IMG/VR virus record: IMGVR_UViG_3300048438_000153
Location: 1-64,000 of that record
DNA: 64,000 nucleotides
Direction: 5' to 3' (one strand)
Both the position numbers and the translations under genes were made by a program. The notes under the pieces were generated by a model. That model was not told the origin of the DNA and made no database searches. It saw nothing but the letters and a program-made list of their open reading frames with translations. Positions 1 to 64,000 of this stretch are shown in pieces. Numbering within the stretch: the first letter of the stretch is position 1; each line of letters begins with the position of its first letter.

Positions 1-64
1 AGGTGTGAGAGAGGGGCTTAAACTTCCTAACCTAACTCCCCCTCCTCACAGAAAGGTTTCTATC

Positions 65-580
65 ATGGGATACGTCAAGATCCTCAATATCATTCTAGCT
101 CTCCTGAGCTGGAACGGAGCGCCGACAGGTCGCTTATTGAGCGCACCTGTCCTCGACCACCTGACTTCGGTAGCAAAAGCTATCGAGTCAGCGCCAACCT
201 CGTATCAGGTGCGCGTCATCGCGCTCGGGTACGAGGAGTCACGCTTCGGGTTTCAGCACGTCCTTAAGGGGCGCAAGCTGAAGGTGTCGAGCGGTGCGTG
301 TGGGATTTTCCAACAGTTGCCTCGGTACGCTCTCGCGGGGAAGACCACCTGTGCGAAGCTCCAACAGCCTAAAGAGGCTGTGAGGCAAGCTCTCGCATAC
401 CTGAAGATGATTGAGAAGAGGTTCAAGCCTCGTCACAAGGGCAAGGGTGAGCTTCGCATGGATCGGGCGATGTGCCATTACTTCTCGGGCAACCGATGTG
501 ATCGGAGCGCGAGAAAGTATTCGCAACGCCACCGAGCCACACGCCTAAAGACTCTCCGTCTTTGGAAGGAGTGGAGATGA
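65..580 (+). CDS. Soluble lytic transglycosylase (SLT)-like protein with a hydrophobic N-terminus; possible endolysin or virion lysin
   Basis: Catalytic-Glu motif GYEESRF, GACGIFQ (GAxGxxQ-like) motif and AMCHYFSG (YxxG-like) motif. Start refined to the ATG at 65 (MGYVKILNIILALLSW), downstream of AAAGG. Confidence 0.75.
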   Translation: MGYVKILNIILALLSWNGAPTGRLLSAPVLDHLTSVAKAIESAPTSYQVRVIALGYEESRFGFQHVLKGRKLKVSSGACGIFQQLPRYALAGKTTCAKLQQPKEAVRQALAYLKMIEKRFKPRHKGKGELRMDRAMCHYFSGNRCDRSARKYSQRHRATRLKTLRLWKEWR

Positions 581-774
581 GGAGGTGTCAGCGTTGCGAT
601 AATCACGCCCGCATGTACAAATGCTCTTGGTACAACAGGCAGGAAATCTGCCTGTCATGCGCCGAGAAAGAGACACATCGCGCTGACTATCGAGCTTGCC
701 GAGAGGCGGAGCTTGAGGCGGTTCGATCGGGTGACTTCAACTTCACTTTCCTTTCAGCTTGGAAGGAGGGATGA
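577..774 (+). CDS. Small conserved phage protein with two CxxC motifs (putative Zn-binding)
   Basis: CQRC...CLSC followed by EKETHRADYRACREAELEAVRSGDFNF; ATGA overlap with the upstream gene; SD GGAG. Confidence 0.7.
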   Translation: MRRCQRCDNHARMYKCSWYNRQEICLSCAEKETHRADYRACREAELEAVRSGDFNFTFLSAWKEG

Positions 775-850
775 GGTCGGGGGGGGGCGCGAACGCGCTC
801 CTCCCTTATGAGTTCACGAGGGTGTATTTTGACCCCATGTTGTAGAACGA

Positions 851-900
851 CAAAAGGGCGCTCGCAAGGTCAAATCATCGACCTTACGAGCGCCCTTTTG
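851..900. terminator. Bidirectional rho-independent terminator
   Basis: CAAAAGGGCGCTCG-C-AAGGTC-aaatcatc-GACCTT-A-CGAGCGCCCTTTTG long hairpin flanked by A and T runs, between convergent genes. Confidence 0.8.
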
Positions 901-926
901 TTTTGTTTTCTTTTCTCAGCGTCTTA

Positions 927-2009
927 TTAGAGTAGCCCGTTTTGCTTGAGGATATTTGAGAGGTTGTTTCGGGCTTCCATCGCTTTCTGTTCCGCAGAGG
1001 CGAGGGGGGCTGAAAAAGAGGCTTCTAGTTTATCTGCGCGTCGGGAGGAGACCCGAGCCTCCTCTCTAAGTCTCGTGACTTCCTGTTTCTTGATCTCGGC
1101 TTCGCTGAGAAGATTTTCAAAGATGCGCTTTGCTTCGCTTGTAGCCATGAGAGCTTCAGCTACGGTCTGCCATTTCTCTTGTTGGAGATTCTCTTGTTGG
1201 GTTTGGAGTTGAGGTAGAGGCATAACTTTGTAGTGTCCGTGTGAGATACGCTCAAGAGCGCCTAGTCTCCTCAACGTGGAAATAACATTAGTGGGCCACT
1301 TAAAGTCACCGACAGACTTTAGGTCGCTAGAAAGGACATCTTGTCTATGTTTGATTTGGTCGTAAAGAATATCCGCATCGAGTGGGTTAAGCTCTCCTTT
1401 CAAAATAAGCCCTCTCTGTAGGAGAATAGAGTTTGAATCTACTAAAGACTTTATGGCGCGCGCGAAGCGATGCCTTGTACACTCTGAAGAGAGCGAGGTT
1501 ACGTCCTCACGGACTTTATCGTAGCTGTTGATGTCAGAGGTCAAGTGATCCCAAATAGCCCTCTGAACAGGGCATACAAGTGCGATTGTTTTTATGTTAC
1601 TCTGAGTAACCCTGTATATAGGGGGGAGTTGCTGACAGATGTAACGTCCTTGATCTACTCGGAGTAGTCCTTGATCACTAAGGAGGGTTTCGAGAGCGGA
1701 ATCGGTGGTCGAAGATTCTTTCTCTGAGAGGGAGTGAATATCTTTGTATCGGTATGTAGTCCCTTCAGTCAGCTTATTGTAGAGTTCAGCCGAGTTAGTG
1801 GGTTTCCACTCGCCCTGAGTAAGAGTGTAATAGTCACTGTTTCTCGTAGCGAATCCTCGATGAACAATGCCGTTGATGTTGCTTCTGATCTCACCTTCTG
1901 AAGCATTTGGAAACATCTTAGCGATGTTTCGATAGGAAAGAGTCTTTTTTGGGGAGTTGTCGAGGAGGGCGACGATGGATCTTCTTAGTCTGTGTGTGTC
2001 TGTGATCAT
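927..2009 (-). CDS. Hypothetical protein with probable tandem winged-helix domains and a C-terminal coiled coil
   Basis: 360-aa ORF with repeated helix-turn-helix/wing-like segments (LSYRNIAKMF...IVHRGFATRNSDYYTL; LETLLSDQGLLRVDQGRY; LRRLGALERISHGHYKV) and an E/K/A-rich coiled-coil end. Confidence 0.6.
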   Translation of the reverse strand: MITDTHRLRRSIVALLDNSPKKTLSYRNIAKMFPNASEGEIRSNINGIVHRGFATRNSDYYTLTQGEWKPTNSAELYNKLTEGTTYRYKDIHSLSEKESSTTDSALETLLSDQGLLRVDQGRYICQQLPPIYRVTQSNIKTIALVCPVQRAIWDHLTSDINSYDKVREDVTSLSSECTRHRFARAIKSLVDSNSILLQRGLILKGELNPLDADILYDQIKHRQDVLSSDLKSVGDFKWPTNVISTLRRLGALERISHGHYKVMPLPQLQTQQENLQQEKWQTVAEALMATSEAKRIFENLLSEAEIKKQEVTRLREEARVSSRRADKLEASFSAPLASAEQKAMEARNNLSNILKQNGLL

Positions 2010-2290
2010 GTTTCTTTCTCGATGAGGTCTAGCGCCTCAGTGACGATATCAGGGAGAGCCTCGATGAGTGGCGAAGCTCTATCGACATATATGATTTCGG
2101 AAAGCTCTTTTTGCTTTCCCTCAACAAAAACGAAAATTTCTTTCCTTGACCGCACCCTCGCGCTGAAGAAATAGGGGAGGGCTTCTTGGGTCTGTGTGTC
2201 AGTTAGTCTGAAGGAAATATGGTCTTCTCTCACCTCTTCTTTCTTGAAGGTTGCGGTCACTCCCTCGCTCTGTATGTGGATGTGAATCAT
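2006..2290 (-). CDS. Hypothetical protein
   Basis: 94-aa ORF with ATGA overlap to the downstream gene and SD GGAG. Confidence 0.6.
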   Translation of the reverse strand: MIHIHIQSEGVTATFKKEEVREDHISFRLTDTQTQEALPYFFSARVRSRKEIFVFVEGKQKELSEIIYVDRASPLIEALPDIVTEALDLIEKET

Positions 2291-2294
2291 CAGG

Positions 2295-2753
2295 TCATCT
2301 CCTTAAAAATCTCCCCGAGGGGTAACACTTCATCAGGCACTTAGCGCATACACATATGATAGTCTCGACAGGGTAAAAATCGCTGTTTCTAGTGAGGACT
2401 CGACAGTACTTTCTGATGAGTCTTCTAGGGGGCTTAAGGCCAAGTATACTACAGCGAGCCATTTCTGCACTGAGTAGGTCAAACACTCTCTCTGCTATCT
2501 GTACCTGAACGCTTAGTTTCTTGGCTTCCCTCAGTTCTTTCTCAAACTGATTGGGAGAGATAATCTGAATAGGGACAGAGGGGCATCGCCCTGTAGGGAA
2601 GCAGTCGGACGTATTCTTGTACGCCTCGTCTCCTGTCTTTTTATAGAGGTGTCTCAGCTTAGCGTAGCTCGTAAGCAACTCTACCGTCGCGTTCTCTGCA
2701 TTCAAGTGCCTATGGAAGAGTGTAAGCTCCTCAAGATACTTGATCGGCTTCAT
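2295..2753 (-). CDS. Hypothetical protein
   Basis: 152-aa ORF in the operon, 4-nt spacing to both neighbours. Confidence 0.55.
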   Translation of the reverse strand: MKPIKYLEELTLFHRHLNAENATVELLTSYAKLRHLYKKTGDEAYKNTSDCFPTGRCPSVPIQIISPNQFEKELREAKKLSVQVQIAERVFDLLSAEMARCSILGLKPPRRLIRKYCRVLTRNSDFYPVETIICVCAKCLMKCYPSGRFLRR

Positions 2754-2757
2754 AGTC

Positions 2758-4383
2758 TTACGAACCTATCGCCTTAGCGTTCATGCACATTGCGCTCAGA
2801 GCGCAGACCTGAGCGCACTGAGTGCGATCAACACCCTCTGCTCCGAAGCATCCAAGAGAGCTTCCCTCGACGTGGTGAGTCTTCCAACCCTCTAGTCCCT
2901 TAAGGGCGCGCTCGCTCGTCTTCTCGATCACTTTAAGGATTTTTGACGTGTAGCCCTTCAGCCCCTTCTTCTTAGCGTCTGCGAGGATGAGTGCCTGCTT
3001 CTTTCTGCGTTCTTCAGGGATGAAGTCGAGGGGCGTTACGTCCTCAGAGAAAGAAAGGACAACCTCTCCGCTCTGCGCCTCGCTCAAGTAGACGTCACCA
3101 CCCTCAATTGCGCCCCACACGTTACCCTCGACAAGCTCTAGGAAGATACTCTGAGCATCCTCTACGGTAGGCTCAATCTCCACCTCATCATCAAAGAGGT
3201 TATCGAGGTTGAGCGCGTCAGAAACCACAGTGTCTTCTGTGGACTCGTCAACATCGAAGGGAGGCTCGGACTCAGAGTTATCTGTGAGTGTGTAACCCTC
3301 AGCTTGAGGCTCAGTAGGCTCAGCAGAAAGGTCTTTCTTGACAGTCTCGACCATATCAATGGGTCGGGTGTACTCAAGACCCTCAGCGTCAACACCTACG
3401 CGGATCTCTTTCTCCTCATCGACCCAAGCCTGAGTCTCGATTCCGAACGTCTCCACCTCTTGGAGAGTGAGCGATTCTCCCTCCTCATCATCAACCTTAT
3501 TTCCCTCAGCGTCGAAAGTGACTCTCACAGTAACGGAGGCGTCGTCTACCCAATCAACCTCAACCTGAGTCTGACCCTCTTCAAGTTCAGTGTCGATATC
3601 CATCAAGTTAGCTTCCTCTGAGAAGCCAATCGCTTCCTCATACGCTTCCTCAAGTTCAGTGTCGATATCCATCAAGTTAGCTTCTTCAACCTGAGCTTCA
3701 ACCTGAGCTTCAACCTGAGCTTCAACCTGAGCCTGAGCCTGAGCCTCCTCGATAACCTCTTGAGCCTCCTCTACAGGAGAGAGGTCATTCTGAGGAAAGA
3801 ACTGAGCACGCTCAACGGCTGTGATCTCAACCTCCCAAGCACGCCCTTTCTCATCCACCTCTACTCGGATTTCTTTCTCACGGTCGAGGTAAGCGTAGAT
3901 AGATCGCTTTGAGGTAGGTTTGAGTAAGTCTCCGTCAGCGATATCATCCTCATCTCTCGCCATAGGGGGCTGATGCTCCTCTTTCTCCTCATCCTGAGAC
4001 ATGGACGATGGGATAGTCTGAGTCTCCTCGACCACCTCTTGCTCGACCACATTTTCAGCTTTCTTTCGAGGCTTGCGCGTTACCTTCTTCGTCTCTTTCT
4101 CAGGGGCTTCTGCGTTAGGGTCAGTGCTGATATAGAACCATCGAGGGGAGAAACAGATGCCCTCGTTCTTCATCTTCTTAGCGACGTGGGCGAAGCTCTC
4201 CACGAAACGGAAACGACCTTCAGGGTACTTTGCATTGGGCTTGGTGCGCCCGAAGTCCTCATAATTTGCCCCCTCAAGCTCTAAGATCTTATCTTTAACC
4301 TCTTGAGTGTGGGCGACACCTCCGAGCGCGTTAATCGCCTCAACCATACGAGCCTCAATCACCTTGCTTGTGTCTTTACGCAT
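2758..4383 (-). CDS. Protein with an N-terminal Mrr_N-like winged-helix, a long acidic repetitive middle and a C-terminal 4-Cys motif
   Basis: N-terminal MVEAINALGGVAHTQEVKDKI...RF...KKMKNEG resembles the Mrr_N wHTH. The middle is D/E-rich. The C-terminus has GCFG-x8-C-x3-C-x4-C. Confidence 0.7.
   Translation of the reverse strand: MRKDTSKVIEARMVEAINALGGVAHTQEVKDKILELEGANYEDFGRTKPNAKYPEGRFRFVESFAHVAKKMKNEGICFSPRWFYISTDPNAEAPEKETKKVTRKPRKKAENVVEQEVVEETQTIPSSMSQDEEKEEHQPPMARDEDDIADGDLLKPTSKRSIYAYLDREKEIRVEVDEKGRAWEVEITAVERAQFFPQNDLSPVEEAQEVIEEAQAQAQVEAQVEAQVEAQVEEANLMDIDTELEEAYEEAIGFSEEANLMDIDTELEEGQTQVEVDWVDDASVTVRVTFDAEGNKVDDEEGESLTLQEVETFGIETQAWVDEEKEIRVGVDAEGLEYTRPIDMVETVKKDLSAEPTEPQAEGYTLTDNSESEPPFDVDESTEDTVVSDALNLDNLFDDEVEIEPTVEDAQSIFLELVEGNVWGAIEGGDVYLSEAQSGEVVLSFSEDVTPLDFIPEERRKKQALILADAKKKGLKGYTSKILKVIEKTSERALKGLEGWKTHHVEGSSLGCFGAEGVDRTQCAQVCALSAMCMNAKAIGS
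3581..3684. repeat. 35-bp direct repeat (2 copies, 3581-3615 and 3650-3684) encoding EANLMDIDTELE
   Basis: tcaagttcagtgtcgatatccatcaagttagcttc is present twice. Confidence 0.9.
3684..3731. repeat. 12-bp tandem repeat (about 4 copies) encoding QVEA repeats
   Basis: (cttcaacctgag)n followed by cctgag hexamers. Confidence 0.9.
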
Positions 4384-4471
4384 TGGGCAAATATCTTTCT
4401 CTACTCTCGTTGAGTAGTCTTAAAGTGTGTGTTCTTTCATATCGGAAAGTGAAGCCTTTCGGCCTCATAAA

Positions 4472-4560
4472 GCCACATAGGGGAGTCGAACCCTCCATCA
4501 CATCGGGGACAACACTCTATGTTTCAAAAGTGCTATTCGTTCACCTTCTCTCTCAAAGGC
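4472..4560 (-). pseudogene. Possible degenerate class-II tRNA remnant (tRNA-Ser UGA-like)
   Basis: T-arm GAGGG-TTCGACT-CCCCT; TT-TGA-AA sits at the anticodon-loop position of an 89-nt layout; acceptor, D and anticodon stems are mostly unpaired. Confidence 0.3.
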
Positions 4561-4641
4561 TAGATGTGAGACACCATTTGTCTGTGACTGTGGACTGCCC
4601 TTAAGGGCAGAACTACCTCAGCTAACGCCCCTAGAGGAGTG

Positions 4642-4676
4642 TTACTCTTAGTTACCCATTTCGGATACCTCAACTC
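4642..4676 (-). repeat. Dispersed intergenic repeat, copy A (short form, one internal unit missing)
   Basis: Coding strand GAGTTGAGGTATCCGAAATGGGTAACTAAGAGTAA; contains the TGA stop of gene 4670-5134. Confidence 0.8.
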
Positions 4677-5134
4677 GCCCAACTCCAAGCGCGGTAGTCC
4701 TCAACGCCAACCTTGAGATACCACTGACCATTGATCGCCATGAAGACATCGCCCACTGAGAAAGTCTTAGCGGTTTCCTCATCCACGTTGTAGTCTCTCA
4801 GCACAAGAGCCCTAACCGTGTCCTCTCCCTCTGCTTTCTCGTAGAAACCACCATCGAGAATGATGCGCTCGTCAATGTCGTCAGTCAGAGCCATGAGCTT
4901 CTCCTCAAGAGACAGTCTGAGCTTATCCTCCTCCGTCTCAGGCTCTTGCTCCGAGAAATGGCAGTAGTCATCTTCAAGATAGACAGGAGGCTTGAGAGCC
5001 TTATTTGACGAAATCTCGTAAGCGCGCTCCAAGATCTCTTTCTTTTCAGGGATGGGCAAGTCACCCATAACTTCTTTCTTAAGAAGGGTCACTTGCTCTA
5101 CGGCATCTTTGAGTCGCTTGATGTAGTGGTTCAT
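4670..5134 (-). CDS. Hypothetical protein
   Basis: 154-aa ORF, AAAGGA SD, stop inside repeat copy A. Confidence 0.7.
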   Translation of the reverse strand: MNHYIKRLKDAVEQVTLLKKEVMGDLPIPEKKEILERAYEISSNKALKPPVYLEDDYCHFSEQEPETEEDKLRLSLEEKLMALTDDIDERIILDGGFYEKAEGEDTVRALVLRDYNVDEETAKTFSVGDVFMAINGQWYLKVGVEDYRAWSWAS

Positions 5135-5188
5135 AGATATTTTCCTTTAGGGGTGGTGACGTATGCCCCTCCACGATGGAGTCTTAGC

Positions 5189-5698
5189 TTAGTGGGCGAG
5201 GGAGTTTGACTTGATATACTCAAGTGTCTCTAGCGCGTAGTCATGGTTCGCTTGCCATTGTTTCAACTCCTCGTCAGAAATGATCTCCTCAATAGAGAAC
5301 TTGGAGATGATGCACTGACGACCCTCGAAGTCCGTAAGAATAAAGTCTCCGTTCTTCTTTCTCATCCAAGTGGCGCGAGCCGTGATTCCGCCTGAAGTCA
5401 CAGAGATGAACCCGTCAGAAACAGGTCTAAACTCAGTGAAGTGCGTGTGTGTCTCGGGCATCTTGAAGTCCTCAAACTCCTCTGCGTGGATGATCTCCAC
5501 AGATGTCGAGATTCGACATCCCTTAGATGCGATCTTGAGGTCTGAAGGGAGGTTGTGATGTCTCCACGTCCTAAGAACAAGACGCTGTGTCTCAGGGAAA
5601 TCATACGGATCGACGAAAGAAGTCTCGCAATACGTCTCGCGCACCATGTCTGAGTTATGTCGAACGTCTTTTTGGAATACAAGCTTGAACTCGCTCAT
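5189..5698 (-). CDS. Hypothetical protein
   Basis: 169-aa ORF, AGGAG SD preceded by hairpin gagccc-tctttag-gggctc and repeat copy B. Confidence 0.75.
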   Translation of the reverse strand: MSEFKLVFQKDVRHNSDMVRETYCETSFVDPYDFPETQRLVLRTWRHHNLPSDLKIASKGCRISTSVEIIHAEEFEDFKMPETHTHFTEFRPVSDGFISVTSGGITARATWMRKKNGDFILTDFEGRQCIISKFSIEEIISDEELKQWQANHDYALETLEYIKSNSLAH

Positions 5699-5733
5699 GT
5701 CTTTTCTCCTGAGCCCTCTTTAGGGGCTCTGTC

Positions 5734-5784
5734 TAGTGATTACTCTTAGTTACCCAATCCTGTTACCTCACCAATACCTCAACT
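5734..5784 (-). repeat. Dispersed intergenic repeat, copy B
   Basis: Coding strand AGTTGAGGTATTGGTGAGGTAACAGGATTGGGTAACTAAGAGTAATCACTA. Confidence 0.95.
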
Positions 5785-5795
5785 TGAAACTTTCC

Positions 5796-6302
5796 CTAAG
5801 TGCCTAGAATCTCATCCCAAAACCACATCACGCCCTCTGTATCTACCGCGCCGACGAAGGTTGTGTACGCTACGATCTTAGCCCCTTCTCCAACTAGGAT
5901 CTCATCGTCAGTGTCAATGTAGTCATGCACCTGACGCTGAGTGCTCCAACTGTTAAGAGTACGAATCATAAAGTGCTGGAGATCCTGAAGAACATCCGAC
6001 TTGGGTATCATCTCAGCGCCCAAGATCTGATAAAACTCAGCTCCGTTGTTCTTTTCCCCAATGAGGCAGAAATGAACGGCAAAGCATCCCTCAACACCCT
6101 CTTCAGAGTGAACCTTCAAGTGAGATCTTTTGAGCGCCCCTGATCGTCTTAGGTCATGATTGAAGCACCTACCATCAAAGAACTCCCGATCCTCGGGGCG
6201 AGAGTTGCCTAAGTCGATGATCAACTCTGTAGCTACGGCCTTGATTGATTGGAAAGTAGGTGGAAGCCCGCTGACGTCGATTCGCTTTAGTGTTCCCATC
6301 AT
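5796..6302 (-). CDS. Hypothetical protein
   Basis: 168-aa ORF with GAGG SD, downstream of repeat copy C. Confidence 0.7.
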   Translation of the reverse strand: MMGTLKRIDVSGLPPTFQSIKAVATELIIDLGNSRPEDREFFDGRCFNHDLRRSGALKRSHLKVHSEEGVEGCFAVHFCLIGEKNNGAEFYQILGAEMIPKSDVLQDLQHFMIRTLNSWSTQRQVHDYIDTDDEILVGEGAKIVAYTTFVGAVDTEGVMWFWDEILGT

Positions 6303-6328
6303 TGTTAGTTACCTCTCTGAAGTGGTGT

Positions 6329-6373
6329 TTACTCTTACTCTCTCAATCCTGTTACCTCACCAATACCTCAACT
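6329..6373 (-). repeat. Dispersed intergenic repeat, copy C
   Basis: Coding strand AGTTGAGGTATTGGTGAGGTAACAGGATTGAGAGAGTAAGAGTAA; contains the TGA stop of gene 6368-6571. Confidence 0.95.
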
Positions 6374-6571
6374 TGAAACTTTCCCTAAGTTCCTAGAATC
6401 TCTTCTTATCGAAGATTGATTTCTTTGATCATAGCTTTCGCAGGGGCATCTGCGCCCATAAAACTCTTCGTACACTTCGCATGAAGAGGGTTGTGAGGGG
6501 TGTTGATGAAAACGCTCGCTGTTATCAGCTAACCGTTGCTCTTCACAATCCGAGAAACTCTGAGAGCTCAT
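6368..6571 (-). CDS. Small hypothetical protein
   Basis: 67 aa, strong AAGGAGG SD, ATGA overlap with the upstream gene. Confidence 0.55.
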   Translation of the reverse strand: MSSQSFSDCEEQRLADNSERFHQHPSQPSSCEVYEEFYGRRCPCESYDQRNQSSIRRDSRNLGKVSS

Positions 6572-6888
6572 TGAGAAACCTCCTTAGAGCTGTACGGCAA
6601 GCTCTCCCAACCCGACTGTGCCACCACCACTGTTCCGTAGAAAGAGGGGAAATGCTCGTTGCGAGGGAGGGGGATCAAGCGCGCCTCTTCATGAACGAGA
6701 TATGACTCGTTACTCTGAGTGTCGAAATGAATGAGCTCCCATGAGGGAAACACCCTCTCAAGATCTCGTGAGTGGATCTCCTCAACTGCTTGGAAGCCCT
6801 TGCCCCCGATCAAGTGCTGAATGTCGTTGAAACACTTAACTTCGCGTGTCTCCATTGCTGAGTTTGTTGGATAAACTTTTACTTTCAT
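6568..6888 (-). CDS. DUF3846-like phage protein
   Basis: YLVHEEARLIPLPRN...FYGTVVVA resembles the DUF3846 motif (VxEEGxLxxLPxN...GxVxV); AAGGAG SD. Confidence 0.55.
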   Translation of the reverse strand: MKVKVYPTNSAMETREVKCFNDIQHLIGGKGFQAVEEIHSRDLERVFPSWELIHFDTQSNESYLVHEEARLIPLPRNEHFPSFYGTVVVAQSGWESLPYSSKEVSQ

Positions 6889-6962
6889 GTATCTCTTTCT
6901 CCTTGCCCACTAGTCAGGGGCGTAATATCGGGTTAGTCTTAATATATCGTAAAGGTAGCTCT

Positions 6963-7592
6963 TCAAGAGCCAATAACGTCAAGCCAAGAATAAAACTCTC
7001 TGTGCTTGACGGTGACATCTTCACCGTCAAGAAGGGTTTCTTTCTTGTACTCAATAGTCTCGAAGCCGAGTGAACACATTCTCTTAACCTCTCTTTCTCC
7101 GTAAATGAGGTTTCCATCATCATCCTCAGATGTAATGACGAGAAGACTCTCACCCTCTGTGGTTGAGGTTAAGAGAATCCTGTTAACGAGTCGCTGAGCG
7201 ACCTCAAGACCCAAGATAGGGAGATCAACCTCCCTCAAATGATCTACCGAGCCGAGATTCTCAACGATCACCTGACCAAAAACAGGACTTCGATCTCCCT
7301 TTGAGGGGAAGAAAGAGAAGAGAACCTCTGCCCAAACCTCTGAAGGTTTGTCTCCACCTAAGTTTAAGTAACAACTGAGCCAGAGATCAGATAAATCAGC
7401 GCGCTGAGAAAAGACATTTTCCACCTCATCCCTCACACCCATTGCTCTTAAAGCTTTACGAATGCATTCAGTGAGTGCGTTTGATCTAGATAGGGAGATC
7501 TCTTGATACTCGGGTCGATCTCTATACTTTGTGGCATGAAAGTCTGAGTCATTTACCTCAAGCTCCCCTGTGTGATCACACTTAACGTACAT
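6963..7592 (-). CDS. Hypothetical protein
   Basis: 209-aa ORF with AAAGGA SD. Confidence 0.65.
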   Translation of the reverse strand: MYVKCDHTGELEVNDSDFHATKYRDRPEYQEISLSRSNALTECIRKALRAMGVRDEVENVFSQRADLSDLWLSCYLNLGGDKPSEVWAEVLFSFFPSKGDRSPVFGQVIVENLGSVDHLREVDLPILGLEVAQRLVNRILLTSTTEGESLLVITSEDDDGNLIYGEREVKRMCSLGFETIEYKKETLLDGEDVTVKHREFYSWLDVIGS

Positions 7593-7604
7593 AATAGTCC
7601 TTTC

Positions 7605-8186
7605 TCACATATAGGGCTTTAAGATAGGGAAGCCTCCCTCCCAATCATCAATCACCGAGAATGATTTCTCGCGCTCCATGAAGTCCTGAGCAACTTTCTT
7701 AGCGTCAAACTCCACTCCGAAATACTCCCAACCGTCAGGGATGACTCCCAACACACAGTCTGAGAGGTTATCTTCTCTCGGAAGCGACTCTCCATCCTCC
7801 ATAAAGGCGGTTAACTGCTCTATTGTGTACTCGTTCGTAGTAAGAGTCACATCAATCAGCTTCCCATCGAGCGTCAGCCAAGCATGATGGATAGGGATGC
7901 CCCCTTTTCGACAGAAAAAACCCTCACAATACTTAAGACGCTCGCCTAACTGAGAGGAACTCATCAGGCTCATGTACTGCGCGTTGAAGAAACACTGCTT
8001 CGCTTGCGGTTCAAAAGCGATGCACATCGTCTCCACGAGGTCTTGCTGTTCCTCTGTCAGACACTCTGAGTGAGTAAATGCTTTTCCATTGTCTGTCAGA
8101 TATCTCGCCATAGGGTCTTTGTGACCCATCATCTCCGCGCTCTCTGCTCGAAACTTCAAATAGCTCTCTACCCCGTTGATTTCCAT
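7605..8186 (-). CDS. Putative transglutaminase/papain-like fold protein (Cys-His-Asp)
   Basis: KQCFFNA...YCEG...PIHHAW...LIDVT. Start refined to MEINGVES at 8186 (GAGGGG SD) because the longer call runs through repeat copy D. Confidence 0.55.
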   Translation of the reverse strand: MEINGVESYLKFRAESAEMMGHKDPMARYLTDNGKAFTHSECLTEEQQDLVETMCIAFEPQAKQCFFNAQYMSLMSSSQLGERLKYCEGFFCRKGGIPIHHAWLTLDGKLIDVTLTTNEYTIEQLTAFMEDGESLPREDNLSDCVLGVIPDGWEYFGVEFDAKKVAQDFMEREKSFSVIDDWEGGFPILKPYM

Positions 8187-8217
8187 GACTTTATCTTTCC
8201 CCTCGTATGAGGATCGC

Positions 8218-8270
8218 TTAGTGATTACTCTTACTCTCCCAATCCTGATACTCCACCAATACCTCAACTC
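8218..8270 (-). repeat. Dispersed intergenic repeat, copy D
   Basis: Coding strand GAGTTGAGGTATTGGTGGAGTATCAGGATTGGGAGAGTAAGAGTAATCACTAA; contains the TGA stop of gene 8264-8644. Confidence 0.9.
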
Positions 8271-8644
8271 AAAATCTGATCTATGTCGCTGAAAAGGTAA
8301 AAGAAGATTTCTGAGCACCTCTCAGGAGTTAAGAAATCCTTGCCGAATCGAGGGTAAAAACTAAAATACTCAAGGGATGACTCGAAAGCCCTATCTCTCA
8401 AAGAGGTCTTGTTCTTAAAGATCTCTTTCGCGAGATCCTGTGCCCCCTCAAGAGTCTCTGCCTTACTTAGCTTGAGGCGTCCCCCACAGTCGTTATAACG
8501 AATAGAAGTTAAGCTATGGAAGTTAGCTTCGATGACATAGTAAGACCCTATTTTATTAATATAGCTTCCTTGTACGACAACTCCATCAGACTTGATCTTC
8601 CACAGACGATACCCTCTGACTTTATTAAAAGTGATCTTTCCCAC
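8264..8644 (-). CDS. Hypothetical protein
   Basis: 126-aa ORF with a GTG start, downstream of repeat copy E. Confidence 0.6.
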   Translation of the reverse strand: MGKITFNKVRGYRLWKIKSDGVVVQGSYINKIGSYYVIEANFHSLTSIRYNDCGGRLKLSKAETLEGAQDLAKEIFKNKTSLRDRAFESSLEYFSFYPRFGKDFLTPERCSEIFFYLFSDIDQILS

Positions 8645-8665
8645 GTCAAACCCTTTCTAGTTGAG

Positions 8666-8713
8666 ACTCTTAGTTACTTTCCCAAACCTGTTACCTCACC
8701 AATACCTCAACTC
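8666..8713 (-). repeat. Dispersed intergenic repeat, copy E
   Basis: Coding strand GAGTTGAGGTATTGGTGAGGTAACAGGTTTGGGAAAGTAACTAAGAGT; contains the TGA stop of gene 8707-8916. Confidence 0.9.
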
Positions 8714-8916
8714 AACCTCCTCTGATTCTCTAGCCAAAGACGCGCCGAGTGAGAGAGATCCACCACATCCACTCGGTTCACTCCAATAACCTTTCTTTCT
8801 GTTACAGCCTCCGCGTCCCTCTCCGCTAAGAGCCTCAGACTATATGCCCGACTAACTCTCCCAATGTGCGCCGAGTCTATAGGCTGACCCGTTAATCTGT
8901 CTTGTAAGTAGTACAC
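8707..8916 (-). CDS. Small hypothetical protein
   Basis: 69-aa ORF with a GTG start, first gene of the leftward array. Confidence 0.5.
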   Translation of the reverse strand: MYYLQDRLTGQPIDSAHIGRVSRAYSLRLLAERDAEAVTERKVIGVNRVDVVDLSHSARLWLENQRRLS

Positions 8917-9188
8917 ATTCTCTCTCTTTCTTTCTTAATAAGCCCTACTCTCTTCCCATGCCCTATAAAGACTACACAAAATCACCGCTGTATCCAAAAA
9001 CCCTCCCTTGAAATCAAAACGAAAGATTCTTAAATACTTATCTGTCTCCACTCAGGGGGGGAACCTCACTTAACCCTATAAAATCCCCATCTAACTCTCT
9101 CTTGTAGTGCGATGCGGAGGGTATAACCTAGAAGACTTTCTTAAAGTAGGGACACTAGACAACAAAACACAGTGAAAGAGAGGGATGT

Positions 9189-9770
9189 ATGCCAACACCG
9201 TTAGAGTTGGAGAGTAGTGTAAGGGCAAGCGACCCTACGGGTATCTTTCTCAGTCCTATGGGTGGGCTTAAGTTGAAGGGTATTTGTGTGGGTATCTCTA
9301 CATGGTTGAGGGTGGGCTATACAGTGAGTTCTTTCTCTGTGGGTTCAGGGGGGGTGGGTGCTTGTCAGGGTAGTCTCTTTCTTAATGTGGGGGGGGCATC
9401 TTCTCTTATGTTGAGGAGTCTAACAGGGACAGGACAGATGAGTGGTTTACTTGTATCGTCTTATGCTTCTGCACTAGGAAATGGGATAGCGAGTCTACCT
9501 TATCTTATTAGCGGTGTGAGTCCTTCAGTGGGGGTAGGTACATTCACAGTGACGGGTGGTGTGGGAGAGCCTATTAGTTTAGTGGGTGCTCTTCAGAGTG
9601 GATTAGTGAGTGTGGGTTATAATGGAGTGGTGTCATCTTTGGAGATAGGCGGTATTTCTGAGGGTGTAGTGAGTTTATTTACTGTGGGAGTGAGTGGAAC
9701 AGGCGGAGTGGTAGGCACACCTAGTCCGTCGGGTTTATCTGCACCTAATGCGCCATTGTTTGTGCTTTAA
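9189..9770 (+). CDS. Gly/Ser/Val-rich probable virion (baseplate-region) protein
   Basis: 193 aa, GAGGG SD, co-oriented directly upstream of the 2884-aa protein. Confidence 0.6.
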   Translation: MPTPLELESSVRASDPTGIFLSPMGGLKLKGICVGISTWLRVGYTVSSFSVGSGGVGACQGSLFLNVGGASSLMLRSLTGTGQMSGLLVSSYASALGNGIASLPYLISGVSPSVGVGTFTVTGGVGEPISLVGALQSGLVSVGYNGVVSSLEIGGISEGVVSLFTVGVSGTGGVVGTPSPSGLSAPNAPLFVL

Positions 9771-9779
9771 GGAAAAGAC

Positions 9780-12700
9780 ATGAAAGAGATCATATTAGAC
9801 GCGAGGTCAAGTAACCGTAATGACACCTCTACAGGGTTAGCTCTACGAGAAGTCTTAGACAGGGGGGCTTATGTAGGGGGCTTACGAGGAGACTTGATGT
9901 TTCTTTCTGAGGGTAACGGAAAGATCATTGATCGTGATGTTTCCGTAAGCGAGTTGGGTGAGGGTTCTTTCTTAGAGGTTCGTGGTGGTGATGTTCTTTA
10001 TGGTGGGGTGAGGGGATTGAGTGAGGGAGACTATGTGAAGAGGGGCGTAGTTCTTTCTTGGACTCGTAATGACACAGAGCGCGTAAGATTTAGCGGAGAC
10101 TTTGATTTATTGGGAGGGGGAAACCGCTTGTCATTGGGTGTAGTGGGAGGTGATTTAGCTAGGTTGGTTTCTTTCTCTGAGGGTGTGGAGTTACGCATAG
10201 GGGGGGATGGTTTAGACGATAGCGAGTGGTCATCGAAGATTGGGGGTGGCGAGATTGTTTTCACGGATGGGGAGTTGGGTGAGTATGTGTTCTTGGGAGA
10301 TGAGAAAGTAGTGTATGGAGGAGACGGAAGTCTTAGGATAAAGGAGGGTGAGTTTGATGAGGGCTTAGAGGTTTGGTTTGTGGGGGTGGAGCTTTTGGGA
10401 GTGGAGGTGTTGGGAGTGGATTCAGGAGAGGCTTTTCTTTCTCCTGTACCTTATGTGTATGAGCACATTTATTTGAGGGTAGGCTCAGAGGGTCACATAG
10501 GCTCAGAGCAGATGACGTATTGTTATTCTGACGCGGAGTGTAGGGGGTTAGATTTAGGGGAGTACGGAGTGGCTTTGAGTCTCTCTAGTGGGCTATTGAG
10601 GTTTGGTTCTAGTTACGAGGGTAAAGAGATCAGGTATGAGGGATTACTCTTAGGTAGGTGTGGTGAGTTAGTCTCTGAGCAAGTGGTGACGAATGGAGGT
10701 TTAGTGAGCGAGGGAGATATTCTTTCTACGGGTGTGGACAGTGTATCGGGAGAGCTTGTTGGTTTAGGTTATGGGAGTGTGTTTCTTAATGTAGGGGGGG
10801 TGTCATTATTGCCTGTGGTTTCGGGGGACAAGGTGAGGTCGGGAGACAGGGCTTATTTCGGTAGTGATGGGCGCATTAGATTGAAGCGTGGGGTTGAGTT
10901 ATTGGGTCAGGTTCGAGGCACAGGTATTTTGAAGTTGGTTCAGAGTTTCTTTCCTTGTCGCATGGAGAGGGTGGGTGTGTCACAGAAGAAAGTGTTGGGT
11001 CTTGATGGGAGTGTGGACTTAGCGAGTGGTGGTGTGGTGAGCTACACGCCTGATGGAGTTGTGACAGGAAACGGTGTGATATCTCCCTCGGGTCATTTAG
11101 TCTTAGGAGATGGGGAGGACTTCGCGAGCTATGATGAGTCTTTGGGTGCAGTGCCTTTGGGTCTAGGTACAGGAGTTGTGTTAGCTCTTAGGGGCGAGGG
11201 TGTGAATGGCTTTAGAGAGCTTGAGGATTTCATTGTTTCTGACGGCTTGAGGTCGGGGAGTACTTTCTCTTTCTTAGACTTTGTTCCGCGCACTGACTTT
11301 AGTGGTTATGGCGTGGGGTCTAACTATTTCAAAGCGGGTGAAGAGGTCTTGAAGCTCGGGGAGGACTTGGAGTATGACTTCGCTGACAGGAGAGCGCCGA
11401 AGGTAGGTTGGATAGAGGGGCGTACTCGTGCTTCAGAGTTAAAGAACCCGACTTCTTTCTTTCAGTTGGAATCGGGTGTTGTTGTGGGCTCGACCTCGAT
11501 CAAGCTCTCTAGTGGTACGAGCGTGGAGGTCTTAACAGAGGGCTTAGACTATGACTTACCCTTTGAGGCTCAGGGGGGCTTTGCGCGTCAGATCGCTGAG
11601 TTAGGTGGAGAGCGCACTAGGGGCTATAAGAGCGTCAAGGTGAGTGACACTGAGGCGATTCTTTCTGACTTGGTTTTAGAGCCTTCGGTGGGCAACTACC
11701 TTGTCTATGAGGGAGACTCTCTTTACAGGGAGGTTCTTTCTTTCTTAAAGGAGGAGAGTGGTGGTCATCGTGTAGAGTTGAGCAGTGGTTCTATCTATGA
11801 CCTGAGAGGAAACGAGACTGTGGGAGACTTAACAGGAGGTTGGGTCTTATACGAGGGGGTGTTAGGGGATGTCTCGGGTGGTGAAGTGAACCTCATGAGA
11901 GTCAACGATGAGTGTTTCGTGGACTTGCCCCTCTCTGACGAGCCTTTCTTGAGGGTCTACAAGACGTATTCAGCGAGTACAGCTCAGGAGGTGGGCTTAG
12001 TCTTATCTAAGGTGAGTCCAAAGAGTGTTCTTTCTGCTCGTCTTGAGGGTGGTTCAGATGTACCTCTCGTTGTTCTTTCTAATGAGGTATTGCCTAATAG
12101 AGTCATGGATGTCTCTTCGGCACATTACGTGAGCGGAGACTATAAAATCTTAGTAGACGGTGTAGAGAACACTTCTTTTTCAGTGGGCGCTGAGGGTTTG
12201 ATTTCTTTCTCACCTGTGATTGATGACTTAAGCGAGGTAGTTTTTCAGCCTCAGCCGAGATCTCTTGAGACTCAAGTTGAGTACCTGAACGGAGTGATGG
12301 GTTCATCTCTCCCTGTGGTAAAAGTCTTAGAGGAGCTCGTGGACACTGAGTATCGGGTTCAGCCGATCACAGGGGTTATTTCTTTCTCACAGCCTTTAGA
12401 CGAGGCTGTTGGCGTGGAGGTCTTGTATACTCCCGTAGACCCTGAGACTCAGGAGGCTCTTTCTCAGAAGAGAGAGACGATTTTGTTTGTCAAGACGCTT
12501 GAGACGTGTACTCGCGTTAGTGACAGGCTTTTTACTTTCTCTGAGAGCGCATACTTGGATATCACGCCACAGGTGTATGTGGACGTCTTAGAAGCATCAG
12601 GTGTGGTAGTCAGAGATGGCGAGATCGAGTTTGTCTTTGACGTGGCTGAGTCTGCGACGGTAGCTATTTCTTATGTGAGGGAGGGATCACTTGGCGGTGA

Positions 12701-15700
12701 GTACACGGTCAAGGTAGCAGAAGAGATATTCAAACCCTTTATTCAGTTGAGCGCCCACGCTAGTGAGATGACTCTTTCTGAGAGGTCGAGCATCCCTGAG
12801 TTATCTGTGGGTGAGGTGTTGGATTTGGGTTCTCACAGTGTGCTCGTTTCGGGAGTCTCGGGGAACGTGATTTCTTTCTCGCCACCTTTGAGGTTTGGCT
12901 TGAATGTGAGCTCAATCAAGCGCACGAGTAGAGCGGATTTATTTCTGTCAGTGGAGGGCGCGGATTTGACCTCTAAAGGCAAGTCCTCAGACCTTTTCTT
13001 AAAGGGAAACTACAGGGATTTAATCGCCCCTAACTCAGTGTTGATCCTTGAGGGATCGACTCCACATAGGGTCAGGAACGTAGTCTTCTTAGAGGAGGGG
13101 GTAACTCAAGTCGCCGTCTATGGTTACGCTTCGGCTCATGTCCTTTCTTCTTTCTCGGTGTCTGTTAGGCCGATACCGAATGAGGGGGATGTGGTCTTGG
13201 GCGGAGTCGGCGCGGTAGCGGTGGACTTGGGTTCAGTCTTAATCAAGGAAAGGAACGGACTTGGGTTGCCTTTAGAGCCGAGTGTGGACTACTTACTTGA
13301 GCCCGACACAGGAGTCGTGACCCTCATTAACGGACATCGCGTTGAGGAGGGTACGCGTTATACTCTGAGGTACACCGCGATCAGCTCTGTTTCACCCACC
13401 TATAATGCTGACGGTTCAGTGAGCTATCCTAAGTACAGCGCGACTTATTCTGTGAGAACGGACGCGAGCAAGTATGAGGGCTTACCCTTACTTGCTAAGT
13501 GCGTGATTGAGACGAAAGACAAGTTCATTCTCCCTATCGTGGATGAGGATTCTTACTCAGCCGAGATTTCAGCACAGCTCCTTCAGGAATCCTCTCCTAC
13601 TTCGGGAGAGAAGCAGGGATCTACGCCTTCTCCTAGACAGGGTGTGTCAGTGGGCTTGTTTGATAACCTCGCGAGAGATGTCATCGCGAGGAATAAGATT
13701 TCTTTCTACCACGCAGTTTCTAACGTGGTGGATGATTGGGTCAGTACCACCACAGGTAAGGTTGTTGGCGATCAAGATGGACGCTTTAGGTTCGATATTG
13801 AACAGGGAGACCTCAACTATGTGGGAGACGGACTCGAAGACCCTGTAACAAGAGTCTTAAAACCACGCTACGCGCCTCTTGAGTTCCTAGAGGGTATCGA
13901 CATAACCCTCACCGAGAAAGATGACTACAGTGGGCTTTCTGTGAACACTCTGAGAGGTGTCTACAGAGGTCAGGTTTCTTTCGTAGAGAATGAGATGGAC
14001 GATTACGTTTTAGTAGGGACAAAGACAGTGCGGTCGTTGAGCCTGATCGCTCCTTTCTTAAGTGTGGATCTCGTGCCTCGGTACGCTCAGATGTGGAAGC
14101 CTCACGGATATTCTAGACTCTACCCTGAGCGTGGTTCTTTCTTCTCCGTTCTCTACCCTTCTGACGTGGGTTACTCTTACCCTGAGACGGAGGGCTCTGT
14201 GATCGGTCAGATCGAGAACGGCTCTAAGGGGGAGATCAAGGGCATTACAGGGATATCTTCACTGAGAAAGCGCCCTTGTCGTATGAGGGTTCTCGACTTC
14301 AAGCCGTATGGCTACCCTTCAGTGGTGGGGTCTAAGGGCAGACCGACTTTCTTAGTGTCTGTCGTCTCCTACGACGAGTTCCCTTATGACGCTCAGGGCA
14401 ACCCTGACACGTCTAAGTTGATTTATGAGGGTAATCCTACAGGTGAGTTCCCTTCGGTGATTACAGGCAATCCTAGTCTTTCTTTCGGAGGTCTTTCTGT
14501 AGGCTCTGTTCTTGAGCTTGGGCGACAGGGATCAGGTTTCTCTGTGCTGTTAGATAACTCTGAACAAAAGCAGTCAGACGCTAATCTCTTTCCCGATCTC
14601 TTCTCGTCAGCACCCAAGAAAGTACGAGTGAGAGAAGTCGTTGAGGGGTGTTATGTGGTATTGGAGGGGCGCGCTAGTTCAATGGAGTGGAGTGGGCTAA
14701 GTCTTACAGAGGCGAACCCTAGAAAGGGAGATACTCTCCTTGAGTCTTTACAGGGAGATATTGACGACACCGAGAGCAGAGGAGGCTTCTTCAGAGTCGG
14801 TTCTGACGTGGGAGTCAATAACGGCTCGGGTGAGGTGGTCGATATATCTCTCCCTTCAGTGAGTGATCCCAACTTCCCCTTAAAAGAAATCTTCGAGCAA
14901 AACACGCCGAGCCCCCTCTTGTCTTTCGAGGGAGAGGTTCAGTTCGCTAACCGAGAAACATCTCCTTTCTTGTTTTCCGCGCTCTTGGGTGACGCACTCA
15001 ATGACAGTGGAGACGAGTCTATCCCTTATCTCTCTCAGTTAAGCGAGAGGGAGCTTCTCGCTGACGTGACTCAAGCGATGGGAGGTATCCTCAGAATAAC
15101 TGAGGGAGGTTCTTATGTGTACCCTGACGAGATCCCTGATGACGAGGGTGAGATCGCTTCAGGCAAGCTCATTCTTTCCTCTAGCCTAACGCCTTTCTCA
15201 GACGGCGAGATAGGCTCTAAGGATGTTGAGCAAGGGGATTTAGTCTTAGTAGATCTCTCTGATGGCGCTTCAGGTCTGATTGAAGTCTCTACTGTAGATG
15301 GAGGCATCTTACCTCCGAGGTTTAAAGCCCCTGTAAGTCAGGGTAATCTTCAGTACAAGCTCACGGACTACTATGAGGCTGATGTTTCTGTTTCGGGCAT
15401 TGGGTTGAGGATAGGTCAGTTTCAGTTTGGAGGGGGCTACCTCACTAAATTCTTACTTGCTACGAACGCGACACCTACGGACTACTTGACCTATGACGCG
15501 CTCATCACTTTCATAGAGCAAGCGACGAGCGGAAAGCACAACTCTTTCGATCTTTCTTTCTTAGGGGCTATGCTTAACTTCGTCTATGACGGTGCTTGGG
15601 AGATCTTTGACAATTTGTCAGGCAACCACATCTCCGTAAATATAGACACTTACGGCGCTAATCAGGGACAGCCTATTGTGGATCGAGGCTTTGAGATTTT

Positions 15701-18434
15701 CTCTCCCACTCCTGTCATCAGCCAAGCTGTGTGGACTACTGTGATCATCCCTAACGGCGGTGTTCTTTCTACGATAGATCACGTCACTGAGACGTATATT
15801 CTTGACGGCGCGTCCTCGACAGGACACGACTTTAAAGTCTCGCTCAACTTCCTTGAAACGGACGTATACTTGGGGGGCAACCCAACAACAGAGGTCGGAG
15901 GTAGCCAAACTGCTCAGATTCTCTCTGACAGGCTCTCTCTTTCCGAGAATGGGTCTTTCTTAGGGGGGCTTGCTTCCTCTAACGCAGAGCTAGAAATTGG
16001 GGTCTGTGACGTAGGCGCTGTAGCAAACAGTGACATCAACTCTACAGCCAACATTAACGGCGGAGTAGGGTTCAACCCACTGACAGGATCTGCCAATACT
16101 CTTAGAGTCCCTGCTTTCTACGGCTACGGAAACACACCCATTTCTAAGAGTGGATTGAAGCTCACAACTCTCGTCGGCTCAAGGGTCACAGAGGGAAGCA
16201 CGATCTACGAGGAAGTGGGAGCTACTCTTAACTATGACTTGGGTGCTGTGGAAGCTTCAGGCGACCTTTCTTTCTCAAGACCTCAAGACCTGATCTTCAT
16301 TGATGGTGGGCATAGCTCAGGAACTCATAGGATTGAGGGCGTCATAACTGAGCCTATCACCTCTGCTGAGTACACAGTGTTTGCGCCCAAGATAATGAAC
16401 CTTACTGACAATGGAGACGGCACTTTCGATATAGAGCTTTCTTCCCTAGTAAGTGAGTATTATGACCCTTCGCCTGTAGAGGTGAGCGTGATCATAAGCC
16501 AAGCTAACATCAGGAGCGCAGACGCACCCACCGCGAATGCTTCGGGAGTTATTCTTACTGTAGACTCGGTTGATGGCTCGACGCTCACTGTCTCAGGGAT
16601 TGTATCTGATCTTGATGGTGTGGGTGTCGAGGGAGGCATCTCTGACTTGATCCGAGAGGGACAAGACCTCATAGGATTTGATCGAGTGTCTTTTGACCCG
16701 AACAAGACAGAGATCGGTTTTTCTTTCTTAAGGTTCAGCGCCTCAGCGATTGACGGCGATAGTAGCTTCACACCTCATGGCGTGGGTCTTTCTTTCGACA
16801 TTAACCCGACCAACAGTTCTTTCTCTAACGGCTTGGGTTATCTCTATCTCAATAACAGCGCGCCCCCTCCAAGTGTTCACTACTTACTGACAGGAGATAA
16901 GATCACGCTCACAGTGGATATTAAGAAAGGACTCTACATCGACCCTTCTTTCCCTCGTATGTGTAACAACTATGGGAGCTCAAACCCTAACTACTTCGGC
17001 ACAGCGACGGCTTATGGTCTGTATGACCCTAGTGGGGCTTTCACCTCTGAAATAGTAGATGTCTCTGTGAGGAGGTTGAGGCGGTTCAGTGACATATTCT
17101 TGAGGCTCTCTTCTTCTTTCTCCGCGCTCAACCCTCTCTATGAGATTAGGAGAGGGCTTGTAAACACTTTAACGAAGCTCGGAAATATTGTAACTCTTAC
17201 CGCGAGCCCTGTTAATCGTGAGGGAGTCTCAGACCCTAGTGGAAAGGACACTCAAGTAGGAGATTTCGCCGAGGCGGTTTCTATGGGCGATAAGATCACA
17301 GTTCTTAATAGCGACGGTGATCAGGCAATGAGACTCAAGGTTCTTTCTGTTGGCTCTGAGGTCAAGTGCCTCTACATCTCGGGTGATATCCCTGTAGGTG
17401 CTTCTTCTTTCTCTGTTGAGGTGAGAAATGGGATTGTCCCTCAAGAACAGATATTCGATAAGTTCGTGGGTCTTTCTTTCTCTGAGATATACAGCTCGGA
17501 GCTTGGGAAGGTTCAAGGGGGTTCTCTGAGGGATGGGAACGCATCTCTCAACTTCCTTTCTTTCGAGAGTCTCATCGGTCAATATATCTTAATAGATCCA
17601 CAGGGATCACTAGACACTCCTGACGAGTACGGCGCACCGCCTCAAGGTGATACAGGAAAGATTAGCACTACAGGCTATGTCGTGGGATCTGTGAGCCCCT
17701 TCGACGACAACCGAGGACTCTATAAGATCGTGGGCGTGGAGGCAGATAATCTTACGGTTGAGCCTGTCATCCCTGTGGAGGGCATTGCGCCCTCTGACTA
17801 TAGCTTCCTACCTAGCGTGAACGGTGTTGATGGCACAGCACTTAGAGACACCGCCCCTCAAGCTAACGGAACACACGACGACCCCTCTAATAGCTCTTTC
17901 TCTATTGAGCCTTTCTCATACAAGATTCTGAAAGCTAACACAGAGGTGGCTGAAGAGATGATCGCCTCGGTGATGATGATGAGGGAAAGAACGCTCTCTT
18001 GGATGGAGCTTCTTTCTTCTTTCAACGAGATCAGACCCTACACATGGTCTGAGTATGTGTCGGAGGGTCTGATTTCTGAGGTGGGTGAGGACGATAAGAC
18101 TTATCTCACGAATGAGGAGCTTTTAGTCGTAGAGGGCAACACAGGAGTCACACCGCTTGACGTTCCTTTCGTGACGAACAGTAGGTGTCTTTCTGTGTTG
18201 GCTAGGCGCTTTTTAGTGGAAGACGACAGGCTTCTCTTTGAGGGTTACTCTGAGGTTGGAGATGCCCTCCCAAGTCTATTAGAGAATGGTATCTCCTTTA
18301 TAGAAGCGCGAGAGAAGAGGTACTCTTGGTTAAATGTACGGGCGGGTTTGCTTACAGGCACACTTGCTAAGATTGACCGAGTGGACTTCAACAACCCTAA
18401 CAACAAGGCGTTAGAGGACATTAACGATGAGTGA
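9780..18434 (+). CDS. Giant (2884 aa) probable virion structural protein (baseplate/tail-associated)
   Basis: Uninterrupted 8.6-kb ORF with beta-rich G/S/V/D composition and AAGGA SD. No catalytic motif recognised. Confidence 0.75.
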   Translation: MKEIILDARSSNRNDTSTGLALREVLDRGAYVGGLRGDLMFLSEGNGKIIDRDVSVSELGEGSFLEVRGGDVLYGGVRGLSEGDYVKRGVVLSWTRNDTERVRFSGDFDLLGGGNRLSLGVVGGDLARLVSFSEGVELRIGGDGLDDSEWSSKIGGGEIVFTDGELGEYVFLGDEKVVYGGDGSLRIKEGEFDEGLEVWFVGVELLGVEVLGVDSGEAFLSPVPYVYEHIYLRVGSEGHIGSEQMTYCYSDAECRGLDLGEYGVALSLSSGLLRFGSSYEGKEIRYEGLLLGRCGELVSEQVVTNGGLVSEGDILSTGVDSVSGELVGLGYGSVFLNVGGVSLLPVVSGDKVRSGDRAYFGSDGRIRLKRGVELLGQVRGTGILKLVQSFFPCRMERVGVSQKKVLGLDGSVDLASGGVVSYTPDGVVTGNGVISPSGHLVLGDGEDFASYDESLGAVPLGLGTGVVLALRGEGVNGFRELEDFIVSDGLRSGSTFSFLDFVPRTDFSGYGVGSNYFKAGEEVLKLGEDLEYDFADRRAPKVGWIEGRTRASELKNPTSFFQLESGVVVGSTSIKLSSGTSVEVLTEGLDYDLPFEAQGGFARQIAELGGERTRGYKSVKVSDTEAILSDLVLEPSVGNYLVYEGDSLYREVLSFLKEESGGHRVELSSGSIYDLRGNETVGDLTGGWVLYEGVLGDVSGGEVNLMRVNDECFVDLPLSDEPFLRVYKTYSASTAQEVGLVLSKVSPKSVLSARLEGGSDVPLVVLSNEVLPNRVMDVSSAHYVSGDYKILVDGVENTSFSVGAEGLISFSPVIDDLSEVVFQPQPRSLETQVEYLNGVMGSSLPVVKVLEELVDTEYRVQPITGVISFSQPLDEAVGVEVLYTPVDPETQEALSQKRETILFVKTLETCTRVSDRLFTFSESAYLDITPQVYVDVLEASGVVVRDGEIEFVFDVAESATVAISYVREGSLGGEYTVKVAEEIFKPFIQLSAHASEMTLSERSSIPELSVGEVLDLGSHSVLVSGVSGNVISFSPPLRFGLNVSSIKRTSRADLFLSVEGADLTSKGKSSDLFLKGNYRDLIAPNSVLILEGSTPHRVRNVVFLEEGVTQVAVYGYASAHVLSSFSVSVRPIPNEGDVVLGGVGAVAVDLGSVLIKERNGLGLPLEPSVDYLLEPDTGVVTLINGHRVEEGTRYTLRYTAISSVSPTYNADGSVSYPKYSATYSVRTDASKYEGLPLLAKCVIETKDKFILPIVDEDSYSAEISAQLLQESSPTSGEKQGSTPSPRQGVSVGLFDNLARDVIARNKISFYHAVSNVVDDWVSTTTGKVVGDQDGRFRFDIEQGDLNYVGDGLEDPVTRVLKPRYAPLEFLEGIDITLTEKDDYSGLSVNTLRGVYRGQVSFVENEMDDYVLVGTKTVRSLSLIAPFLSVDLVPRYAQMWKPHGYSRLYPERGSFFSVLYPSDVGYSYPETEGSVIGQIENGSKGEIKGITGISSLRKRPCRMRVLDFKPYGYPSVVGSKGRPTFLVSVVSYDEFPYDAQGNPDTSKLIYEGNPTGEFPSVITGNPSLSFGGLSVGSVLELGRQGSGFSVLLDNSEQKQSDANLFPDLFSSAPKKVRVREVVEGCYVVLEGRASSMEWSGLSLTEANPRKGDTLLESLQGDIDDTESRGGFFRVGSDVGVNNGSGEVVDISLPSVSDPNFPLKEIFEQNTPSPLLSFEGEVQFANRETSPFLFSALLGDALNDSGDESIPYLSQLSERELLADVTQAMGGILRITEGGSYVYPDEIPDDEGEIASGKLILSSSLTPFSDGEIGSKDVEQGDLVLVDLSDGASGLIEVSTVDGGILPPRFKAPVSQGNLQYKLTDYYEADVSVSGIGLRIGQFQFGGGYLTKFLLATNATPTDYLTYDALITFIEQATSGKHNSFDLSFLGAMLNFVYDGAWEIFDNLSGNHISVNIDTYGANQGQPIVDRGFEIFSPTPVISQAVWTTVIIPNGGVLSTIDHVTETYILDGASSTGHDFKVSLNFLETDVYLGGNPTTEVGGSQTAQILSDRLSLSENGSFLGGLASSNAELEIGVCDVGAVANSDINSTANINGGVGFNPLTGSANTLRVPAFYGYGNTPISKSGLKLTTLVGSRVTEGSTIYEEVGATLNYDLGAVEASGDLSFSRPQDLIFIDGGHSSGTHRIEGVITEPITSAEYTVFAPKIMNLTDNGDGTFDIELSSLVSEYYDPSPVEVSVIISQANIRSADAPTANASGVILTVDSVDGSTLTVSGIVSDLDGVGVEGGISDLIREGQDLIGFDRVSFDPNKTEIGFSFLRFSASAIDGDSSFTPHGVGLSFDINPTNSSFSNGLGYLYLNNSAPPPSVHYLLTGDKITLTVDIKKGLYIDPSFPRMCNNYGSSNPNYFGTATAYGLYDPSGAFTSEIVDVSVRRLRRFSDIFLRLSSSFSALNPLYEIRRGLVNTLTKLGNIVTLTASPVNREGVSDPSGKDTQVGDFAEAVSMGDKITVLNSDGDQAMRLKVLSVGSEVKCLYISGDIPVGASSFSVEVRNGIVPQEQIFDKFVGLSFSEIYSSELGKVQGGSLRDGNASLNFLSFESLIGQYILIDPQGSLDTPDEYGAPPQGDTGKISTTGYVVGSVSPFDDNRGLYKIVGVEADNLTVEPVIPVEGIAPSDYSFLPSVNGVDGTALRDTAPQANGTHDDPSNSSFSIEPFSYKILKANTEVAEEMIASVMMMRERTLSWMELLSSFNEIRPYTWSEYVSEGLISEVGEDDKTYLTNEELLVVEGNTGVTPLDVPFVTNSRCLSVLARRFLVEDDRLLFEGYSEVGDALPSLLENGISFIEAREKRYSWLNVRAGLLTGTLAKIDRVDFNNPNNKALEDINDE

Positions 18435-18618
18435 GTGGAAAGCACCTACAGACAACCCTAAGTATCCTGATCAGATCTCGGAGATGATTTCTAATCTTAA
18501 GAAAGTCACTGAGATGCTTGAGGGTCAGATCAGACAGGACGAAGCCTCTATTAAGCGACTTGAGCTTGAGATGAAAAAGTTCGAGGCGCAGAGAAAGAAA
18601 GGAGGCGGTAATGGCTGA
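18427..18618 (+). CDS. Small coiled-coil protein
   Basis: 63 aa with heptad pattern; overlaps both neighbours. Confidence 0.65.
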   Translation: MSEWKAPTDNPKYPDQISEMISNLKKVTEMLEGQIRQDEASIKRLELEMKKFEAQRKKGGGNG

Positions 18619-21121
18619 TTTAAAGGCGCTCCCACCACCAACATGGGTTGATATCGTTGACTCAGACAAAGCGAACAAGTGGATTGACGACAATGTAAAG
18701 CCGATTCAAGAAGCGATTGATGGGGCGTATGTTTTCCTCATCTCGATATTTGAAACCCTCTCTAAAGGGCTCGATTTTGTCTCCTCTCTTGTGACAGATG
18801 TCGCCGACCCTATTTCTTTGATTCTTAAAAAGATCATTGAGGTCATCGAGACTCTCCTTAAAGACCTGAGAAACGCAGGTTTTTACATCACTTGGGACAG
18901 TGCTTTCAAGACGCTCCCGAACTTCTCGAAATTCAGAGGAGGTTACGGTCGCGTTTCTTCTGATCTGACAAAAAAGCTCACCGACCCTCAAGATACGAGC
19001 CGACCTCAGTTTAGCCCTCTCACTTCTGTGATTACGCTTACGGCTTATGCGGATTTGGGTGTAACAGGCGCGGGCTTTGACGCGAAGGATTTCGCTCAGA
19101 AAGGAAAGACAGGTTTTTCTGCGCTTGATGCTTTTCTTAATCTTTTCAGCGTGACGAGAACATCCTCAAATTACCTCCCTCCTCTCTTGCTGAAGCCTGT
19201 TCTCTTTGCGGAGAACAGCGACGGCGATGCCTACGCACTTGATTCAAACCTAATCAATGCAGACACAAACATCGCGGGATTCTCGGCGGTATGGCAGAAC
19301 CCTCCCTCTAAGAAACTTAACTTCTTTGACGTTGACCTTCCACCAGGGTCGTATGTTGTCACTGTCACAACGCGAGCTAATCCTCTCGACCTGTATGTTG
19401 AACTACCCTTAGAGAGAACCTCATCGCCATCTGATAGTGTCTCTACTGTAATATCTCCTGTTTACTTTCAGAAAGAAAAACAGGGTGAGTTTACGGGTCA
19501 CGCTACTACGCTTGTCGCGCCCCGAATCAGAGATGTGTCAGACTCTCTGTTTGTGAAATATAATGGCGAGAAAGTGTCGTATACCAAGTTCGCTGAAGAG
19601 ACTAAGAGTTTCTATTACCATACATTCAATGTTGGAGTGGTCTTTGGGAGCTCAGAATACAACCTCGACCTCAAGTTTGATGAGCTTCCTACCAAGCTGT
19701 ACGATCTCGATAAAGGGGAGTACACAGAGAACATAGAGACGTACTATATCTATGTTTCTTCACACACAGATGAAGTGAAGGCTTACCGCGATAAGTCTGA
19801 AGTGACTCTCGGAGAAACGAGCGGAACTGACCTAGACTATGTGCTGACAAAGGATGAGGGCGCGAACTACCTCTCAACCTCTTCAGGTAAGCCACCTCCT
19901 CCGTTCAGTAAACCCTCAAGCGCAAGTAGGAAATCCTCTGAAAAGATCAAGTTTGTAAGGGCGCTCAGGGAGAGTCTCTTAATGTTCATGCTAGCTGAAG
20001 AGTACTTTCATAAGTCTCCATCCAACCCTCTAGGTATTTCTAGAGTGACGGACTCAGATCGGGCTAAGATTTACTCCGTGTTTTGGGCGAAGGACGCCAA
20101 GTCTCTCTACGACAAGTATGATCATGATCGAGATGACGTGAATAGCTTTAGAGATGAGTTAGAAGATGAAGTGAAAGACGCGGTGACTACCTTTCTAGGT
20201 CGAGGCACACCGTCGAAGAAAGTCCTCAGCTCTTTCGAGAGCGATATTGACACAATCTTAAGTGAAGATGACTTCCCTCTGATCTATCCCACGCTTGATC
20301 TAGAGTATAGAGAAGAGGATGACTTTGAGTCTCAATATGGTCTCTTTCCTGACAGGTATTTAGGGCTGTCGGAGAGGTTAGATAAAGAGGATAAAGTCCA
20401 AGATTTTCTTAGCGACCGTAGGGATAATATAGTCCTACCTTTACAGAGCTTCGGAGACACCGACTGTTCTTTCTTCTACAGGGAGGGAGAAAAGGCTGAG
20501 AGTATGCCTTCTCTGTTATTTAACAACTCTTTCTTACAAGAAAAGTATTTGGCCTCTGTTAGACTGTTGGGTTTGACCCTAACCGAGCCCGACCACGCTT
20601 CTGCCCAAGGAGAATGGATCTTCCTAAGACTTCTTGCAGATGGACTCCCCTCAGTAGAGCAGTTCTTGGAGTCCATTCTCGCGGCGGTCAAGTCATTGTC
20701 CGACGGCATTAATGGGATCATTGACGCCATAAAAAGATACATCGCGCTCTTACAGCAGAGGATTGCTTCTATCAGAGCTTTTGTTACTCGGCTCAAGAGA
20801 CTCTTAGATGCAATTCTTTCTATTCGACTGCCTAGTGGACTTCGTTATCTCTTAGCAGAGGCAGATGGGACTGAGGGTCTTATTTCTGCCTTCAGAGGCG
20901 CTGAGAACCAACCGCCTTCAGGAGAGCTTGTCTATAGTACATATGCAACCTTTGTGTTTGGAGGTTTACCCTCTATCTTTGTTGACTTTCTTCTTTCTCT
21001 TATCTCCGACCAATCAACGATAGATCAGGTGAATGAGGTGTTCACAGGAAACAAAGACGGGGAGACAGACAATCAGATCTTCTTAGGGGTTGGAAATGAA
21101 GGTGGGGGGGGTCAATCATGA
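18611..21121 (+). CDS. Probable virion structural protein with N- and C-terminal amphipathic helical segments
   Basis: 836 aa, AGGAGG SD, in the same operon as the 2884-aa protein. Confidence 0.7.
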   Translation: MADLKALPPPTWVDIVDSDKANKWIDDNVKPIQEAIDGAYVFLISIFETLSKGLDFVSSLVTDVADPISLILKKIIEVIETLLKDLRNAGFYITWDSAFKTLPNFSKFRGGYGRVSSDLTKKLTDPQDTSRPQFSPLTSVITLTAYADLGVTGAGFDAKDFAQKGKTGFSALDAFLNLFSVTRTSSNYLPPLLLKPVLFAENSDGDAYALDSNLINADTNIAGFSAVWQNPPSKKLNFFDVDLPPGSYVVTVTTRANPLDLYVELPLERTSSPSDSVSTVISPVYFQKEKQGEFTGHATTLVAPRIRDVSDSLFVKYNGEKVSYTKFAEETKSFYYHTFNVGVVFGSSEYNLDLKFDELPTKLYDLDKGEYTENIETYYIYVSSHTDEVKAYRDKSEVTLGETSGTDLDYVLTKDEGANYLSTSSGKPPPPFSKPSSASRKSSEKIKFVRALRESLLMFMLAEEYFHKSPSNPLGISRVTDSDRAKIYSVFWAKDAKSLYDKYDHDRDDVNSFRDELEDEVKDAVTTFLGRGTPSKKVLSSFESDIDTILSEDDFPLIYPTLDLEYREEDDFESQYGLFPDRYLGLSERLDKEDKVQDFLSDRRDNIVLPLQSFGDTDCSFFYREGEKAESMPSLLFNNSFLQEKYLASVRLLGLTLTEPDHASAQGEWIFLRLLADGLPSVEQFLESILAAVKSLSDGINGIIDAIKRYIALLQQRIASIRAFVTRLKRLLDAILSIRLPSGLRYLLAEADGTEGLISAFRGAENQPPSGELVYSTYATFVFGGLPSIFVDFLLSLISDQSTIDQVNEVFTGNKDGETDNQIFLGVGNEGGGGQS

Positions 21122-21978
21122 GCTTTCAGTGGTCAGTCTTATTTCGTGAAGGATCGTGGCGCGACTTCAGGGACTTCGCGCTCAATCAAAGAAAGAACGT
21201 GCAGGCTAGGTTCGACACTATCAACTATGAGCTTGAGCGCATAGGTCGAGTCTCTGTCGTCTATAAGAGGCAAGATCCCGACGACTCTTTTTCACGCATG
21301 ACAGAGAGAAGGATTGGGGTCAGAATAAAGACCAACACAAGCCTCTCTAAGCTCCTCAGAGCGTATGTCGCTCAAGGCGGTAACTACTTTGACATTTCTA
21401 TGTTTCTCAAGCCCGATTCTTACGAAGAAGTAGAGGACGAGGAGGGCAACGTGAGGAGGAAAGAGTTCCAACCCTACACGGGTGTCATCGCGCCCGCGAG
21501 TGGAGATGTGATTTCTGATAAGATTGATCTCACAGGTGTCACAGACATTTGGAAAGACCCTACTCGTAAACTAGGTGACAAGGGTTCTATATGGGAAGAG
21601 GACTCTACCAAGCTCGTAGGCGACCGCGTATTAGCGATGCAAGGGTGGATATCTCAGGAAATCAAGCAACTGAGAAATGACCTTGAAGCGCGGATCATCA
21701 AGCTCTGCGATCTCAGGGAACAATTAATCTTAGAAAGAGATGAGATCATCATTTCTGCGATAGGGGGCTCGGTGGCTGATACTGAGTTTAATCCTGAAGC
21801 TACCTTAGAAGACCTCCACGTCTCCAAAATTGTATATGCCTTTGATACTGACTTCTATGAGGTGAAAGAGGACGGAACTCCCGACTTCACTAAGCCAAGA
21901 TCTGGGCGCGGTGTGAAGCAGTTCTTAAACCTTTTGGAAGATGCCCCTACAGGGGAAGAGAAATACACAACACTGTGA
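21118..21978 (+). CDS. Hypothetical (probable virion) protein
   Basis: 286 aa with ATGA overlap. Confidence 0.7.
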   Translation: MSFQWSVLFREGSWRDFRDFALNQRKNVQARFDTINYELERIGRVSVVYKRQDPDDSFSRMTERRIGVRIKTNTSLSKLLRAYVAQGGNYFDISMFLKPDSYEEVEDEEGNVRRKEFQPYTGVIAPASGDVISDKIDLTGVTDIWKDPTRKLGDKGSIWEEDSTKLVGDRVLAMQGWISQEIKQLRNDLEARIIKLCDLREQLILERDEIIISAIGGSVADTEFNPEATLEDLHVSKIVYAFDTDFYEVKEDGTPDFTKPRSGRGVKQFLNLLEDAPTGEEKYTTL

Positions 21979-21985
21979 GGTAAAC

Positions 21986-23284
21986 ATGAGAAAGACAGCG
22001 TATGAATATGGGTTGATGACCCTCGAAGAATTCTTAGATCACAGAAATCCAGGCGGTAAGACACATGAGAGTGGGTCTTATTCTTTCTCTGTAGACTCGA
22101 TGAATCAAGACTACTCAATCGTCGGGTACAGGATGGTTGAAGAGAGAAAGAGCGAGTACACCGTCTATGGTAAGAGTGACAAGTCGGCTTTCTTCTTCTG
22201 TAAAAACTACAAAATCAAAGCAGTCATCGCTAAGGGCGTGATCTATTACACCTATACGAGAGAGAAGAATCATATTCTCAGCCGTCCCCTCACAAGAGGT
22301 GTGCATTATGGCTACATCTACCCTCGTGACATGGGCTTGAGAGAAAAGAAAGTAAAGTACCCTGAAGACTACATGGGATTAGTCTCGGACATCGTAGAGA
22401 TGAACACTAGAAGATACCCTCATCTCCTTGAGAGGTTTGAGAATGACGGCGAATGCTTCTCTGTTAGGAGTGAAGAACCGCTCGTAGGCAAGAATCAGGG
22501 AGTCTCTATCGGCATCTTTAATGAGTCAGGCTACAAGGTCGCTACAGCACAAGATGAATGGGGGGCAACCTTAATCGGTGTGGCTCGCGAATATCGAAGC
22601 CGAGGGTTCAGCAAAGTCGTCTCTCGTTATTGGCTTCAGTATAACCCTGACAAGAAGTCAGGGGGGATGACTCCCGCAGGGCATAACGCGGCGGTCAGCT
22701 TTTGGGCTGACACCGTGAGAAAGATGCACTCAGAGGGAGTGTACGAAGAGAGGATTCTTAGTGGGGAGATCACTCAGGATAGAGTAGATGAAATCCTTGA
22801 AGCTCTCCCTCCGAAAGAAGTCAGAAAGATCGAGCGAGAAAGAACGATAGAGCCCACAGGTGAACTCCTCATGTTAGAGGGAGACTTTTCTTTCGTCGTC
22901 TACGATAAGTCTTTCTTAGTCGAGCAAGACGATAGGTTCATCTATGGGTATGGACTCTTGAGAGACAGTAGCGACGTAGGTGATTTTTTCTTTCAGTTAG
23001 ACTATGACAGAAAGTACGATGATACGGTGACTCGTATCGCGCTTCAATTCGCTAAGAATCGAGACAATAACCCACTCTATGATGGTCAAGGTGATCACTA
23101 CAGTGACCTCCTTGAAGTAGAGGGCATCTCAGAGATCAGAAGAGAAGGCGAGTACCTCTACATAGAAAGAGATTTAGTAGACTACTCTCCGCTCGTATAT
23201 CGAGATAAGATTTACAGAGGTCGCATCGACAAGTACGATGAGATGAAGCTTAACCTAGAAGAAAGAGCAGTCGCCAAGTGGTGA
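21986..23284 (+). CDS. GNAT acetyltransferase-like domain protein with an MRKTA N-terminus
   Basis: ATLIGVAREYRSRGFSK (motif A-like VxxxYRxRG) and SGGMTPAG. Start refined to the ATG at 21986 (GAGG SD). Confidence 0.6.
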   Translation: MRKTAYEYGLMTLEEFLDHRNPGGKTHESGSYSFSVDSMNQDYSIVGYRMVEERKSEYTVYGKSDKSAFFFCKNYKIKAVIAKGVIYYTYTREKNHILSRPLTRGVHYGYIYPRDMGLREKKVKYPEDYMGLVSDIVEMNTRRYPHLLERFENDGECFSVRSEEPLVGKNQGVSIGIFNESGYKVATAQDEWGATLIGVAREYRSRGFSKVVSRYWLQYNPDKKSGGMTPAGHNAAVSFWADTVRKMHSEGVYEERILSGEITQDRVDEILEALPPKEVRKIERERTIEPTGELLMLEGDFSFVVYDKSFLVEQDDRFIYGYGLLRDSSDVGDFFFQLDYDRKYDDTVTRIALQFAKNRDNNPLYDGQGDHYSDLLEVEGISEIRREGEYLYIERDLVDYSPLVYRDKIYRGRIDKYDEMKLNLEERAVAKW

Positions 23285-23303
23285 CTGTAAAAAGGAAACT
23301 CTT

Positions 23304-23525
23304 ATGCTAAAGCAAGATGACATTAGGATGCTCTCGGTGATTGGCGAGATGCCTGAACTCACAATCACGGAAGTGAAGAGAGAGTGGAGAGCTCGCTCGG
23401 GTCGAACTGACGCGGAGGCAGTTCTCAACAACCTCAATGCGAGAGGTCTTATTCTTATCGAAAGAGAGCTAGACGCAATCTTGATCTCTTCTAAGGGCGC
23501 GACCTATATCAAGAGGGGCTCTTAA
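23304..23525 (+). CDS. Small winged-helix-like protein
   Basis: 73 aa, AAGGA SD, LNNLNARGLILIER...ISSKG wing pattern. Confidence 0.6.
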   Translation: MLKQDDIRMLSVIGEMPELTITEVKREWRARSGRTDAEAVLNNLNARGLILIERELDAILISSKGATYIKRGS

Positions 23526-23794
23526 AGCTCAGCGAGGTCGAGAAACTCTTTCGACACAAATATGGGCGTGTGATCTCCGTAATACGCGCCCTGTACGTTA
23601 TACTCGAACCACTCAACCGCCTTGAGGTGAGCCTCTTCTTCTGAAGTCTCCTCATCTGAGAACTCTTCTTTCCAATGTGATATGAGCGCGTCTTGGTCAT
23701 AAGCGAGCACTGCGTTGTGATTAACGCGGGCGATTCCTATGATCATCGGGTCAAAGGCTTCTCTCGGCTCTAGAAACACTAGATTATCTTCCAT
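23522..23794 (-). CDS. Conserved phage protein of unknown function
   Basis: FDPMIIGI...LAYDQD...EEEA...EWFEYNVQGAYYGDHTPIFV matches a recalled widespread phage hypothetical pattern; GAGG SD. Confidence 0.7.
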   Translation of the reverse strand: MEDNLVFLEPREAFDPMIIGIARVNHNAVLAYDQDALISHWKEEFSDEETSEEEAHLKAVEWFEYNVQGAYYGDHTPIFVSKEFLDLAEL

Positions 23795-23881
23795 AACTCA
23801 GACCTCTTTACTATATGATGTATAGTGGGTGAGCGCGGTGCTTACCCTTACTAATCTTAGTACCGATTGAGGAGCATGGAA

Positions 23882-24184
23882 ATGGGAAAGACTCTTTGGG
23901 GGTTCGACAAGGAATGTCTAGCTATGGGTCGCTTACACAACTACCTGTCAAACGTCGATGGTATCGACGCTGAGAAAGTAGGTCGCGTGATGGCTTGGGC
24001 TCGCGAGGTGTTCGATAAGGATCAGCTTTACACGAAAGAAATAAAGCTGACTATCGAAACACTCTTAACATCAGGTTCAGATGAGGACAAAGAGTTCGCT
24101 CAGTATGCTAAAGACGCAGTTGAGAAAGACAACTTCGGCATCTTGAGAATGCCCCGAGATTACCGTATGAGGTATCGACGCTGA
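23882..24184 (+). CDS. Hypothetical protein
   Basis: GAGGAG SD 7 nt upstream of the ATG at 23882. Confidence 0.65.
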   Translation: MGKTLWGFDKECLAMGRLHNYLSNVDGIDAEKVGRVMAWAREVFDKDQLYTKEIKLTIETLLTSGSDEDKEFAQYAKDAVEKDNFGILRMPRDYRMRYRR

Positions 24185-24189
24185 TTACC

Positions 24190-24236
24190 TTGAGGTATTG
24201 GTGAGGTATCAGGATTGGGTGACTAAGGGTAATCAT
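24190..24236 (+). repeat. Dispersed intergenic repeat, copy F (opposite orientation, still on the coding strand)
   Basis: TTGAGGTATTGGTGAGGTATCAGGATTGGGTGACTAAGGGTAATCA lies between a stop at 24184 and the AGGAG SD of the next gene. Confidence 0.95.
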
Positions 24237-24256
24237 CATACTCTTAGGAGAAAATC

Positions 24257-24859
24257 ATGGGCGCAAAGAGATACTACTACGATAAACTAAGTCACTGCAA
24301 AGATTGGATTATTTGGACAGACCCCTTCACATATCGCCTCATTAGGCTAATGAGTGGGGAGATGCCTTGTGGCATACAGACCTCATGCGGAAGTCGCACT
24401 TACATCTTCAATGGGGAACATTCGTTCACAATGACTAACTCGGCGTATGGGATGTATAACTGTTCAGAGTCTTACTCTGAAAAGAAGATGTACGAGATGC
24501 TGACCTCTTGGTGTCGTAAGGAATGTCACATAAGGGATGGCTTAGACGAAAAGATCAAGTGGTGTCTCCAAGCGCCTGATGACCTGTATGACAAGCTCAT
24601 GCGTTTTCCGAGAGACTACACTCAATGCGAGCTGAGAACCGCTTGTCTTAACAATGATCGACATCATGAGGTTGGAGTAGCCAAGTTTTGGGGGGCAGAC
24701 CAACAATCAGTTGAGGTCAATGGTAACCTTCTTTACTTAAGCCTAAAAGGTTATCGGGAGAACACTAGAAAAACCTTAGAAAACGTCTACTTGTCTAAGA
24801 CAAGAGGATCTATGTATCAGACTTTTAGATACTCCGCTCATAAGATCACTAGGCTTTAG
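24257..24859 (+). CDS. Hypothetical protein
   Basis: 200 aa, AGGAG SD, preceded by repeat copy F. Confidence 0.7.
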   Translation: MGAKRYYYDKLSHCKDWIIWTDPFTYRLIRLMSGEMPCGIQTSCGSRTYIFNGEHSFTMTNSAYGMYNCSESYSEKKMYEMLTSWCRKECHIRDGLDEKIKWCLQAPDDLYDKLMRFPRDYTQCELRTACLNNDRHHEVGVAKFWGADQQSVEVNGNLLYLSLKGYRENTRKTLENVYLSKTRGSMYQTFRYSAHKITRL

Positions 24860-24934
24860 ATGTCTTCAAGATTGACTAAGGTTGTTTCCATCACTCAAGG
24901 CACTCTTAATCGCTTTCATCATTGACCCTGACTC

Positions 24935-25198
24935 TCAGGCTTCCAACAACCTTTTCTTGACGTAGTTCTGAAGCTTCTTACGGCTAGCACCCTCGATCTT
25001 GAGGTACTCAGCGATATGATTTCTTAACTCTCTGTCCCTATTGATTATGTGTTGTAAGTCAACAGAGTTCTTGAATGATTCGTCTAGTTGGACAAAGAGA
25101 GTCTCAAGAACCTTCGTCTCTTTATTAGGATCTTCAAGTTCAAGACGGGCGATTCTCATTTCAAGATCTTGGATGATTTCTGAAGCTGTTCTTCTCAT
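24935..25198 (-). CDS. Leader-tag family protein (MRRTASEIIQDLEMRIARLE)
   Basis: 87 aa, AAGGA SD, shared N-terminal motif. Confidence 0.7.
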   Translation of the reverse strand: MRRTASEIIQDLEMRIARLELEDPNKETKVLETLFVQLDESFKNSVDLQHIINRDRELRNHIAEYLKIEGASRKKLQNYVKKRLLEA

Positions 25199-25214
25199 GA
25201 CTGATTCCTTTATT

Positions 25215-25553
25215 TTAAGAGTACTTCTGAATATCCGTATTAAGGATATCTTTCATGGCGTCGAAAGAAACAGGACCCCACCCAACAGCACCATCAGGTG
25301 TTAGCGCCAAGAGTCCATTTCTCATGTGTATCTCATAAGAGAGTACGTTTCCATTAGCTAGATAGATAGAGACACTATTTCGACCAGAACTCTGAAGCTC
25401 TTTCTTTACGCTCTCAACTCCCCTTTGACGCCCAAAAAGCAGTGCGAGTTTGTAGATATATTCGAGGTCAACGTACTTCACAGAAGCCTTTCTTTCGAGA
25501 CGAGTGATGCGCCTCTCAAGCTCATTGATTACTTCTGAAGCTGTTTTTCTCAT
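25215..25553 (-). CDS. Leader-tag family protein (MRKTASEVINELERRITRLERKAS)
   Basis: Start refined to the ATG at 25553 (GGAG SD); shared N-terminal motif. Confidence 0.7.
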   Translation of the reverse strand: MRKTASEVINELERRITRLERKASVKYVDLEYIYKLALLFGRQRGVESVKKELQSSGRNSVSIYLANGNVLSYEIHMRNGLLALTPDGAVGWGPVSFDAMKDILNTDIQKYS

Positions 25554-25688
25554 AGTCTTTCTCCATTCATGGGTGGCTGTACACATTCAGGCTTAATAAA
25601 CTAACTACCAAAGTGTAAAGAGACAAAAAATATGAGGAAGCTCGTAGGGAAAAGCTAAAAAATCTTATTCGGCCTGTGCGGATTACGG

Positions 25689-25743
25689 TATAATGTAACA
25701 TGGCGCTGAGAGGACTTCGATCTCAGCCCTCTGATCTTTGACA
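25689..25743 (+). promoter_or_regulatory. Putative -10 box (TATAAT) plus a boxB-like hairpin and boxA-like antitermination element leading the tRNA cluster
   Basis: TATAAT at 25689-25694; hairpin GCTGAGA/TCTCAGC at 25705-25727; TGATCTTTGACA at 25732-25743 matches E. coli rrn boxA TGCTCTTTAACA at 10/12 positions. No clear -35 box. Confidence 0.5.
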
Positions 25744-25763
25744 TTTCGCATAAGTCTTACTCC

Positions 25764-25838
25764 ACACCTAAAGCTCAACGGAAAGAGCGGTCAGTGGGCT
25801 TCCTCTGACTACTACAGGTTCGATTCCTGTTAGGTGTG
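25764..25838 (+). ncRNA. tRNA-like RNA with a 10-nt anticodon loop (pseudo-tRNA or tRNA mimic)
   Basis: Perfect acceptor ACACCTA/TAGGTGT, D-stem GCTC/GAGC, anticodon stem GTCAG/CTGAC and T-arm ACAGG-TTCGATT-CCTGT, but the loop is TGGGCTTCCT. Confidence 0.8.
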
Positions 25839-25924
25839 CTAGACTACCTCCTTACTTTCTTACAACATCGTAGTTTGAGAGTAAGGTTTAGCAACTTCGG
25901 GGGGGGGTGCTGTAGTCTTTTTAA

Positions 25925-25997
25925 GCACTCATAGCTCAGTCGGAAGAGCACCACTTTCCTAAAGTGGGGGTCACAGGTTCGAGCCCTGTTGAGTGTA
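25925..25997 (+). tRNA. trnR: tRNA-Arg(CCU), reads AGG; CCA not encoded
   Basis: Full cloverleaf: GCACTCA/TGAGTGT, GCTC/GAGC, CCACT-TTCCTAA-AGTGG, ACAGG-TTCGAGC-CCTGT. Confidence 0.95.
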
Positions 25998-26046
25998 TTA
26001 GACCATATCTACTTTCTTTTATTACTTCCTTAAATAAAAGAAAATC

Positions 26047-26181
26047 GTGTAGGTGCGATTTAGCTTTAAAGCAAGCACAAGGACAGTAAACTCACAAAAG
26101 CCCTTAGTCGTGAGGAACTGATATGGAACAAGGTAGGTCAAACTCTTAGACCTAAGAAGCTAAGAAACTTCTCCACTACAC
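26047..26181 (+). ncRNA. Candidate structured non-coding RNA (multi-hairpin, possible kissing loop)
   Basis: Closing stem GTGTAG/CTACAC encloses hairpins GTGC/GCAC, AAGG/CCTT, AGT/ACT, AGGTC/GACCT and GAAG/CTTC; loop CTCAC is complementary to loop GTGAG. Confidence 0.45.
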
Positions 26182-26214
26182 TTAAGAGTACAATATAAAA
26201 ATAGGAGTATAGTC

Positions 26215-26292
26215 ATGGGAAACCCTAACTATCCATCTTCGACACCTAACCCAAGCGGTGGTGGTCGAGGTAACGCGCCAAAAGGTAAATAA
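26215..26292 (+). CDS. 25-aa Gly/Pro/Asn-rich peptide MGNPNYPSSTPNPSGGGRGNAPKGK (not in the ORF track)
   Basis: AGGAG SD 7 nt upstream of ATG; TAA stop at 26290-26292. Confidence 0.6.
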   Translation: MGNPNYPSSTPNPSGGGRGNAPKGK

Positions 26293-26375
26293 GGTATAGA
26301 TAATCACGTAGCACTTAAAGTGCTTCTTCCACCCACTGTCGTTCCTAGTGGGTTGTGGTAAAAAAGGAACATTAA

Positions 26376-26448
26376 GCACCAATAGCTCAGTCGGAAGAGC
26401 AGGGGCCTTCTAAGCCCAAGGTCGTAGGTTCGAGCCCTACTTGGTGCG
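26376..26448 (+). tRNA. trnR: tRNA-Arg(UCU), reads AGA; CCA not encoded
   Basis: Cloverleaf: GCACCAA/TTGGTGC, GCTC/GAGC, GGGGC-CTTCTAA-GCCCA, GTAGG-TTCGAGC-CCTAC. Confidence 0.95.
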
Positions 26449-26485
26449 TTATCTAACCTTATTCTTTCTTAATAGGATAAAGCCC

Positions 26486-26578
26486 TTGCCCTCAGAACAG
26501 ATATTGCCCGACTATTCAGTGTTCATCTATTGTTTTTTGATGGGGGTGACTCTCTTCTATTTATTTAAGAAAGAATAG
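26486..26578 (+). CDS. Putative 30-aa single-pass membrane peptide (not in the ORF track)
   Basis: TTG start after AGGA; MPSEQILPDYSVFIYCFLMGVTLFYLFKKE has a hydrophobic core and a basic tail. Confidence 0.4.
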   Translation: MPSEQILPDYSVFIYCFLMGVTLFYLFKKE

Positions 26579-26623
26579 GTTCTTATCAAGTACATAAATA
26601 AGAATGAAAAAAAGGGTCCTGTA

Positions 26624-26950
26624 ATGAAGATCAGTCAAGAGACACTCCATATCACTGAACAAGCAATCTCAACCTCAAGAGATCATCTCGTTTACCTACA
26701 TTCCTGTGGCTTAGGGGATTACCCTACAATTGAAGACATTCTGAACGGCGCGAAGATCGTGGCAACGTATCTTTCTCAGGGCAGAGAAATGAGCCCCGAC
26801 ATCAAAACCTATGCACTCGATTTTGCGTTCTCATATGAGTATGGGAGAGCGGAAGAGGAGTGTACAACTGATCTTTCTTTATATAATATCTTAGATATCG
26901 CCCAAAAGATCGAAAATGAGTTTCCCTCGATCTGTGATAAGGACTCTTAA
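26624..26950 (+). CDS. Hypothetical protein
   Basis: 108-aa ORF with AAGGG SD. Confidence 0.6.
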   Translation: MKISQETLHITEQAISTSRDHLVYLHSCGLGDYPTIEDILNGAKIVATYLSQGREMSPDIKTYALDFAFSYEYGRAEEECTTDLSLYNILDIAQKIENEFPSICDKDS

Positions 26951-27026
26951 CAGAGATCGAAATCGCGCTGATATCCTCTGACAGCCCATCCCTACCCACT
27001 TTACATTAAGAAAGGACTTATGTGAA

Positions 27027-27167
27027 ATGTACGCAGAGCGAACAATCTACTGCTTAAAGTGTAAACGCGAGACGTGGGAGGGGTCAAAATGCCCTACCAC
27101 TAACCGTAAAGAGAATTGCTCAGACAGAGAGTCATCTAAGAAAGAAATCAACCCAAAATGGGGCTGA
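27027..27167 (+). CDS. 46-aa Cys-containing (Zn-ribbon-like) peptide (not in the ORF track)
   Basis: AAAGGA SD; MYAERTIYCLKCKRETWEGSKCPTTNRKENCSDRESSKKEINPKWG. Confidence 0.5.
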   Translation: MYAERTIYCLKCKRETWEGSKCPTTNRKENCSDRESSKKEINPKWG

Positions 27168-27258
27168 GATTGAGGAGGGGGTCAGAGGCGTTCTTATTCG
27201 GTAGACTTTATATGTTTTCTCACAAATGATCTCTTTAACAGCTAAACGGAGAAAAACC

Positions 27259-27843
27259 ATGAGAAGATCTGCATCAGAAGTCCTTCATAATCTTGAGAAC
27301 AGGATTGCTCGTCTTGAGAAACAGTCAACTCATTATGACGGCGATCTGTACTGTCCCGATTGCTACCACACGCCACTTGAAGCTTTAGGTGGGGGTTATT
27401 ATTTTTGTGAGAAATGTGGCCATCAGCCCCACGTTAGTGAACTTGATACATCGGGGAAAAAAGCGTCTACTATCAGGCCCTCTTTTGTTTCAAATCGAGA
27501 GTCTGTTTTAAGATTCTTTGAGGATAAGATCACGCCTATCATCGCGGGCATGGGTCTTGGGGAAAGCTTGAATCGTAACCTTGTTTCCATTAGAGTTACT
27601 TCTTCTGAAGATCGGTTTAACTTTTTGGTGTCCTTTAACCATCAAGAGTTCTCTTTCTCACACGAGTTTCCTGAGCAGATCGCGTTCAGTTATCTGTTCG
27701 TGTCGGACTCTGACGGAAGAGTAGTATCTTCCACTCGAAAATCTGGAAAGGCGATTGATCTTAATGAATTTATGAGGCATTGGGACTTATATGACTCTAG
27801 AAGAAAAGGGGATCATGTTAAGGTTAGTATTAACCTTAGTTAA
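27259..27843 (+). CDS. Leader-tag family protein with a Zn ribbon (CPDC...CEKC) and a second domain
   Basis: MRRSASEVLHNLENRIARLEKQS leader. Start refined to 27259 (GGAG SD). Confidence 0.75.
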   Translation: MRRSASEVLHNLENRIARLEKQSTHYDGDLYCPDCYHTPLEALGGGYYFCEKCGHQPHVSELDTSGKKASTIRPSFVSNRESVLRFFEDKITPIIAGMGLGESLNRNLVSIRVTSSEDRFNFLVSFNHQEFSFSHEFPEQIAFSYLFVSDSDGRVVSSTRKSGKAIDLNEFMRHWDLYDSRRKGDHVKVSINLS

Positions 27844-28003
27844 GTCAGCTTTTAAATAAATACGCTCTAAAGTCCTTTCTTTGCGTATTCTCTTTTGAGC
27901 TTTCTTGTTAGGTTGGACATAGTAAGTCCCATCCCTTAAAAAAACCTCATGTTTTTGGTGTTCTTTGCTTCACTGAGAGGTATTCTTACACACCTAAATC
28001 TAT

Positions 28004-28186
28004 GTGGAAAAGAGGTTTGCTGTGTGGTGTATCGAGGTAATCAAAAAGATGAATGAGTCTCCCTCACTTCCTAGAGGTCATAAAACTACTAAGAGAGATA
28101 AAGAGAGAGATCTCAGAGAGCAGATTGAGAAGACAAAAGCTCAGTTGGAGTGCCTCAAAGAGTCTTTAGCCGAGCTCGAAAAGTAA
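28004..28186 (+). CDS. Small coiled-coil hypothetical protein
   Basis: 60 aa, GTG start; tail overlaps the opposite-strand ORF 28141-28278. Confidence 0.4.
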   Translation: MEKRFAVWCIEVIKKMNESPSLPRGHKTTKRDKERDLREQIEKTKAQLECLKESLAELEK

Positions 28187-28278
28187 ACTCTTTTCTCTTC
28201 TACTTTCTTAGGCTCTGCCTGAGCAATACCAAAGAGCGCGAGCAGAGAGAGGACGCAGGCACACAGCTTGTAAAGCAT
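28141..28278 (-). CDS. Putative 45-aa secreted peptide with a signal sequence (not in the ORF track)
   Basis: GAGGG SD; MLYKLCACVLSLLALFGIAQA|EPKKVEEKRVYF... has an AxA signal-peptidase-I site. Confidence 0.4.
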   Translation of the reverse strand: MLYKLCACVLSLLALFGIAQAEPKKVEEKRVYFSSSAKDSLRHSN

Positions 28279-28463
28279 CTCAGCCCTCACCGACTGCTAA
28301 GAGTAAGGACGGCTAAAAGCACTCTGTTTCTCATGGCGGTTTCTTTCTTAACGTGGTGGGTAGGCAGATACGCCAAAAGGTCATCTCCCCGATAAATAAA
28401 CTATGGGAGGGCTCGCATAGGTTCTGATATGTGGTTGGGAGACTCGAATGAAAGGGTATAAGA

Positions 28464-28991
28464 ATGAGAGTCAAACACTATACAGGAATCGGCTCGCGTG
28501 AGACACCACAGAAAGTCCTACTTCAGATGGAGAAGATCGGCTCTTTCTTCGCTGAGAAAGGCTATGTGCTTCGCTCAGGAGGGGCAAAGGGCGCAGATAC
28601 TTACTTTGAGCGTGGGTGTAATAACGTCAGGGGGTTCAAGCAGATATGGCGACCCTCTGAGAGTCACTTCCCTCTACAGGAGTGGGCTATTGAGAAAGCC
28701 TCTGACGTCTGTTGGGAGTACCCTCTCGAAAAGATGAAGGCTTACACCATCGGCTTAATCACTCGAAATATGTATCAAATCTACGGTGATTCTGAATCCG
28801 TAGAGGGTATCATCCCCGTAGACTTCGTGGTCTATTGGAGTAACGGAAATCCTTTGGAAGAAGGTCGGGATTCAGGTGGGACGCGCTATGCCGTGAGAGC
28901 AGCGAGCGCCATCGGTATTCCGACCTACAACCTGAGAACACAGAAAGAAGAGTTCGCAGATTTTCTGAGGGCTCTGAAGGAAGAGAACTGA
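28464..28991 (+). CDS. SLOG-superfamily (DprA/Smf N-terminal-like) protein
   Basis: YTGIGSRETP...VLRSGGAKGAD...SGGTRYAVRAA...IPTYNL is the typical phage DprA-like SLOG pattern. Confidence 0.8.
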   Translation: MRVKHYTGIGSRETPQKVLLQMEKIGSFFAEKGYVLRSGGAKGADTYFERGCNNVRGFKQIWRPSESHFPLQEWAIEKASDVCWEYPLEKMKAYTIGLITRNMYQIYGDSESVEGIIPVDFVVYWSNGNPLEEGRDSGGTRYAVRAASAIGIPTYNLRTQKEEFADFLRALKEEN

Positions 28992-28993
28992 AC

Positions 28994-29221
28994 ATGGAGA
29001 AACTAGGTGCAGTCGCCTTTATTGGACTCTTTATCTTATTTTTTTACCTAGACCTCACAAGGATTGTGGAAGTCCACATCTGTGAATCTCAAGGTGTAAC
29101 TCAGTACGTTAGCTTTAGCCCTCGACCTGATCTCTTAAGCGTGGGTGACTGTAGGGTCGTTGAGATGTCAAAATCATCCTACTATAATTTGAAAAGACTT
29201 ATGAAAGAAGGTCAAAGATGA
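28994..29221 (+). CDS. Small membrane-anchored protein
   Basis: N-terminal hydrophobic helix LGAVAFIGLFILFFYL. Confidence 0.6.
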   Translation: MEKLGAVAFIGLFILFFYLDLTRIVEVHICESQGVTQYVSFSPRPDLLSVGDCRVVEMSKSSYYNLKRLMKEGQR

Positions 29222-29433
29222 AGCATTTGAGAGTTGTGTTGAAGTGGGTAGAACCCACCGTAGACGGCCTGACTTACGAAGGTGAGACCCCTTACTCTGA
29301 GTTGCCTGAAAAGATCGAGATTCCTCTTGGCGAGGATCATGGTGAGATTGATGAGCACGACTTACTTGACCACATCTCAGACACCTATGGTTGGGTCATT
29401 AAGTTTTACGAAGTCCACGTTATCGAAGAGTGA
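29218..29433 (+). CDS. Small acidic hypothetical protein
   Basis: 71 aa with ATGA overlap. Confidence 0.65.
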   Translation: MKHLRVVLKWVEPTVDGLTYEGETPYSELPEKIEIPLGEDHGEIDEHDLLDHISDTYGWVIKFYEVHVIEE

Positions 29434-29439
29434 GTTAGA

Positions 29440-30243
29440 ATGGGCGCTCCTAAGTGGTCAGTTGAAGATGTGCTTACCATTTCTGTGATGGTGGACTTTC
29501 TCACTCTTAAAGAACTGAGCGAGAGAATGGGGCGCAGTGAAGGCGCGGTGAGGCGAAAGCTCCATTCTTTGGGTCTGAGGGTCAAGCACCATCAATCGAG
29601 AAAGAAGCCTCCTAGCTCGTGGTCTGAAGATGAGATCAAATATCTTAAGACAGCGGTAAAGAAGAAGACCATCCCTGAAATGGCTTCTCACCTCAAAAGG
29701 TCTGTCAGTTCGGTTAACTACAAGCTCCGTCACTTGGGGATTCCTGTGCGCTCGGTTAGAGGTTACAAGAGAACCAAGAAAAGAAAAGGAGAGTGGACTC
29801 GGAAAGAGACTTCTTTCTTAAGGGAAAATGTAGGTCTGATGACATCCCTAGAGATCTCGGAGCATATAAAGCGTACTCCCCTCTCAATCAAGTTGAAAGC
29901 CACTAAGATGAATCTTTCACTACAGATCAATCCTTGGACTGAAAGTGACTTTGAAACCTTAACTCAACGCATTCAAGAGGGAGTGTCTTTCACCGCGCTC
30001 TCTCAAGAGCTAGGGAGAAGCCCTGAAGCTGTAAGAGCGAAAGCGAGATGTTTGATGATTGCGCCGAGCAATCGGTGGACAGATGAAGAGAATTCCACCT
30101 TACTCTCTCTTAGAGATGATCAAGGGCTTTCTTTCCGAGAAATCTCAGCTCGCCTACAGAAGTCAGTTTTCTCTGTGAGAAAGAAGTACAACCGATTAGT
30201 CAAAGCCTCTCATACAGGAGGCAATCTTAGCGATCAAGGGTAG
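29440..30243 (+). CDS. Tandem Myb/SANT-like HTH repeat DNA-binding protein
   Basis: Five ~50-aa repeats starting WSVED, WSEDE, WTRKE, WTESD and WTDEE, each with an L.RS..(A/S)V-type recognition helix. Confidence 0.8.
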   Translation: MGAPKWSVEDVLTISVMVDFLTLKELSERMGRSEGAVRRKLHSLGLRVKHHQSRKKPPSSWSEDEIKYLKTAVKKKTIPEMASHLKRSVSSVNYKLRHLGIPVRSVRGYKRTKKRKGEWTRKETSFLRENVGLMTSLEISEHIKRTPLSIKLKATKMNLSLQINPWTESDFETLTQRIQEGVSFTALSQELGRSPEAVRAKARCLMIAPSNRWTDEENSTLLSLRDDQGLSFREISARLQKSVFSVRKKYNRLVKASHTGGNLSDQG

Positions 30244-30344
30244 GTTAGGACATCTACCGCACCTATATTTTCAGGTTGTGGAAAGCGACGGACTCAATCG
30301 GTATAAATCCCCATCAGAAAAGTACCGATTGAAAGGCAGTAGAG

Positions 30345-31142
30345 ATGAATAAAAAGTCTGTCGCGAAAGCAAGAAACCTTAACAAGCAAAAGAAAGCCCT
30401 CCGCCGAAAGAGAAAGGCTAAGGCTCGTCTCAAGAAGAAAAGACTCCTCAAGAACATGGTGGGGAAGCCTCAGATTAACATTGAGAACTTCCTCTTCCGC
30501 TATGCTGTAGAGAATATGGCGAACGTCTCTTTCTCCTACTTGGAGAAAGGCACTAACTACTATCTCAGCAACGATGACGTTGATCTGACTCTAGAGCAGT
30601 TCTTAACGAATCGTAAAGCAGACACCTATTTCTCCTGTGGTGTTCGTGGCGCTTTCAAAGATGGGGATCTTCAAGTCTCAAAACCGCTCACATGGATACC
30701 TGAAGCGGAGCGACCCACAGTCAAAGATTACCTCGCTGAGCTGTGGAATCCTGAAGTCGAAGCTGATGGGGTCAAGCAAGTGAACTCGTTCACGTTCTTT
30801 CTCTATGACGACGATGACTTTGCAGAGGATGAATACGGCGATCATTTCTTAGTGTGTTGTGTCATGGTTTCGGGAGTCACAAAAGACCACATTGAGGGCT
30901 ATCTAGTGATGAGAAACGCATACGAGAAGGACGGCGCTCTCTGCCTTGAAGGGGAGAACCTATTCTTAGACCATGAAGATGTTCTTTCTGTGATCGTGCC
31001 TCCAATGATAAACCTCCCTGAGCCTCCTACAGAAGAGCCTGAGTCTCCTACAGAAGAGCCTGAGTCTCCTACAGAAGAGCCTGAGTCTCCTGTAGAGGAT
31101 GAACCTAATAGTTCAGAGAAAGAAGTTGAGGTCGATGGGTAA
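30345..31142 (+). CDS. Hypothetical protein with a Lys/Arg-rich N-terminus and Pro/Glu-rich repeats at the C-terminus
   Basis: 265-aa ORF. Confidence 0.7.
   Translation: MNKKSVAKARNLNKQKKALRRKRKAKARLKKKRLLKNMVGKPQINIENFLFRYAVENMANVSFSYLEKGTNYYLSNDDVDLTLEQFLTNRKADTYFSCGVRGAFKDGDLQVSKPLTWIPEAERPTVKDYLAELWNPEVEADGVKQVNSFTFFLYDDDDFAEDEYGDHFLVCCVMVSGVTKDHIEGYLVMRNAYEKDGALCLEGENLFLDHEDVLSVIVPPMINLPEPPTEEPESPTEEPESPTEEPESPVEDEPNSSEKEVEVDG
31024..31091 (+). repeat. 21-bp tandem repeat (3 copies plus a partial) encoding PTEEPES
   Basis: (ctcctacagaagagcctgagt)x3. Confidence 0.95.
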
Positions 31143-31509
31143 GTGCTTCGTTAAATGGGAACTGCAAGAGGACGTTACTTGGAAATGGAGGTGCTCTCGG
31201 TATTGGCTCAATCAAGGTAAGGCGTTCAGAGAATCTTCTGAAGTCTGCTATCACTACCAATGTAAAGGGCGCGCTGAGCGAGTCATACACCCTCTCATCG
31301 AGGGGGGACTTGAAGAAGTTCAAGACCCCCCTAAGACTACTCCTATATGTGCATGGTATCGGTGCGATCAGCCTGTCGCTCCCAACAAGTTAAGACATTG
31401 CTCAGAAGTCTGTCGAAAGAGACAGAACCGATGGGATTACAAACAGCGCAAGAAGAAAGAGCGTAAGGATGCCAAGAGACAAGAGAAAGATCACAATCTA
31501 TCTGACTGA
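31135..31509 (+). CDS. Cys-rich Zn-finger-like protein
   Basis: C...CYHYQC, CAWYRC and HCSEVCR followed by a basic tail. Start refined to 31135. Confidence 0.65.
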   Translation: MGKCFVKWELQEDVTWKWRCSRYWLNQGKAFRESSEVCYHYQCKGRAERVIHPLIEGGLEEVQDPPKTTPICAWYRCDQPVAPNKLRHCSEVCRKRQNRWDYKQRKKKERKDAKRQEKDHNLSD

Positions 31510-31657
31510 AGAAGTCAGACAAGAGATCGGGAAAGAAGCGGAGAGACTTGACCGCACTACGAGTTGGCTACTGAGGAAGGCTTGGCTCATCGCTCAAGAA
31601 GAGATTAAGTCTTATCCCTCAATCCCTACTTATGAGGACGATAGCGACCCCACCTGA
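31469..31657 (+). CDS. Ribbon-helix-helix protein resembling the myxobacterial MXAN_4361/4362 (TIGR04563) family
   Basis: DKRKITIYLTEEVRQEIGKEAERLDRTTSWLLRKAWLIAQEEIKSYP closely parallels the recalled family pattern DKRKQSLYF.E.ML.EI..EA.R.DRSLSW.VQ.AW.IAR..I..FP. Confidence 0.75.
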   Translation: MPRDKRKITIYLTEEVRQEIGKEAERLDRTTSWLLRKAWLIAQEEIKSYPSIPTYEDDSDPT

Positions 31658-31904
31658 CTCGTCGGCATAGGTGTCTCTGACTCATCAGTCTCACCTCTTG
31701 ACTAACCACCGCTCTTAACGAAGCCCTGTCTCCCCCCTCTTCTACATACACTGAGGGTAGTGACAGGGCTTTTATTATGTGCGACATCATCATAGTAACA
31801 GAGCCTTTATCTTGATCTTTCTCTAAGTGGTCTTGATCAGAGAAGTCCTCTGTTTGAAAGTAGATAGAGAGGGCTTCCCTTATTTGCGCTCGATTAATAC
31901 TCAC
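31626..31904 (-). CDS. Hypothetical protein
   Basis: 92-aa ORF filling the gap between plus-strand genes. Confidence 0.35.
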   Translation of the reverse strand: MSINRAQIREALSIYFQTEDFSDQDHLEKDQDKGSVTMMMSHIIKALSLPSVYVEEGGDRASLRAVVSQEVRLMSQRHLCRRVRWGRYRPHK

Positions 31905-31945
31905 TTTATATCCCGAATGTCTTAACTGAAGAAAGAAGGTGAGTC

Positions 31946-32419
31946 ATGGATAGACTGTATGATTTGATGGTCAGGGTAGCTCGCCTTGAACGCACATCGA
32001 AAGTAAAAAGTACGAAAGCTGAAGATGTGTTTTTTGACAACCCTCTCCATAAGTCTGTGAAGCAACTCGCTGAGTCCAAGGCTCTTTCTAATGACCCCGA
32101 CACAGCTAAGCACAGCATAGGGATGTCCGACAACCCTGACAGGACTAAAGAAGAAGCTAAGAAAGAGGCTCTCGTAGCTCCACCCCCTCCTTCAGAAATC
32201 AAAGAAAAGCCTGGCGGAAAAGAGTTTTCCACTCTTAACCAACTCGTCATCGACACAGAAGAGAAAGTAAAGGGTGTTCCAAAGGGCTTCGGGGAAGCGC
32301 CGAAAGTAGACCCTGAAGAGCCTCTTCCTGAAGCATCTAAAGACATGAAGCAGATCAAGAAAGAGGTCGTTAAGAAAGTAATGAGGAGAAAAGGCTATGT
32401 CATCACTAACTCTAAATGA
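31946..32419 (+). CDS. Charged protein with an RVARLE leader variant; possible head/scaffold-associated protein
   Basis: MDRLYDLMVRVARLERTS; K/E/P-rich; AAGGTGAG SD. Confidence 0.7.
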   Translation: MDRLYDLMVRVARLERTSKVKSTKAEDVFFDNPLHKSVKQLAESKALSNDPDTAKHSIGMSDNPDRTKEEAKKEALVAPPPPSEIKEKPGGKEFSTLNQLVIDTEEKVKGVPKGFGEAPKVDPEEPLPEASKDMKQIKKEVVKKVMRRKGYVITNSK

Positions 32420-32963
32420 GACACCCGAGAACTTAGATATCATCCGTAATGGTGATCGCTTCGCCGCTACTATTGGGCCTCTCCTCAGAAGGTCGAAATG
32501 GAAAGGTGGTACTTGGGTTAAGTATGTCGAAGATGAAATCGACACTACGAGCTTCACGGTAGAGAAATCAGACGGCATTTATACCTGTGGTTTCGTGATC
32601 TACGGGAGTGAAGATTATGACAACGCGAGAGTGTCTAACTACCGCAACTTCACTAGCTATCAGAATACCTCTTCAATCGCACCCGCTCTAGGTACTGCGA
32701 CGCTTACGCTAGTGGCAGGTGGAGGGCGCTTTCTTTTCAAACAGTTCGAGTCTTTCAGACTAGACGCTCAGGGAAACAGGACTCTCCCCGCCAACTATCA
32801 GCTCAATCAAGAGCTTAAAGTCTCAGAAAACGGACTGCTCTGTAATGATGATGACGCTGACCTTATAGCTAAGACAGGAGGGGCTAAAGCCCTGATCGTA
32901 GGGATTTGCTGTCTTTTACCCACCACCCAAGTCCCGAAACTCGGGCTCGATTACAAGTTCTAG
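32397..32963 (+). CDS. Probable virion (head decoration/cement-like) protein
   Basis: 188-aa beta-rich ORF (WKGGTWVKY; NFTSYQ; LKVSENGLLCND). Function is inferred from composition only. Confidence 0.5.
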   Translation: MSSLTLNETPENLDIIRNGDRFAATIGPLLRRSKWKGGTWVKYVEDEIDTTSFTVEKSDGIYTCGFVIYGSEDYDNARVSNYRNFTSYQNTSSIAPALGTATLTLVAGGGRFLFKQFESFRLDAQGNRTLPANYQLNQELKVSENGLLCNDDDADLIAKTGGAKALIVGICCLLPTTQVPKLGLDYKF

Positions 32964-32971
32964 GAGATACT

Positions 32972-33460
32972 ATGAGTACTAAGAAAAGAATGATTATAAG
33001 AGTCGCTTCTGCTCACATGGAGAAGCAAGCTTTATTCGGGTTATTTGACAAGATGTTCAAGGACAGCCCTGACAGTTCAAAACATCATAAGACAAGCTAC
33101 AACAGCTATACTCTTATGATGTTTGGTAGCCCTCAGAGGGGCGTTCAGGCTGAATGGCTTAAAAACAGTCTCGGCTTCGAGCGCGGTCAAGATTCCATTA
33201 CATTGAGCCTCAAAGGGAAAGAGATCCTCGTCACTGTCGGGACAAAAGTTCTTCAGAAAAACAGGGACTACAGAGACAACATCACAGACCTCTTCACTAC
33301 GATTACGGCGTCGGGCGTTGATTCTAACATCTCAGACAGAGAGCTTGAGAGCTTCTTGAGAGATCTTCTTAGGAAAGAGCGTGTTCCTAAAGCGTACATC
33401 AAGACTCAGGATGAGGTTGTACGTCAGCTAGACATCAGTACTACGAGCGTTTACAGGTAA
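32972..33460 (+). CDS. Protein with an IRVAS...EKQA leader variant
   Basis: Start refined to the ATG at 32972 (AGGAG SD overlapping the upstream TAG). Confidence 0.7.
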   Translation: MSTKKRMIIRVASAHMEKQALFGLFDKMFKDSPDSSKHHKTSYNSYTLMMFGSPQRGVQAEWLKNSLGFERGQDSITLSLKGKEILVTVGTKVLQKNRDYRDNITDLFTTITASGVDSNISDRELESFLRDLLRKERVPKAYIKTQDEVVRQLDISTTSVYR

Positions 33461-33466
33461 TCTCCC

Positions 33467-34489
33467 ATGCCTAGCTTGCGAAACACCCCTCTGTTTAGAA
33501 TCAAGAAATTGATCAAGAGCATGGTGAACTCTGTGGATTCGATGTGGGAATACCCCCCCTACCAAGAACATATGCTTCCTCAAGAGTTTGAGGCGGTGAA
33601 CCGCGAGCTAGATAGAGACTTCAGGCTCTCAGTTCAACACCTCTATGGGCGCAGAACTGTTGCTGAGAATAACTATTGGGGGAGGGACTTCGGCTATTTC
33701 TTGGAGATCTTCAAGATGTCTCAGAATACCTACGGGACAATCAGAGACTATGAGGATTTACTTGAGAAAGTAAAGACCCTAGAGCCTCTCGTCAAAGAAA
33801 GAGATCGTAGGTTCAAAGACCAAGAGACGATAGAGAGAAAAGCCTTTACCCATAAAGGATTTAAGGTTGAGGCGAAGGATCTCAGTGAGGCGGTTATTGA
33901 AGCCATGCTTGAGCCTCTTGATCTCCTCGACCACCTCTTTAAGAAAAGAAAGGTCACAGTTCTCCTTCATGAGTCTCTCAGTAAGGTCGTTCTCCGATCA
34001 AACCCTGAAGACGAAATAGAGGGCGGTTGGGGCATCTCTGGCGCGGTGTATGTTCAAGGAAAAAAGATCGTCTGCCTCTACGACACTTTGCTTGACCAAA
34101 CCTGTCACATCTCAGGCTTAAAAAGCATCGTCTTCACCTTTGTCCATGAGATAGGCCATTGGCTTCATTTAGACTTTCTTTCTGTAGACGCTAGAGATTA
34201 TTGGAATAAGTCATGGGAAGGCGTCATCCCGAAAGGCATGAACTACCTCACCTATGAACAGGCGTCTAAGAACGAAACTCTTAGAAGTCTAGGCATCCCC
34301 ACGCCTTATGGACACAGAGATCCGTATGAAGACTTCGCGGAGACTTTCGCTCACTTCATTCTTAAGCCCGAGATGCTCTCTGAGAAGGCTCTTGAAAGAA
34401 TGAAAGAAACGCTTAGGATGAGCTATCGAGCGGGGCGCTCATTTATGCGTCTCGCGCACCACTCTCCTGATCTCTTCATGGACGATTGA
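33467..34489 (+). CDS. Zincin-like metallopeptidase
   Basis: FVHEIGHWLH (HExxH) and downstream TPYGHRDPYEDFAETF (third-ligand Glu motif). Confidence 0.8.
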   Translation: MPSLRNTPLFRIKKLIKSMVNSVDSMWEYPPYQEHMLPQEFEAVNRELDRDFRLSVQHLYGRRTVAENNYWGRDFGYFLEIFKMSQNTYGTIRDYEDLLEKVKTLEPLVKERDRRFKDQETIERKAFTHKGFKVEAKDLSEAVIEAMLEPLDLLDHLFKKRKVTVLLHESLSKVVLRSNPEDEIEGGWGISGAVYVQGKKIVCLYDTLLDQTCHISGLKSIVFTFVHEIGHWLHLDFLSVDARDYWNKSWEGVIPKGMNYLTYEQASKNETLRSLGIPTPYGHRDPYEDFAETFAHFILKPEMLSEKALERMKETLRMSYRAGRSFMRLAHHSPDLFMDD

Positions 34490-34753
34490 ATCAACTGCGA
34501 AGACCAGCGCCCGTTCAATATCGCACTCAATAAGAGAATGTCCCCCAAGACCACTTGAGGCTTCGACGTTGAACTTATCGTCACCTACGATTCGGATGAC
34601 TACAGACTCGCCTTTCTTGTCTTTTAACGCCACTGAGTTTGGCGTCATAGCGAGCGTCACTCTTAAAGAAGAGGTGATATCCCCTCTAGGGAAAGAGCCG
34701 AGTGGCGCTTGGCAGATAGACTTAATCATCTTCAAGAGTTCTAGGGAGGTCAT
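34439..34753 (-). CDS. Hypothetical protein
   Basis: 104-aa ORF at the end of the minus-strand block. Confidence 0.5.
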   Translation of the reverse strand: MTSLELLKMIKSICQAPLGSFPRGDITSSLRVTLAMTPNSVALKDKKGESVVIRIVGDDKFNVEASSGLGGHSLIECDIERALVFAVDSIVHEEIRRVVRETHK

Positions 34754-34934
34754 GGCTTGCCTTTCTTTTCTTAGGGAACTTAGCTCTGAGACTAGTCAGA
34801 CAAGGGCTACAGACACCCGAATCGTCTGACCAAGAGAGTCCCCAATCAATAGGCTCTTTCGGAAGACCAAGACCACACACAGTGCAACAAAAATGGTTTC
34901 TCACCGCTTTGCCTTGACCTTTCTTTCTACCCAT
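34722..34934 (-). CDS. Small Zn-finger-like protein
   Basis: CTVC...CSPC motifs; AAGGAG SD. Confidence 0.6.
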   Translation of the reverse strand: MGRKKGQGKAVRNHFCCTVCGLGLPKEPIDWGLSWSDDSGVCSPCLTSLRAKFPKKRKASHDLPRTLEDD

Positions 34935-34945
34935 CTCGGAACTCC

Positions 34946-37900
34946 TTAGTTTTTAAAGTTGAAGATACTCTTATCAAGACTCAGCTTAGCTGGATCATTA
35001 TCTTCAGGAGGCTGACTGTTGCCCTTCATCAAAGGTAGACCCTTGACTCTGAAGCGGTCGGCACAAGCGAATCCTTCACCATATCCGCTAGGAGAGATTT
35101 CCCCACCTATCTTGAGGGGCAGAGGCGAGAGCCTGTCGTTCTTGCCCTTAAAGACAGCTTGCGTGGCGATTAAGAGCTGTATCTCATCACCATGTGATCG
35201 CACAGAAAGGTTCTGTGCGTTGAAAGCAGTCTCCTCGAAGTTCCTGACGAGCATCGCACGACAAGCGAGGGCTGATCCCTTTAGTACAGGATTTAGCTCT
35301 TCAGAGAAAGAGTCGTTGAGGAAAGTCAGAGGAGCGCCCTTCACGTCACCTGATCCGCCGTACACACTACCGCCACCTCTAAAGACCCTGTATTTCTTTG
35401 TGCCTCCCGCTAAGGGGAACGCGCCGTAAGAAAGAACGTCTCCGTCTCCCATGTGGAGAACCTCACCTGACCCACCCGTAATCTTAGTGTAAGGTCTACC
35501 CTTCTCATCAGCTCCTACAGACGAAGGCAAGGATGTCAGCTTACTTCCAAAGGTTTGGAGGCGAGCAGAGCCGTCTCTTAAGATGTCCTCACACATGAAA
35601 TCGTGATCACTTACGAGAATCCCTAAAGGGAGTCTAGAAGTGAGTCCAACAAGAGAAATGTCGATGTCTCTTGCCTCGAAATCAGACAGGAAAGAAATCG
35701 CATTGACAGGTTTAGTCTTACCTCCTGTCATGCTCACGGTGCTCAAGGTCGGGTTGTCATAGTTAGACCCTACTCGACCACCGCTGAACAGCTTCGTTTT
35801 GATGCCTGTGTCAGAGCGTGCTCCACCTGTAGAAGCAGAAAGTAATGATACACTAAGAGTTGTGTTGTTACCGTCTTCACCTAACGTGGGAGAGAAGAAG
35901 GTGAAAGAAACAGAGGTGTTTCTTTCTTCAGTCACAAAGTCAACGAGAGTGCCGTTAAAAGAAGCCACGATTTCCTGTACGAGATCACTGAAGCTCGCGG
36001 GCGGTGAATTGACGTCTACTTGGTAAGTAAAGATCCCCTGACCCCTTGAGTCATCAACCTCAATCATTAAGTAAGAATCCGAGCCATTACTGTTTGAGTA
36101 GAAGTCAAAGAAAAGGAAGAAGATCGTGACTGTCGCGCTCGCTCTCTCAGACCCATCTCCCAACACCTCTGTGAAAAGACCAATCTTAGTTTGAGGGAGA
36201 GCCTGAGTCGGACTCAGGGCCACGCGCTCTCCTGATGCGATAAGAGCAGAGTCAGAGATGTAGTTAGAGTAGCCCACGTCTTTTAGAGTATTGCGACGAA
36301 CAAGACCGCCCATAGCCCCTGTTCCCATCGTCGTGTAGAAATCCATAGAGGCAAGCACCTCCAAAGACCTCTTGTTAGCTACCTCAATCGCGCTCGTCCC
36401 ATCTGTCTCTTCCTGTCCTCTCGGAGTGTTAAGAAGATAAGTGTTTGAAGGAGGTATTAAACCATACCTATACGCCTGATCAGTATAGCTAGGGGACGCG
36501 CCTCCAATCGTTTGGAAAGGGTCGCCCTGATACACTGTTCGAGTACCCGCGATGTAGACCTCATCTGTGTGAGAAACAGGAGAGGGAAGACACATTCTTA
36601 TGTTAGTGAGCGCAGTCCCTCCCCCAACACCTACGAGGCTGTCAGAGGCATCGTACTTTCTAGCGAGAACAAAGTTGTTCTCATTGATGAAGCCTACACC
36701 GAAACCAAAGACTGTACACTCAACGACGTACTCAAAGTCTGAGAAAGAGTTGCCGTCTACATAAGTTGGGATCTTGGAGATGTCGAGAGCGTGCTCTGTC
36801 ACCACATAAGTGTGGGATTCCTCTTCACCCTCCACCGTGATCTCAGCTCCACCTCCTCTAAGAATATAGAGAGGGAAGAGATCACTGTCTTTCCTCAAGA
36901 GGTTAGTTGGAGGAAGACCCCCCGCGTTGCCTGTTGGCGTCTCTCTGTCCGTCTCATGTGAGCCGATGCTCGCGTTAGGAGCGAGCGCGTTGAAGTCCTG
37001 AGCCTCATAAATACCGTACAGGCGCACAATGCCAAAGAATGGAGGGAGCTTGATGCCGTTTAAGACATCTCCGAACTCGGATGAAGGCTTCCCTGTGAGG
37101 CTGATCTTCTTAGCTACGAAAGCGCCCTGATTAGCGAGGTTAGAGTTCGCCACCCATTGGCCGTAAGTGCTCCCCCCCACTCCTGTGGCGAAAACGAGAG
37201 GGTAAACACCTGATCCGTTGTACTGACCGCCAATCACTCTGAAAGAAGAAGAGGTGGTGTTTCTTTGATCTGAGAAAAGGTGGTTGTAGCCCTCCATGTA
37301 AGGGTCTACGTCACTCGTCTTCACATGGTAAGGGATGTCTTGCCTACCGAAAGTGGGCATGATCTCTTGAGGAACGGCGTAGACCTCAGTCCTTGCGTCG
37401 TTAAACAAGTTAAGAGCGCCGAACTTATCTGTGTTCCCATCTGCGTATTTCTCGTTTCCTAACACGCTCGAAGAAAGGGTGTGTCCTGAAAGTCTGATAC
37501 CCTGATCTGAGAAAGGTCTGAGAACAACCGTCTTAGACCCAACATCAATGAAAGCCTCGGATTCTTTCTTAATCTCGCTGTTAGAGATTTCTTCCCTGTC
37601 TTCAGGGTCGAGCTTACTCCAACTCTCAATGTGGTTATTCACAGGGAGATAGACTTCACCATTAGGGAGAGGCATTTCATTCACAGCGTCCACATCAAGA
37701 CGAGAAGGTGCGTTCCTGAGATAGTCAGAGGTGATGTTTCTTAAAGCGATGGTATGGATGTCATCAAGTACCCTCGCGCTCGCGCCCCTCGCGGGCGGAT
37801 ACTGCAAGGTTGTCGAGATGGCGATTGGCGCGCTTCTTTCTGCTACGAGAGGGAGGTTCGCGTGTGTAGCTCTGTCCGAATCTGAACAAGACGTAAACGC

Positions 37901-40300
37901 GATCATGCACTCGTCGTCTCGGCTGTCGAGGTACTGAGTCCTCATCTCTGCAAAGAGAGTATGCGTCGGCTCATTGACGAACAGACTGTCGTTAGACCCA
38001 ACTCTGAGAAGATACACCCAATTTTGTGGAGTTCCCTCCCCATTCCATGCTGTGTATGTGGGCGCGTCATTGTAAGAAAGAATCCCGCCTTCAAGGAGAG
38101 AAGAGTTAGACCCCGCACCAATAATCTTAAAGACACCATTATTCGTGATCTGCTGATCTTTGTCTCCATAAAGGACTAGATACGCCTTTGAGGAAAGACC
38201 ACTCAGATCGCGCTGATTATCTGTAATCAAATCATCAAGAGTCGTTGTGTTATAAAGAATGTTGGCGGTGTAGATCGCGTCTAAGTCTGAAGCTACCTTG
38301 ATTGCCCACACATCCGTGTAGATCGCAGTCCTTCTTTCCCACGCGAGATTCCTAAGATTTCCTGTGGTGGTTTCTGCGACTAGTCCACTCGCAGTAAAGA
38401 AATCCTCACCAAGCACGATATAGGGATCTTCAAACTTACTAACCGCTGTTGGAGACACATACTCACCTTGAGTACCCGACTCTCCAAAACCATTCGGTCT
38501 GTTGTAGTTCGTGAACTTAATCTTGAATGGGTCAAATCGACCCTCTGACTCTTCAGGAGAAATGAACCTCACCACTTTTGTGTCGAGGTCAGGCTTGAGC
38601 CCCCCACGCGCCCCTGACGCATTGTCAGAACCGCCGATATTGAACTTAATGAAAGAGCCATTCTGAACAGGGTTCGTCGCGTAAAAGAACGCCGTAGGAT
38701 TGAACTTCGCACCGATAGTCCATGTAGAAAGAAGAGACGCATCTATAGATACGGATGTAAGACCATTCGAGTTCGTCGCTGTCGTAGGGTCTACTAAGAA
38801 AGTAACATCGTCTTGTCTTACAGGGGCATCTGACCAAGTAGTTCTAATCCCATCGGGAGCGTCAACGATACTCGCATAGTTGCGTGCTTCTCCTCCAAGA
38901 CTAACGAGGACAGAAACCTCCTCTACTTTCTTTCCTATGCTATTCGATCCTGAACCCGCTTGCTTGTAGGTGGTCCTCATGTCTCCTACAAGCAAGTCAC
39001 GCACAGAGCTCTCTAAGATTCGGTTGTAGTCCCACTCACCGAGAGAAACAGAGTGCCTGAGATCGAGGACATCATCACTCACGATTTGGTCTGCGAAAAG
39101 ACCATCGGGTCGGGCTACGTGGATCTCAATCTTACTGCCTACTGCGTGGTTCTTGGCTTGTGTGCCAGCTCGCCCTCTCCCCTCGATAGTAAATGTCTTA
39201 GCACCTGTATCTACCGCGCTTATGGAGATGACCTCTTTCTCCTGACCTTCACCGATTACTAAGAATCTCTTTCCTGACCCCCCCTGAGCTATGCCGAAGA
39301 AAGAAGGGTCGTCGAGCGCGGAGCTGAACCCCCCTGATGTCGCATAGCTGATGTTCGCAGATGGCACTGCGTCATCATAGCTGAGTGCTGTCCCTAGTGT
39401 TGTCTCAGAAAGTAACTCTGAAGACTCCGTAGGTCTGCGAGAAATAGAGCCATTGTGGTTAGGAGCACCCGCAGAGATCGCTTGATAGAGATTAGAGTTC
39501 CTTCTGAACACCGCACATACAGGGATCGCGTACACATAACCGTCTACAGCTCCCAAGTCATTCTTAGAAGCTGTGTCTCCATCCCCCGCTCTCCAAAGAC
39601 CCACGTCGCCGTTTTCTTTCTGATTGGAGAACGTGTAGCCGAGCACAGGATTTGCAGTAGCGCCCTGAGCTAAGACGTTTGCATCACCGAGACCTGAAGG
39701 GTGACTCACGATGTCTACGTTTGCACCTTGAACTCTTAAGCGGTACTGAACTTGGACTCTCTTAGTTGTCTCGAACCCTAGTGTGGGGTCGATCATCTCA
39801 TCGGCAAAGCTAGAGGCGGTATACAGCACGTTTCCATACGGATAGACTGTAGATGCGTCAGGTCTGTTGTTTGAGTCGCTAGGATCTAAGACTGCCTTCC
39901 AAACTTCGAGAAAGACTACATTCGTTTCAGAGTCAGTCGTGGGCGGTGTGGGGAGCTTAACTACGTTAGTGACCCCATCAGAACTCTCAGTCCCGATCAC
40001 AGGGATAACCCACCCATTTACGAGAGCTACGAGAGGGTTGTCTAAACCTCTCTTAACTTCAAAGTAGTTTGTAGACTGATCGAAGAAAGAGAAATCGTCG
40101 TCAGCTCTTGTTGGGTCAAGTAGGAAACCACTGTGAGTCGTCTTTCTAATCACTTCAGAAAGAGCCTCTGACCCTATTTGCCCAACGAGGTTGAGCTCGC
40201 TGTCCATAGGGGGCTTTCCCGCTTGCCATATCACCTGTGAGAGTTGACGGTCTATGACCTCCATCACTCTGCTTACACCATCTTTGAAGTTATCAGCCAT
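34946..40300 (-). CDS. Large baseplate/tail protein, DUF6519/DUF4815-like N-terminus (about 1784 aa); paralog of 57821-61054
   Basis: VIWQAGKPPMDSELN, VFLEVWK and DPTLGFETTKRVQVQYRLRV motifs. Start refined to MADNF at 40300 (AAGGAG SD). Confidence 0.7.
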   Translation of the reverse strand: MADNFKDGVSRVMEVIDRQLSQVIWQAGKPPMDSELNLVGQIGSEALSEVIRKTTHSGFLLDPTRADDDFSFFDQSTNYFEVKRGLDNPLVALVNGWVIPVIGTESSDGVTNVVKLPTPPTTDSETNVVFLEVWKAVLDPSDSNNRPDASTVYPYGNVLYTASSFADEMIDPTLGFETTKRVQVQYRLRVQGANVDIVSHPSGLGDANVLAQGATANPVLGYTFSNQKENGDVGLWRAGDGDTASKNDLGAVDGYVYAIPVCAVFRRNSNLYQAISAGAPNHNGSISRRPTESSELLSETTLGTALSYDDAVPSANISYATSGGFSSALDDPSFFGIAQGGSGKRFLVIGEGQEKEVISISAVDTGAKTFTIEGRGRAGTQAKNHAVGSKIEIHVARPDGLFADQIVSDDVLDLRHSVSLGEWDYNRILESSVRDLLVGDMRTTYKQAGSGSNSIGKKVEEVSVLVSLGGEARNYASIVDAPDGIRTTWSDAPVRQDDVTFLVDPTTATNSNGLTSVSIDASLLSTWTIGAKFNPTAFFYATNPVQNGSFIKFNIGGSDNASGARGGLKPDLDTKVVRFISPEESEGRFDPFKIKFTNYNRPNGFGESGTQGEYVSPTAVSKFEDPYIVLGEDFFTASGLVAETTTGNLRNLAWERRTAIYTDVWAIKVASDLDAIYTANILYNTTTLDDLITDNQRDLSGLSSKAYLVLYGDKDQQITNNGVFKIIGAGSNSSLLEGGILSYNDAPTYTAWNGEGTPQNWVYLLRVGSNDSLFVNEPTHTLFAEMRTQYLDSRDDECMIAFTSCSDSDRATHANLPLVAERSAPIAISTTLQYPPARGASARVLDDIHTIALRNITSDYLRNAPSRLDVDAVNEMPLPNGEVYLPVNNHIESWSKLDPEDREEISNSEIKKESEAFIDVGSKTVVLRPFSDQGIRLSGHTLSSSVLGNEKYADGNTDKFGALNLFNDARTEVYAVPQEIMPTFGRQDIPYHVKTSDVDPYMEGYNHLFSDQRNTTSSSFRVIGGQYNGSGVYPLVFATGVGGSTYGQWVANSNLANQGAFVAKKISLTGKPSSEFGDVLNGIKLPPFFGIVRLYGIYEAQDFNALAPNASIGSHETDRETPTGNAGGLPPTNLLRKDSDLFPLYILRGGGAEITVEGEEESHTYVVTEHALDISKIPTYVDGNSFSDFEYVVECTVFGFGVGFINENNFVLARKYDASDSLVGVGGGTALTNIRMCLPSPVSHTDEVYIAGTRTVYQGDPFQTIGGASPSYTDQAYRYGLIPPSNTYLLNTPRGQEETDGTSAIEVANKRSLEVLASMDFYTTMGTGAMGGLVRRNTLKDVGYSNYISDSALIASGERVALSPTQALPQTKIGLFTEVLGDGSERASATVTIFFLFFDFYSNSNGSDSYLMIEVDDSRGQGIFTYQVDVNSPPASFSDLVQEIVASFNGTLVDFVTEERNTSVSFTFFSPTLGEDGNNTTLSVSLLSASTGGARSDTGIKTKLFSGGRVGSNYDNPTLSTVSMTGGKTKPVNAISFLSDFEARDIDISLVGLTSRLPLGILVSDHDFMCEDILRDGSARLQTFGSKLTSLPSSVGADEKGRPYTKITGGSGEVLHMGDGDVLSYGAFPLAGGTKKYRVFRGGGSVYGGSGDVKGAPLTFLNDSFSEELNPVLKGSALACRAMLVRNFEETAFNAQNLSVRSHGDEIQLLIATQAVFKGKNDRLSPLPLKIGGEISPSGYGEGFACADRFRVKGLPLMKGNSQPPEDNDPAKLSLDKSIFNFKN

Positions 40301-40314
40301 TTTCAATATTCTCC

Positions 40315-41034
40315 TTAAAATATAAGGGCATACGAGAGTATGTAGAGATCGTTAATGGAGCTTTCATTAAGGAAAGCGATCCGAACCTCTCCTGTCTTTT
40401 GCTCGAAAGAAAAAGGAGCGAGGCGTTCGATCTTCTCGTATGTATTTCCATCGTTCTCAGATATATAAACAGAATACTCGCTCTCAGAAGCCTCGACATA
40501 TCTCATCACGGTAGGCTCATTCTTATCTGCGTCTGCGTAATTGGTGAGATCTACAGGAGTGGTGTCATGCCTTACTCCCTTTCTCACGATGCGCCAATAC
40601 ATCAAGAAAGTCTCTCGACCTTCACCGTCACTCGTAAGAGCTGTCAGGTCGATATTCTGAGTAATGAGCAAACCGTTCCTACCCGCAGGAGTTTCCTTTG
40701 GAACACAAGCCACGTTGGGTGTCTCTCCTACCCTAAATCGACAAGGGATATGCCCCGTTTCTTTCGGAAAGAGAGCCGAACCATCAAACTCCGCAGAGGA
40801 GTCGAGGAGAGGCTTGTAAATCAGGTGGTCGTAGGAGGGGTAAGACTCCAAGAACTTACCCTCTATGCTAGAAATAAGAGTAGGGAGATCGAAAGGGTTA
40901 TTAGCCCCTAGCTCATTTCCTATCTCTATGCAGTCAGGAAAGTCGAGGATATACTTTCCGTTCATGTAGACATACTCGTCGAAAGACTTGATAGTCTGAA
41001 CGGGTAGGTCGTCTTTTCGGGTCATGATGATCAT
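40315..41034 (-). CDS. Probable virion structural protein
   Basis: TGATG overlap with the 4204-aa gene; C-terminal VYISENDGNTYE (Asp-box-like) segment. Confidence 0.65.
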   Translation of the reverse strand: MIIMTRKDDLPVQTIKSFDEYVYMNGKYILDFPDCIEIGNELGANNPFDLPTLISSIEGKFLESYPSYDHLIYKPLLDSSAEFDGSALFPKETGHIPCRFRVGETPNVACVPKETPAGRNGLLITQNIDLTALTSDGEGRETFLMYWRIVRKGVRHDTTPVDLTNYADADKNEPTVMRYVEASESEYSVYISENDGNTYEKIERLAPFSFEQKTGEVRIAFLNESSINDLYILSYALIF

Positions 41035-44000
41035 CAGTCTTCTCCCATCGTGTTCACATCGAGTGTCCAAGCTGTACCATCAGCAGTCTCAACCTCGAAC
41101 GCGCATTTCACAGAAGAAATCCAAGCTCCGTTGTTTGAGAAAGAAGTCAGACCCCCAAAAGGTCGGCTAGGCCAAGGCACAGTCGCCTCAAGATAGACTC
41201 GCGCTCCAACAGGGAGCATCGAACCACTCTGAGAGGGGATGCCGTAGTAGTCCAAAATCTTATCGAGCCAGTTACCGACCTTGAAGCGTCTGTCTTTCGG
41301 GTCTGTTCCTCGACTCACCTCAAGTGAGCGCCCATATCTACCAAGAGAGGCAAACTGTCTGCCTGAGATGTCCGTGTAGAGGGTGTCTGCGTACAAGCTT
41401 CCTCCACTAAGCTTAGGCATAGTGATCGCAGAACTCGGAGCTTCAAAAGCATCCCCTACAGGAGTGAGTGCTATAGTGAAACTGTGGGGGCTAGATTTAG
41501 GAGACTGTCTTAAAGAGTTGGCGTCTGTCGTTCCGAAGTTACCGCCTTGAAAGTCCTCTTCATTGATGAAGGTTTCAAGAGAAATGGATGGGTGAGCAAT
41601 CGTAATCCCTGTGCTCGCCGAGTGATGGAGAGCGAGCTCATAGTTAGTGTTCTCAGGAGAGAACATCCCTGTGTCTGAGAATAAGCCTGAAGAGAAAGAA
41701 GAAAGAACACCACCACTTGTCCTCGAAGATCGTGGCATAGGGCTCGCTAAGACTGAGGCGCTTCTAATATCCTCAAAAGTCGCGAGATCGGGCAGATTGA
41801 TGTTTGCCCCTAGACCCTTCCAATTTGTAAGTGTGGTTTCTGAAGAGTAGAAGTTCTGACCACCCCACACAATCGGAGAGAAAGAGTTTACGTCAAAGTC
41901 TGAATAGATGTGGTTCTCAGATGCCGTGGAGCGAAGGTGTCCGTTGACTGTGCCTGTCGCAGAAAGACTCTCAGGATATTGGAATGAAGAAACCGTATTT
42001 CCTTTCGCTCCAAAACCTGTGTAGGCGTCGCCTACAGACCAATCGCTCACAGCTCCGCCATCTCTCTTAAATCGAACAGGGCCTACTGTGACGAACCTCT
42101 CCATGACGTTAGGCATCAAGTCTCCCGCTTCTCGGTTCACATAGAGAGGCACGATGATTGTGCCTCCTGAGAAACGGGGCTTTCCTCTGAGCGCAGAAAC
42201 GCCATCCACAATCGAGTACCGCGTCGAGTTGCTTGAATGGTTATAAGAAGAAGTAGGAGCGCGCCCACCAAAGGCGCTTCCGTTACCGCCACCGATAGAC
42301 GAGAAACTGTACTCCTGATCCATGAGGTCAGACCAATCATCAGTCGAGTTGTCTGATCTGTCCATGAAGAAGGTGTCTTCAGAGTTTCCGATGGATCCGG
42401 GTATTTCTACGACGAGGTTAAAGGTCATCGCAGAGTTCGTGGCTTTTCTCTTGTAGAACTCATAATCTGAAGGATCTTCTGCTTGAGAGATTCTTTCTGT
42501 TCGTGTGACAGTGTTATCAAGGTTGTCATATCTACCTGAAGCTACTGAGTTGTAGTGCTCTTTCGAGTTCGTGTCGAACAGTGATCCAGGTAGGTCTGCG
42601 AAGTCTCCGTTCAACCCAAAGTTGATCCACATCCTAGTTAGTCTTGAGCCTTTCGGTGTGCGCCCGAGATAGGGACTGTTAATCCCCGACCCAACCGAGC
42701 TAGACTGAGTGAAGCTGTCCGTGAGGTCAATTCTCAGAGTCGGAGGTGGCGTCGTCTCATCTATGAAGGCGCTCTTAAAACCAATGTAGAGTGGCGTTTG
42801 AATCTGCCACCACTCACCTGAAGGACTCCAAGTGTAGATGGCGTTGATCATTGTGTCAGAAACGTCACTGTACTTGTCATAACTTCTCTTAGATTCAGTG
42901 TTCCCACCCTCTGTATGGGGATTCCAAGCGAGCTGACCTCCGTTTTTACTTGCGTGTACGAAAGGATTGCCCGTCTTAGGGTTAGTGTTACCGATAGTGG
43001 TAACAGTTCCAAAATACCTGTAGCTCTGAGATGCGTTCTCTCGACCCATGAGAAGCCAAGGGCGAGAGACATCCATCATGATGCGCTCTCCGAACACATA
43101 ATCTGAGCCCCAACCACTATCAAGTGTAGATGCGATTGAGACTGAAGGCACATCATCTCCAGGCACTGTGGTGGGGTCATCATCTACGATTAAGAAACCA
43201 CTCCCATGTTCTTGGATGAAGTTGAGAGGGTCTGTAAACCTCGTATTTATAGCCCCTGTAGTCTCAAGGGCAAGCGGAGACGCGGGGACAACCATAGGTG
43301 CAACACCATACTGACCATGAGCCATCACCACAGATGAGTTAGCTGAGGAAGGCTTAATCGTCACTATCCTTTCTCTCGCTACAGGCTGAAGGGCATAGAG
43401 AATAGGGAAGTTAAGAGATCCTGTGTCGGGTAGTTCATTTGTTTCGGAGTCAGGCCAATTACCCATCACAGAAAGAGGGGCGTAGGAAACCTCAATCCCT
43501 TTCTGAGTGAAACCGCCTCTCGTTCGACAGATGATGTCCTCAACAGAGTAAGACTCGCAGTCGCCTCCCAAGAGAATATCTCCTGTAGAGGGGCATCGGT
43601 TCACCCTGAAAATGTCCGTACCCAAGTCGAACGGATCGTTATTCTCAAGGTCTTTCTTTCTCTGCCAACCAGATGCCCACGCGAAAGGATTCACATAGGT
43701 GCTAGGAAGCTCGTTTTGAAGGCGCTCATTCTGAGTGTATGTAGGCTGTCCAAAGCGATAAGGTCGAGGCTTAGTGAGGTGGACGTAAGACCCCACGTTT
43801 TCCTCAAGAAGAGGCGCTGAGAACACCCAACGAATACCGCCACTTGCTGACTGACTCTTAGTGTAGAGAGTCTCATCTGCAAGATCGAAAGTGCGAGGGG
43901 TCATAACGTATGTCGGGTCATTCTGATCTAAGACATATACGTCATAGTTAAATGCGCTCAAGCTCGCGTTTGTAGAGTAGCCCTCATACTGATTAGGGTA

Positions 44001-47000
44001 GTAGCTGTTCTTGTCTGCCCAAGCCACACTGATGTTGGAGTTGACTCCGCTCAGTCTGAAGAACCCTCTAGACTCCCTATCGTGAGATAGGGTCGTCTTG
44101 TCAGTAGAAAGATGAGTGGTTGAGTCAATCTGAGGGTGGAACTGTAAGTCCACCTGTAAGAAACATCCTCTGTTGACTACGTTCTTTCTCTGAAGCTTCG
44201 TGAGAAGCGAGGTGTCGATCTCGCAAGTGATGCCACACACTACAAATCCCTTGCTCCCGAGGACAGGGAAACGAGCGTTGTAGTCAGGTACGGCATACTT
44301 AACTTTCCACTTGATCCACTTAGCGTCTGCGTAAGAACCCCAACCTGTGTACGTCGCGCTGTTCGCTTGGTTGTATGCTTTAAGAGAGCTTCCGATACGA
44401 ACACCGTTGAAGTTGTTGTTATCATTCAAAAATCTTACAAGTAGATCGGTAGACCCCTCGTTGATTAGCGAAGTTACAGGGTCTAAGACTGAGTGGTCTG
44501 CAACTACTCCGAAGAACCTATTCGAGCCGTCCTCAGCCCAAAGGTTAACGCCCATCCAAAGAGGAGAGGTTGGCTCGTACCCTACGAGATTCTGATCTGC
44601 TCTTCCTGAGACAGTAGTGCCTGAGTAGGAAGCTAAAAAAGACTCCGAGAATTCAGAAGAAACAGGGAAGAAAGGATCAGCTACGTGGACGTCGTAGTCT
44701 TTCTCTGCGTCGTCTAGGTAGATTCTCTTTCCATTAGAGGAAGCATCGAGACACGCCCCAAGTACCATGTTTCTAGAGCGCATTGGGAGAACAGAGCCGT
44801 CTCCCGACTTCCAATCCCTAATGTACTCACCGCTTCTCTTAATCTTTCTAACCACAGCCACGTCAAAGAGGTCGAGATTAGCTGAAGAGATCCCTGTGTA
44901 TGGGTTGACGAGATAGTCTTTCTGAATGTCGATGATGACGTACCAACCCACATAAGCGTACTCGTAAGTCCCACAGACGTATATTTTTCTACCGATGTCA
45001 CTCTCTAAGAAAGAGTAGTCTCGATCATAGAAAATCGCGTCAGCTTCCTCAATGTAAGTCGTGTAGGAGGTCGCCTTATCGAACGGCACAGCGATCCCAC
45101 CCTTAACTGATCTGTGACCGAGCACAGGAACGAACTCCACATTAGGCACAACTCTGAACTTATGTCCGACAAGAGGTCTACGAACATAGCCATTGTCGGA
45201 GACATCTCCGAAGCCGTTTTTCTGAGAGCTCGCGTCGTTTCTGTCTAAGCAGTCTTGCTCGTAGTCAAAGTCACCTGAGAGATCATAGAAAATCTCAGGT
45301 GACGTGTTGCCATTATTGCCTATCGCGCTCCCCGCAGTCATTTTTCTTATCGGAGCGCGGGAGAAAGAAAGGTTGGGGTTTGAGTCTAGCTCATCGTAAT
45401 CTGAGAAATAGAGGTTGTTGTGTGCATACTTAACCACATCTCCAGGCTGAGAAATGGGCTTAAGGTGAGAGTGCCAACCTCTATACCTTCCGACATCACC
45501 TACTGTGTAGAAAGTACCTGTGGTAACATCTTCAAGTATCATCCCATCAAGAAGTCTTACTTGCATATTTGATGTCATAGGGTCATCAGGAGACTCTAGG
45601 ATATCGCTTCTCTGAGTCGCTGATAAACCCTCAGAGATCAGATCATTTTGAGTGAGGTTGAAGTCATAGTCATATGTGTTGTTTACACCCCAGTCAGGTA
45701 ACCCTACAGGGTAGTCAATCTTATTAACATATCTGTTGTCGTCTGCCTGAGAAAGAGCACTCTGCACATCAGGGTATAGGTCGAGGTATGGAGTGGAGGA
45801 GCTGTAGGTTGTGCTGAAACCTAAGCTGAACCCATAAAGAGCTGTGTCTATACTAGCTAATCTGAAGAAAAGGACAGACAAGTCAGGCGTGCCTGTGTCA
45901 GCTACGTTAGCGCCCGTAACTACATAGAATCTATCAACATATAAAGGCAGATCGAAAGCACCCCCCGCGTTCCAAGTGCCTCCACCCGTAGGCAAGTTAG
46001 CTGAGTTAGCAGCCTTAACAAAAGGTCGCCCATTTCCTACAGGGTCAGTTTTCTGCTCTATGGGTGCAGTAGCGGTTGCACCGTAAGTCGCGGTATCTAT
46101 CTCCACAAAGACCTTTCTCTTATTATAGTCGAGATAGAAAACAGCGAAGCCCTCGTCACTGTTAGCTGACGAGCTGTTGTAGTAAGCATAAACATAGATC
46201 GTGCGAGTGTCTGAGGGATTCTCGAAAAGAACACTCTGACCACCCCATGTCACGCTCTCGTTTGAGCGTGAGTGGTGGTAAGCCTGAGAAAGAATGCCCG
46301 CATCAAACTCATCTACTCTATCCGAAATCCCTCCGCCCGAGTTAGTCTTAGGGCTGTGGCTGACAGGGAAATATCGACTTGACGCTGTTTCTCTTTCAAA
46401 GACACCATGCTCTTGCATGACGTTCCCAAGAGTCACAGCAAAGTTGCCTCCATACGCAAACCTAGAAGGTCCGTTATAGAACTCGTACAGAGGCAAGTCC
46501 GTAGGAGAAATACCTGTCCTAATCTTAGTCTTTGACCCGTACCCAATCGAGGTAAGCTCTTCGGTGAAGCTGTTGGCGCGCTCAAAGACCCTACCCCCAA
46601 GAGTAGAAGGTCCTTTCGGAAGCAACATACACTCACCGTAAGTCGGGATTTCAAGACCTCTCAAGCCTCGGTCAGACTTAGCTCCCTTCGCCATAGAAGC
46701 GACGATATCTGCACCTGTTGCGTCTTGTGGTCTGAAAGCTCTTTCGTAGACAACTGTGCCTCCTGTCTTAACCCTGATCCCTGTCTTTGACCAAGGCAAG
46801 ATTGTATCACTAGGCAGAGGTGGAGGTGGCGCGCTCAAGAAGTAGCTAGGTAGAGAGCCTGTGCCATAAGAGTTAGGGATGGAGTCTTGAATGAGAGCGA
46901 TGTAACCCTGTGAGTTATTTCCGCCATTCCAAGCACCGAAGGCGCTCCATCTCTCTCCGAAACTCAAGAGCCTTGACTGATAACTCTTAGTAGTGCTCGC

Positions 47001-50000
47001 TGATAGATCGGCCTCGTTCTTTCTAGCGAAAGCACCGTTTGCTGTGCGCGCATCATCAATTACTAAGTCTGAGTCATGACCCGCGACAACCACATCGCCA
47101 TAGAACTCGGCGCGGTTGAAACGACTTGGGAGGGAGACAGCGTTGCCGTCTCTCAAGTCGAGGCGAGAGTCCATGAGTGGGCTAGAATAGATACTAAGAC
47201 TACCTAGTGAGTCGAAGTTTCCTTTCTGCGGATGTACTCGAACAGCGTTACCCGAAACCACGCCAAGACCACCATCGAGAACAACACCTAAGCCGAACCT
47301 CTCAGGGTAGCCAAGAGACACATACCCTGACTCACCATTCTCAAAGAGTTGCTTGGTTGTACTGCTCGCTGACTCGTCAAGTCGATCTGATCTCTCTGAA
47401 GAGTAGACAGCTAGACGGGCGGGTGAGTCTCCGATGAAGTCTCCAATGCGAGTTCTTAAAGAGTCAACGAAGCTCAAGGGCTCTCTAGAAAGAGTCTCTC
47501 CCTGATAGGTCGTCTGATAAGAGGTCAAGAACGCAAGGGAAGATGTCTTTCCTCTATGATCCATATTTCGATGGACACCGAGAAGTCTTAGTCCTAGAGT
47601 AGTGTCCCTGAGCGTCTCGTCTGAATCGAAGTAATCCATCGGCGCGAGCTCAAGGCTCAGGGGCATATCTGCGTTGTGGTTATCTGAGTAACCGAGCGGA
47701 ACGATTTCTGCGGGGAAAGAATCTCGACCCAATGCTCTAGGGTTCACCTCAAGACCGTGTAAGTCTGAAGGAGCGCCTGAAGGACTGCCCCCTTGATCCA
47801 CGACGTCAAAGACCACTACGTCATGGTAGTAGTTGCCCGCGCTCCTCTTCAGCACTCTCCAACTGTGACCTAGCTTAGCTGTAGGCTTAGAAAGAAGAGA
47901 GTTCTCGTAGTAGGTAGAGCCGATCACTAACTCTGAAGGAGTGAGCGCATTAGCCCCCTGATTAGAAGCAGACTGATCAGGGTAGATAGACCTGATCTCA
48001 TCGGACTCGACACGCACCATGATGTTCGCCACGATGGTGTTAAGAGATGATCTCGTATGGGTCGTATAATCGCTCCCATAGCCATGAAGAGTATTTCTAG
48101 TACCCTGACCTGATTCAATGTCAGAAGCGTCCACAGGCATTAAGACAGGAGTGTCTATGATCTTGTAGATACCCCAGTTGTCGTCATGGTTAACATCAGA
48201 GCCGTCTGTGTGCTTATATCTCATCAGAGCGACGTAAGCATCTCTTAAAGAAGGGAGTGCCATCGTCGGTATTTCTGAAGAAGAGAACTGCGCCATATGG
48301 AAGAGCGCGCTACCGATGTCAGCCTCAGTACCGTACTGATTCGGGAAGTTAGCCGAGACTTGTCTCTCTGTGCTCCCTACAGGCTCAGAAACCTCACGCC
48401 CGAGACTCTTGGAGATACCCTTAAGATCTGCTAGGGTAAGACCCAAAGAAATCGTGGCTGTTCTACGCACAGAAACATCCGTGATTGCTCCACTCGAAAC
48501 AGGGCCGAACAATCCCGCGCCTGACGGCATATGAGCGCCCCCCTGAGACTTCAGACTGAGGTTAGTGAAACCCTGTGCTGATTTCTGAGCTTGTAGTCCT
48601 GATGTGGTCGGGCCTGTACCTGTCTGATTGTAGGGCAAGAAAGCAGAGGTCACATCGAGAGTCACGTCAGCGTTCGAGATTAAGAAATCAGTGTTGGTAG
48701 GAGGCGCATAGTCCGTGTGCATGACAAACGCGGTGTTATCGTCAGACCCCAAGATCCTCATGTTTCTGATGAACAGGTTGATATCACCTGATACACGCAG
48801 ACCTGAGTTCCCCCCGAACACCGCCGACTTATAGTCTGACTTCTTTCCTTTCTCTCTCGTAGTATGACCAATCGTACTAGAGAAAGAACCTCCTGTTCCT
48901 AAAGGCAAGCTCACATAGGAGAACACACCATGCTCAAGGAAAGTCTCGAATACTCTTAACTCATCTTCTCCGTACTGACCAACGTCCTGACCACCTCTGT
49001 AGCCTGAAGTACCAAGACCGCCTGAGACAGAAGCGAAGCTGATCCCCGCATGAGTCTGAGGAAGTCCGTTGAACAGACCCAATCGACCCCCTGAAAGAAG
49101 AGACGCGCTCTGTGTTCCGAAAGAGCCGAAGCCTCCATCAATTGCGCCCACGTCTCTGTTCTCAGAGAACTCAGAATAACCGAGCTGTGTAGGCACTGAA
49201 GCGGTGGTCAGGAGACTCCTCAAGTTGCCTTGAGTCCAAAAGAAGCTGTTGCCCCCTACAACCGAAGCTGAGATTAAGTTGCTCCCTGTCGCCTCTGTGA
49301 AAGAAGCACTGAAGCTCTGCTCGCTCACATGGGCAAAGACAGGCTGATAGTAAGAAAGCCCACTGAAGCCCCCGTACTGTCCGTTCACCGCTTTAAGAGA
49401 AGCCTGATACTCGTACTTACCTACCGAGCTCTGAGAGCGCCATGTTACTTTCGCCTTAGCGATTCTCGGAGTTCCCGAAACACTTGCGTTCAAGTAGATG
49501 TCGTCACCTAGCTCGATCACGTTAGGTGAGTAGAGGTCGCGAGAGAAATACTCTGAAGACACAGAGACAATCATGTCTTCATATCCCGTGTGGAACTCGC
49601 TCATCAAGGGCTTAAAGAAGCTAGACCTTTCTCTTTTGTTAACAGAGAAAGTACAGACTAAACCGAGATAAGTGCTCTCCTGAACGTCTGTTGACGTAGG
49701 GTATACATAGTCACGAGATACCCATGTGTAAAGCCCTAGCTCCTCCTCATTGAGATCATCTTCTGAACTGAAGCCGAAGTGTGGATTGTCGAGCCAATGG
49801 TCTTGAGCCAAGAAATCGAAAGATTCTCCCACGTTCTTTTGACCGCCTGTCGCGTCTAAGAAAGGTAGGAGGTCAAAGTATCCAGTGCCGTCGTTAGTGT
49901 AGTAGTCAGGGGCGATCCTGTTTCTGATCGGGCTTCCTGAGTCTCTTTCGTTTCCGTCATAGATCCCATCTAAGAGTCTTAAATAGAGCGATGGCTGAGG

Positions 50001-53000
50001 GTAGCTACTGTATGACTGACTATAGATTTTTCTAGATGACCCAACACAAGGTCCGACAGGCAAGAACCCATTTCTATCGAAACCAAGCTCAGTTGTATTC
50101 CCCTCTGCTTGAGCACTTACACTCTTAACTTCAGCAGTCGCAGTATCAGGGAGTGTTTCTGACTCCCAATATAAGCCTATTCGGTTGTAGTCTTTATGAT
50201 CTTGACCCTCAAATATAATGTCGTAAACAGTCGATCCTGTCGCTTGCTCTGCTCTACCTAAAGAGGCTATGACGTTAATAAGTTGGTTCTCAGTTTTACT
50301 TGCCTCGTCTTTGAGATTGTCTCCTGAAATACCCCCCTCAATGAAAGGGATTTTCCCACACCCACGCCCTGTGCAGATCAACTCTATTGTGACATCTGTC
50401 CACAGAGCCGAGCCGTTGTTGGAGTGTCTAGGGTCATCATTAGTGACCCAAAGAACTTGTCGTTCACCATAAACAGTGTGATTTCCGTAGGCATCAATCT
50501 TAGCTTGGAGAGTAGGGTTTAGGGTCACATCCCCTGTGCCGTTGTCATACTCCTGATGGAAGCCCTCATAGAAGCCCGCTCTGTTGAGCAAGCGCGCAGA
50601 GTGTCCGAAGTAAAGGTCTTCGTTTAGAGACTCGCATATCGCTTTTGCCACGTCGAGAGTCTTAGAGAAATCACCGCTCATATCAACTAAAGAGTGAGGG
50701 AAGTCCGTCTCCGCTACAGAAACAGCTACAGTCACCCATTTACCCCCACCGACCTCCTCAAGAGAAAGAAGATATCTATGAGAGGGGAGTTTCGCTAGGT
50801 CACTAAAGTTACCCTCAGAAAGACTTTCTACGATAAAAGGAAGGTTCGCAGTAGATAAATAAGAGTATGAGGGAAAAACACTTGGACTCCGCCCTGAGAT
50901 CATGATCTGACTTGTGCTAGAGGCGTAGAAATAGTCTCTTACTGTGGGGTAAGTATCTGTGTAAGTGTTCTTGAGCGCGGTATTAAGCGCAGTAGAGAGC
51001 TCAATGTCTGTTTGAGCTGACCCTGTGTCATTCCTATAAGCGAGGAACTTACTCTGCCAAGGGTTAGATGGCGTATTCGCTGAGTCAAGACCTACGATGA
51101 TCCTCGCACCGTTCGTGAAAGAAACTACTTTCTTAGAAAGAACGGATGCGCCCTCCACGTTAAGGTAGAAGCCCGTATAGTCAGGCACTTCATCGCCAAG
51201 ATTCTCAAAGGCGCTCGCATCAAGAGTGATCATGTGCGAGTCGTTCGTGATCTCATCCTGATCTGTGTTACTCGTAGAAAGAAATACGACAGGCGCGACG
51301 GTCATTTGATCAGCAGGGAGCTCAGTTACATTAGAGGCGACAAGATCACCTCTCTTAAGCTCAAGACCTACTTCGTACCTACTCGAATCTATAGTCCACT
51401 TTCGTGTGTTAGAGTCATAGATGAGAGTGCTCTCGTCTGTCCTCAGACCGCTGATGGAAAGAGAAATACTTCCGTCAGGGTTGTAAGAAAGACCTCCGTC
51501 ATTGAAAGTGATAGACTCACTTCTAGCAGAGCGCCCTACTAGCGCGGATTGCTTGAAAGAAAGACGACCATGACGACTGAATCTGAACGTGGTCGTAGAC
51601 TCGATCTTCATTCCGTAGAAGGTCGAGTCAAAATCTACTTTCACATTGTCGAGCTTGATCCCATTGTTGAGGGTCGAGACGCCCCTGTAGATAAATCCTA
51701 AAGTCTTAGTCGTCTCAGGGAAAGCGAACGTGTCGAGGATATCCGCTTCGATACGCCCTGTGTGTGGGACTTGATCGACAGAAAGAGAAGGGATAAAGAT
51801 CGAGTTTGTTCCATCCCAAAAGATCGAGTGATCCACAGTGCTGATATCGAGAAGATCGTCAGACGCCATAATCTGAGGGATCTTAGGGAGTAGGTACGCG
51901 CCTTTCTCCATACCCTCGTCTAGTGTGGTGAGCCTCATACCGAAGCTCGCCTCTTGAGAGAGCGCAACACAAGAAATGAAGAGCACAGTTTTGCCACTCG
52001 GATTGGTGGCGTGAGACGTGATACTCAAGTCCTGACTATATGCGCTCTTGAGGTAGACGGTAGCCCCCTCATAATCGACGTCATAGAGGTCGGGAGAAAG
52101 AGGGTTCTCATAGTCAGCTACAAGAGAGTTTGTGTCTGCACTAATCTTAGTGGGGTAGACAACAACGCCAAAGCCAAGATCAAGGAGGTTGGAGGGCTCT
52201 GCACCACTCCAAGAGGAGCTACCGCCCCGACCAAGAGACGACTCACTAAGAGTGATCGCTTCGTTGTTGCTCGTAAGTGAAGGCGAGATAAGAGCCTTGA
52301 CGCGCGCTGACTCAATCTCCACTTTCTGAGCCACCGCGCTAGAAAGTAAGTCACTCACCGTGTTGTGGAGAGTGAACGTCACACTCACGTCGAAAGCATA
52401 GCTCGCATCCCAAGTGACCTTGCCCGTTGAGAGGTTCTGCTCGCTCACTCTTCTTAACGTGATCGTGTAGGGAGCACCGCCACCTACAATGCTGATGATC
52501 TCATAGAAACCATAGAAAGAGTTTACTTGCTCTGTAGTGAGCTCGCTACCGCCACTGACAGACGTAATTCTCAAGCACTTTCCGACGAGGAAAGACGTGC
52601 CGTATGAAGTGATAGCCTGAGCTCCCTGTGACGGAGCAGAAGAGCCTTCAGGGTAGATAGAGACTTTAAACTCACTAGCACTAGTCGGAGTGCCTACAAG
52701 ATTACCGACTAGTTTGCTCTCAGAATGAGTCAGCTCTGTAGGTACTGCGGTCTTGTTTTTAAGTCCATAGTTAGAGGCTGTCCCTGACGTAGCCTCTGTG
52801 TGGAAGTCTCCTACTTTCCAATTAGAAAGAGGAGGCTCGAAGTCCAATGAGGCAGATGTTTCAGGTGGCATCACAAAGAAAGTAGTCCCCCCACTCTGAG
52901 GAGCTTCAAGCATACGAGATGCTTTCTTTCTAAGGAACATGACCCCCACTACATCTCCCCCTGAGTCGAACCAATCTGAAAGAGGAGTGCGACTAGAAAG

Positions 53001-53648
53001 AGTGATCTCGGTTGAGGTCATAGACTCAACCCTGAAGATTTGATCTTGAGCGCGGTGGATATCGTCTCTAGCCACATAAGTTGGGGGAGTCCAAGTGCTC
53101 GCCCATTTCTCATAAGAGTTACTTACATAGTTGACTACAACATAGAGCCCACCGTGATCCGCCTCTAAGTCCTCAAGAGAGATCACTTCAGGGCTATCAG
53201 AAGCCTGTCCGATTCCGTACTCGGTGAGGATAGTCTTAGTGGCATGGTTGATCGTGAGCGTGTTTCCTGTATTGTCGAGAGTCCACGTCCAATCGACGAG
53301 CGGAGACTTGAGGGTAGCTCCTAGCACCTCGAAAGAAATCGGAGAGCCTAGCGAGGGCGCTCCCTTAACACCTATTCTATTGGTATTCTCGGTGTAAGGG
53401 ATGAAGTCAATATCCCCTACACCCACCTGACCTAGACCTGTCCTGATAGTTAACTCTGAACTAGTGTCTGTCGCGTCCTCTACTCGGTACTCACTAGCCC
53501 ATGAGCCGTTGAGTCGAGAAAGACCTGTTTTTACCTCTTCAGCTCTAATGACTCGATCCCTTGAGAAGCTCTCAGAAGAAGTGTCATTTGTGGCTTGGAT
53601 TCCTTGAGCAGATTTCTTTAGGCGATCAAGATCATTCGTAGAAGCCAT
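41034..53648 (-). CDS. Giant (4204 aa) probable tail/baseplate or fibre protein
   Basis: Uninterrupted 12.6-kb ORF, S/G/T/D/Y-rich, within the baseplate operon; AAGGA SD. No catalytic motif recognised. Confidence 0.75.
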   Translation of the reverse strand: MASTNDLDRLKKSAQGIQATNDTSSESFSRDRVIRAEEVKTGLSRLNGSWASEYRVEDATDTSSELTIRTGLGQVGVGDIDFIPYTENTNRIGVKGAPSLGSPISFEVLGATLKSPLVDWTWTLDNTGNTLTINHATKTILTEYGIGQASDSPEVISLEDLEADHGGLYVVVNYVSNSYEKWASTWTPPTYVARDDIHRAQDQIFRVESMTSTEITLSSRTPLSDWFDSGGDVVGVMFLRKKASRMLEAPQSGGTTFFVMPPETSASLDFEPPLSNWKVGDFHTEATSGTASNYGLKNKTAVPTELTHSESKLVGNLVGTPTSASEFKVSIYPEGSSAPSQGAQAITSYGTSFLVGKCLRITSVSGGSELTTEQVNSFYGFYEIISIVGGGAPYTITLRRVSEQNLSTGKVTWDASYAFDVSVTFTLHNTVSDLLSSAVAQKVEIESARVKALISPSLTSNNEAITLSESSLGRGGSSSWSGAEPSNLLDLGFGVVVYPTKISADTNSLVADYENPLSPDLYDVDYEGATVYLKSAYSQDLSITSHATNPSGKTVLFISCVALSQEASFGMRLTTLDEGMEKGAYLLPKIPQIMASDDLLDISTVDHSIFWDGTNSIFIPSLSVDQVPHTGRIEADILDTFAFPETTKTLGFIYRGVSTLNNGIKLDNVKVDFDSTFYGMKIESTTTFRFSRHGRLSFKQSALVGRSARSESITFNDGGLSYNPDGSISLSISGLRTDESTLIYDSNTRKWTIDSSRYEVGLELKRGDLVASNVTELPADQMTVAPVVFLSTSNTDQDEITNDSHMITLDASAFENLGDEVPDYTGFYLNVEGASVLSKKVVSFTNGARIIVGLDSANTPSNPWQSKFLAYRNDTGSAQTDIELSTALNTALKNTYTDTYPTVRDYFYASSTSQIMISGRSPSVFPSYSYLSTANLPFIVESLSEGNFSDLAKLPSHRYLLSLEEVGGGKWVTVAVSVAETDFPHSLVDMSGDFSKTLDVAKAICESLNEDLYFGHSARLLNRAGFYEGFHQEYDNGTGDVTLNPTLQAKIDAYGNHTVYGERQVLWVTNDDPRHSNNGSALWTDVTIELICTGRGCGKIPFIEGGISGDNLKDEASKTENQLINVIASLGRAEQATGSTVYDIIFEGQDHKDYNRIGLYWESETLPDTATAEVKSVSAQAEGNTTELGFDRNGFLPVGPCVGSSRKIYSQSYSSYPQPSLYLRLLDGIYDGNERDSGSPIRNRIAPDYYTNDGTGYFDLLPFLDATGGQKNVGESFDFLAQDHWLDNPHFGFSSEDDLNEEELGLYTWVSRDYVYPTSTDVQESTYLGLVCTFSVNKRERSSFFKPLMSEFHTGYEDMIVSVSSEYFSRDLYSPNVIELGDDIYLNASVSGTPRIAKAKVTWRSQSSVGKYEYQASLKAVNGQYGGFSGLSYYQPVFAHVSEQSFSASFTEATGSNLISASVVGGNSFFWTQGNLRSLLTTASVPTQLGYSEFSENRDVGAIDGGFGSFGTQSASLLSGGRLGLFNGLPQTHAGISFASVSGGLGTSGYRGGQDVGQYGEDELRVFETFLEHGVFSYVSLPLGTGGSFSSTIGHTTREKGKKSDYKSAVFGGNSGLRVSGDINLFIRNMRILGSDDNTAFVMHTDYAPPTNTDFLISNADVTLDVTSAFLPYNQTGTGPTTSGLQAQKSAQGFTNLSLKSQGGAHMPSGAGLFGPVSSGAITDVSVRRTATISLGLTLADLKGISKSLGREVSEPVGSTERQVSANFPNQYGTEADIGSALFHMAQFSSSEIPTMALPSLRDAYVALMRYKHTDGSDVNHDDNWGIYKIIDTPVLMPVDASDIESGQGTRNTLHGYGSDYTTHTRSSLNTIVANIMVRVESDEIRSIYPDQSASNQGANALTPSELVIGSTYYENSLLSKPTAKLGHSWRVLKRSAGNYYHDVVVFDVVDQGGSPSGAPSDLHGLEVNPRALGRDSFPAEIVPLGYSDNHNADMPLSLELAPMDYFDSDETLRDTTLGLRLLGVHRNMDHRGKTSSLAFLTSYQTTYQGETLSREPLSFVDSLRTRIGDFIGDSPARLAVYSSERSDRLDESASSTTKQLFENGESGYVSLGYPERFGLGVVLDGGLGVVSGNAVRVHPQKGNFDSLGSLSIYSSPLMDSRLDLRDGNAVSLPSRFNRAEFYGDVVVAGHDSDLVIDDARTANGAFARKNEADLSASTTKSYQSRLLSFGERWSAFGAWNGGNNSQGYIALIQDSIPNSYGTGSLPSYFLSAPPPPLPSDTILPWSKTGIRVKTGGTVVYERAFRPQDATGADIVASMAKGAKSDRGLRGLEIPTYGECMLLPKGPSTLGGRVFERANSFTEELTSIGYGSKTKIRTGISPTDLPLYEFYNGPSRFAYGGNFAVTLGNVMQEHGVFERETASSRYFPVSHSPKTNSGGGISDRVDEFDAGILSQAYHHSRSNESVTWGGQSVLFENPSDTRTIYVYAYYNSSSANSDEGFAVFYLDYNKRKVFVEIDTATYGATATAPIEQKTDPVGNGRPFVKAANSANLPTGGGTWNAGGAFDLPLYVDRFYVVTGANVADTGTPDLSVLFFRLASIDTALYGFSLGFSTTYSSSTPYLDLYPDVQSALSQADDNRYVNKIDYPVGLPDWGVNNTYDYDFNLTQNDLISEGLSATQRSDILESPDDPMTSNMQVRLLDGMILEDVTTGTFYTVGDVGRYRGWHSHLKPISQPGDVVKYAHNNLYFSDYDELDSNPNLSFSRAPIRKMTAGSAIGNNGNTSPEIFYDLSGDFDYEQDCLDRNDASSQKNGFGDVSDNGYVRRPLVGHKFRVVPNVEFVPVLGHRSVKGGIAVPFDKATSYTTYIEEADAIFYDRDYSFLESDIGRKIYVCGTYEYAYVGWYVIIDIQKDYLVNPYTGISSANLDLFDVAVVRKIKRSGEYIRDWKSGDGSVLPMRSRNMVLGACLDASSNGKRIYLDDAEKDYDVHVADPFFPVSSEFSESFLASYSGTTVSGRADQNLVGYEPTSPLWMGVNLWAEDGSNRFFGVVADHSVLDPVTSLINEGSTDLLVRFLNDNNNFNGVRIGSSLKAYNQANSATYTGWGSYADAKWIKWKVKYAVPDYNARFPVLGSKGFVVCGITCEIDTSLLTKLQRKNVVNRGCFLQVDLQFHPQIDSTTHLSTDKTTLSHDRESRGFFRLSGVNSNISVAWADKNSYYPNQYEGYSTNASLSAFNYDVYVLDQNDPTYVMTPRTFDLADETLYTKSQSASGGIRWVFSAPLLEENVGSYVHLTKPRPYRFGQPTYTQNERLQNELPSTYVNPFAWASGWQRKKDLENNDPFDLGTDIFRVNRCPSTGDILLGGDCESYSVEDIICRTRGGFTQKGIEVSYAPLSVMGNWPDSETNELPDTGSLNFPILYALQPVARERIVTIKPSSANSSVVMAHGQYGVAPMVVPASPLALETTGAINTRFTDPLNFIQEHGSGFLIVDDDPTTVPGDDVPSVSIASTLDSGWGSDYVFGERIMMDVSRPWLLMGRENASQSYRYFGTVTTIGNTNPKTGNPFVHASKNGGQLAWNPHTEGGNTESKRSYDKYSDVSDTMINAIYTWSPSGEWWQIQTPLYIGFKSAFIDETTPPPTLRIDLTDSFTQSSSVGSGINSPYLGRTPKGSRLTRMWINFGLNGDFADLPGSLFDTNSKEHYNSVASGRYDNLDNTVTRTERISQAEDPSDYEFYKRKATNSAMTFNLVVEIPGSIGNSEDTFFMDRSDNSTDDWSDLMDQEYSFSSIGGGNGSAFGGRAPTSSYNHSSNSTRYSIVDGVSALRGKPRFSGGTIIVPLYVNREAGDLMPNVMERFVTVGPVRFKRDGGAVSDWSVGDAYTGFGAKGNTVSSFQYPESLSATGTVNGHLRSTASENHIYSDFDVNSFSPIVWGGQNFYSSETTLTNWKGLGANINLPDLATFEDIRSASVLASPMPRSSRTSGGVLSSFSSGLFSDTGMFSPENTNYELALHHSASTGITIAHPSISLETFINEEDFQGGNFGTTDANSLRQSPKSSPHSFTIALTPVGDAFEAPSSAITMPKLSGGSLYADTLYTDISGRQFASLGRYGRSLEVSRGTDPKDRRFKVGNWLDKILDYYGIPSQSGSMLPVGARVYLEATVPWPSRPFGGLTSFSNNGAWISSVKCAFEVETADGTAWTLDVNTMGED

Positions 53649-53714
53649 AGGTGATTTCCTTCGCTTAATATTTTACATGAACCATGCAATGAAGGGTGGT
53701 TGATTAAAGAACAA

Positions 53715-56700
53715 TCAGAGGAACACAACCTCGTCCTCATCGAAGTTCTTTCCGTTAGACATCCTTAAGACATCTATACCCACGAGCCCTCTCCTTTCTC
53801 GGAATGGCGTGTTTGTAGCCATCGCACTCGGGCTGTGACCAAAGAACAAAGAGCCATCTGTTCCCTTTGTATTATAAGGGAATACGACCTTCACAAGCAC
53901 AGGACACTCACCTTCAGAGTTAGTGAAGAAAGAAGCATTACCGCCCACCTCGATTTCAAGATCAGTGAAGTAAAGAGCCTCTTCTTTTAACACACCTTCT
54001 TGATGAGAAATGAGACATCCCGCGCCATCCTGATTGATGTGCTGTTTGCTAGGTCCTTCTCCATCGTTCCTACCTACGTCCATCCAAGTGGTAAGGCCGG
54101 GCACTTTAGCGTAAATCTCAACGCCCCTGTCATCAGCCACAGGTACATTCCCCAAGTACCTGAAGTTCTCAAACTCAAGGCCAACAAGTCTGAGCTTAAA
54201 TCGACTCGTACCTACCATGCTCTCGGGAGCGCCTGACTGTGAGAAAGAAACATCAAAGACTCGAACGAAAGAAAAGTCTCTTTCAACGAAGGCAGAAGGG
54301 GTTGCTATGTCGTAGTTCGGCTGACCGTAATACTTAGAGGTGATCCCCGCCGTGTACGCACCTAGATGATAGATATTATCCCAATCTGCGCTGTAGCTCG
54401 CGTTAGGTACGAAAGAAGTGTCTAAGTAGTTGTCTAATGGGCGAGTTAAGACTCCTCTTCGTGGCTGTCCGTACTTACCTCCACTCAAGACGCTATCTGC
54501 GACAATCGGTAAGCCCCTCACTTGCGCGTTGCCTTCAACACCTTGAGATCCTGAGTAAGCCGACCACTCCCAATGGTAGTTATTTCTGAGGTAGCCCGCG
54601 CTCCCATGCTTGGCGTTAGCGCCTGTGTCAGAGGTCGCTCCGTCATCTCGCACAGAAAGAGAAATAGGGTTGAACCCTAGAGGCAGACCTCCGCCAATAA
54701 GATTATTCTCTGACGTGATGTCCGTAAACCTGTAGTCAAGCCTGTAGGACTCGTCTAGGAATCGCTCTTGAGTATCTTTCCTAGCCGTTAAGATACTACT
54801 ATGAGGCTTTCTTCTCATAGGAACAACCGACTCGTCATAGGCAGAGAGGTTGATGATCGTATCTATCTGCCCCTTACCGATCCCATGAACCGCAGTGATC
54901 CCTGTATCAGTCTCTAAGAAGTTGCCGTAAGTGGGCGCTGAACCTGTTGGGTAAACCTCATGAAGATTGAAAGTGTTTACGTCGAAAGCAACAGGTAAGA
55001 AAGTATTAAAGGTCAGAGCCCCTGTGTGAGTCACTAGACCCACGCTGTCTACCGCAAACTCTGAGACACCGAAGTCAGTTCCAAAAGAGAGCCTGTCCCA
55101 TTGAGTCATGTTAGGTGTGACAGTGTTCTGAGCTGTCGTTGCGCCCCCGAGCGTCCATGTCGCTAAGTCTTGACCGTTTGCTGTCGCTTCTTCCTCTGTA
55201 GAAATCACTACCAAGAAAATAGGTTGAGGCGCGGTCAGTCTCTTAGCATAAAGCTCAGACCCATACTCAATGTAGTATTTCTCACTCTCTACTGCTAAGA
55301 AAGAACCTGAAATCTCAGGGGAAGCCCCATTCGTGGAGTTCGAGTTAGCCCTGTAAATAGGGTACGGCACAGTCGGGTGAGAGGAGTTCGCTTCCTCAAT
55401 TTCTGTTGACCCTGTGAGAGTCAAGGTCTGATATACTCTGAAGCCCTCTTGGTCATACCTGAACACCGAGAAATAGTAGTCGGATTGCTGATATCCCGCA
55501 GGATAGTAGAAAGTAACGTATGCAGTCTTAGTGGGCGCTGATTCAATGAGAGAGTAAAGCCTAGATGAATGGTAGAGCAACTTCCTAGAAGCACTGAGTT
55601 CATCTCCACCCGCCTGATTAGGTAGTACAGTCTTAGAGGTCGCGAGTCCATCGTAGTGGTATGTGGGGTCTTTCACATAAAGACCTGTCAGCGCGCCCTC
55701 AGAGAAAGAACAAAAGCCATTGTCACCTTCAGGGTAAATGAGCAGATCAATCTTCCCTGTATCGCTCACAATATTTGTGCTCAAGTTTGTATTACTCTGA
55801 TCAGGTGTCACCATGATGTGCTGTGTATTTACGCCCAACTGAGACAGGTCTGTTGTGTAAGCCGTGACCTGATCTCCCCCTGTAAGACTCGCGATGGAAA
55901 TCTCGTAGATGTTGAACGGCTCTTTGAACTTCCTGACCGACGCGCTCTCTTCAGCTTCAAGGTAATGTGGGTACTCATAGTCGCCTGTGATCGTGAGGAG
56001 CGCGAGAGACTTGAGGTAGAAAGCGAGTCGGTTTCTTTTCTCAGGCTGATTGACGACGTTTTGGTACTTAAGAGGAACGCTCCCCTTCGGTACAAGATAC
56101 TTGACTCCCGAGATCACAGTGAAATACCCCTGTGAGGGGAGCAGAGGGTCAACTCCTCCTAGAAAATCAGGGTAGAAACCTTGAAGCGAGAGAGTGTCAT
56201 GATGCCAATAGTCAGTGCTTCTCGTTAAGACTCTGACATTGGGGCGTACAAGAGAGTTAGAAACAGATGCTGTGGAGGGCTCGATCTGTGGGACGCCTGT
56301 CTCAGAAAACCCGTCCGAATCTACTGCGATGTTGTCTACGTTCTCCGCTTCAAGGGCGTTGAGGAAGTTGACACTCCACAGCTCATCTTCTGAAGGCTGA
56401 ATGCCGTCTCTGACAAGGTTCTCGAAAGCGTCTTCAGTCTTGAAATGGACGAGCGCATACGAACCCTTAGATCGACCTGTATCACTCAAAGAAGGGTCTA
56501 AGAGTGAGTAGTCTACGACGTGTCTAAACCGCGCCACTTGGAAAGTATAATGATCCTCTCCAAAGGTCACATAGTTGCCCGCCGTAGTGAACGGAGTCGA
56601 GGTAGACGCAGGCTGTACGACAGAGAAGAACCTCTCTCTTTCTGAAGTAGGTGTAGTTAACCCACTCGGCTCATATGTCGAGAGCATAGGAAGCCTGTAA

Positions 56701-57818
56701 GAAAGAAAGTTAGTCGCTCCCTCAACCCAAGACGCACCGTCCCAAGAATAAGCCCCACCCAACACAGGAAGATGACCCTTCACGGTGTCGGTAGTCGGCA
56801 CTCCGTCTCCAAAGTAGCAAGCGTTGACTTCTCTCAAGAGTCTTACTGACCCTAGAGATGTACCCTTGTTCGCTTGGAGCTCAGCGACGGCAACTCCTCC
56901 ACCGCTCAAGTCAGCTCTCTTCTTTCCTGTCTGCATCTCGTACAGATCAAACTGTCCTGTGAGCTTGCTAGGGAAAGTAAACTGATCGTCTCCTGAGATG
57001 AAAATCGGCTTGTCTGTCTCTTCAAGACCCATGCTCAGATTAACCGCACAGACTACTCGGCTCTTTATGTCAGCGACACTTGAGGCGGGTGAGAAAGAAA
57101 GATTAGTTGTGACTCCATCCTCCCACCTTAAGAGAGCTAGAGTTCCTCGATCAGAAGGAAAGAGAAGCCCCGACACGGTGAAACCCTCTTTCGCAGAAGA
57201 GAGCTCAGTGAGGTTCACGTCATCTCTAGGCACTACTCTAGTGTGCTGATGAACCCGACCTGTGTCTTTCTGCATACTACTTAAGAAAGAAGCACCCTCA
57301 CCTCCACCTAAGAGCGTGATCGGATTATCGAGAACATTGAACGTAGAGTCTGTTCTAGGGTCAGCGCCCGATCCGTCTCCTGATGGATTAGGCATGGTCA
57401 AGTGATAGCCGAAAGTATCTTGAGTGGGTAGTAAGAAATGGCTAGCAGTGTCGGCTACCGTGACCCCCTCAAAAGTGATGCTCGTCTTTCTTTCCCACAC
57501 GGGGCTGTCTGCTTGCTTGAGCATCCCCCAATCGGGCTCTCCTGAGTGGGTCGCAGAGAGAGAACCGAAAGAGTAAGTCTTATTCGTCTCTCCGAGTCTC
57601 GGAGGCTTGTTTTTCACCTGAGAAGCGAGGTCATCAAAGTGACTCTGCGCCTCATCACCGAGGTACGTCTCGAAAGGGTTCTCAGCAGAGATTTGAGAAG
57701 CATCATACGCATCTTGGTTCATCAAAATCTGAGTGGAGTTGTTGCCCCTCGCGTGGTCGTTGCACTTGCTCGATCCCGCGCCTACTCTAAGATCACTTGG
57801 GTCAGTTGTCTTTGGCAT
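53715..57818 (-). CDS. Large (1367 aa) probable baseplate/tail protein
   Basis: Long ORF in the baseplate operon with 2-nt spacing to the upstream gene. Confidence 0.7.
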   Translation of the reverse strand: MPKTTDPSDLRVGAGSSKCNDHARGNNSTQILMNQDAYDASQISAENPFETYLGDEAQSHFDDLASQVKNKPPRLGETNKTYSFGSLSATHSGEPDWGMLKQADSPVWERKTSITFEGVTVADTASHFLLPTQDTFGYHLTMPNPSGDGSGADPRTDSTFNVLDNPITLLGGGEGASFLSSMQKDTGRVHQHTRVVPRDDVNLTELSSAKEGFTVSGLLFPSDRGTLALLRWEDGVTTNLSFSPASSVADIKSRVVCAVNLSMGLEETDKPIFISGDDQFTFPSKLTGQFDLYEMQTGKKRADLSGGGVAVAELQANKGTSLGSVRLLREVNACYFGDGVPTTDTVKGHLPVLGGAYSWDGASWVEGATNFLSYRLPMLSTYEPSGLTTPTSERERFFSVVQPASTSTPFTTAGNYVTFGEDHYTFQVARFRHVVDYSLLDPSLSDTGRSKGSYALVHFKTEDAFENLVRDGIQPSEDELWSVNFLNALEAENVDNIAVDSDGFSETGVPQIEPSTASVSNSLVRPNVRVLTRSTDYWHHDTLSLQGFYPDFLGGVDPLLPSQGYFTVISGVKYLVPKGSVPLKYQNVVNQPEKRNRLAFYLKSLALLTITGDYEYPHYLEAEESASVRKFKEPFNIYEISIASLTGGDQVTAYTTDLSQLGVNTQHIMVTPDQSNTNLSTNIVSDTGKIDLLIYPEGDNGFCSFSEGALTGLYVKDPTYHYDGLATSKTVLPNQAGGDELSASRKLLYHSSRLYSLIESAPTKTAYVTFYYPAGYQQSDYYFSVFRYDQEGFRVYQTLTLTGSTEIEEANSSHPTVPYPIYRANSNSTNGASPEISGSFLAVESEKYYIEYGSELYAKRLTAPQPIFLVVISTEEEATANGQDLATWTLGGATTAQNTVTPNMTQWDRLSFGTDFGVSEFAVDSVGLVTHTGALTFNTFLPVAFDVNTFNLHEVYPTGSAPTYGNFLETDTGITAVHGIGKGQIDTIINLSAYDESVVPMRRKPHSSILTARKDTQERFLDESYRLDYRFTDITSENNLIGGGLPLGFNPISLSVRDDGATSDTGANAKHGSAGYLRNNYHWEWSAYSGSQGVEGNAQVRGLPIVADSVLSGGKYGQPRRGVLTRPLDNYLDTSFVPNASYSADWDNIYHLGAYTAGITSKYYGQPNYDIATPSAFVERDFSFVRVFDVSFSQSGAPESMVGTSRFKLRLVGLEFENFRYLGNVPVADDRGVEIYAKVPGLTTWMDVGRNDGEGPSKQHINQDGAGCLISHQEGVLKEEALYFTDLEIEVGGNASFFTNSEGECPVLVKVVFPYNTKGTDGSLFFGHSPSAMATNTPFRERRGLVGIDVLRMSNGKNFDEDEVVFL

Positions 57819-57820
57819 GA

Positions 57821-60800
57821 TTAAACTCCGCTAAGAAGAAGGTCTTGAGTCTTGTAAATACAAGCGACGGTACGACTCTCACTAGAGAACAAGACTTTGT
57901 TCTTTCTTGAGCTGTCGTTTGACTCATAAGGGAGGTGAGATAAACGAACGAGAACCACGAGTACGATCTCTCCATTTCTGAAGTGAATCTCGTTGTCCCC
58001 CGCGCTTGTGCTTTCAATCTTTGCTAGGAAAGGGAGCGCGTTCTTGTGGAGCACACTCTCGTCTAAAGACTGAGAATAAGCGTTAGGTAAGTAGCCTGAA
58101 GATACCTCCTTGTAGACTACCCTTCTCTCCGCGTCAAGGTCAGGGCTAGTGAGCGTGATGTTCCCTGTTGAGTCCATAGGGAGAACAGTAGAAAGAGCCA
58201 TCATTCCTGAGTTAAGAGAGATGTCTTCAAGAACCATCCTCGTTGACCCCATAAGATCGCTCTCGCCCGAGAAAGAAACGACACTAGGGTGGACTCCCAA
58301 CTGCACTGACGGCGCGGTGTAAGGGTAAGCGTCTTCAGAGGTTGATGACCCCGCCTGTATCGACCACAGCTTTTCTGAGACTTTGATCGGCTTGAGCGTC
58401 ACCTCATTAGGCACATTGAGAGGGGCGTTCTTCGCCCCAAAAGTCTGAGAAGACTTGGCTCGGTAGTAGACACCCACCTGATAGCCGTTGATACCACTGC
58501 TTGGCACTGCGCTTCTAGGGTATGTCTCGACAGTAACGAGGCGATGACCCGCGAAAGGCGCGTTCCATGAGAGATAAGAGTTGGTCGAACCCAACCCGCT
58601 AGAAAGAAGGTCTAGAGTCACAACCGCGTTGCCATTCGTGTTATCCGTCACAGTAGGCTCAAAAGATCCCGAGTCATCAACGTGCAACTTCCAAGGTAGT
58701 CTTAGTGCGGTAGAAAGGCTCGTCACGAAAGTATCCGTAATCGGGTTCACGACTCTTTCTAGCGCGACTTCGCGCACTCCCTCACGAAAGAAAATCAGGG
58801 GAGGTTGCGCCTCTGAGTCTGAAGCTCTTTGAGTAGAGTCATGCTCGACCACTGATCCTGTCGGAAAAACCTCTACGTCAGGGGAAAGAGAAGATCCTGA
58901 TGGAGTGGCTGACAGACCCTCTTGAGCGGGGTACTCTACGAGCAAAGTAAGAAAGACTCTCCGAGGAGAGCCGACTTCACCCACTGTAGGGTTTCCTACC
59001 ATCTTGTAGGAGGCGATATTCTGACCGCCTGTCACATCGGTGAGGTTTCTCCCCATTGTCAACGTGATAGAGGTTGTCCCTAGCCCCTCGACCTTAGAGA
59101 AATAAGTGCTCTGATTCACAATCGAGTTGTAATCTCCATCATCGTGCCAACACTCATTCTCAAGTACGTCAATGACCTTCGTTCCTGTAGGAAAGAGATC
59201 ATTAAGGTCGAGGTCTTGACCTGCTAACAGCACGTCCTCCCAATACCTAAAAGCGGAAGAGGAGTCGAGCTGTGAGATGTCTACTGTGACCTCATCTCCC
59301 TCATACCATTTCGTGCCTGTTCCTGAGACAACCACAGCGCCGTCATGGTTGTTCGTGCCATCAGGAAACACCTCTAAGACTAAGCGAGCTAAGTGAGGGG
59401 CGTCAGAGAACCTTGTAGCCACATGATCGAAGTTACGGATGAAGCTCCCTCTACCTGTGAGACTACCCTGACCTGGAGTGGGTGCGAACTGAGAGCGCCC
59501 AATCTCGTCGCATACGAGAGGAAGGACGCTTTGCTCACCACTACCATTAGCGAGATCCCTAAAGTCTGAAGAGTCCATGAACCACGTCTGTAAGGCGTTA
59601 TCGAGGAGTGTTCCGAACTGACGGTCGAGCTCCGCGCTGTAGTCTACACCTCTAGGAAACACTTTCTTTCTGAGATCGAGAACATCCGAGCTCGCGACCT
59701 GATCTGCAAAGAGCCCATCAGGTCGATCAGACTTACCCACAGGAATAGAAATAGCACCGCCTGTGTCAAGTGAAGTGTTCGTGGTGAGCGCGTGATCATA
59801 GAGTAGCCCATTGTTAGCCTGATTCTCAGGGTTGAACTCCCCCTCATTTCTCCTGAACACGAAACAGATAGGAATCGCGTACACATACCCATCTACAGTA
59901 TTAAGATCTGTTGCTGAGTTCTGTGTTCCGTCTCCCGCATAGTAAAGACCTGTGTCTTGGAAAGGGAAAGATCCGTCTGTAGCTCTTGAGAAAGAGTATC
60001 CGCCTTGAGGAGACAAGCTCCCTCCTCTCGCGAGGATGTCCGAGTTACTGAAGCCGTCAGGCTGTACTTTCGGATTGACTCCGATGCCTGTCCCTAACGT
60101 GAAGTTGTAGTCCTCAGAATAAACTCTGAACCTGTACTGCATCTGAACGCGCCGAGTCGTCTCCGCATTGAGTGTAGGGTCAGTGATGTCATCTGTGAGA
60201 TGAGAGCTCGCGTCAGACTCCGTGTTTCCCACATAGTAAATCTTATTGGGGGAGGGGATGCCTTCTCCGTTTGACCCACCTGTAGGATTGGAGACAGAGA
60301 TCGCAGAGGGGTCTGCCACTATTGTGGTGCTGAGAATAATGTTGTTCCCATCAACACCGCTGTCGAAAGTAAGAAAGACAAACCCTGTGCCTCTTGTCGT
60401 TGCGGTGACAGAAACTCCGCCAAGATCAACAGGAGCGAGCGCGTTGATCGCGTCTCTGATATTTCTCGCTGTCTCTGCTTCCGTAACTCCGATAGAAAAG
60501 TCCACGTCAGCGGTCAGCACAACAGCAGACGGAGCGCCTACAGGAGTCCCATCTAAAGTCACAATATCATTGGGTGCGAGGGATGCGTTGCTGTTTACTC
60601 TGAAGTATCCTGAAGCGTTCGTCGCGGGATTAACGAGCGCCCTCCACACCTCCAAGAAAACGAAATCGGTTCTCTTGATGTCGGGTGCTGTACCTGTGGG
60701 CGTCGAGGGGGCGCTCAGATTAATGTAGTTGAACCCTGTGCCTCCGCCATCGTTAGTCGCTGAGACGTACACCTCTTGACCGCCAATGTTGACGTGAAAG

Positions 60801-61054
60801 GGCTCAATGACGAGTTGATTAGCCTCGAAGCTTGGGTCTGTGGGGGCATAGAAAACAAAGCCCCCCTCACTCCCTGTAGGGTACTCAGAAATAACACCAC
60901 TTGGGAGGTTCTTCGCTTGTCTCTGACCCTGTATACTCTGAGCTAAGTTCAGCTCACTATCAAGGATTGATTTACCTGTCTGATAGACGACAGAAACCCA
61001 TGATCGAGAGGTCGGATCAAGGTGTCGTGATACTGTAGAAATATAGTCAGCCAT
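57821..61054 (-). CDS. Baseplate/tail protein, DUF6519/DUF4815-like (1077 aa); paralog of 34946-40300
   Basis: VVYQTGKSILDSELN, VFLEVWR, DPTLNAETTRRVQMQYRFRV and DGYVYAIPICFVFRRN motifs. Confidence 0.75.
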   Translation of the reverse strand: MADYISTVSRHLDPTSRSWVSVVYQTGKSILDSELNLAQSIQGQRQAKNLPSGVISEYPTGSEGGFVFYAPTDPSFEANQLVIEPFHVNIGGQEVYVSATNDGGGTGFNYINLSAPSTPTGTAPDIKRTDFVFLEVWRALVNPATNASGYFRVNSNASLAPNDIVTLDGTPVGAPSAVVLTADVDFSIGVTEAETARNIRDAINALAPVDLGGVSVTATTRGTGFVFLTFDSGVDGNNIILSTTIVADPSAISVSNPTGGSNGEGIPSPNKIYYVGNTESDASSHLTDDITDPTLNAETTRRVQMQYRFRVYSEDYNFTLGTGIGVNPKVQPDGFSNSDILARGGSLSPQGGYSFSRATDGSFPFQDTGLYYAGDGTQNSATDLNTVDGYVYAIPICFVFRRNEGEFNPENQANNGLLYDHALTTNTSLDTGGAISIPVGKSDRPDGLFADQVASSDVLDLRKKVFPRGVDYSAELDRQFGTLLDNALQTWFMDSSDFRDLANGSGEQSVLPLVCDEIGRSQFAPTPGQGSLTGRGSFIRNFDHVATRFSDAPHLARLVLEVFPDGTNNHDGAVVVSGTGTKWYEGDEVTVDISQLDSSSAFRYWEDVLLAGQDLDLNDLFPTGTKVIDVLENECWHDDGDYNSIVNQSTYFSKVEGLGTTSITLTMGRNLTDVTGGQNIASYKMVGNPTVGEVGSPRRVFLTLLVEYPAQEGLSATPSGSSLSPDVEVFPTGSVVEHDSTQRASDSEAQPPLIFFREGVREVALERVVNPITDTFVTSLSTALRLPWKLHVDDSGSFEPTVTDNTNGNAVVTLDLLSSGLGSTNSYLSWNAPFAGHRLVTVETYPRSAVPSSGINGYQVGVYYRAKSSQTFGAKNAPLNVPNEVTLKPIKVSEKLWSIQAGSSTSEDAYPYTAPSVQLGVHPSVVSFSGESDLMGSTRMVLEDISLNSGMMALSTVLPMDSTGNITLTSPDLDAERRVVYKEVSSGYLPNAYSQSLDESVLHKNALPFLAKIESTSAGDNEIHFRNGEIVLVVLVRLSHLPYESNDSSRKNKVLFSSESRTVACIYKTQDLLLSGV

Positions 61055-61066
61055 GACTCACCTTTC

Positions 61067-61702
61067 TTAAAAAGTAAGTCTCCAAGTAAGCGCGAGAACG
61101 CTACCTGCTAACTTATGGATTACAGGGAAAGTAATATAGTTGACGAGAACGTCATTTGTAGAGAGGTCAACTGCATTAGCGCCCTCTCTATCTGAGTTAT
61201 TCGCGACAGGGCTTGTGACTGAGGGATTGGCGTTCACGGTAGAAAGCAGACCCATCTCAGTAAGACTTGCCCCCGAAGCCTCTGTCTCAGTGAACACAGT
61301 GGTCAGGTCGATCACGTTTGTAGGGTAAGAGACTTCCTCGCCCACGCTGTTCCTGTAGACGATAGAAGAGAAAGGCTTTCTGATCAGCTCATTGTTCAGA
61401 CTTCTCTGTGTGTTCACGGCTATGTCAGGGTTCGTGATGTCTCCTGAAGCCCCATTTCCGAGCGCGAGCATACTTAAACCGCCCACGCCTACCTGACCAC
61501 TAAAGAGCATGGATGCTAAGATGCCTCCATCAAGAGTGTAGACGTTCCTCTTGTCGATCACGACCTCTTCGCGCCCATCAGGATGAAGGATACGCCCAAA
61601 GACATCTCCTCTGATCTTGTAGGTAGTCTCCTTCAGAGCGAGACTTGCGCCGATCCCAACGACTCTTGGGGGTGTTACTTTCTCATTAATCTTACTCATC
61701 AT
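61067..61702 (-). CDS. Baseplate wedge / tail-collar-fibre-like protein
   Basis: MLALGNG...LNNELIRKP...TTVFTETEA...LTEMGL...ITFPVIHK...LTWRLTF is a pattern common in myovirus baseplate-fibre connector proteins; AGGAGG SD. Confidence 0.7.
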   Translation of the reverse strand: MMSKINEKVTPPRVVGIGASLALKETTYKIRGDVFGRILHPDGREEVVIDKRNVYTLDGGILASMLFSGQVGVGGLSMLALGNGASGDITNPDIAVNTQRSLNNELIRKPFSSIVYRNSVGEEVSYPTNVIDLTTVFTETEASGASLTEMGLLSTVNANPSVTSPVANNSDREGANAVDLSTNDVLVNYITFPVIHKLAGSVLALTWRLTF

Positions 61703-61759
61703 TTCCTCCTGTCGGGGTGATAACTTCTCTGACTCATAAATTATAGACCGTCTACCACG

Positions 61760-64000
61760 CTACAATACCGTTAATGTGATCACATAATCCCTAATCACAT
61801 TCGGGCTCTGATTAAGCCGAGTCGAGTCTCCAACCAAGCTCGTAGACTGATTCAAGACTAAGTTAGGTGCATACAGACTGCCCTCGTCCACAAGAACAGG
61901 CATTGGCGCTTTGAAGCCTGAGTAATCAACGTCTGTGAGATCATCGTCATAGAAGACTTCTTCGCCTGACCTTCCTGAAGAAGACTCTTCTTTCCTATGA
62001 TAGAAAGTTCTTTCTGTGTCGCCTACATGACCCCCTGTTAAGAGTCTTCTCCCTTGAGGGTTGCTCATGAGAGCTTCTACAGAGGGCGTCTCTATACTCA
62101 GTTTAGGGTCGAAGTTATAGGTCTTAGGCTCAATGAAAGGCACTTGTCCTTCACTCAGAGTTTCCCCACCTCTGTTCCAATCTTGGTTGGCTGTCAGAGG
62201 ACGGTTTGAGATCGCCTCTAAGCGCACCATTTCTCCATCAAGACCGTCTATGTATAAGACACCGCTATCGACTCTGTAATCAGCGATCTCGGAGCTGTCT
62301 GACAAGAGCGTGAGGGTGATGATGTAGCTAGGGATGAAACCGAAGGCGTGGAGTGGTACTGAACCATTGATGACCTTTGCGTTCCCTCTCGCTAAGTCTG
62401 ATATTCTTTCTTTCTCAATCCCTTGAAAGAGATCCGATTGATTGAGCTTCAGCGCGCCCAAAATCAAGTTCGCGTTGTTAAGCCCGTGAGTCCTCTTCAC
62501 AGAGGTTTTGACGCTAAAAAGCTCTTTCGTGAGCGGTGTCTCAGGAGATGCCGGAAATAAGCCTAGAGCGGGTAGGCTCGAAGTGCCTAATACCCTTAGA
62601 CTTTTCTCCTGATATAAGCCCCGGTTCGCGTCTGAATCAGGTGTCGTGACTCGCCTTCCGTTGTTGAGTACAAAAGAAGGGCTGTTGAGGTCTGTGTACG
62701 AGAACACATCACCTTCTCCATAGGGAACTCTGAAAGAAAGAACTGTACCTTCGGCCTCAAGTGTTGAAAGGGTCAGTCTATTAGTGATCGCGTCGTAACT
62801 CTCAATAACGAGCCCATCTATGCTCGTAAGGTCACTCGCGATGATAGGCATCCCCTTGAATGTCTTTCTCAGGGGGAGACTCAGCTCAACAGTGGTCTGT
62901 GTGTCAGTAGGGTCATTCTGAACTGTGACTTGAGTTGATCTGTACCTTAAAGGTGCGCTCTTCCAAGAGTAGTCTCGGAAAGTAACCTCTGAAAAGCCGT
63001 CTGTGGTAGCGATGTTGTCTGAGATGACCTCAAGCGCCCTAACATAGAAAGTGTTTCTCGCGCGCACCTCGATGAAGAAAGCAGACCCATCTAACAGAAG
63101 AAGCTCTCCCTCCCCTAAGAAAGAGAGGAGGCTGTTCCCTAAGTCGTTCGTAAAGTACCCATTGGTAATCGAGCTTGTTCCTGACTGAGACAGACGTGGT
63201 GCTTCCCAAGAATAAACTCCATCTTCAGGTCTAATCTCCTCTATAGAGACAGCGCGCCTGACTTGATGCTTGACTCCAACTCCGATTGCTCCTGTGTAGC
63301 CCACAGCTCTCGTTAGAAGACCTCCCGATTCCTCCACAAGACTCTTAAAGACTCGGATGCTTTTCCCTACTCCATACCCATAGACCACGCTCTCATAAGT
63401 ACCAGCTCTTGCTTTCCTCATGTTCTGTTGGAAAGAAGAGGCGTAAGTGAGACACAAGGGGCTCAAATCTCCCCACTCGACAAGACCATCTTCTGAAGAA
63501 ACCTCGTCATACTCGGGGGTAGCCTCAGTCGGATTATTTCTCAGGAAAGTAACCGTCTTGAACGAGGGGTGCGTGATGCTCTCACCTAGTAGAGAACTCA
63601 CCTCTCCTATCTTGACGTGGGCGGGCTTAGTGACGTTTAAGAGTTTTCTGATGTTCGCTTGGAGCTCAAGCACTTGCTGAGGTAGTCCGAAGTCTATTTC
63701 GTGTGTGTGCTCCGCGCCCTCTGAGTTAGTGTAGGGTTGAACCTCTCCGTTGATGACATCATGTTGGTGGAGATCATCTCCCCAAGAGTAGCCGATAGGA
63801 GAAAGGGTTGACCCGAGCCCCTGATCAGGAGCGAATACGAAGTGTCTATGCCCATCAGCCACCTTTGTGTAACTTAAGATAGACGTAAGGACGCTTATCA
63901 GGTGATTGTCAACCTGAGTGATCTCGACCCTAGAGCCACCCGAAGAGGTTGAGAGCAAGTCGAGGATCGCGCTCTCTTTCGACCCCTCAATCAACGCCAC
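61760..64000 (-). CDS. Baseplate wedge-like protein, 5'-truncated by the window edge
   Basis: LLNVTKPAHVKI (KPAH motif of P2 gpI-like baseplate proteins) and an HxH cluster; the ORF is open at position 64000. Confidence 0.65.
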   Translation of the reverse strand: MALIEGSKESAILDLLSTSSGGSRVEITQVDNHLISVLTSILSYTKVADGHRHFVFAPDQGLGSTLSPIGYSWGDDLHQHDVINGEVQPYTNSEGAEHTHEIDFGLPQQVLELQANIRKLLNVTKPAHVKIGEVSSLLGESITHPSFKTVTFLRNNPTEATPEYDEVSSEDGLVEWGDLSPLCLTYASSFQQNMRKARAGTYESVVYGYGVGKSIRVFKSLVEESGGLLTRAVGYTGAIGVGVKHQVRRAVSIEEIRPEDGVYSWEAPRLSQSGTSSITNGYFTNDLGNSLLSFLGEGELLLLDGSAFFIEVRARNTFYVRALEVISDNIATTDGFSEVTFRDYSWKSAPLRYRSTQVTVQNDPTDTQTTVELSLPLRKTFKGMPIIASDLTSIDGLVIESYDAITNRLTLSTLEAEGTVLSFRVPYGEGDVFSYTDLNSPSFVLNNGRRVTTPDSDANRGLYQEKSLRVLGTSSLPALGLFPASPETPLTKELFSVKTSVKRTHGLNNANLILGALKLNQSDLFQGIEKERISDLARGNAKVINGSVPLHAFGFIPSYIITLTLLSDSSEIADYRVDSGVLYIDGLDGEMVRLEAISNRPLTANQDWNRGGETLSEGQVPFIEPKTYNFDPKLSIETPSVEALMSNPQGRRLLTGGHVGDTERTFYHRKEESSSGRSGEEVFYDDDLTDVDYSGFKAPMPVLVDEGSLYAPNLVLNQSTSLVGDSTRLNQSPNVIRDYVITLTVL

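What the first reader, a model, noticed from the sequence alone, without database searches (positions are those of the whole stretch)
4642..24236. ~47-bp G-rich intergenic repeat that separates accessory genes and supplies their stop codons (cassette- or PeSL-like element)
Seen: six copies (4642-4676, 5734-5784, 6329-6373, 8218-8270, 8666-8713 on minus; 24190-24236 on plus), always on the coding strand between one small gene and the RBS of the next. Consensus is TTGAGGTATTGGTGAGGTAACAGGATTGGGTAACTAAGAGTAATCA. In four copies the same TGA in the repeat is the stop codon of the upstream gene (4670, 6368, 8264, 8707). It has internal GTA-centred units spaced 11, 13 and 10 bp apart, and copy A lacks one unit. 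Copies B and D are followed by small RBS-proximal hairpins. I found no canonical sigma70 or sigma54 match. Established analogues are the PeSL early-promoter/stem-loop elements that shuffle gene cassettes in T4-like phages, and integron attC sites. Inference: a phage-specific promoter or operator that also serves as a recombination junction for accessory genes.
Basis: partly seen in the sequence, partly recalled or inferred. Interest (0 to 1): 0.72.

Follow-up and report, generated by a model that had tools for sequence, protein, structure and literature searches.

The report
Repeated promoter-like cassette junction in phage
An uncultured ~286-kb marine jumbo phage places the same ~46-bp G-rich sequence in front of at least 23 small accessory genes; it looks like a non-standard promoter, and related strains gain, lose or swap genes right at its edges, much as T4-like phages do at their PeSL elements.

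Summary
The family is larger than reported. The 275-kb record holds 11 copies. A second contig of the same phage bridges the record's two ends with 10.8 kb that holds about 12 more copies of a second subtype. The invariant core is TTGAGGTATTGGTG-N6-CAG-N3-TGGG.

Every copy points at the adjacent gene, 10-75 nt before its start codon. This includes two back-to-back divergent pairs. In the second subtype a covarying RNA hairpin starts right after the motif, followed by the ribosome-binding site. Sigma-70-consensus promoters are depleted in the region. No phage RNA polymerase, sigma region 2 or integrase was found, and the motif has no hairpin.

Related marine strains (78-97% identity) differ by whole-gene indels and replacements that end at motif edges.

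My best reading is a phage-specific, non-sigma-70-consensus promoter cassette that also serves as a recombination junction. It works like PeSL but is not a PeSL, and it is not attC. No transcription start was mapped, and what recognises the motif is unknown. Novelty: new variant of a known kind.

The parts
4639..4673 (-). Motif copy A. It is 11 nt shorter than the others. Its TGA (4670-4672) is the stop of ORF 4670..5134. A ~255-nt ORF-free stretch follows.
   Evidence: nhmmer E = 5e-11
5736..5782 (-). Motif copy B, the closest to the consensus. It sits upstream of gene 5189..5698.
   Evidence: E = 1.7e-19
5711..5729 (-). Leader hairpin GAGCCC-CTAAAGA-GGGCTC between copy B and the AGGAG ribosome-binding site and ATG at 5698.
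   Evidence: read from the sequence
6325..6371 (-). Motif copy C. Its TGA (6368-6370) is the stop of the 67-aa ORF 6368..6571. It sits upstream of gene 5796..6302.
   Evidence: the 67-aa gene is absent in relatives L142 and L147, and the deletion ends exactly at AG|TTGAGG
6325..6405 (-). 81-nt duplicate (91% identical) of 5736-5816. It comprises motif C plus the 35 nt upstream of it and copies the B junction. This is a footprint of recombination through the motif.
   Evidence: (family D1)
8221..8267 (-). Motif copy D. Its TGA (8264-8266) is the stop of ORF 8264..8644. It sits upstream of gene 7605..8186, whose ATG is at 8184-8186.
8660..8710 (-). Motif copy E, with a 4-nt insertion in its 3' part. 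Its TGA (8707-8709) is the stop of ORF 8707..8916. It sits upstream of gene 8264..8644.
8264..8644 (-). Variable cassette slot between E and D. This record holds a 126-aa gene X. Relative L121 holds an unrelated gene Y instead, and L147 holds Y plus X.
24190..24236 (+). Motif copy F, the only plus-strand copy in the record. It lies 21 nt before gene 24257..24859.
   Evidence: In relatives L155 and L159 homology to this record begins exactly at 24190, and L155 carries an extra [motif + 243-aa gene] unit.
1..68 (+). 3' part of a gap-type leader (hairpin, AGAAAGG, ATG at 66). Its motif copy lies just outside the record's first base, on the bridging contig.
29440..30243 (+). Protein of 267 aa with five tandem Myb / sigma-70-region-4-like helix-turn-helix repeats. 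It is a candidate DNA-binding factor only; no link to the motif has been shown.
   Evidence: Sigma70_r4_2 47.5 bits, Myb 35-39 bits, above cut-offs

Best explanation
The repeat is the core of a phage-specific transcription-initiation cassette. It has an invariant upstream block (TTGAGGTATTGGTG), a CAG..TGGG block about 10-13 nt before the inferred start site, and a subtype-specific 3' block. After these come the 5' leader (often a hairpin), the ribosome-binding site and the start codon of one accessory gene. About two dozen near-identical copies are packed into one ~36-kb block of ORFan genes, plus one outlier, F. The copies give the phage's recombination system short patches of homology at gene boundaries. 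Crossovers in or at the edge of the motif delete, insert or swap genes while keeping each gene attached to a working promoter. The motif's stop codons, present in all three frames, terminate whatever ORF ends up upstream.

Shown: the copy number, orientation, position, conservation, leader hairpin covariation and strain-to-strain gene differences bounded by the motif.

Inferred: promoter activity, the start site near motif positions 36-45, and recognition by host RNA polymerase with a non-primary or phage-supplied specificity factor.
For: 1. There are 11 copies in the record and about 12 in the 10.8-kb bridging segment, with none elsewhere in 275 kb.
2. Every copy is co-oriented with the next ORF and lies 10-75 nt before its start. 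This includes five or six copies on the opposite strand and two divergent back-to-back pairs, 226 and 167 nt apart, where each direction needs its own promoter. Several of these ORFs are real genes: AAA_5 ATPase, VWA, TrAA12-like, and an N6-adenine methyltransferase.
3. Across 41 distinct copies from this phage and its relatives, positions 1-16, 19, 21-23 and 27-30 are nearly invariant while the flanks are not.
4. In the second subtype a hairpin starts at motif position 40 and ends just before AGAAAGG and ATG. Its stem covaries (GUCAG..CUGAC, GUGAG..CUCAC, GUAGAG..CUCUAC), with 117 of 153 cells paired in the best register against 74-90 in the others. A start site, if the motif is the promoter, must therefore lie at or before position 39.
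5. Sigma-70 consensus sites are depleted (2 against 8.4 expected, none on the coding strand).
6. A different, extended -10-like motif (TTCTGATAT) sits before replication genes, so the G-rich motif looks like a separate promoter class.
7. In relatives the E-D slot holds X, Y, or Y+X. The 67-aa gene before C is an indel ending exactly at the motif edge. The F locus has three arrangements, with homology beginning at motif position 1. L147's copy E carries the upstream module of the other subtype.
8. The 81-nt B/C duplication and four-gamete incompatibility at 7 of 10 site pairs fit exchange between copies.
9. The motif's TGA ends upstream ORFs in at least 10 distinct junctions across strains, and one ORF in L121 reads right through the motif.
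Against: No transcription start was mapped. The three RNA runs gave one small contig each, and one of them (6220-6447) crosses copy C whole, which shows read-through or DNA carry-over. The sequence fits no promoter consensus that I could test. No phage RNA polymerase, sigma region 2 or NADFDGD motif was found, so the reader of the motif is unidentified. The subtype in the bridging segment also carries an upstream ACAGATTCCTA element that could be the real promoter there. Copy A precedes no ORF. Whole-gene indels must end in intergenic DNA in any case, and 3-4 indels near the tRNAs have no motif. No more distant relative carrying the motif was found.
Confidence: 0.6

Rival explanations
1. The motif is an operator only. 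In this view it is an oriented binding site for a phage DNA-binding protein, such as one of the multi-helix-turn-helix proteins, that switches the accessory block off or on or blocks elongation like mycobacteriophage stoperators. The promoters themselves lie elsewhere.
For: The conserved length (34-46 bp) is longer than a minimal promoter. TTG-type words recur at positions 1, 9 and 26. The phage encodes three proteins with 2-5 tandem sigma-region-4/Myb-like helix-turn-helix domains. Stoperators are likewise asymmetric, oriented with transcription and spread across intergenic sites (PMC9283540, PMC6550527). The subtype in the bridging segment has another conserved element (ACAGATTCCTA) upstream that could be the promoter.
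Against: Window-type copies have no other conserved upstream element and no sigma-70 consensus site on their strand. L147's copy E has the upstream element while this record's copy E lacks it, so that element is optional. The spacing from ACAGATTCCTA to the motif varies from 15 to 28 nt. No integrase was found and I saw no other sign of lysogeny. A site can be both promoter and operator, so this rival overlaps the main explanation.
Confidence: 0.15
2. The motif is an RNA-level element. In this view it is transcribed within long polycistronic mRNAs and acts in the RNA as an unstructured, purine/G-rich ribosome standby or processing platform ahead of each cistron.
For: The motif is strikingly unstructured: as single-stranded DNA it folds worse than most shuffles (z +0.3 to +1.6). 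It contains Shine-Dalgarno-like GAGG and GGTGA words and always lies on the sense strand upstream of a ribosome-binding site. An RNA-library contig spans copy C. The adjacent leader hairpin is clearly an RNA feature.
Against: Divergent pairs in the bridging segment need promoters within 167-226 nt, and the motif copies are the only element present at every one of them. The upstream gene's stop codon often lies inside the motif, so ribosomes would cover it. In copy H and copy g4 the ribosome-binding site follows the TGGG block directly, leaving no room for a separate downstream promoter. Strict conservation of a 14-nt block with fixed spacing to TGGG is more typical of protein-DNA recognition.
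Confidence: 0.12
3. The motif is a site-specific recombination site or selfish mobile repeat (attC-like, MITE-like or a homing target), and its link to gene starts is secondary.
For: Gene content differs between strains at motif edges. L155 has an inserted unit flanked by two copies.
Against: There are no inverted repeats and no hairpin on either strand. No tyrosine recombinase was found in the record or in the bridging contig. There are no target-site duplications. Copies are strictly co-oriented with genes at a fixed place relative to the ribosome-binding site. Scans of 185,579 species genomes and of IMG/VR found the motif only in this phage lineage.
Confidence: 0.05

Closest known systems
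PeSL (promoter-early stem-loop) cassettes of T4-type phages (Arbiol et al. 2010, PMC2839356; Comeau et al. 2014, PMC4122927)
   Same: Both are a repeated composite intergenic element running from the upstream gene's stop codon to the downstream Shine-Dalgarno sequence and ATG. Both are concentrated in hyperplastic regions full of ORFans. Closely related phages differ by indels and replacements bounded by the element, and homologous recombination between copies is the proposed driver.
   Different: PeSLs are defined by strong sigma-70-like -35/-10 boxes, an AT-rich upstream tract and a GGGG...CCCC stem-loop that terminates transcription. This motif is G-rich and C-poor, matches no sigma-70 consensus and contains no stem-loop. 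Its hairpins lie downstream in the leader, and no terminator function is evident. The phage is not detectably T4-like. Mini-circles were not tested.
Integron attC sites
   Same: Both are a repeated element at cassette boundaries, one per gene.
   Different: attC sites are imperfect inverted repeats that fold as single strands and are recombined by an IntI tyrosine recombinase, and the cassettes are usually promoterless. Here there is no fold and no integrase, and the element sits 5' of its gene like a promoter.
Stoperators of Cluster A mycobacteriophages (PMC9283540, PMC6550527)
   Same: Both are asymmetric, oriented with transcription, present in many copies in short intergenic gaps, and often placed at gene ends.
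   Different: Stoperators are 13-14 bp, spread genome-wide in temperate phages and bound by the immunity repressor. This motif is 34-46 bp and confined to one accessory block, and no repressor, integrase or lysogeny signal was found.
Promoters of group-3 sigma factors (B. subtilis SigB RGGXTTRA-N14-GGGTAT; Synechocystis SigF -32 TAGGC / -12 GGTAA within a long AG-rich tract; PMC2532724)
   Same: Both are purine/G-rich promoters lacking TATAAT. A GGGTA(A/T)-type element sits where the -10 region would be if transcription starts just before the leader hairpin. A GGTAT/AGG word lies upstream.
   Different: The spacing is 16-20 nt rather than 14. The second subtype has GGGAGAT, GGGTTAG or GGGAAAT instead. 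The host is unknown, and no such sigma gene was found in the phage. This is a resemblance only and was not tested.
Early promoters of jumbo phages with their own multisubunit RNA polymerases (AR9, phiKZ; PMC5312081, PMC7598289)
   Same: Both are a phage-specific, non-sigma-70 consensus repeated before early genes of a jumbo phage.
   Different: Those promoters are short, AT-rich and read by a virion-packaged phage RNA polymerase. No RNA polymerase subunit, T7-like polymerase or DxDGD catalytic motif was found here.

Membership tests
PeSL (T4-type promoter-early stem-loop) | Sigma-70-like -35 and -10 boxes with 16-18 nt spacing | tested here: not met
   The consensus scan of 1-10000 found no site on the minus strand and 2 sites against 8.4 expected overall. 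TTGAGG matches TTGACA at 4 of 6 positions, but no TATAAT-like hexamer lies 16-18 nt downstream.
PeSL (T4-type promoter-early stem-loop) | Stem-loop (often GGGG...CCCC) within the element that acts as terminator or attenuator | tested here: not met
   The motif folds worse than shuffles. Hairpins exist only downstream in the leader. Terminator function was not testable.
PeSL (T4-type promoter-early stem-loop) | [quoted passage not shown] | tested here: met
   Ten flanking proteins have no Pfam or PHROG hit. The upstream stop codon lies inside or next to the motif, and the ribosome-binding site and ATG lie 10-75 nt downstream.
PeSL (T4-type promoter-early stem-loop) | Indels and replacements between close relatives are bounded by the element | tested here: met
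   This holds for the E-D slot, the 67-aa gene and the F locus. However, 3-4 indels near the tRNAs lack the motif.
PeSL (T4-type promoter-early stem-loop) | Excised mini-circles with chimeric elements | not testable with these tools
   This needs raw reads or inverse PCR. The single read-laying run returned assembled contigs only.
Integron attC | Imperfect inverted repeats (R''-L''/L'-R') that fold into a hairpin as single-stranded DNA | tested here: not met
   Minimum free energy was 0 to -1.9 kcal/mol and z was +0.3 to +1.6 on either strand.
Integron attC | Associated IntI-type tyrosine recombinase | tested here: not met
   PF00589 was absent from the record and from the bridging contig, while the control rang in 14 of 14 genomes.
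Stoperator (Cluster A mycobacteriophage) | 13-14-bp asymmetric site bound by an immunity repressor and distributed genome-wide in a temperate phage | tested here: not met
   The motif is 34-46 bp and is confined to about 12% of the genome plus one outlier. No integrase was found. Binding was not testable; complex prediction does not fold DNA jobs.
Sigma-54 promoter | GG-N10-GC (-24/-12) spacing | tested here: not met
   By inspection of the 41 aligned copies, there is no GC dinucleotide 10 nt after any conserved GG. The second subtype has GG-N7-GC.
Promoter of a phage-encoded RNA polymerase | A phage RNA polymerase gene is present | tested here: not met
   PF00940 and PF00562 gave no hits (the PF00940 control also rang nowhere, so that test is weak). 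No N/D-x-D-x-DGD motif of the RNA-polymerase type was found in any ORF of 150 aa or more. PHROG scans of 28 large ORFs found no RNA polymerase.

The most novel reading that the evidence does not exclude
The motif defines a new promoter class for a clade of uncultured marine huge phages. The block of accessory genes would be read by host RNA polymerase redirected by something other than the primary sigma factor. That could be a host group-3-type sigma (the GGGTA-like -10 region) or a phage-delivered factor built from tandem sigma-region-4/Myb-like helix-turn-helix domains that recognises the TTGAGG-TA-TTGGTG...TTGGG words. The same 46 bp would then double as the homology patch that lets the phage population trade promoter-equipped genes.
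Probability: 0.2. Interest if true: 0.75.

Novelty: new variant of a known kind. Interest (0 to 1): 0.58.

Why it matters
Promoter-bearing repeats that also guide gene shuffling have been worked out experimentally only in T4-type phages, where they are ordinary sigma-70 promoters. This case suggests the same evolutionary device arose in an unrelated, uncultured marine jumbo phage with a quite different, unrecognised promoter sequence. That matters in three ways:

- It gives a ready sequence tag for finding the accessory (probably host-takeover or anti-defence) genes of this lineage in metagenomes.
- It gives a defined 46-bp probe for asking what reads it.
- It explains why assemblies of this phage break in this region: contigs end at motif copies, and the record lacks 10.8 kb of repeat-rich DNA.

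Tried and rejected
**RNA evidence**
- Three RNA-library runs held only one small contig each: 5779-6359, broken at copies B and C by the assembler; 6220-6447, crossing copy C; and 7100-7352. None carries start-site information.

**Search for relatives and for the motif elsewhere**
- blastn of 4000-11900 against GenBank phages found nothing.
- The nearest GenBank record, LR745208.1 (485 kb, 44-64% amino-acid identity for polymerase and terminase), shows no motif enrichment (28 hits against 20 in the control), and its one good 12-mer lies in coding DNA.
- IMG/VR scans found only this phage's own contigs.
- The genome-contig scan gave 6 single chance-level hits and no host candidate.
- The search for related loci with the helicase returned only the phage itself.

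**Search for a reader of the motif**
- Pfam models for T7-like RNA polymerase, the beta subunit and sigma region 2, plus a DxDGD motif scan, were all negative.
- The 2884-aa ORF next to the block looks like a fibre-like structural protein, not a polymerase.
- The 845-aa ORF after copy I is an N6-adenine methyltransferase.
- Complex prediction with the five-repeat helix-turn-helix protein and copy B as double-stranded DNA was not folded by the tool and is no evidence either way.

**Ideas considered and dropped**
- G-quadruplex: five GG tracts occur in window-type copies but only three in the second subtype, so it is not conserved.
- GTA-unit periodicity as the key feature: it is not conserved in the second subtype.
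- Rfam: there was no match other than two tRNAs in 1-30000.
- The apparent 'joints' in the DNA run are just other motif copies (K and G) aligning to B and C, not deletions.

Full report
**1. What the window is**

The window is the first 64 kb of a 275,102-bp IMG/VR virus record with 47.5% G+C and an estimated completeness of 88%. About 19 seawater metagenomes hold it.

PHROG hits identify a tailed jumbo phage: DNA polymerase, DnaB-like and other helicases, ribonucleotide reductase, large terminase, portal, baseplate wedge and tail fibres. Most large ORFs, and all ten small ORFs tested around the repeat, have no Pfam or PHROG match. The nearest GenBank record is an uncultured 485-kb 'huge phage', LR745208.1, at 44-64% amino-acid identity.

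**2.

A profile built from the copies finds exactly 11 in the record, with E from 1e-9 to 1e-19 and the next hit at E = 0.7:
- Five lie on the minus strand at 4.6-8.7 kb.
- Five lie on the minus strand at 266.8-274.2 kb.
- One lies on the plus strand at 24,190.

A second contig of the same phage (100% identical, 84 kb) joins the record's base 1 to its base 275,102 through 10,818 bp that the record lacks. The two minus-strand groups are therefore one continuous block of about 36 kb, and the full genome is about 286 kb.

The missing segment holds about 12 further copies of a second subtype, TTGAGGTATTGGTGAGAAAGCAGAAATGGG..TAAGGTGTGAG. Assemblies break at the copies: DNA contigs in run X1 end inside copies B, C and E.

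Across 41 distinct copies from this phage and its relatives, the conserved positions are 1-16 (TTGAGGTATTGGTGAG), 19 (A), 21-23 (CAG), 27-30 (TGGG) and 33 (A). Positions 7-13 served as the search anchor, so their invariance is partly by construction. The 3' block is subtype-specific: TAAGAGTAAY(C)AC or TAAGGTGTSAG.

**3. Anatomy**

Every copy lies on the sense strand of the next ORF, with its 3' end 10-75 nt before the start codon. In the bridging segment five or six copies are on the other strand, and each still points at its own gene. Two pairs stand back to back, 226 and 167 nt apart, at divergent genes. Genes there include an AAA_5 (MoxR-like) ATPase, a VWA protein and a TrAA12-like protein. 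The 845-aa gene after copy I has N6-adenine methyltransferase motifs.

In the second subtype the motif is followed at position 40 by a hairpin that ends just before AGAAAGG-N8-ATG. The stem covaries between copies (GUCAGGGG/CCCCUGAC, GUGAGAGG/CCUCCUCAC, GUAGAGAGG/CUCUUCUCUAC, GUAAAGGGG/CCCUCUUUAC). In the best register 117 of 153 cells pair, against 74-90 in the other registers. Copies B and D have shorter hairpins before their ribosome-binding sites.

The motif itself is almost free of C and does not fold; it folds worse than most shuffles on either strand. It carries stop codons in all three frames within its first 21 nt: TGA at 2-4, TGA at 13-15, and TAA at 19-21 in the GGTAAC copies. The TGA at 2-4 ends the upstream ORF in four window copies and in at least six junctions in relatives. 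In relative L121 one ORF reads through the whole motif.

**4. What it most likely does**

One copy per gene, strict co-orientation, divergent pairs and a leader hairpin plus ribosome-binding site directly downstream form the layout of a promoter cassette.

A sigma-70 consensus scan of 1-10000 finds 2 sites against 8.4 expected, and none on the strand that carries all the genes. The motif is thus the only recurrent candidate signal there.

If transcription starts just before the hairpin (positions ~36-39), TGGG sits at about -13 to -10 and TTGAGG at about -39 to -34. That is the geometry of a sigma-70-family promoter whose -35-like word matches TTGACA at 4 of 6 positions but whose -10 region is not TATAAT-like. 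In copies H and g4 the ribosome-binding site follows the TGGG block directly, so positions 1-34 must suffice.

A different motif, TTCTGATAT (TGn-TAT, extended -10-like), occurs nine times 40-55 nt before replication and nucleotide-metabolism genes. The phage therefore appears to have at least two promoter classes, and the second class suggests its host has a conventional primary sigma.

I found no phage RNA polymerase (PF00940, PF00562 and a DxDGD scan were all negative), no sigma region 2 and no integrase.

The phage does encode three proteins made of 2-5 tandem sigma-region-4/Myb-like helix-turn-helix domains, at 29440-30243, 239605-240174(-) and 243025-243510(-). The motif's core contains TTG-type words at positions 1, 9 and 26. 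Any link between these proteins and the motif is a hypothesis only.

The GGGTA(A/T) word at the inferred -10 region recalls promoters of group-3 sigma factors: SigB has RGGXTTRA-N14-GGGTAT, and Synechocystis SigF has -32 TAGGC and -12 GGTAA in a long AG-rich tract (PMC2532724). The spacing differs, however, and the second subtype departs from that word.

**5. Comparative evidence for a recombination junction**

A metagenome scan with the core pattern returned eight contigs from related strains at 78-97% identity.

- **Slot between E and D.** L147 has E-Y-X-D. This record has E-X-D, with the junction just 3' of E. L121 has E-Y-D, with Y shortened by about 12 codons and fused exactly to TTGAGG of D. 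The flanks are 78-92% identical.
- **Upstream of C.** The 67-aa gene 6368-6571 is present only in this record. In L142 and L147 the deletion ends exactly at AG|TTGAGG. In this record the last 35 nt of that gene plus motif C duplicate the 35 nt upstream of B plus motif B (81 nt, 91% identical), so its C-terminus is read from a copied junction in another frame.
- **F locus.** This record has geneP-F-gene(24257..24859). L155 has geneQ-motif-geneR(243 aa)-motif-same gene. L159 has a different left flank, then geneQ'-motif-same gene. Homology to this record begins exactly at 24190 in both relatives.
- **Copy E in L147.** It carries the ACAGATTCCTA...GGTAGCT module typical of the second subtype, so that copy is a mosaic.
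- **Within the record.** Among ten copies, 7 of 10 informative site pairs show all four haplotypes.

Several caveats apply. Indels of whole genes must end between genes in any case. Three or four indels around the tRNAs at 25-27 kb have no motif. No circles or deletion junctions could be sought in raw reads.

**6. Comparison with known systems**

In function this is closest to the PeSL cassettes of T4-type phages. These are repeated elements running from stop codon through promoter to Shine-Dalgarno sequence and ATG, located in hyperplastic ORFan regions, and recombination between them inserts, deletes and swaps genes (PMC2839356, PMC4122927). This motif is not a member of that family, because the defining sigma-70 boxes, AT-rich tract and internal terminator stem-loop are absent.

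It is not an attC site, since it has no fold and no integrase. It differs from stoperators in length, distribution and phage lifestyle (PMC9283540). It differs from the AT-rich promoters of jumbo phages that carry their own polymerases (PMC5312081, PMC7598289).

**7. Verdict**

The cassette-junction role has direct comparative support. The promoter role has strong architectural support but no experimental support. The attC analogy is rejected, and the PeSL analogy holds for function, not for membership.

The element is a new variant of a known kind. The main open question is what recognises the motif.

Noticed in passing
beyond window base 1: locus L081 28-10845 (the bridging contig, = G001:3724-14541): The record lacks 10.8 kb of repeat-rich DNA between its two ends. 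That segment holds about 12 more motif copies in both orientations, each with a ~70-nt conserved leader, plus genes for a MoxR-like AAA_5 ATPase, a VWA protein and a TrAA12-like protein.
   Followed up: yes
L081 (e.g. comp 13151-, 13313+, 14699+, 19925+, 21785+); also G000:274917(-) and relative L147 upstream of its copy E: A second repeated element, (C)TTACAGATTCCTAT, often followed by a G run, lies 15-28 nt upstream of the second-subtype motif copies. It is partly palindromic (ACAG..CTGT) in some copies and could be an activator or repressor site, or another promoter.
   Followed up: partly
window 28422-28430(+); G000 82040, 84531, 86200, 96137, 254549 (+); 219403, 212854, 209565 (-): TTCTGATAT (TGn-TAT, extended -10-like) occurs nine times, 40-55 nt upstream of helicase, DnaB-like, DNA polymerase, Dda/exonuclease-like and other genes. 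It probably marks a separate (middle?) promoter class.
   Followed up: partly
window 4384-4638 (-): A ~255-nt ORF-free stretch follows copy A and contains a T-arm-like GGGTTCGACTCCCC. ARAGORN and Rfam find nothing, and the fold z-score is -1.97. It could be a small RNA or a tRNA remnant driven by copy A.
   Followed up: partly
window ~3700-8705 in DNA run X1: The short contigs between motif copies have word depth 30-36, against 17.5-18.2 for the long flanking contigs. This is roughly 2x and might reflect a collapsed terminal repeat or a strain mixture.
   Followed up: no
window 5779-6359 in run X20 (labelled RNA?): All 18 listed differences from the window are C>T on the plus strand (G>A on the coding strand) and are clustered, for example at 5846-5852. 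This one-directional pattern is odd for strain variation.
   Followed up: no
window 29440-30243(+); G000 239605-240174(-); G000 243025-243510(-): Three proteins are built of 5, 2 and 3 tandem helix-turn-helix domains that match Sigma70_r4/r4_2, Myb and HTH_23 models. The first also has a weak GcrA-like hit.
   Followed up: partly
G000 270807-273344(-): The 845-aa gene directly after motif copy I has N6-adenine DNA methyltransferase motifs (DCCAGTGN, NPPY). It is a plausible early self-protection function.
   Followed up: partly
genome-wide intergenic regions, e.g. window 8938(-), 28351(-): The most enriched intergenic words are TTAAGAAAGA and AGAAAGG just before start codons. This is a purine-rich ribosome-binding signal that would pair with a 16S 3' end of the ...CCUCCUUUCU type, which may be a clue to the host.
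   Followed up: no
window 3578-3743 and 31017-31099: Coding tandem repeats occur here: 12-nt CTTCAACCTGAG units plus a 69-nt duplication, and 21-nt CCTGAGTCTCCTACAGAAGAG units. The other assembly of this phage breaks at 3723.
   Followed up: no
window 24935-25198(-) and 25215-25586(-); also 27248-27324: Paralogous small minus-strand genes share a conserved 60-nt N-terminal coding segment. The same segment marks rearranged genes in relatives L155 and L159, in a tRNA-flanked variable region that lacks the G-rich motif.
   Followed up: partly

Follow-up and report, generated by a model that had tools for sequence, protein, structure and literature searches.

A recurrent N-terminal leader peptide on unrelated proteins of uncultured marine huge phages: a candidate capsid-targeting propeptide

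Introduction

Why should proteins that have nothing else in common begin with one and the same short peptide? The question is raised by three genes, on both strands, in the window analysed here (a 64,000-nucleotide stretch belonging to G000, the 275-kb genome of an uncultured marine phage). The original prediction was that the peptide is a modular address, removed by proteolysis, which directs diverse proteins into the phage head. We followed the leader through G000, through G001, a complete 376-kb relative, and through G002, with LR745208.1 serving as a relative that lacks it.

Results

The three full copies of the leader were found where they had been predicted, starting at 25198 (-), 25553 (-) and 27259 (+) (Table 1, proteins A, B and C). 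Each starts at the first ATG, has a GGAG-type RBS in front of it, and was recovered with an E value of 1e-13 to 1e-15 when the leader HMM was searched against all six-frame segments of the genome. As also predicted, the three proteins diverge after the tag, since BLASTP detected no mutual similarity among them past residue 23. Genes A and B are probably co-transcribed, because A starts 16 nt past the stop codon of B. Protein C matched no Pfam family and gave no lead in the ESM Atlas; the second GKKAS that had been noticed within it is present, as KKAS. Three further proteins of the window had been proposed as partial copies. The one starting at 31946 carries the second half of the leader, while the first half is absent; its G001 orthologue is 46% identical and has a promoter-like motif upstream. 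The protein starting at 32972 is instead a member of another recurrent class, with the motif RVAS-x-[YH]-[LM], and resembles the G001 protein at 91902 (RRVASAHM). The protein starting at 21986 was not detected by the leader HMM and lacks the helix, its likeness being limited to the first 7 residues of the leader; its proposed identity as a GNAT protein was not confirmed, a Pfam search having revealed neither that domain nor any other.

Table 1. Coordinates of the leader genes, of look-alikes and of associated features (positions in the window, except for the protease).
Feature	Position	Strand	Remarks
432-aa protein	21986..23284	+	starts MRKTAYE; not counted as a leader member
Leader protein A, 87 aa	24935..25198	-	leader HMM E 6e-14
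Leader of A	25130-25198	-	codons 1-23; RTAS at residues 3-6
RIARLE core of A	25139-25156	-	
Leader protein B, 112 aa	25215..25553	-	leader HMM E 5e-13
Leader of B	25485-25553	-	KTAS at residues 3-6
Junction site of B	25482-25493	-	RKAS, residues 21-24
Promoter-like motif TAGTTAGTTTATT	25595..25607	-	54 nt upstream of B start; 2 mismatches vs TAGTTTNTTTATA
Leader protein C, 194 aa	27259..27843	+	leader HMM E 5e-14; order: leader, CxxC...CxxC zinc ribbon, C-terminal domain
Leader of C	27259-27327	+	
Second [KR]xAS site of C	27457..27468	+	KKAS, residues 67-70; between zinc ribbon and C-terminal domain
Half-leader protein	31946..32419	+	N-terminal RVARLERTS (second half only); HMM E 0.013
Core of the half-leader	31973-31990	+	
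Second-motif-class protein	32972..33460	+	not the 23-aa leader
N-terminal RVASAHM of that protein	32999-33016	+	
Head maturation protease	G000 186675-188093	-	phrog_18299 'head maturation protease', E 1.6e-15

The consensus leader, MRR[ST]ASE[IV]IxxLExR[IV]ARLE[KR]Q[AS], is N-terminal, 23-24 residues long and composed of three parts: Met-Arg-Arg-(Ser/Thr)-Ala-Ser-Glu; an amphipathic helix of two heptads, hydrophobic at positions 8/9, 12, 16 and 19; and Arg-Leu-Glu-(Lys/Arg)-Gln-(Ala/Ser)-(Ser/Gly). Residues L12, R15, L19 and E20 are invariant and the hydrophobic positions are heptad-spaced. RR[ST]ASE, which lies outside the helix, is as conserved as the helix itself, A-S-E occupying residues 5-7 in 97% of copies. 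Among the G000 copies, codons for the same residue differ synonymously at 47% of positions, and the DNA upstream of the leader genes is only 34% identical, indicating that selection bears on the peptide and not on the DNA. The conservation of the leader thus acts at the peptide level. When 100 leader proteins were scanned against Pfam and PHROG, no common family could be attributed to the leader (residues 1-25). A Tat signal, which the initial MRR might evoke, was rejected on sequence alone since no hydrophobic h-region follows.

The leader is far from confined to three genes with homologous C-termini, the outcome that would have spoken for a recent duplication. A genome-wide six-frame HMM search gave 11 copies in G000, every one N-terminal, with unrelated cargoes; G001 contains 31 copies and G002 12, and 107 cargoes fell into 78 unrelated clusters. 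Among 1.84 billion cluster representatives, 1,135 protein clusters matched the leader at E<=1e-3, nearly all of them at residues 1-25. These data fully bear out the view of a modular tag placed on unrelated cargoes. The cargoes are almost wholly unannotated: one WGR domain was the sole functional lead obtained from Pfam, PHROGs and the ESM Atlas, and the same three resources gave no hint of an effector function. No leader was found in cultured relatives or in GenBank phages, and only a clade of uncultured marine huge phages carries it. The only RNA run, a metatranscriptome, yielded one 258-nt contig, which overlapped no leader gene.

The leader is bracketed at both ends by sites of the type [KR]-x-A-S. 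This tetrapeptide is enriched in the whole G000 proteome (147 occurrences observed for 55 expected, 2.7-fold, z 11.4), permuted control motifs being flat proteome-wide. The enrichment was replicated in G001 (z 13) and persisted when all N-termini were removed (z 10.5); that of AS[EQD] was weaker, with a z of 4.3 compared with 11.4 for [KR]xAS whatever follows. A site is present at residues 1-8 in nearly all of 247 leader proteins, and a second one, in a relaxed form, at residues 18-30 in 134 of them, while residues 30-60 contain almost none. A strict [KR]xAS junction site is found in only 58 of the 247 leaders, which counts against a head-targeting propeptide. Between G000 and G001 orthologues, 25% of [KR]xAS positions are conserved, no better than for control tetrapeptides. 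In 16 proteins an internal copy was found, reduced to the half-motif R[IV]ARLE[KR]Q[AS] and placed between two cargo domains. Since all that remains in these copies is the half-motif with its final [KR]Q[AS]S, located between domains, a linker site accounts for them better than a helix for docking. Reading [KR]xxS as a kinase site was discarded: no Pkinase domain was found, and an Ala that does not vary at -1 is more in keeping with a protease.

We then considered the head genes. The MCP is a small HK97-fold protein, and its gene lies within a phage head module together with those for a portal, an intein-bearing large terminase, a scaffold-like protein and a protease. The latter matches the PHROG head maturation protease family phrog_18299, as do 34/34 members of its family. 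The [KR]xAS motif is concentrated about 10-fold in three head proteins: the 681-aa scaffold-like protein (9 sites for 0.7 expected), an 866-aa head-module protein (10 for 0.95) and the protease (5 for 0.4). Their G001 orthologues are enriched likewise (Spearman 0.37, p 4e-6), and so are those of the leaderless LR745208.1 (6 for 0.6, 6 for 0.6 and 3 for 0.5). Since LR745208.1 has the same head module and no leader, the head machinery does not require the leader. Sites in the protease flank its catalytic domain: R-x-A-S is present at residue 25 in 103 of 116 homologues, and these 116 have 0.24 sites in the catalytic region versus 1.97 in the tail. A search of the protease profile against PDB sequences returned only noise and Pfam nothing; the AlphaFold2 model (mean pLDDT 49) was unusable for a fold search or for placing specificity. 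In G000 no match was found to Peptidase_S77 (PF03420, the gp21 family), nor to phiKZ_IP (PF12699) at E<=1, and with its small HK97-fold MCP the phage is not phiKZ-like. Prp was rejected as the processing protease, because PF04327 is absent from the genome.

A promoter-like motif, TAGTTTNTTTATA, precedes 18 of the 31 leader genes of G001. The same motif class precedes the MCP-containing capsid operon in both G000 and G001, and it is only from this use by the capsid operon that we infer the timing of the promoter class. The leader genes themselves are dispersed, lying also among replication and nucleotide-metabolism genes, beside RNR and ClpP; PHROGs identified almost nothing among their neighbours.

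Discussion

We tentatively favour the reading that the leader is a detachable capsid-targeting propeptide, analogous to that of T4 and cut off by the head protease; we regard it as a good possibility that falls somewhat short of probable. Leader-bearing proteins would be made together with the capsid proteins, and while the head assembles the helix may dock them onto the scaffolding core or the inner prohead. Sites of the [KR]-x-A-S type on either side of the helix would then be cut by the head maturation protease, which may rely on the same sites to break down the scaffold-like protein and to process its own chain. Such cleavage would free the cargo within the capsid, and the cargo could then pass into the host along with the DNA. 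The proposed link with proteolytic head maturation receives indirect support from the concentration of the motif, the half-leaders between domains, the motif upstream of the capsid operon and the protease encoded in the genome. Against the reading weigh the scarcity of strict junction sites, the leaderless but otherwise equivalent head module of LR745208.1 and the scatter of leader genes among non-structural ones. A broader version, possible but rather doubtful, is a general sorting system in which the 24-residue leader and the four-residue code [KR]-x-A-S route up to about 7% of the phage genes into the maturing capsid and release their products there. If so, the leader would amount to a list of injected proteins, comprising more than 1,000 families of unknown function.

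Processing might also occur without packaging. As a propeptide, the leader would then hold small proteins in an inactive or oligomerised state up to its cleavage in the cytoplasm, by the head protease or by the phage ClpP, so that the cargoes act inside the infected cell. The candidate sites that flank the helix, and those that separate fused domains, fit this scheme equally well, the non-structural surroundings of many leader genes agree with it, and ClpP (E 1e-29) provides a second protease in G000 and G001 that is missing from the leaderless relative. However, the prohead proteases of characterised phages are active inside proheads (PMC9026906), the motif is concentrated in the scaffold-like protein and the protease of the head module, and no unfoldase was seen beside ClpP. 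We consider this alternative unlikely.

Another reading, distinctly unlikely, is that the tag is never cleaved. Its helix, whose invariant, heptad-spaced residues suit a docking or oligomerisation surface, would recruit proteins to each other or to a hub such as an actin-like filament or a replication or assembly site, and the likeness to [KR]xAS would mean something else. An actin-like (Volactin) gene is indeed 92% conserved and adjoins leader genes in both G000 and G001. A link to this gene was nevertheless rejected, because LR745208.1, without any leader, also carries an actin-like gene (62% identity). The linker-like position of the internal half-motifs and the conservation of the residues outside the helix also argue against an uncleaved tag.

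It is very improbable that the leader is an N-terminal degron for timed degradation by the phage ClpP and a host unfoldase. The presence of ClpP in the leader-bearing genomes, its absence from LR745208.1 and its position in G000, in the replication module directly upstream of a leader gene, would suit such a role. However, 39 other genes have the identical presence/absence pattern, and the surroundings of ClpP in the replication module revealed neither a ClpX- nor a ClpA-like gene beside it; on these two grounds the link to ClpP was dropped. A degron would also leave unexplained the half-motif between domains and the concentration of [KR]xAS in the scaffold, and a promoter-like motif in common with the capsid genes does not suggest early proteins in need of clearance. 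Finally, we give hardly any credence to a promoter-UTR-leader cassette that spreads by duplication and recombination, its N-terminus hitch-hiking or serving translation initiation only: about 65 nt upstream are conserved together with the leader in a subset of G001 genes, CCTTAACC precedes 12 of 42 leader genes versus 3 of 676 others, and about 90% of copies have AGA at codons 2-3, but the upstream divergence and synonymous differences seen in G000, the conservation of the peptide and its invariant residues over all matching clusters, and the persistence of half-leaders within fused proteins, far from start codons, speak against it.

If the capsid-targeting propeptide is real, it would supply a simple sequence rule for the packaged, and probably injected, proteins of widespread uncultured ocean phages, covering more than 1,000 families without database annotation, as well as a candidate cleavage code for an uncharacterised protease family of more than 1,300 members. 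A T4-style capsid address tag would have arisen independently, on a much larger scale, and a compact tag would be at hand with which to load HK97-type capsids with foreign proteins. Should the packaging idea fail, one peptide on 1,135 unrelated clusters is still a strong signal of a common cellular fate.

Several known systems resemble the marine leader in part. Like the cargo-loading peptides of encapsulins, which bind the interior of an HK97-fold shell that has no machinery for packaging a genome, it is a short terminal peptide on unrelated cargo, and it may likewise address that cargo to the inside of such a shell; however, the marine shell belongs to a tailed phage equipped with a portal, a terminase, a scaffold and a protease, and the tag is N-terminal, helical and, judging from its candidate sites, apparently cleavable. 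Herpesvirus assemblin and scaffold are processed at Ala/Ser sites, and in staphylococcal phage 80alpha the host Prp trims the N-termini of capsid and scaffold proteins. These head-assembly proteases cut between small residues (Ala-Ser), in the scaffold and around their own catalytic domain, a layout matched by the candidate sites of the marine scaffold-like protein and protease. Prp, however, is absent from the marine genome.

In phiKZ-like phages and SPN3US, the propeptides of head and ejection proteins are cut after A/S/G-x-E; those of two SPN3US proteins are short, with 20 and 24 residues (PMC10052503). These are also giant phages in which a prohead protease processes many head proteins, and the A-S-E of the leader formally fits A-x-E, although the proteome-wide signal here is [KR]xAS. 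Unlike the marine leader, their propeptides are not described as one common sequence, and the marine phage differs from them by its small HK97-type MCP and its lack of the phiKZ_IP family.

The capsid targeting sequence (CTS) of T4 is likewise a short N-terminal peptide, carried by the small internal proteins IPI, IPII and IPIII, which are poorly conserved and have nothing else in common; it directs them to the core of the prohead, and the prohead protease cuts it off. Their genes are scattered and hypervariable between relatives (PMC9026906). The marine leader shares this architecture and is associated in the same way with a candidate site of the protease. It differs in its length, 23-24 residues with a two-heptad helix as against 10-19 residues in T4; in its protease, of the phrog_18299 family instead of the gp21 family; and in its candidate site, [KR]-x-A-S, the T4 site (L/I)-x-Glu not being the enriched motif here. 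To our knowledge, and in an unaligned comparison, the leader and the T4 CTS do not resemble each other in sequence. In scale the marine leader far exceeds the T4 system, reaching 31 genes in one genome and 1,135 clusters in all.

A conserved N-terminal leader on unrelated proteins

The original prediction held that three genes of the window begin with nearly the same short peptide and then diverge completely. These genes start exactly as claimed, each at the first ATG with a GGAG-type ribosome binding site ahead of it, and beyond residue 23 no mutual similarity was detected among the leader proteins. A genome-wide profile search found 11 copies of this leader in the source phage, all N-terminal (E 1e-13 to 1e-15), the copy starting at 136309 being more divergent (E 2e-7). 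As had been proposed, the scan was extended to relatives, where many matches on unrelated proteins (cargoes) were obtained: the leader is not confined to the three genes, as 31 copies were found in the complete 376-kb relative G001 and 12 in the 227-kb relative G002. It was confirmed in 199 stretches of IMG/VR, and 1,135 clusters carrying it (E<=1e-3) were recovered by profile from 1.84 billion cluster representatives, with nearly every match at residues 1-25. Clustering of 107 cargo regions gave 78 unrelated clusters. Among 100 scanned leader proteins the only significant Pfam domain was one WGR domain, and the leader itself was covered by no Pfam or PHROG family. The leader was found in none of the GenBank phages searched, and no published description of it in the literature searched.

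The consensus of 233 sequences, M R R [ST] A S E [IV] I R N L E x R [IV] A R L E [KR] Q [AS] [SGA], contains five essentially invariant positions (M1, A5, L12, R15 and E20) and corresponds to an amphipathic helix of two heptads with hydrophobic residues at 8/9, 12, 16 and 19. It starts with R-[ST]-A-S and commonly finishes with [KR]-x-[AS]-S.

Three further window proteins had been put forward as partial copies. In the one at 31946 the first half of the leader is missing and the second is present as RVARLERTS. The RVASAHM sequence of the protein at 32972 belongs instead to another recurrent motif, R-V-A-[SD]-x-[YH]-[LMI], which many proteins carry at the N-terminus, at the C-terminus or internally; RVAS occurs 33 times in the source phage and G001 together, against 3.8 expected. 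The protein at 21986 (MRKTAYE) has only its first residues in common with the leader and is not detected by the leader profile, nor was a GNAT domain found in it, contrary to its earlier description.

The source phage and its relatives

The source phage is marine and uncultured; it turns up repeatedly, in more than 15 seawater metagenomes. Its linear IMG/VR record (275,102 bp, about 88% complete, GC 47.5%) has the window as its first 64 kb, and most of its proteins matched no Pfam or PHROG family. Since PF12699 and PF03420 have no match in the genome, the phage is neither phiKZ-like nor T4-like. The closest GenBank relative is an unannotated 485-kb 'uncultured phage', LR745208.1, which has the same head module (identity 89% for the major capsid protein (MCP), 65% for the portal and 42% for the protease) and an actin-like gene. 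The actin-like protein is 92% identical between the source phage and G001, far above the large terminase (76%), and 62% identical to the LR745208.1 copy. All 34 members of the head maturation protease family matched phrog_18299 (E down to 3e-17); the structure model of the protease was of poor quality. The large terminase orthologue of G001 is longer (1361 aa). Auxiliary metabolic genes common to the source phage and G001, and not found in LR745208.1, encode ThyX, the RNR small subunit, glutamine synthetase and nucleotide-cyclase-like, thymidylate-synthase-like and PLP-enzyme-like proteins.

Positions of the features discussed, in the coordinates of the source phage (the window is 1-64,000)
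Feature	Position (strand)	Remarks
Leader gene starts, window	27259(+), 25553(-), 25198(-)	profile search
Leader gene starts, rest of genome	83233(-), 91386(+), 99959(-), 133097(-), 136309(-), 141638(-), 142304(-), 215940(-)	profile search
tRNA-Arg genes	25925-25997(+), 26376-26448(+)	anticodons CCU, UCU; read AGG, AGA
Contig break	25960-26000	seawater metagenome run X4
R-V-A-[SD]-x-[YH]-[LMI] sites	32999-33016, 73882, 77121, 79713, 113113, 169737, 200591, 212865	
SLOG / DprA-like protein	28464-28991(+)	175 aa; weak matches, E ~2e-3
Peptidase_Mx1-like protein	33467-34489(+)	340 aa; weak match, E 1.6e-5
Giant ORFs	9780-18434(+), 34946-40306(-), 41034-53648(-), 53715-61054(-)	2884, 1786, 4204, 1367, 1077 aa
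ClpP homologue	90653-91336(+)	ClpP family, E 1e-29
Actin-like (Volactin) protein	136369-137364(-)	PF25216 by ESM Atlas
Major capsid protein	182994-183872(-)	small, 292 aa, HK97-fold; PF25209; JGI name HK97-family MCP
Scaffold-like protein	184640-186685(-)	681 aa, acidic, repeat-rich
Head maturation protease	186675-188093(-)	472 aa; phrog_18299
Portal-like protein	191567-193240(-)	
Large terminase with intein	193473-196607(-)	intein with LAGLIDADG homing endonuclease, PF14890 + PF14528
Auxiliary metabolic genes	204647-207724, 214044-215021, 168636-169655, 104537-106957	

Within the window, the match to Peptidase_Mx1, a family of zinc metallopeptidases, is weak and falls just under the cut-off; the protein has a HEIGH motif and its G001 orthologue is absent. 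The SLOG / DprA-like protein has a G001 counterpart of 55% identity. The giant ORFs are presumably structural; BLASTP matched each of them to G001, at 30-36% identity across the aligned portion, with the exception of the 4204-aa ORF.

A tetrapeptide enriched in head proteins

We compared the occurrence of [KR]-x-A-S with the numbers expected from within-protein shuffles. The proteome of the source phage contains 147 sites against 55 expected (z 11.4), while the permuted controls [KR]xSA, [KR]xAT and [KR]xGS showed no excess. The excess remained once residues 1-30 of all proteins were removed (z 10.5), and was repeated in G001 (145 against 58, z 13). It falls mainly on proteins of the head module, with 9 sites in the scaffold-like protein (0.7 expected), 10 in an 866-aa protein encoded two genes upstream of the terminase (0.95 expected) and 5 in the head maturation protease (0.4 expected). 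G001 orthologues are likewise enriched (Spearman 0.37, p 4e-6, n=144 pairs). No site occurs in the MCP, the portal or the 202-aa protein of any genome examined.

LR745208.1 provides a natural control. No leader was detected there (best E 0.55), and its genome-wide excess is only marginal (z 2.5). The excess is kept in its scaffold-like (6 against 0.6), 866-aa-like (6 against 0.6) and protease (3 against 0.5) proteins, so that the tetrapeptide is an ancient trait of the head-maturation machinery, one that the leader-bearing clade has extended to many accessory proteins.

In the protease itself, R-x-A-S is present at residue 25 in 103 of 116 homologues (R-x-A-A in the remainder), and 58 homologues retain a site just past the catalytic domain. 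The mean number of sites in the family is 0.24 for the catalytic region versus 1.97 for the C-terminal tail, as would be expected for a self-trimming enzyme. These distributions point to [KR]-x-A-S as a candidate recognition site of the head maturation protease.

Expression context of the leader genes

The promoter-like motif TAGTTTNTTTATA lies at a fixed 46-67 nt ahead of 18 of the 31 leader genes of G001. This genome has 59 matches, of which 50 fall in the 150 nt ahead of a gene; LR745208.1 has none. In both the source phage and G001 the motif also stands ahead of the operon of the 202/208-aa protein and the MCP. Further genes of the head module are preceded by it, as are several giant genes that are presumably structural; no copy was seen immediately ahead of the genes for replication, RNR or ThyX. 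This common motif suggests that leader genes share their regulation with capsid genes, their timing being inferred from the use of the motif by the capsid operon.

A subset of G001 leader genes has an additional common UTR block, GGTGATCTCTTTAACCCTTAACC. The conserved 5' block GGTGATCTCTTTAACCCTTAACC...AATGGAGAA follows the promoter-like motif, ahead of the start codon, and is almost exclusive to leader genes, CCTTAACC being found in 12 of 42 versus 3 of 676 others. It could be a regulatory RNA, an operator or the trace of a recent duplication.

Leader codons 2-3 are AGA in about 90% of copies versus 29-37% genome-wide, and codon 18 is almost always CGN. Both phage tRNA-Arg genes occupy the gap between the window leader genes. 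An independent seawater metagenome has contigs that break off and become dissimilar at the first of them, which suggests a strain-level rearrangement or a variable insertion point.

Proposed function of the leader

Along 247 leader proteins, the density of [KR]-x-A-S per 1,000 positions is 120 at residues 1-8 and 20-45 at residues 18-30, falls to near zero at residues 30-60 and is then close to background. Internal copies of the tag were found in 16 proteins, nearly all corresponding to the second half only, R[IV]ARLE[KR]Q[AS], placed between two cargo domains (for example P0129, P0139, P0141 and P0167). In P0131 the whole unit is tandemly duplicated with boundaries at the two sites, and a single G001 fusion gene has a full internal leader followed by NRTAS and a WGR-domain cargo. 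This layout is that of a cleavable linker. The second site noted in the 27259 protein is of this kind, KKAS between the zinc ribbon and the C-terminal domain.

Judged from such sequence patterns, the leader may be a head-targeting propeptide, cut by the head maturation protease so that the cargo is freed inside the capsid; we favour this reading tentatively. The helix would dock the cargo onto the scaffolding core or inner prohead, and cleavage at the sites bracketing it would destroy the tag and release the cargo within the capsid. A propeptide that is processed with no packaging of its cargo would have the same linker layout; it is an unlikely reading.

The main weaknesses of the head-targeting reading are the poor positional conservation of [KR]-x-A-S, no better than that of control tetrapeptides between orthologues, and the incomplete presence of a strict junction site, which no more than a quarter to a half of leaders have. 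Slightly less likely than processing with no packaging is an uncleaved docking or oligomerisation tag. A degron for the phage ClpP is improbable. The ClpP gene closes a replication module (SNF2 helicase, DnaB, primase zinc ribbon) and is immediately followed by a leader gene; it is present in G001 and absent from LR745208.1. Least probable of all is a cassette trace with no function of the peptide; the leader is conserved at the peptide level, with synonymous differences in 47% of the codons encoding the same residue and only 34% identity over the 30 nt upstream of the genes in the source phage.

The observation behind the original prediction is thus confirmed and greatly extended, while its interpretation, a cleavable tag loading effectors into the head for injection, is supported only in part. 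The scale of the system is unusual, and recombinant proteins would allow a direct test. Capsid-targeting or processing propeptides are known as a kind; in the libraries and papers searched, this leader had not been described. The T4 capsid targeting sequence is a working parallel for the head-targeting mechanism proposed here (PMC9026906), and the short propeptides of SPN3US are a second one (PMC10052503). However, the leader differs from the T4 and SPN3US systems in protease family, candidate site and tag sequence, and so is a parallel to them rather than a member of either.
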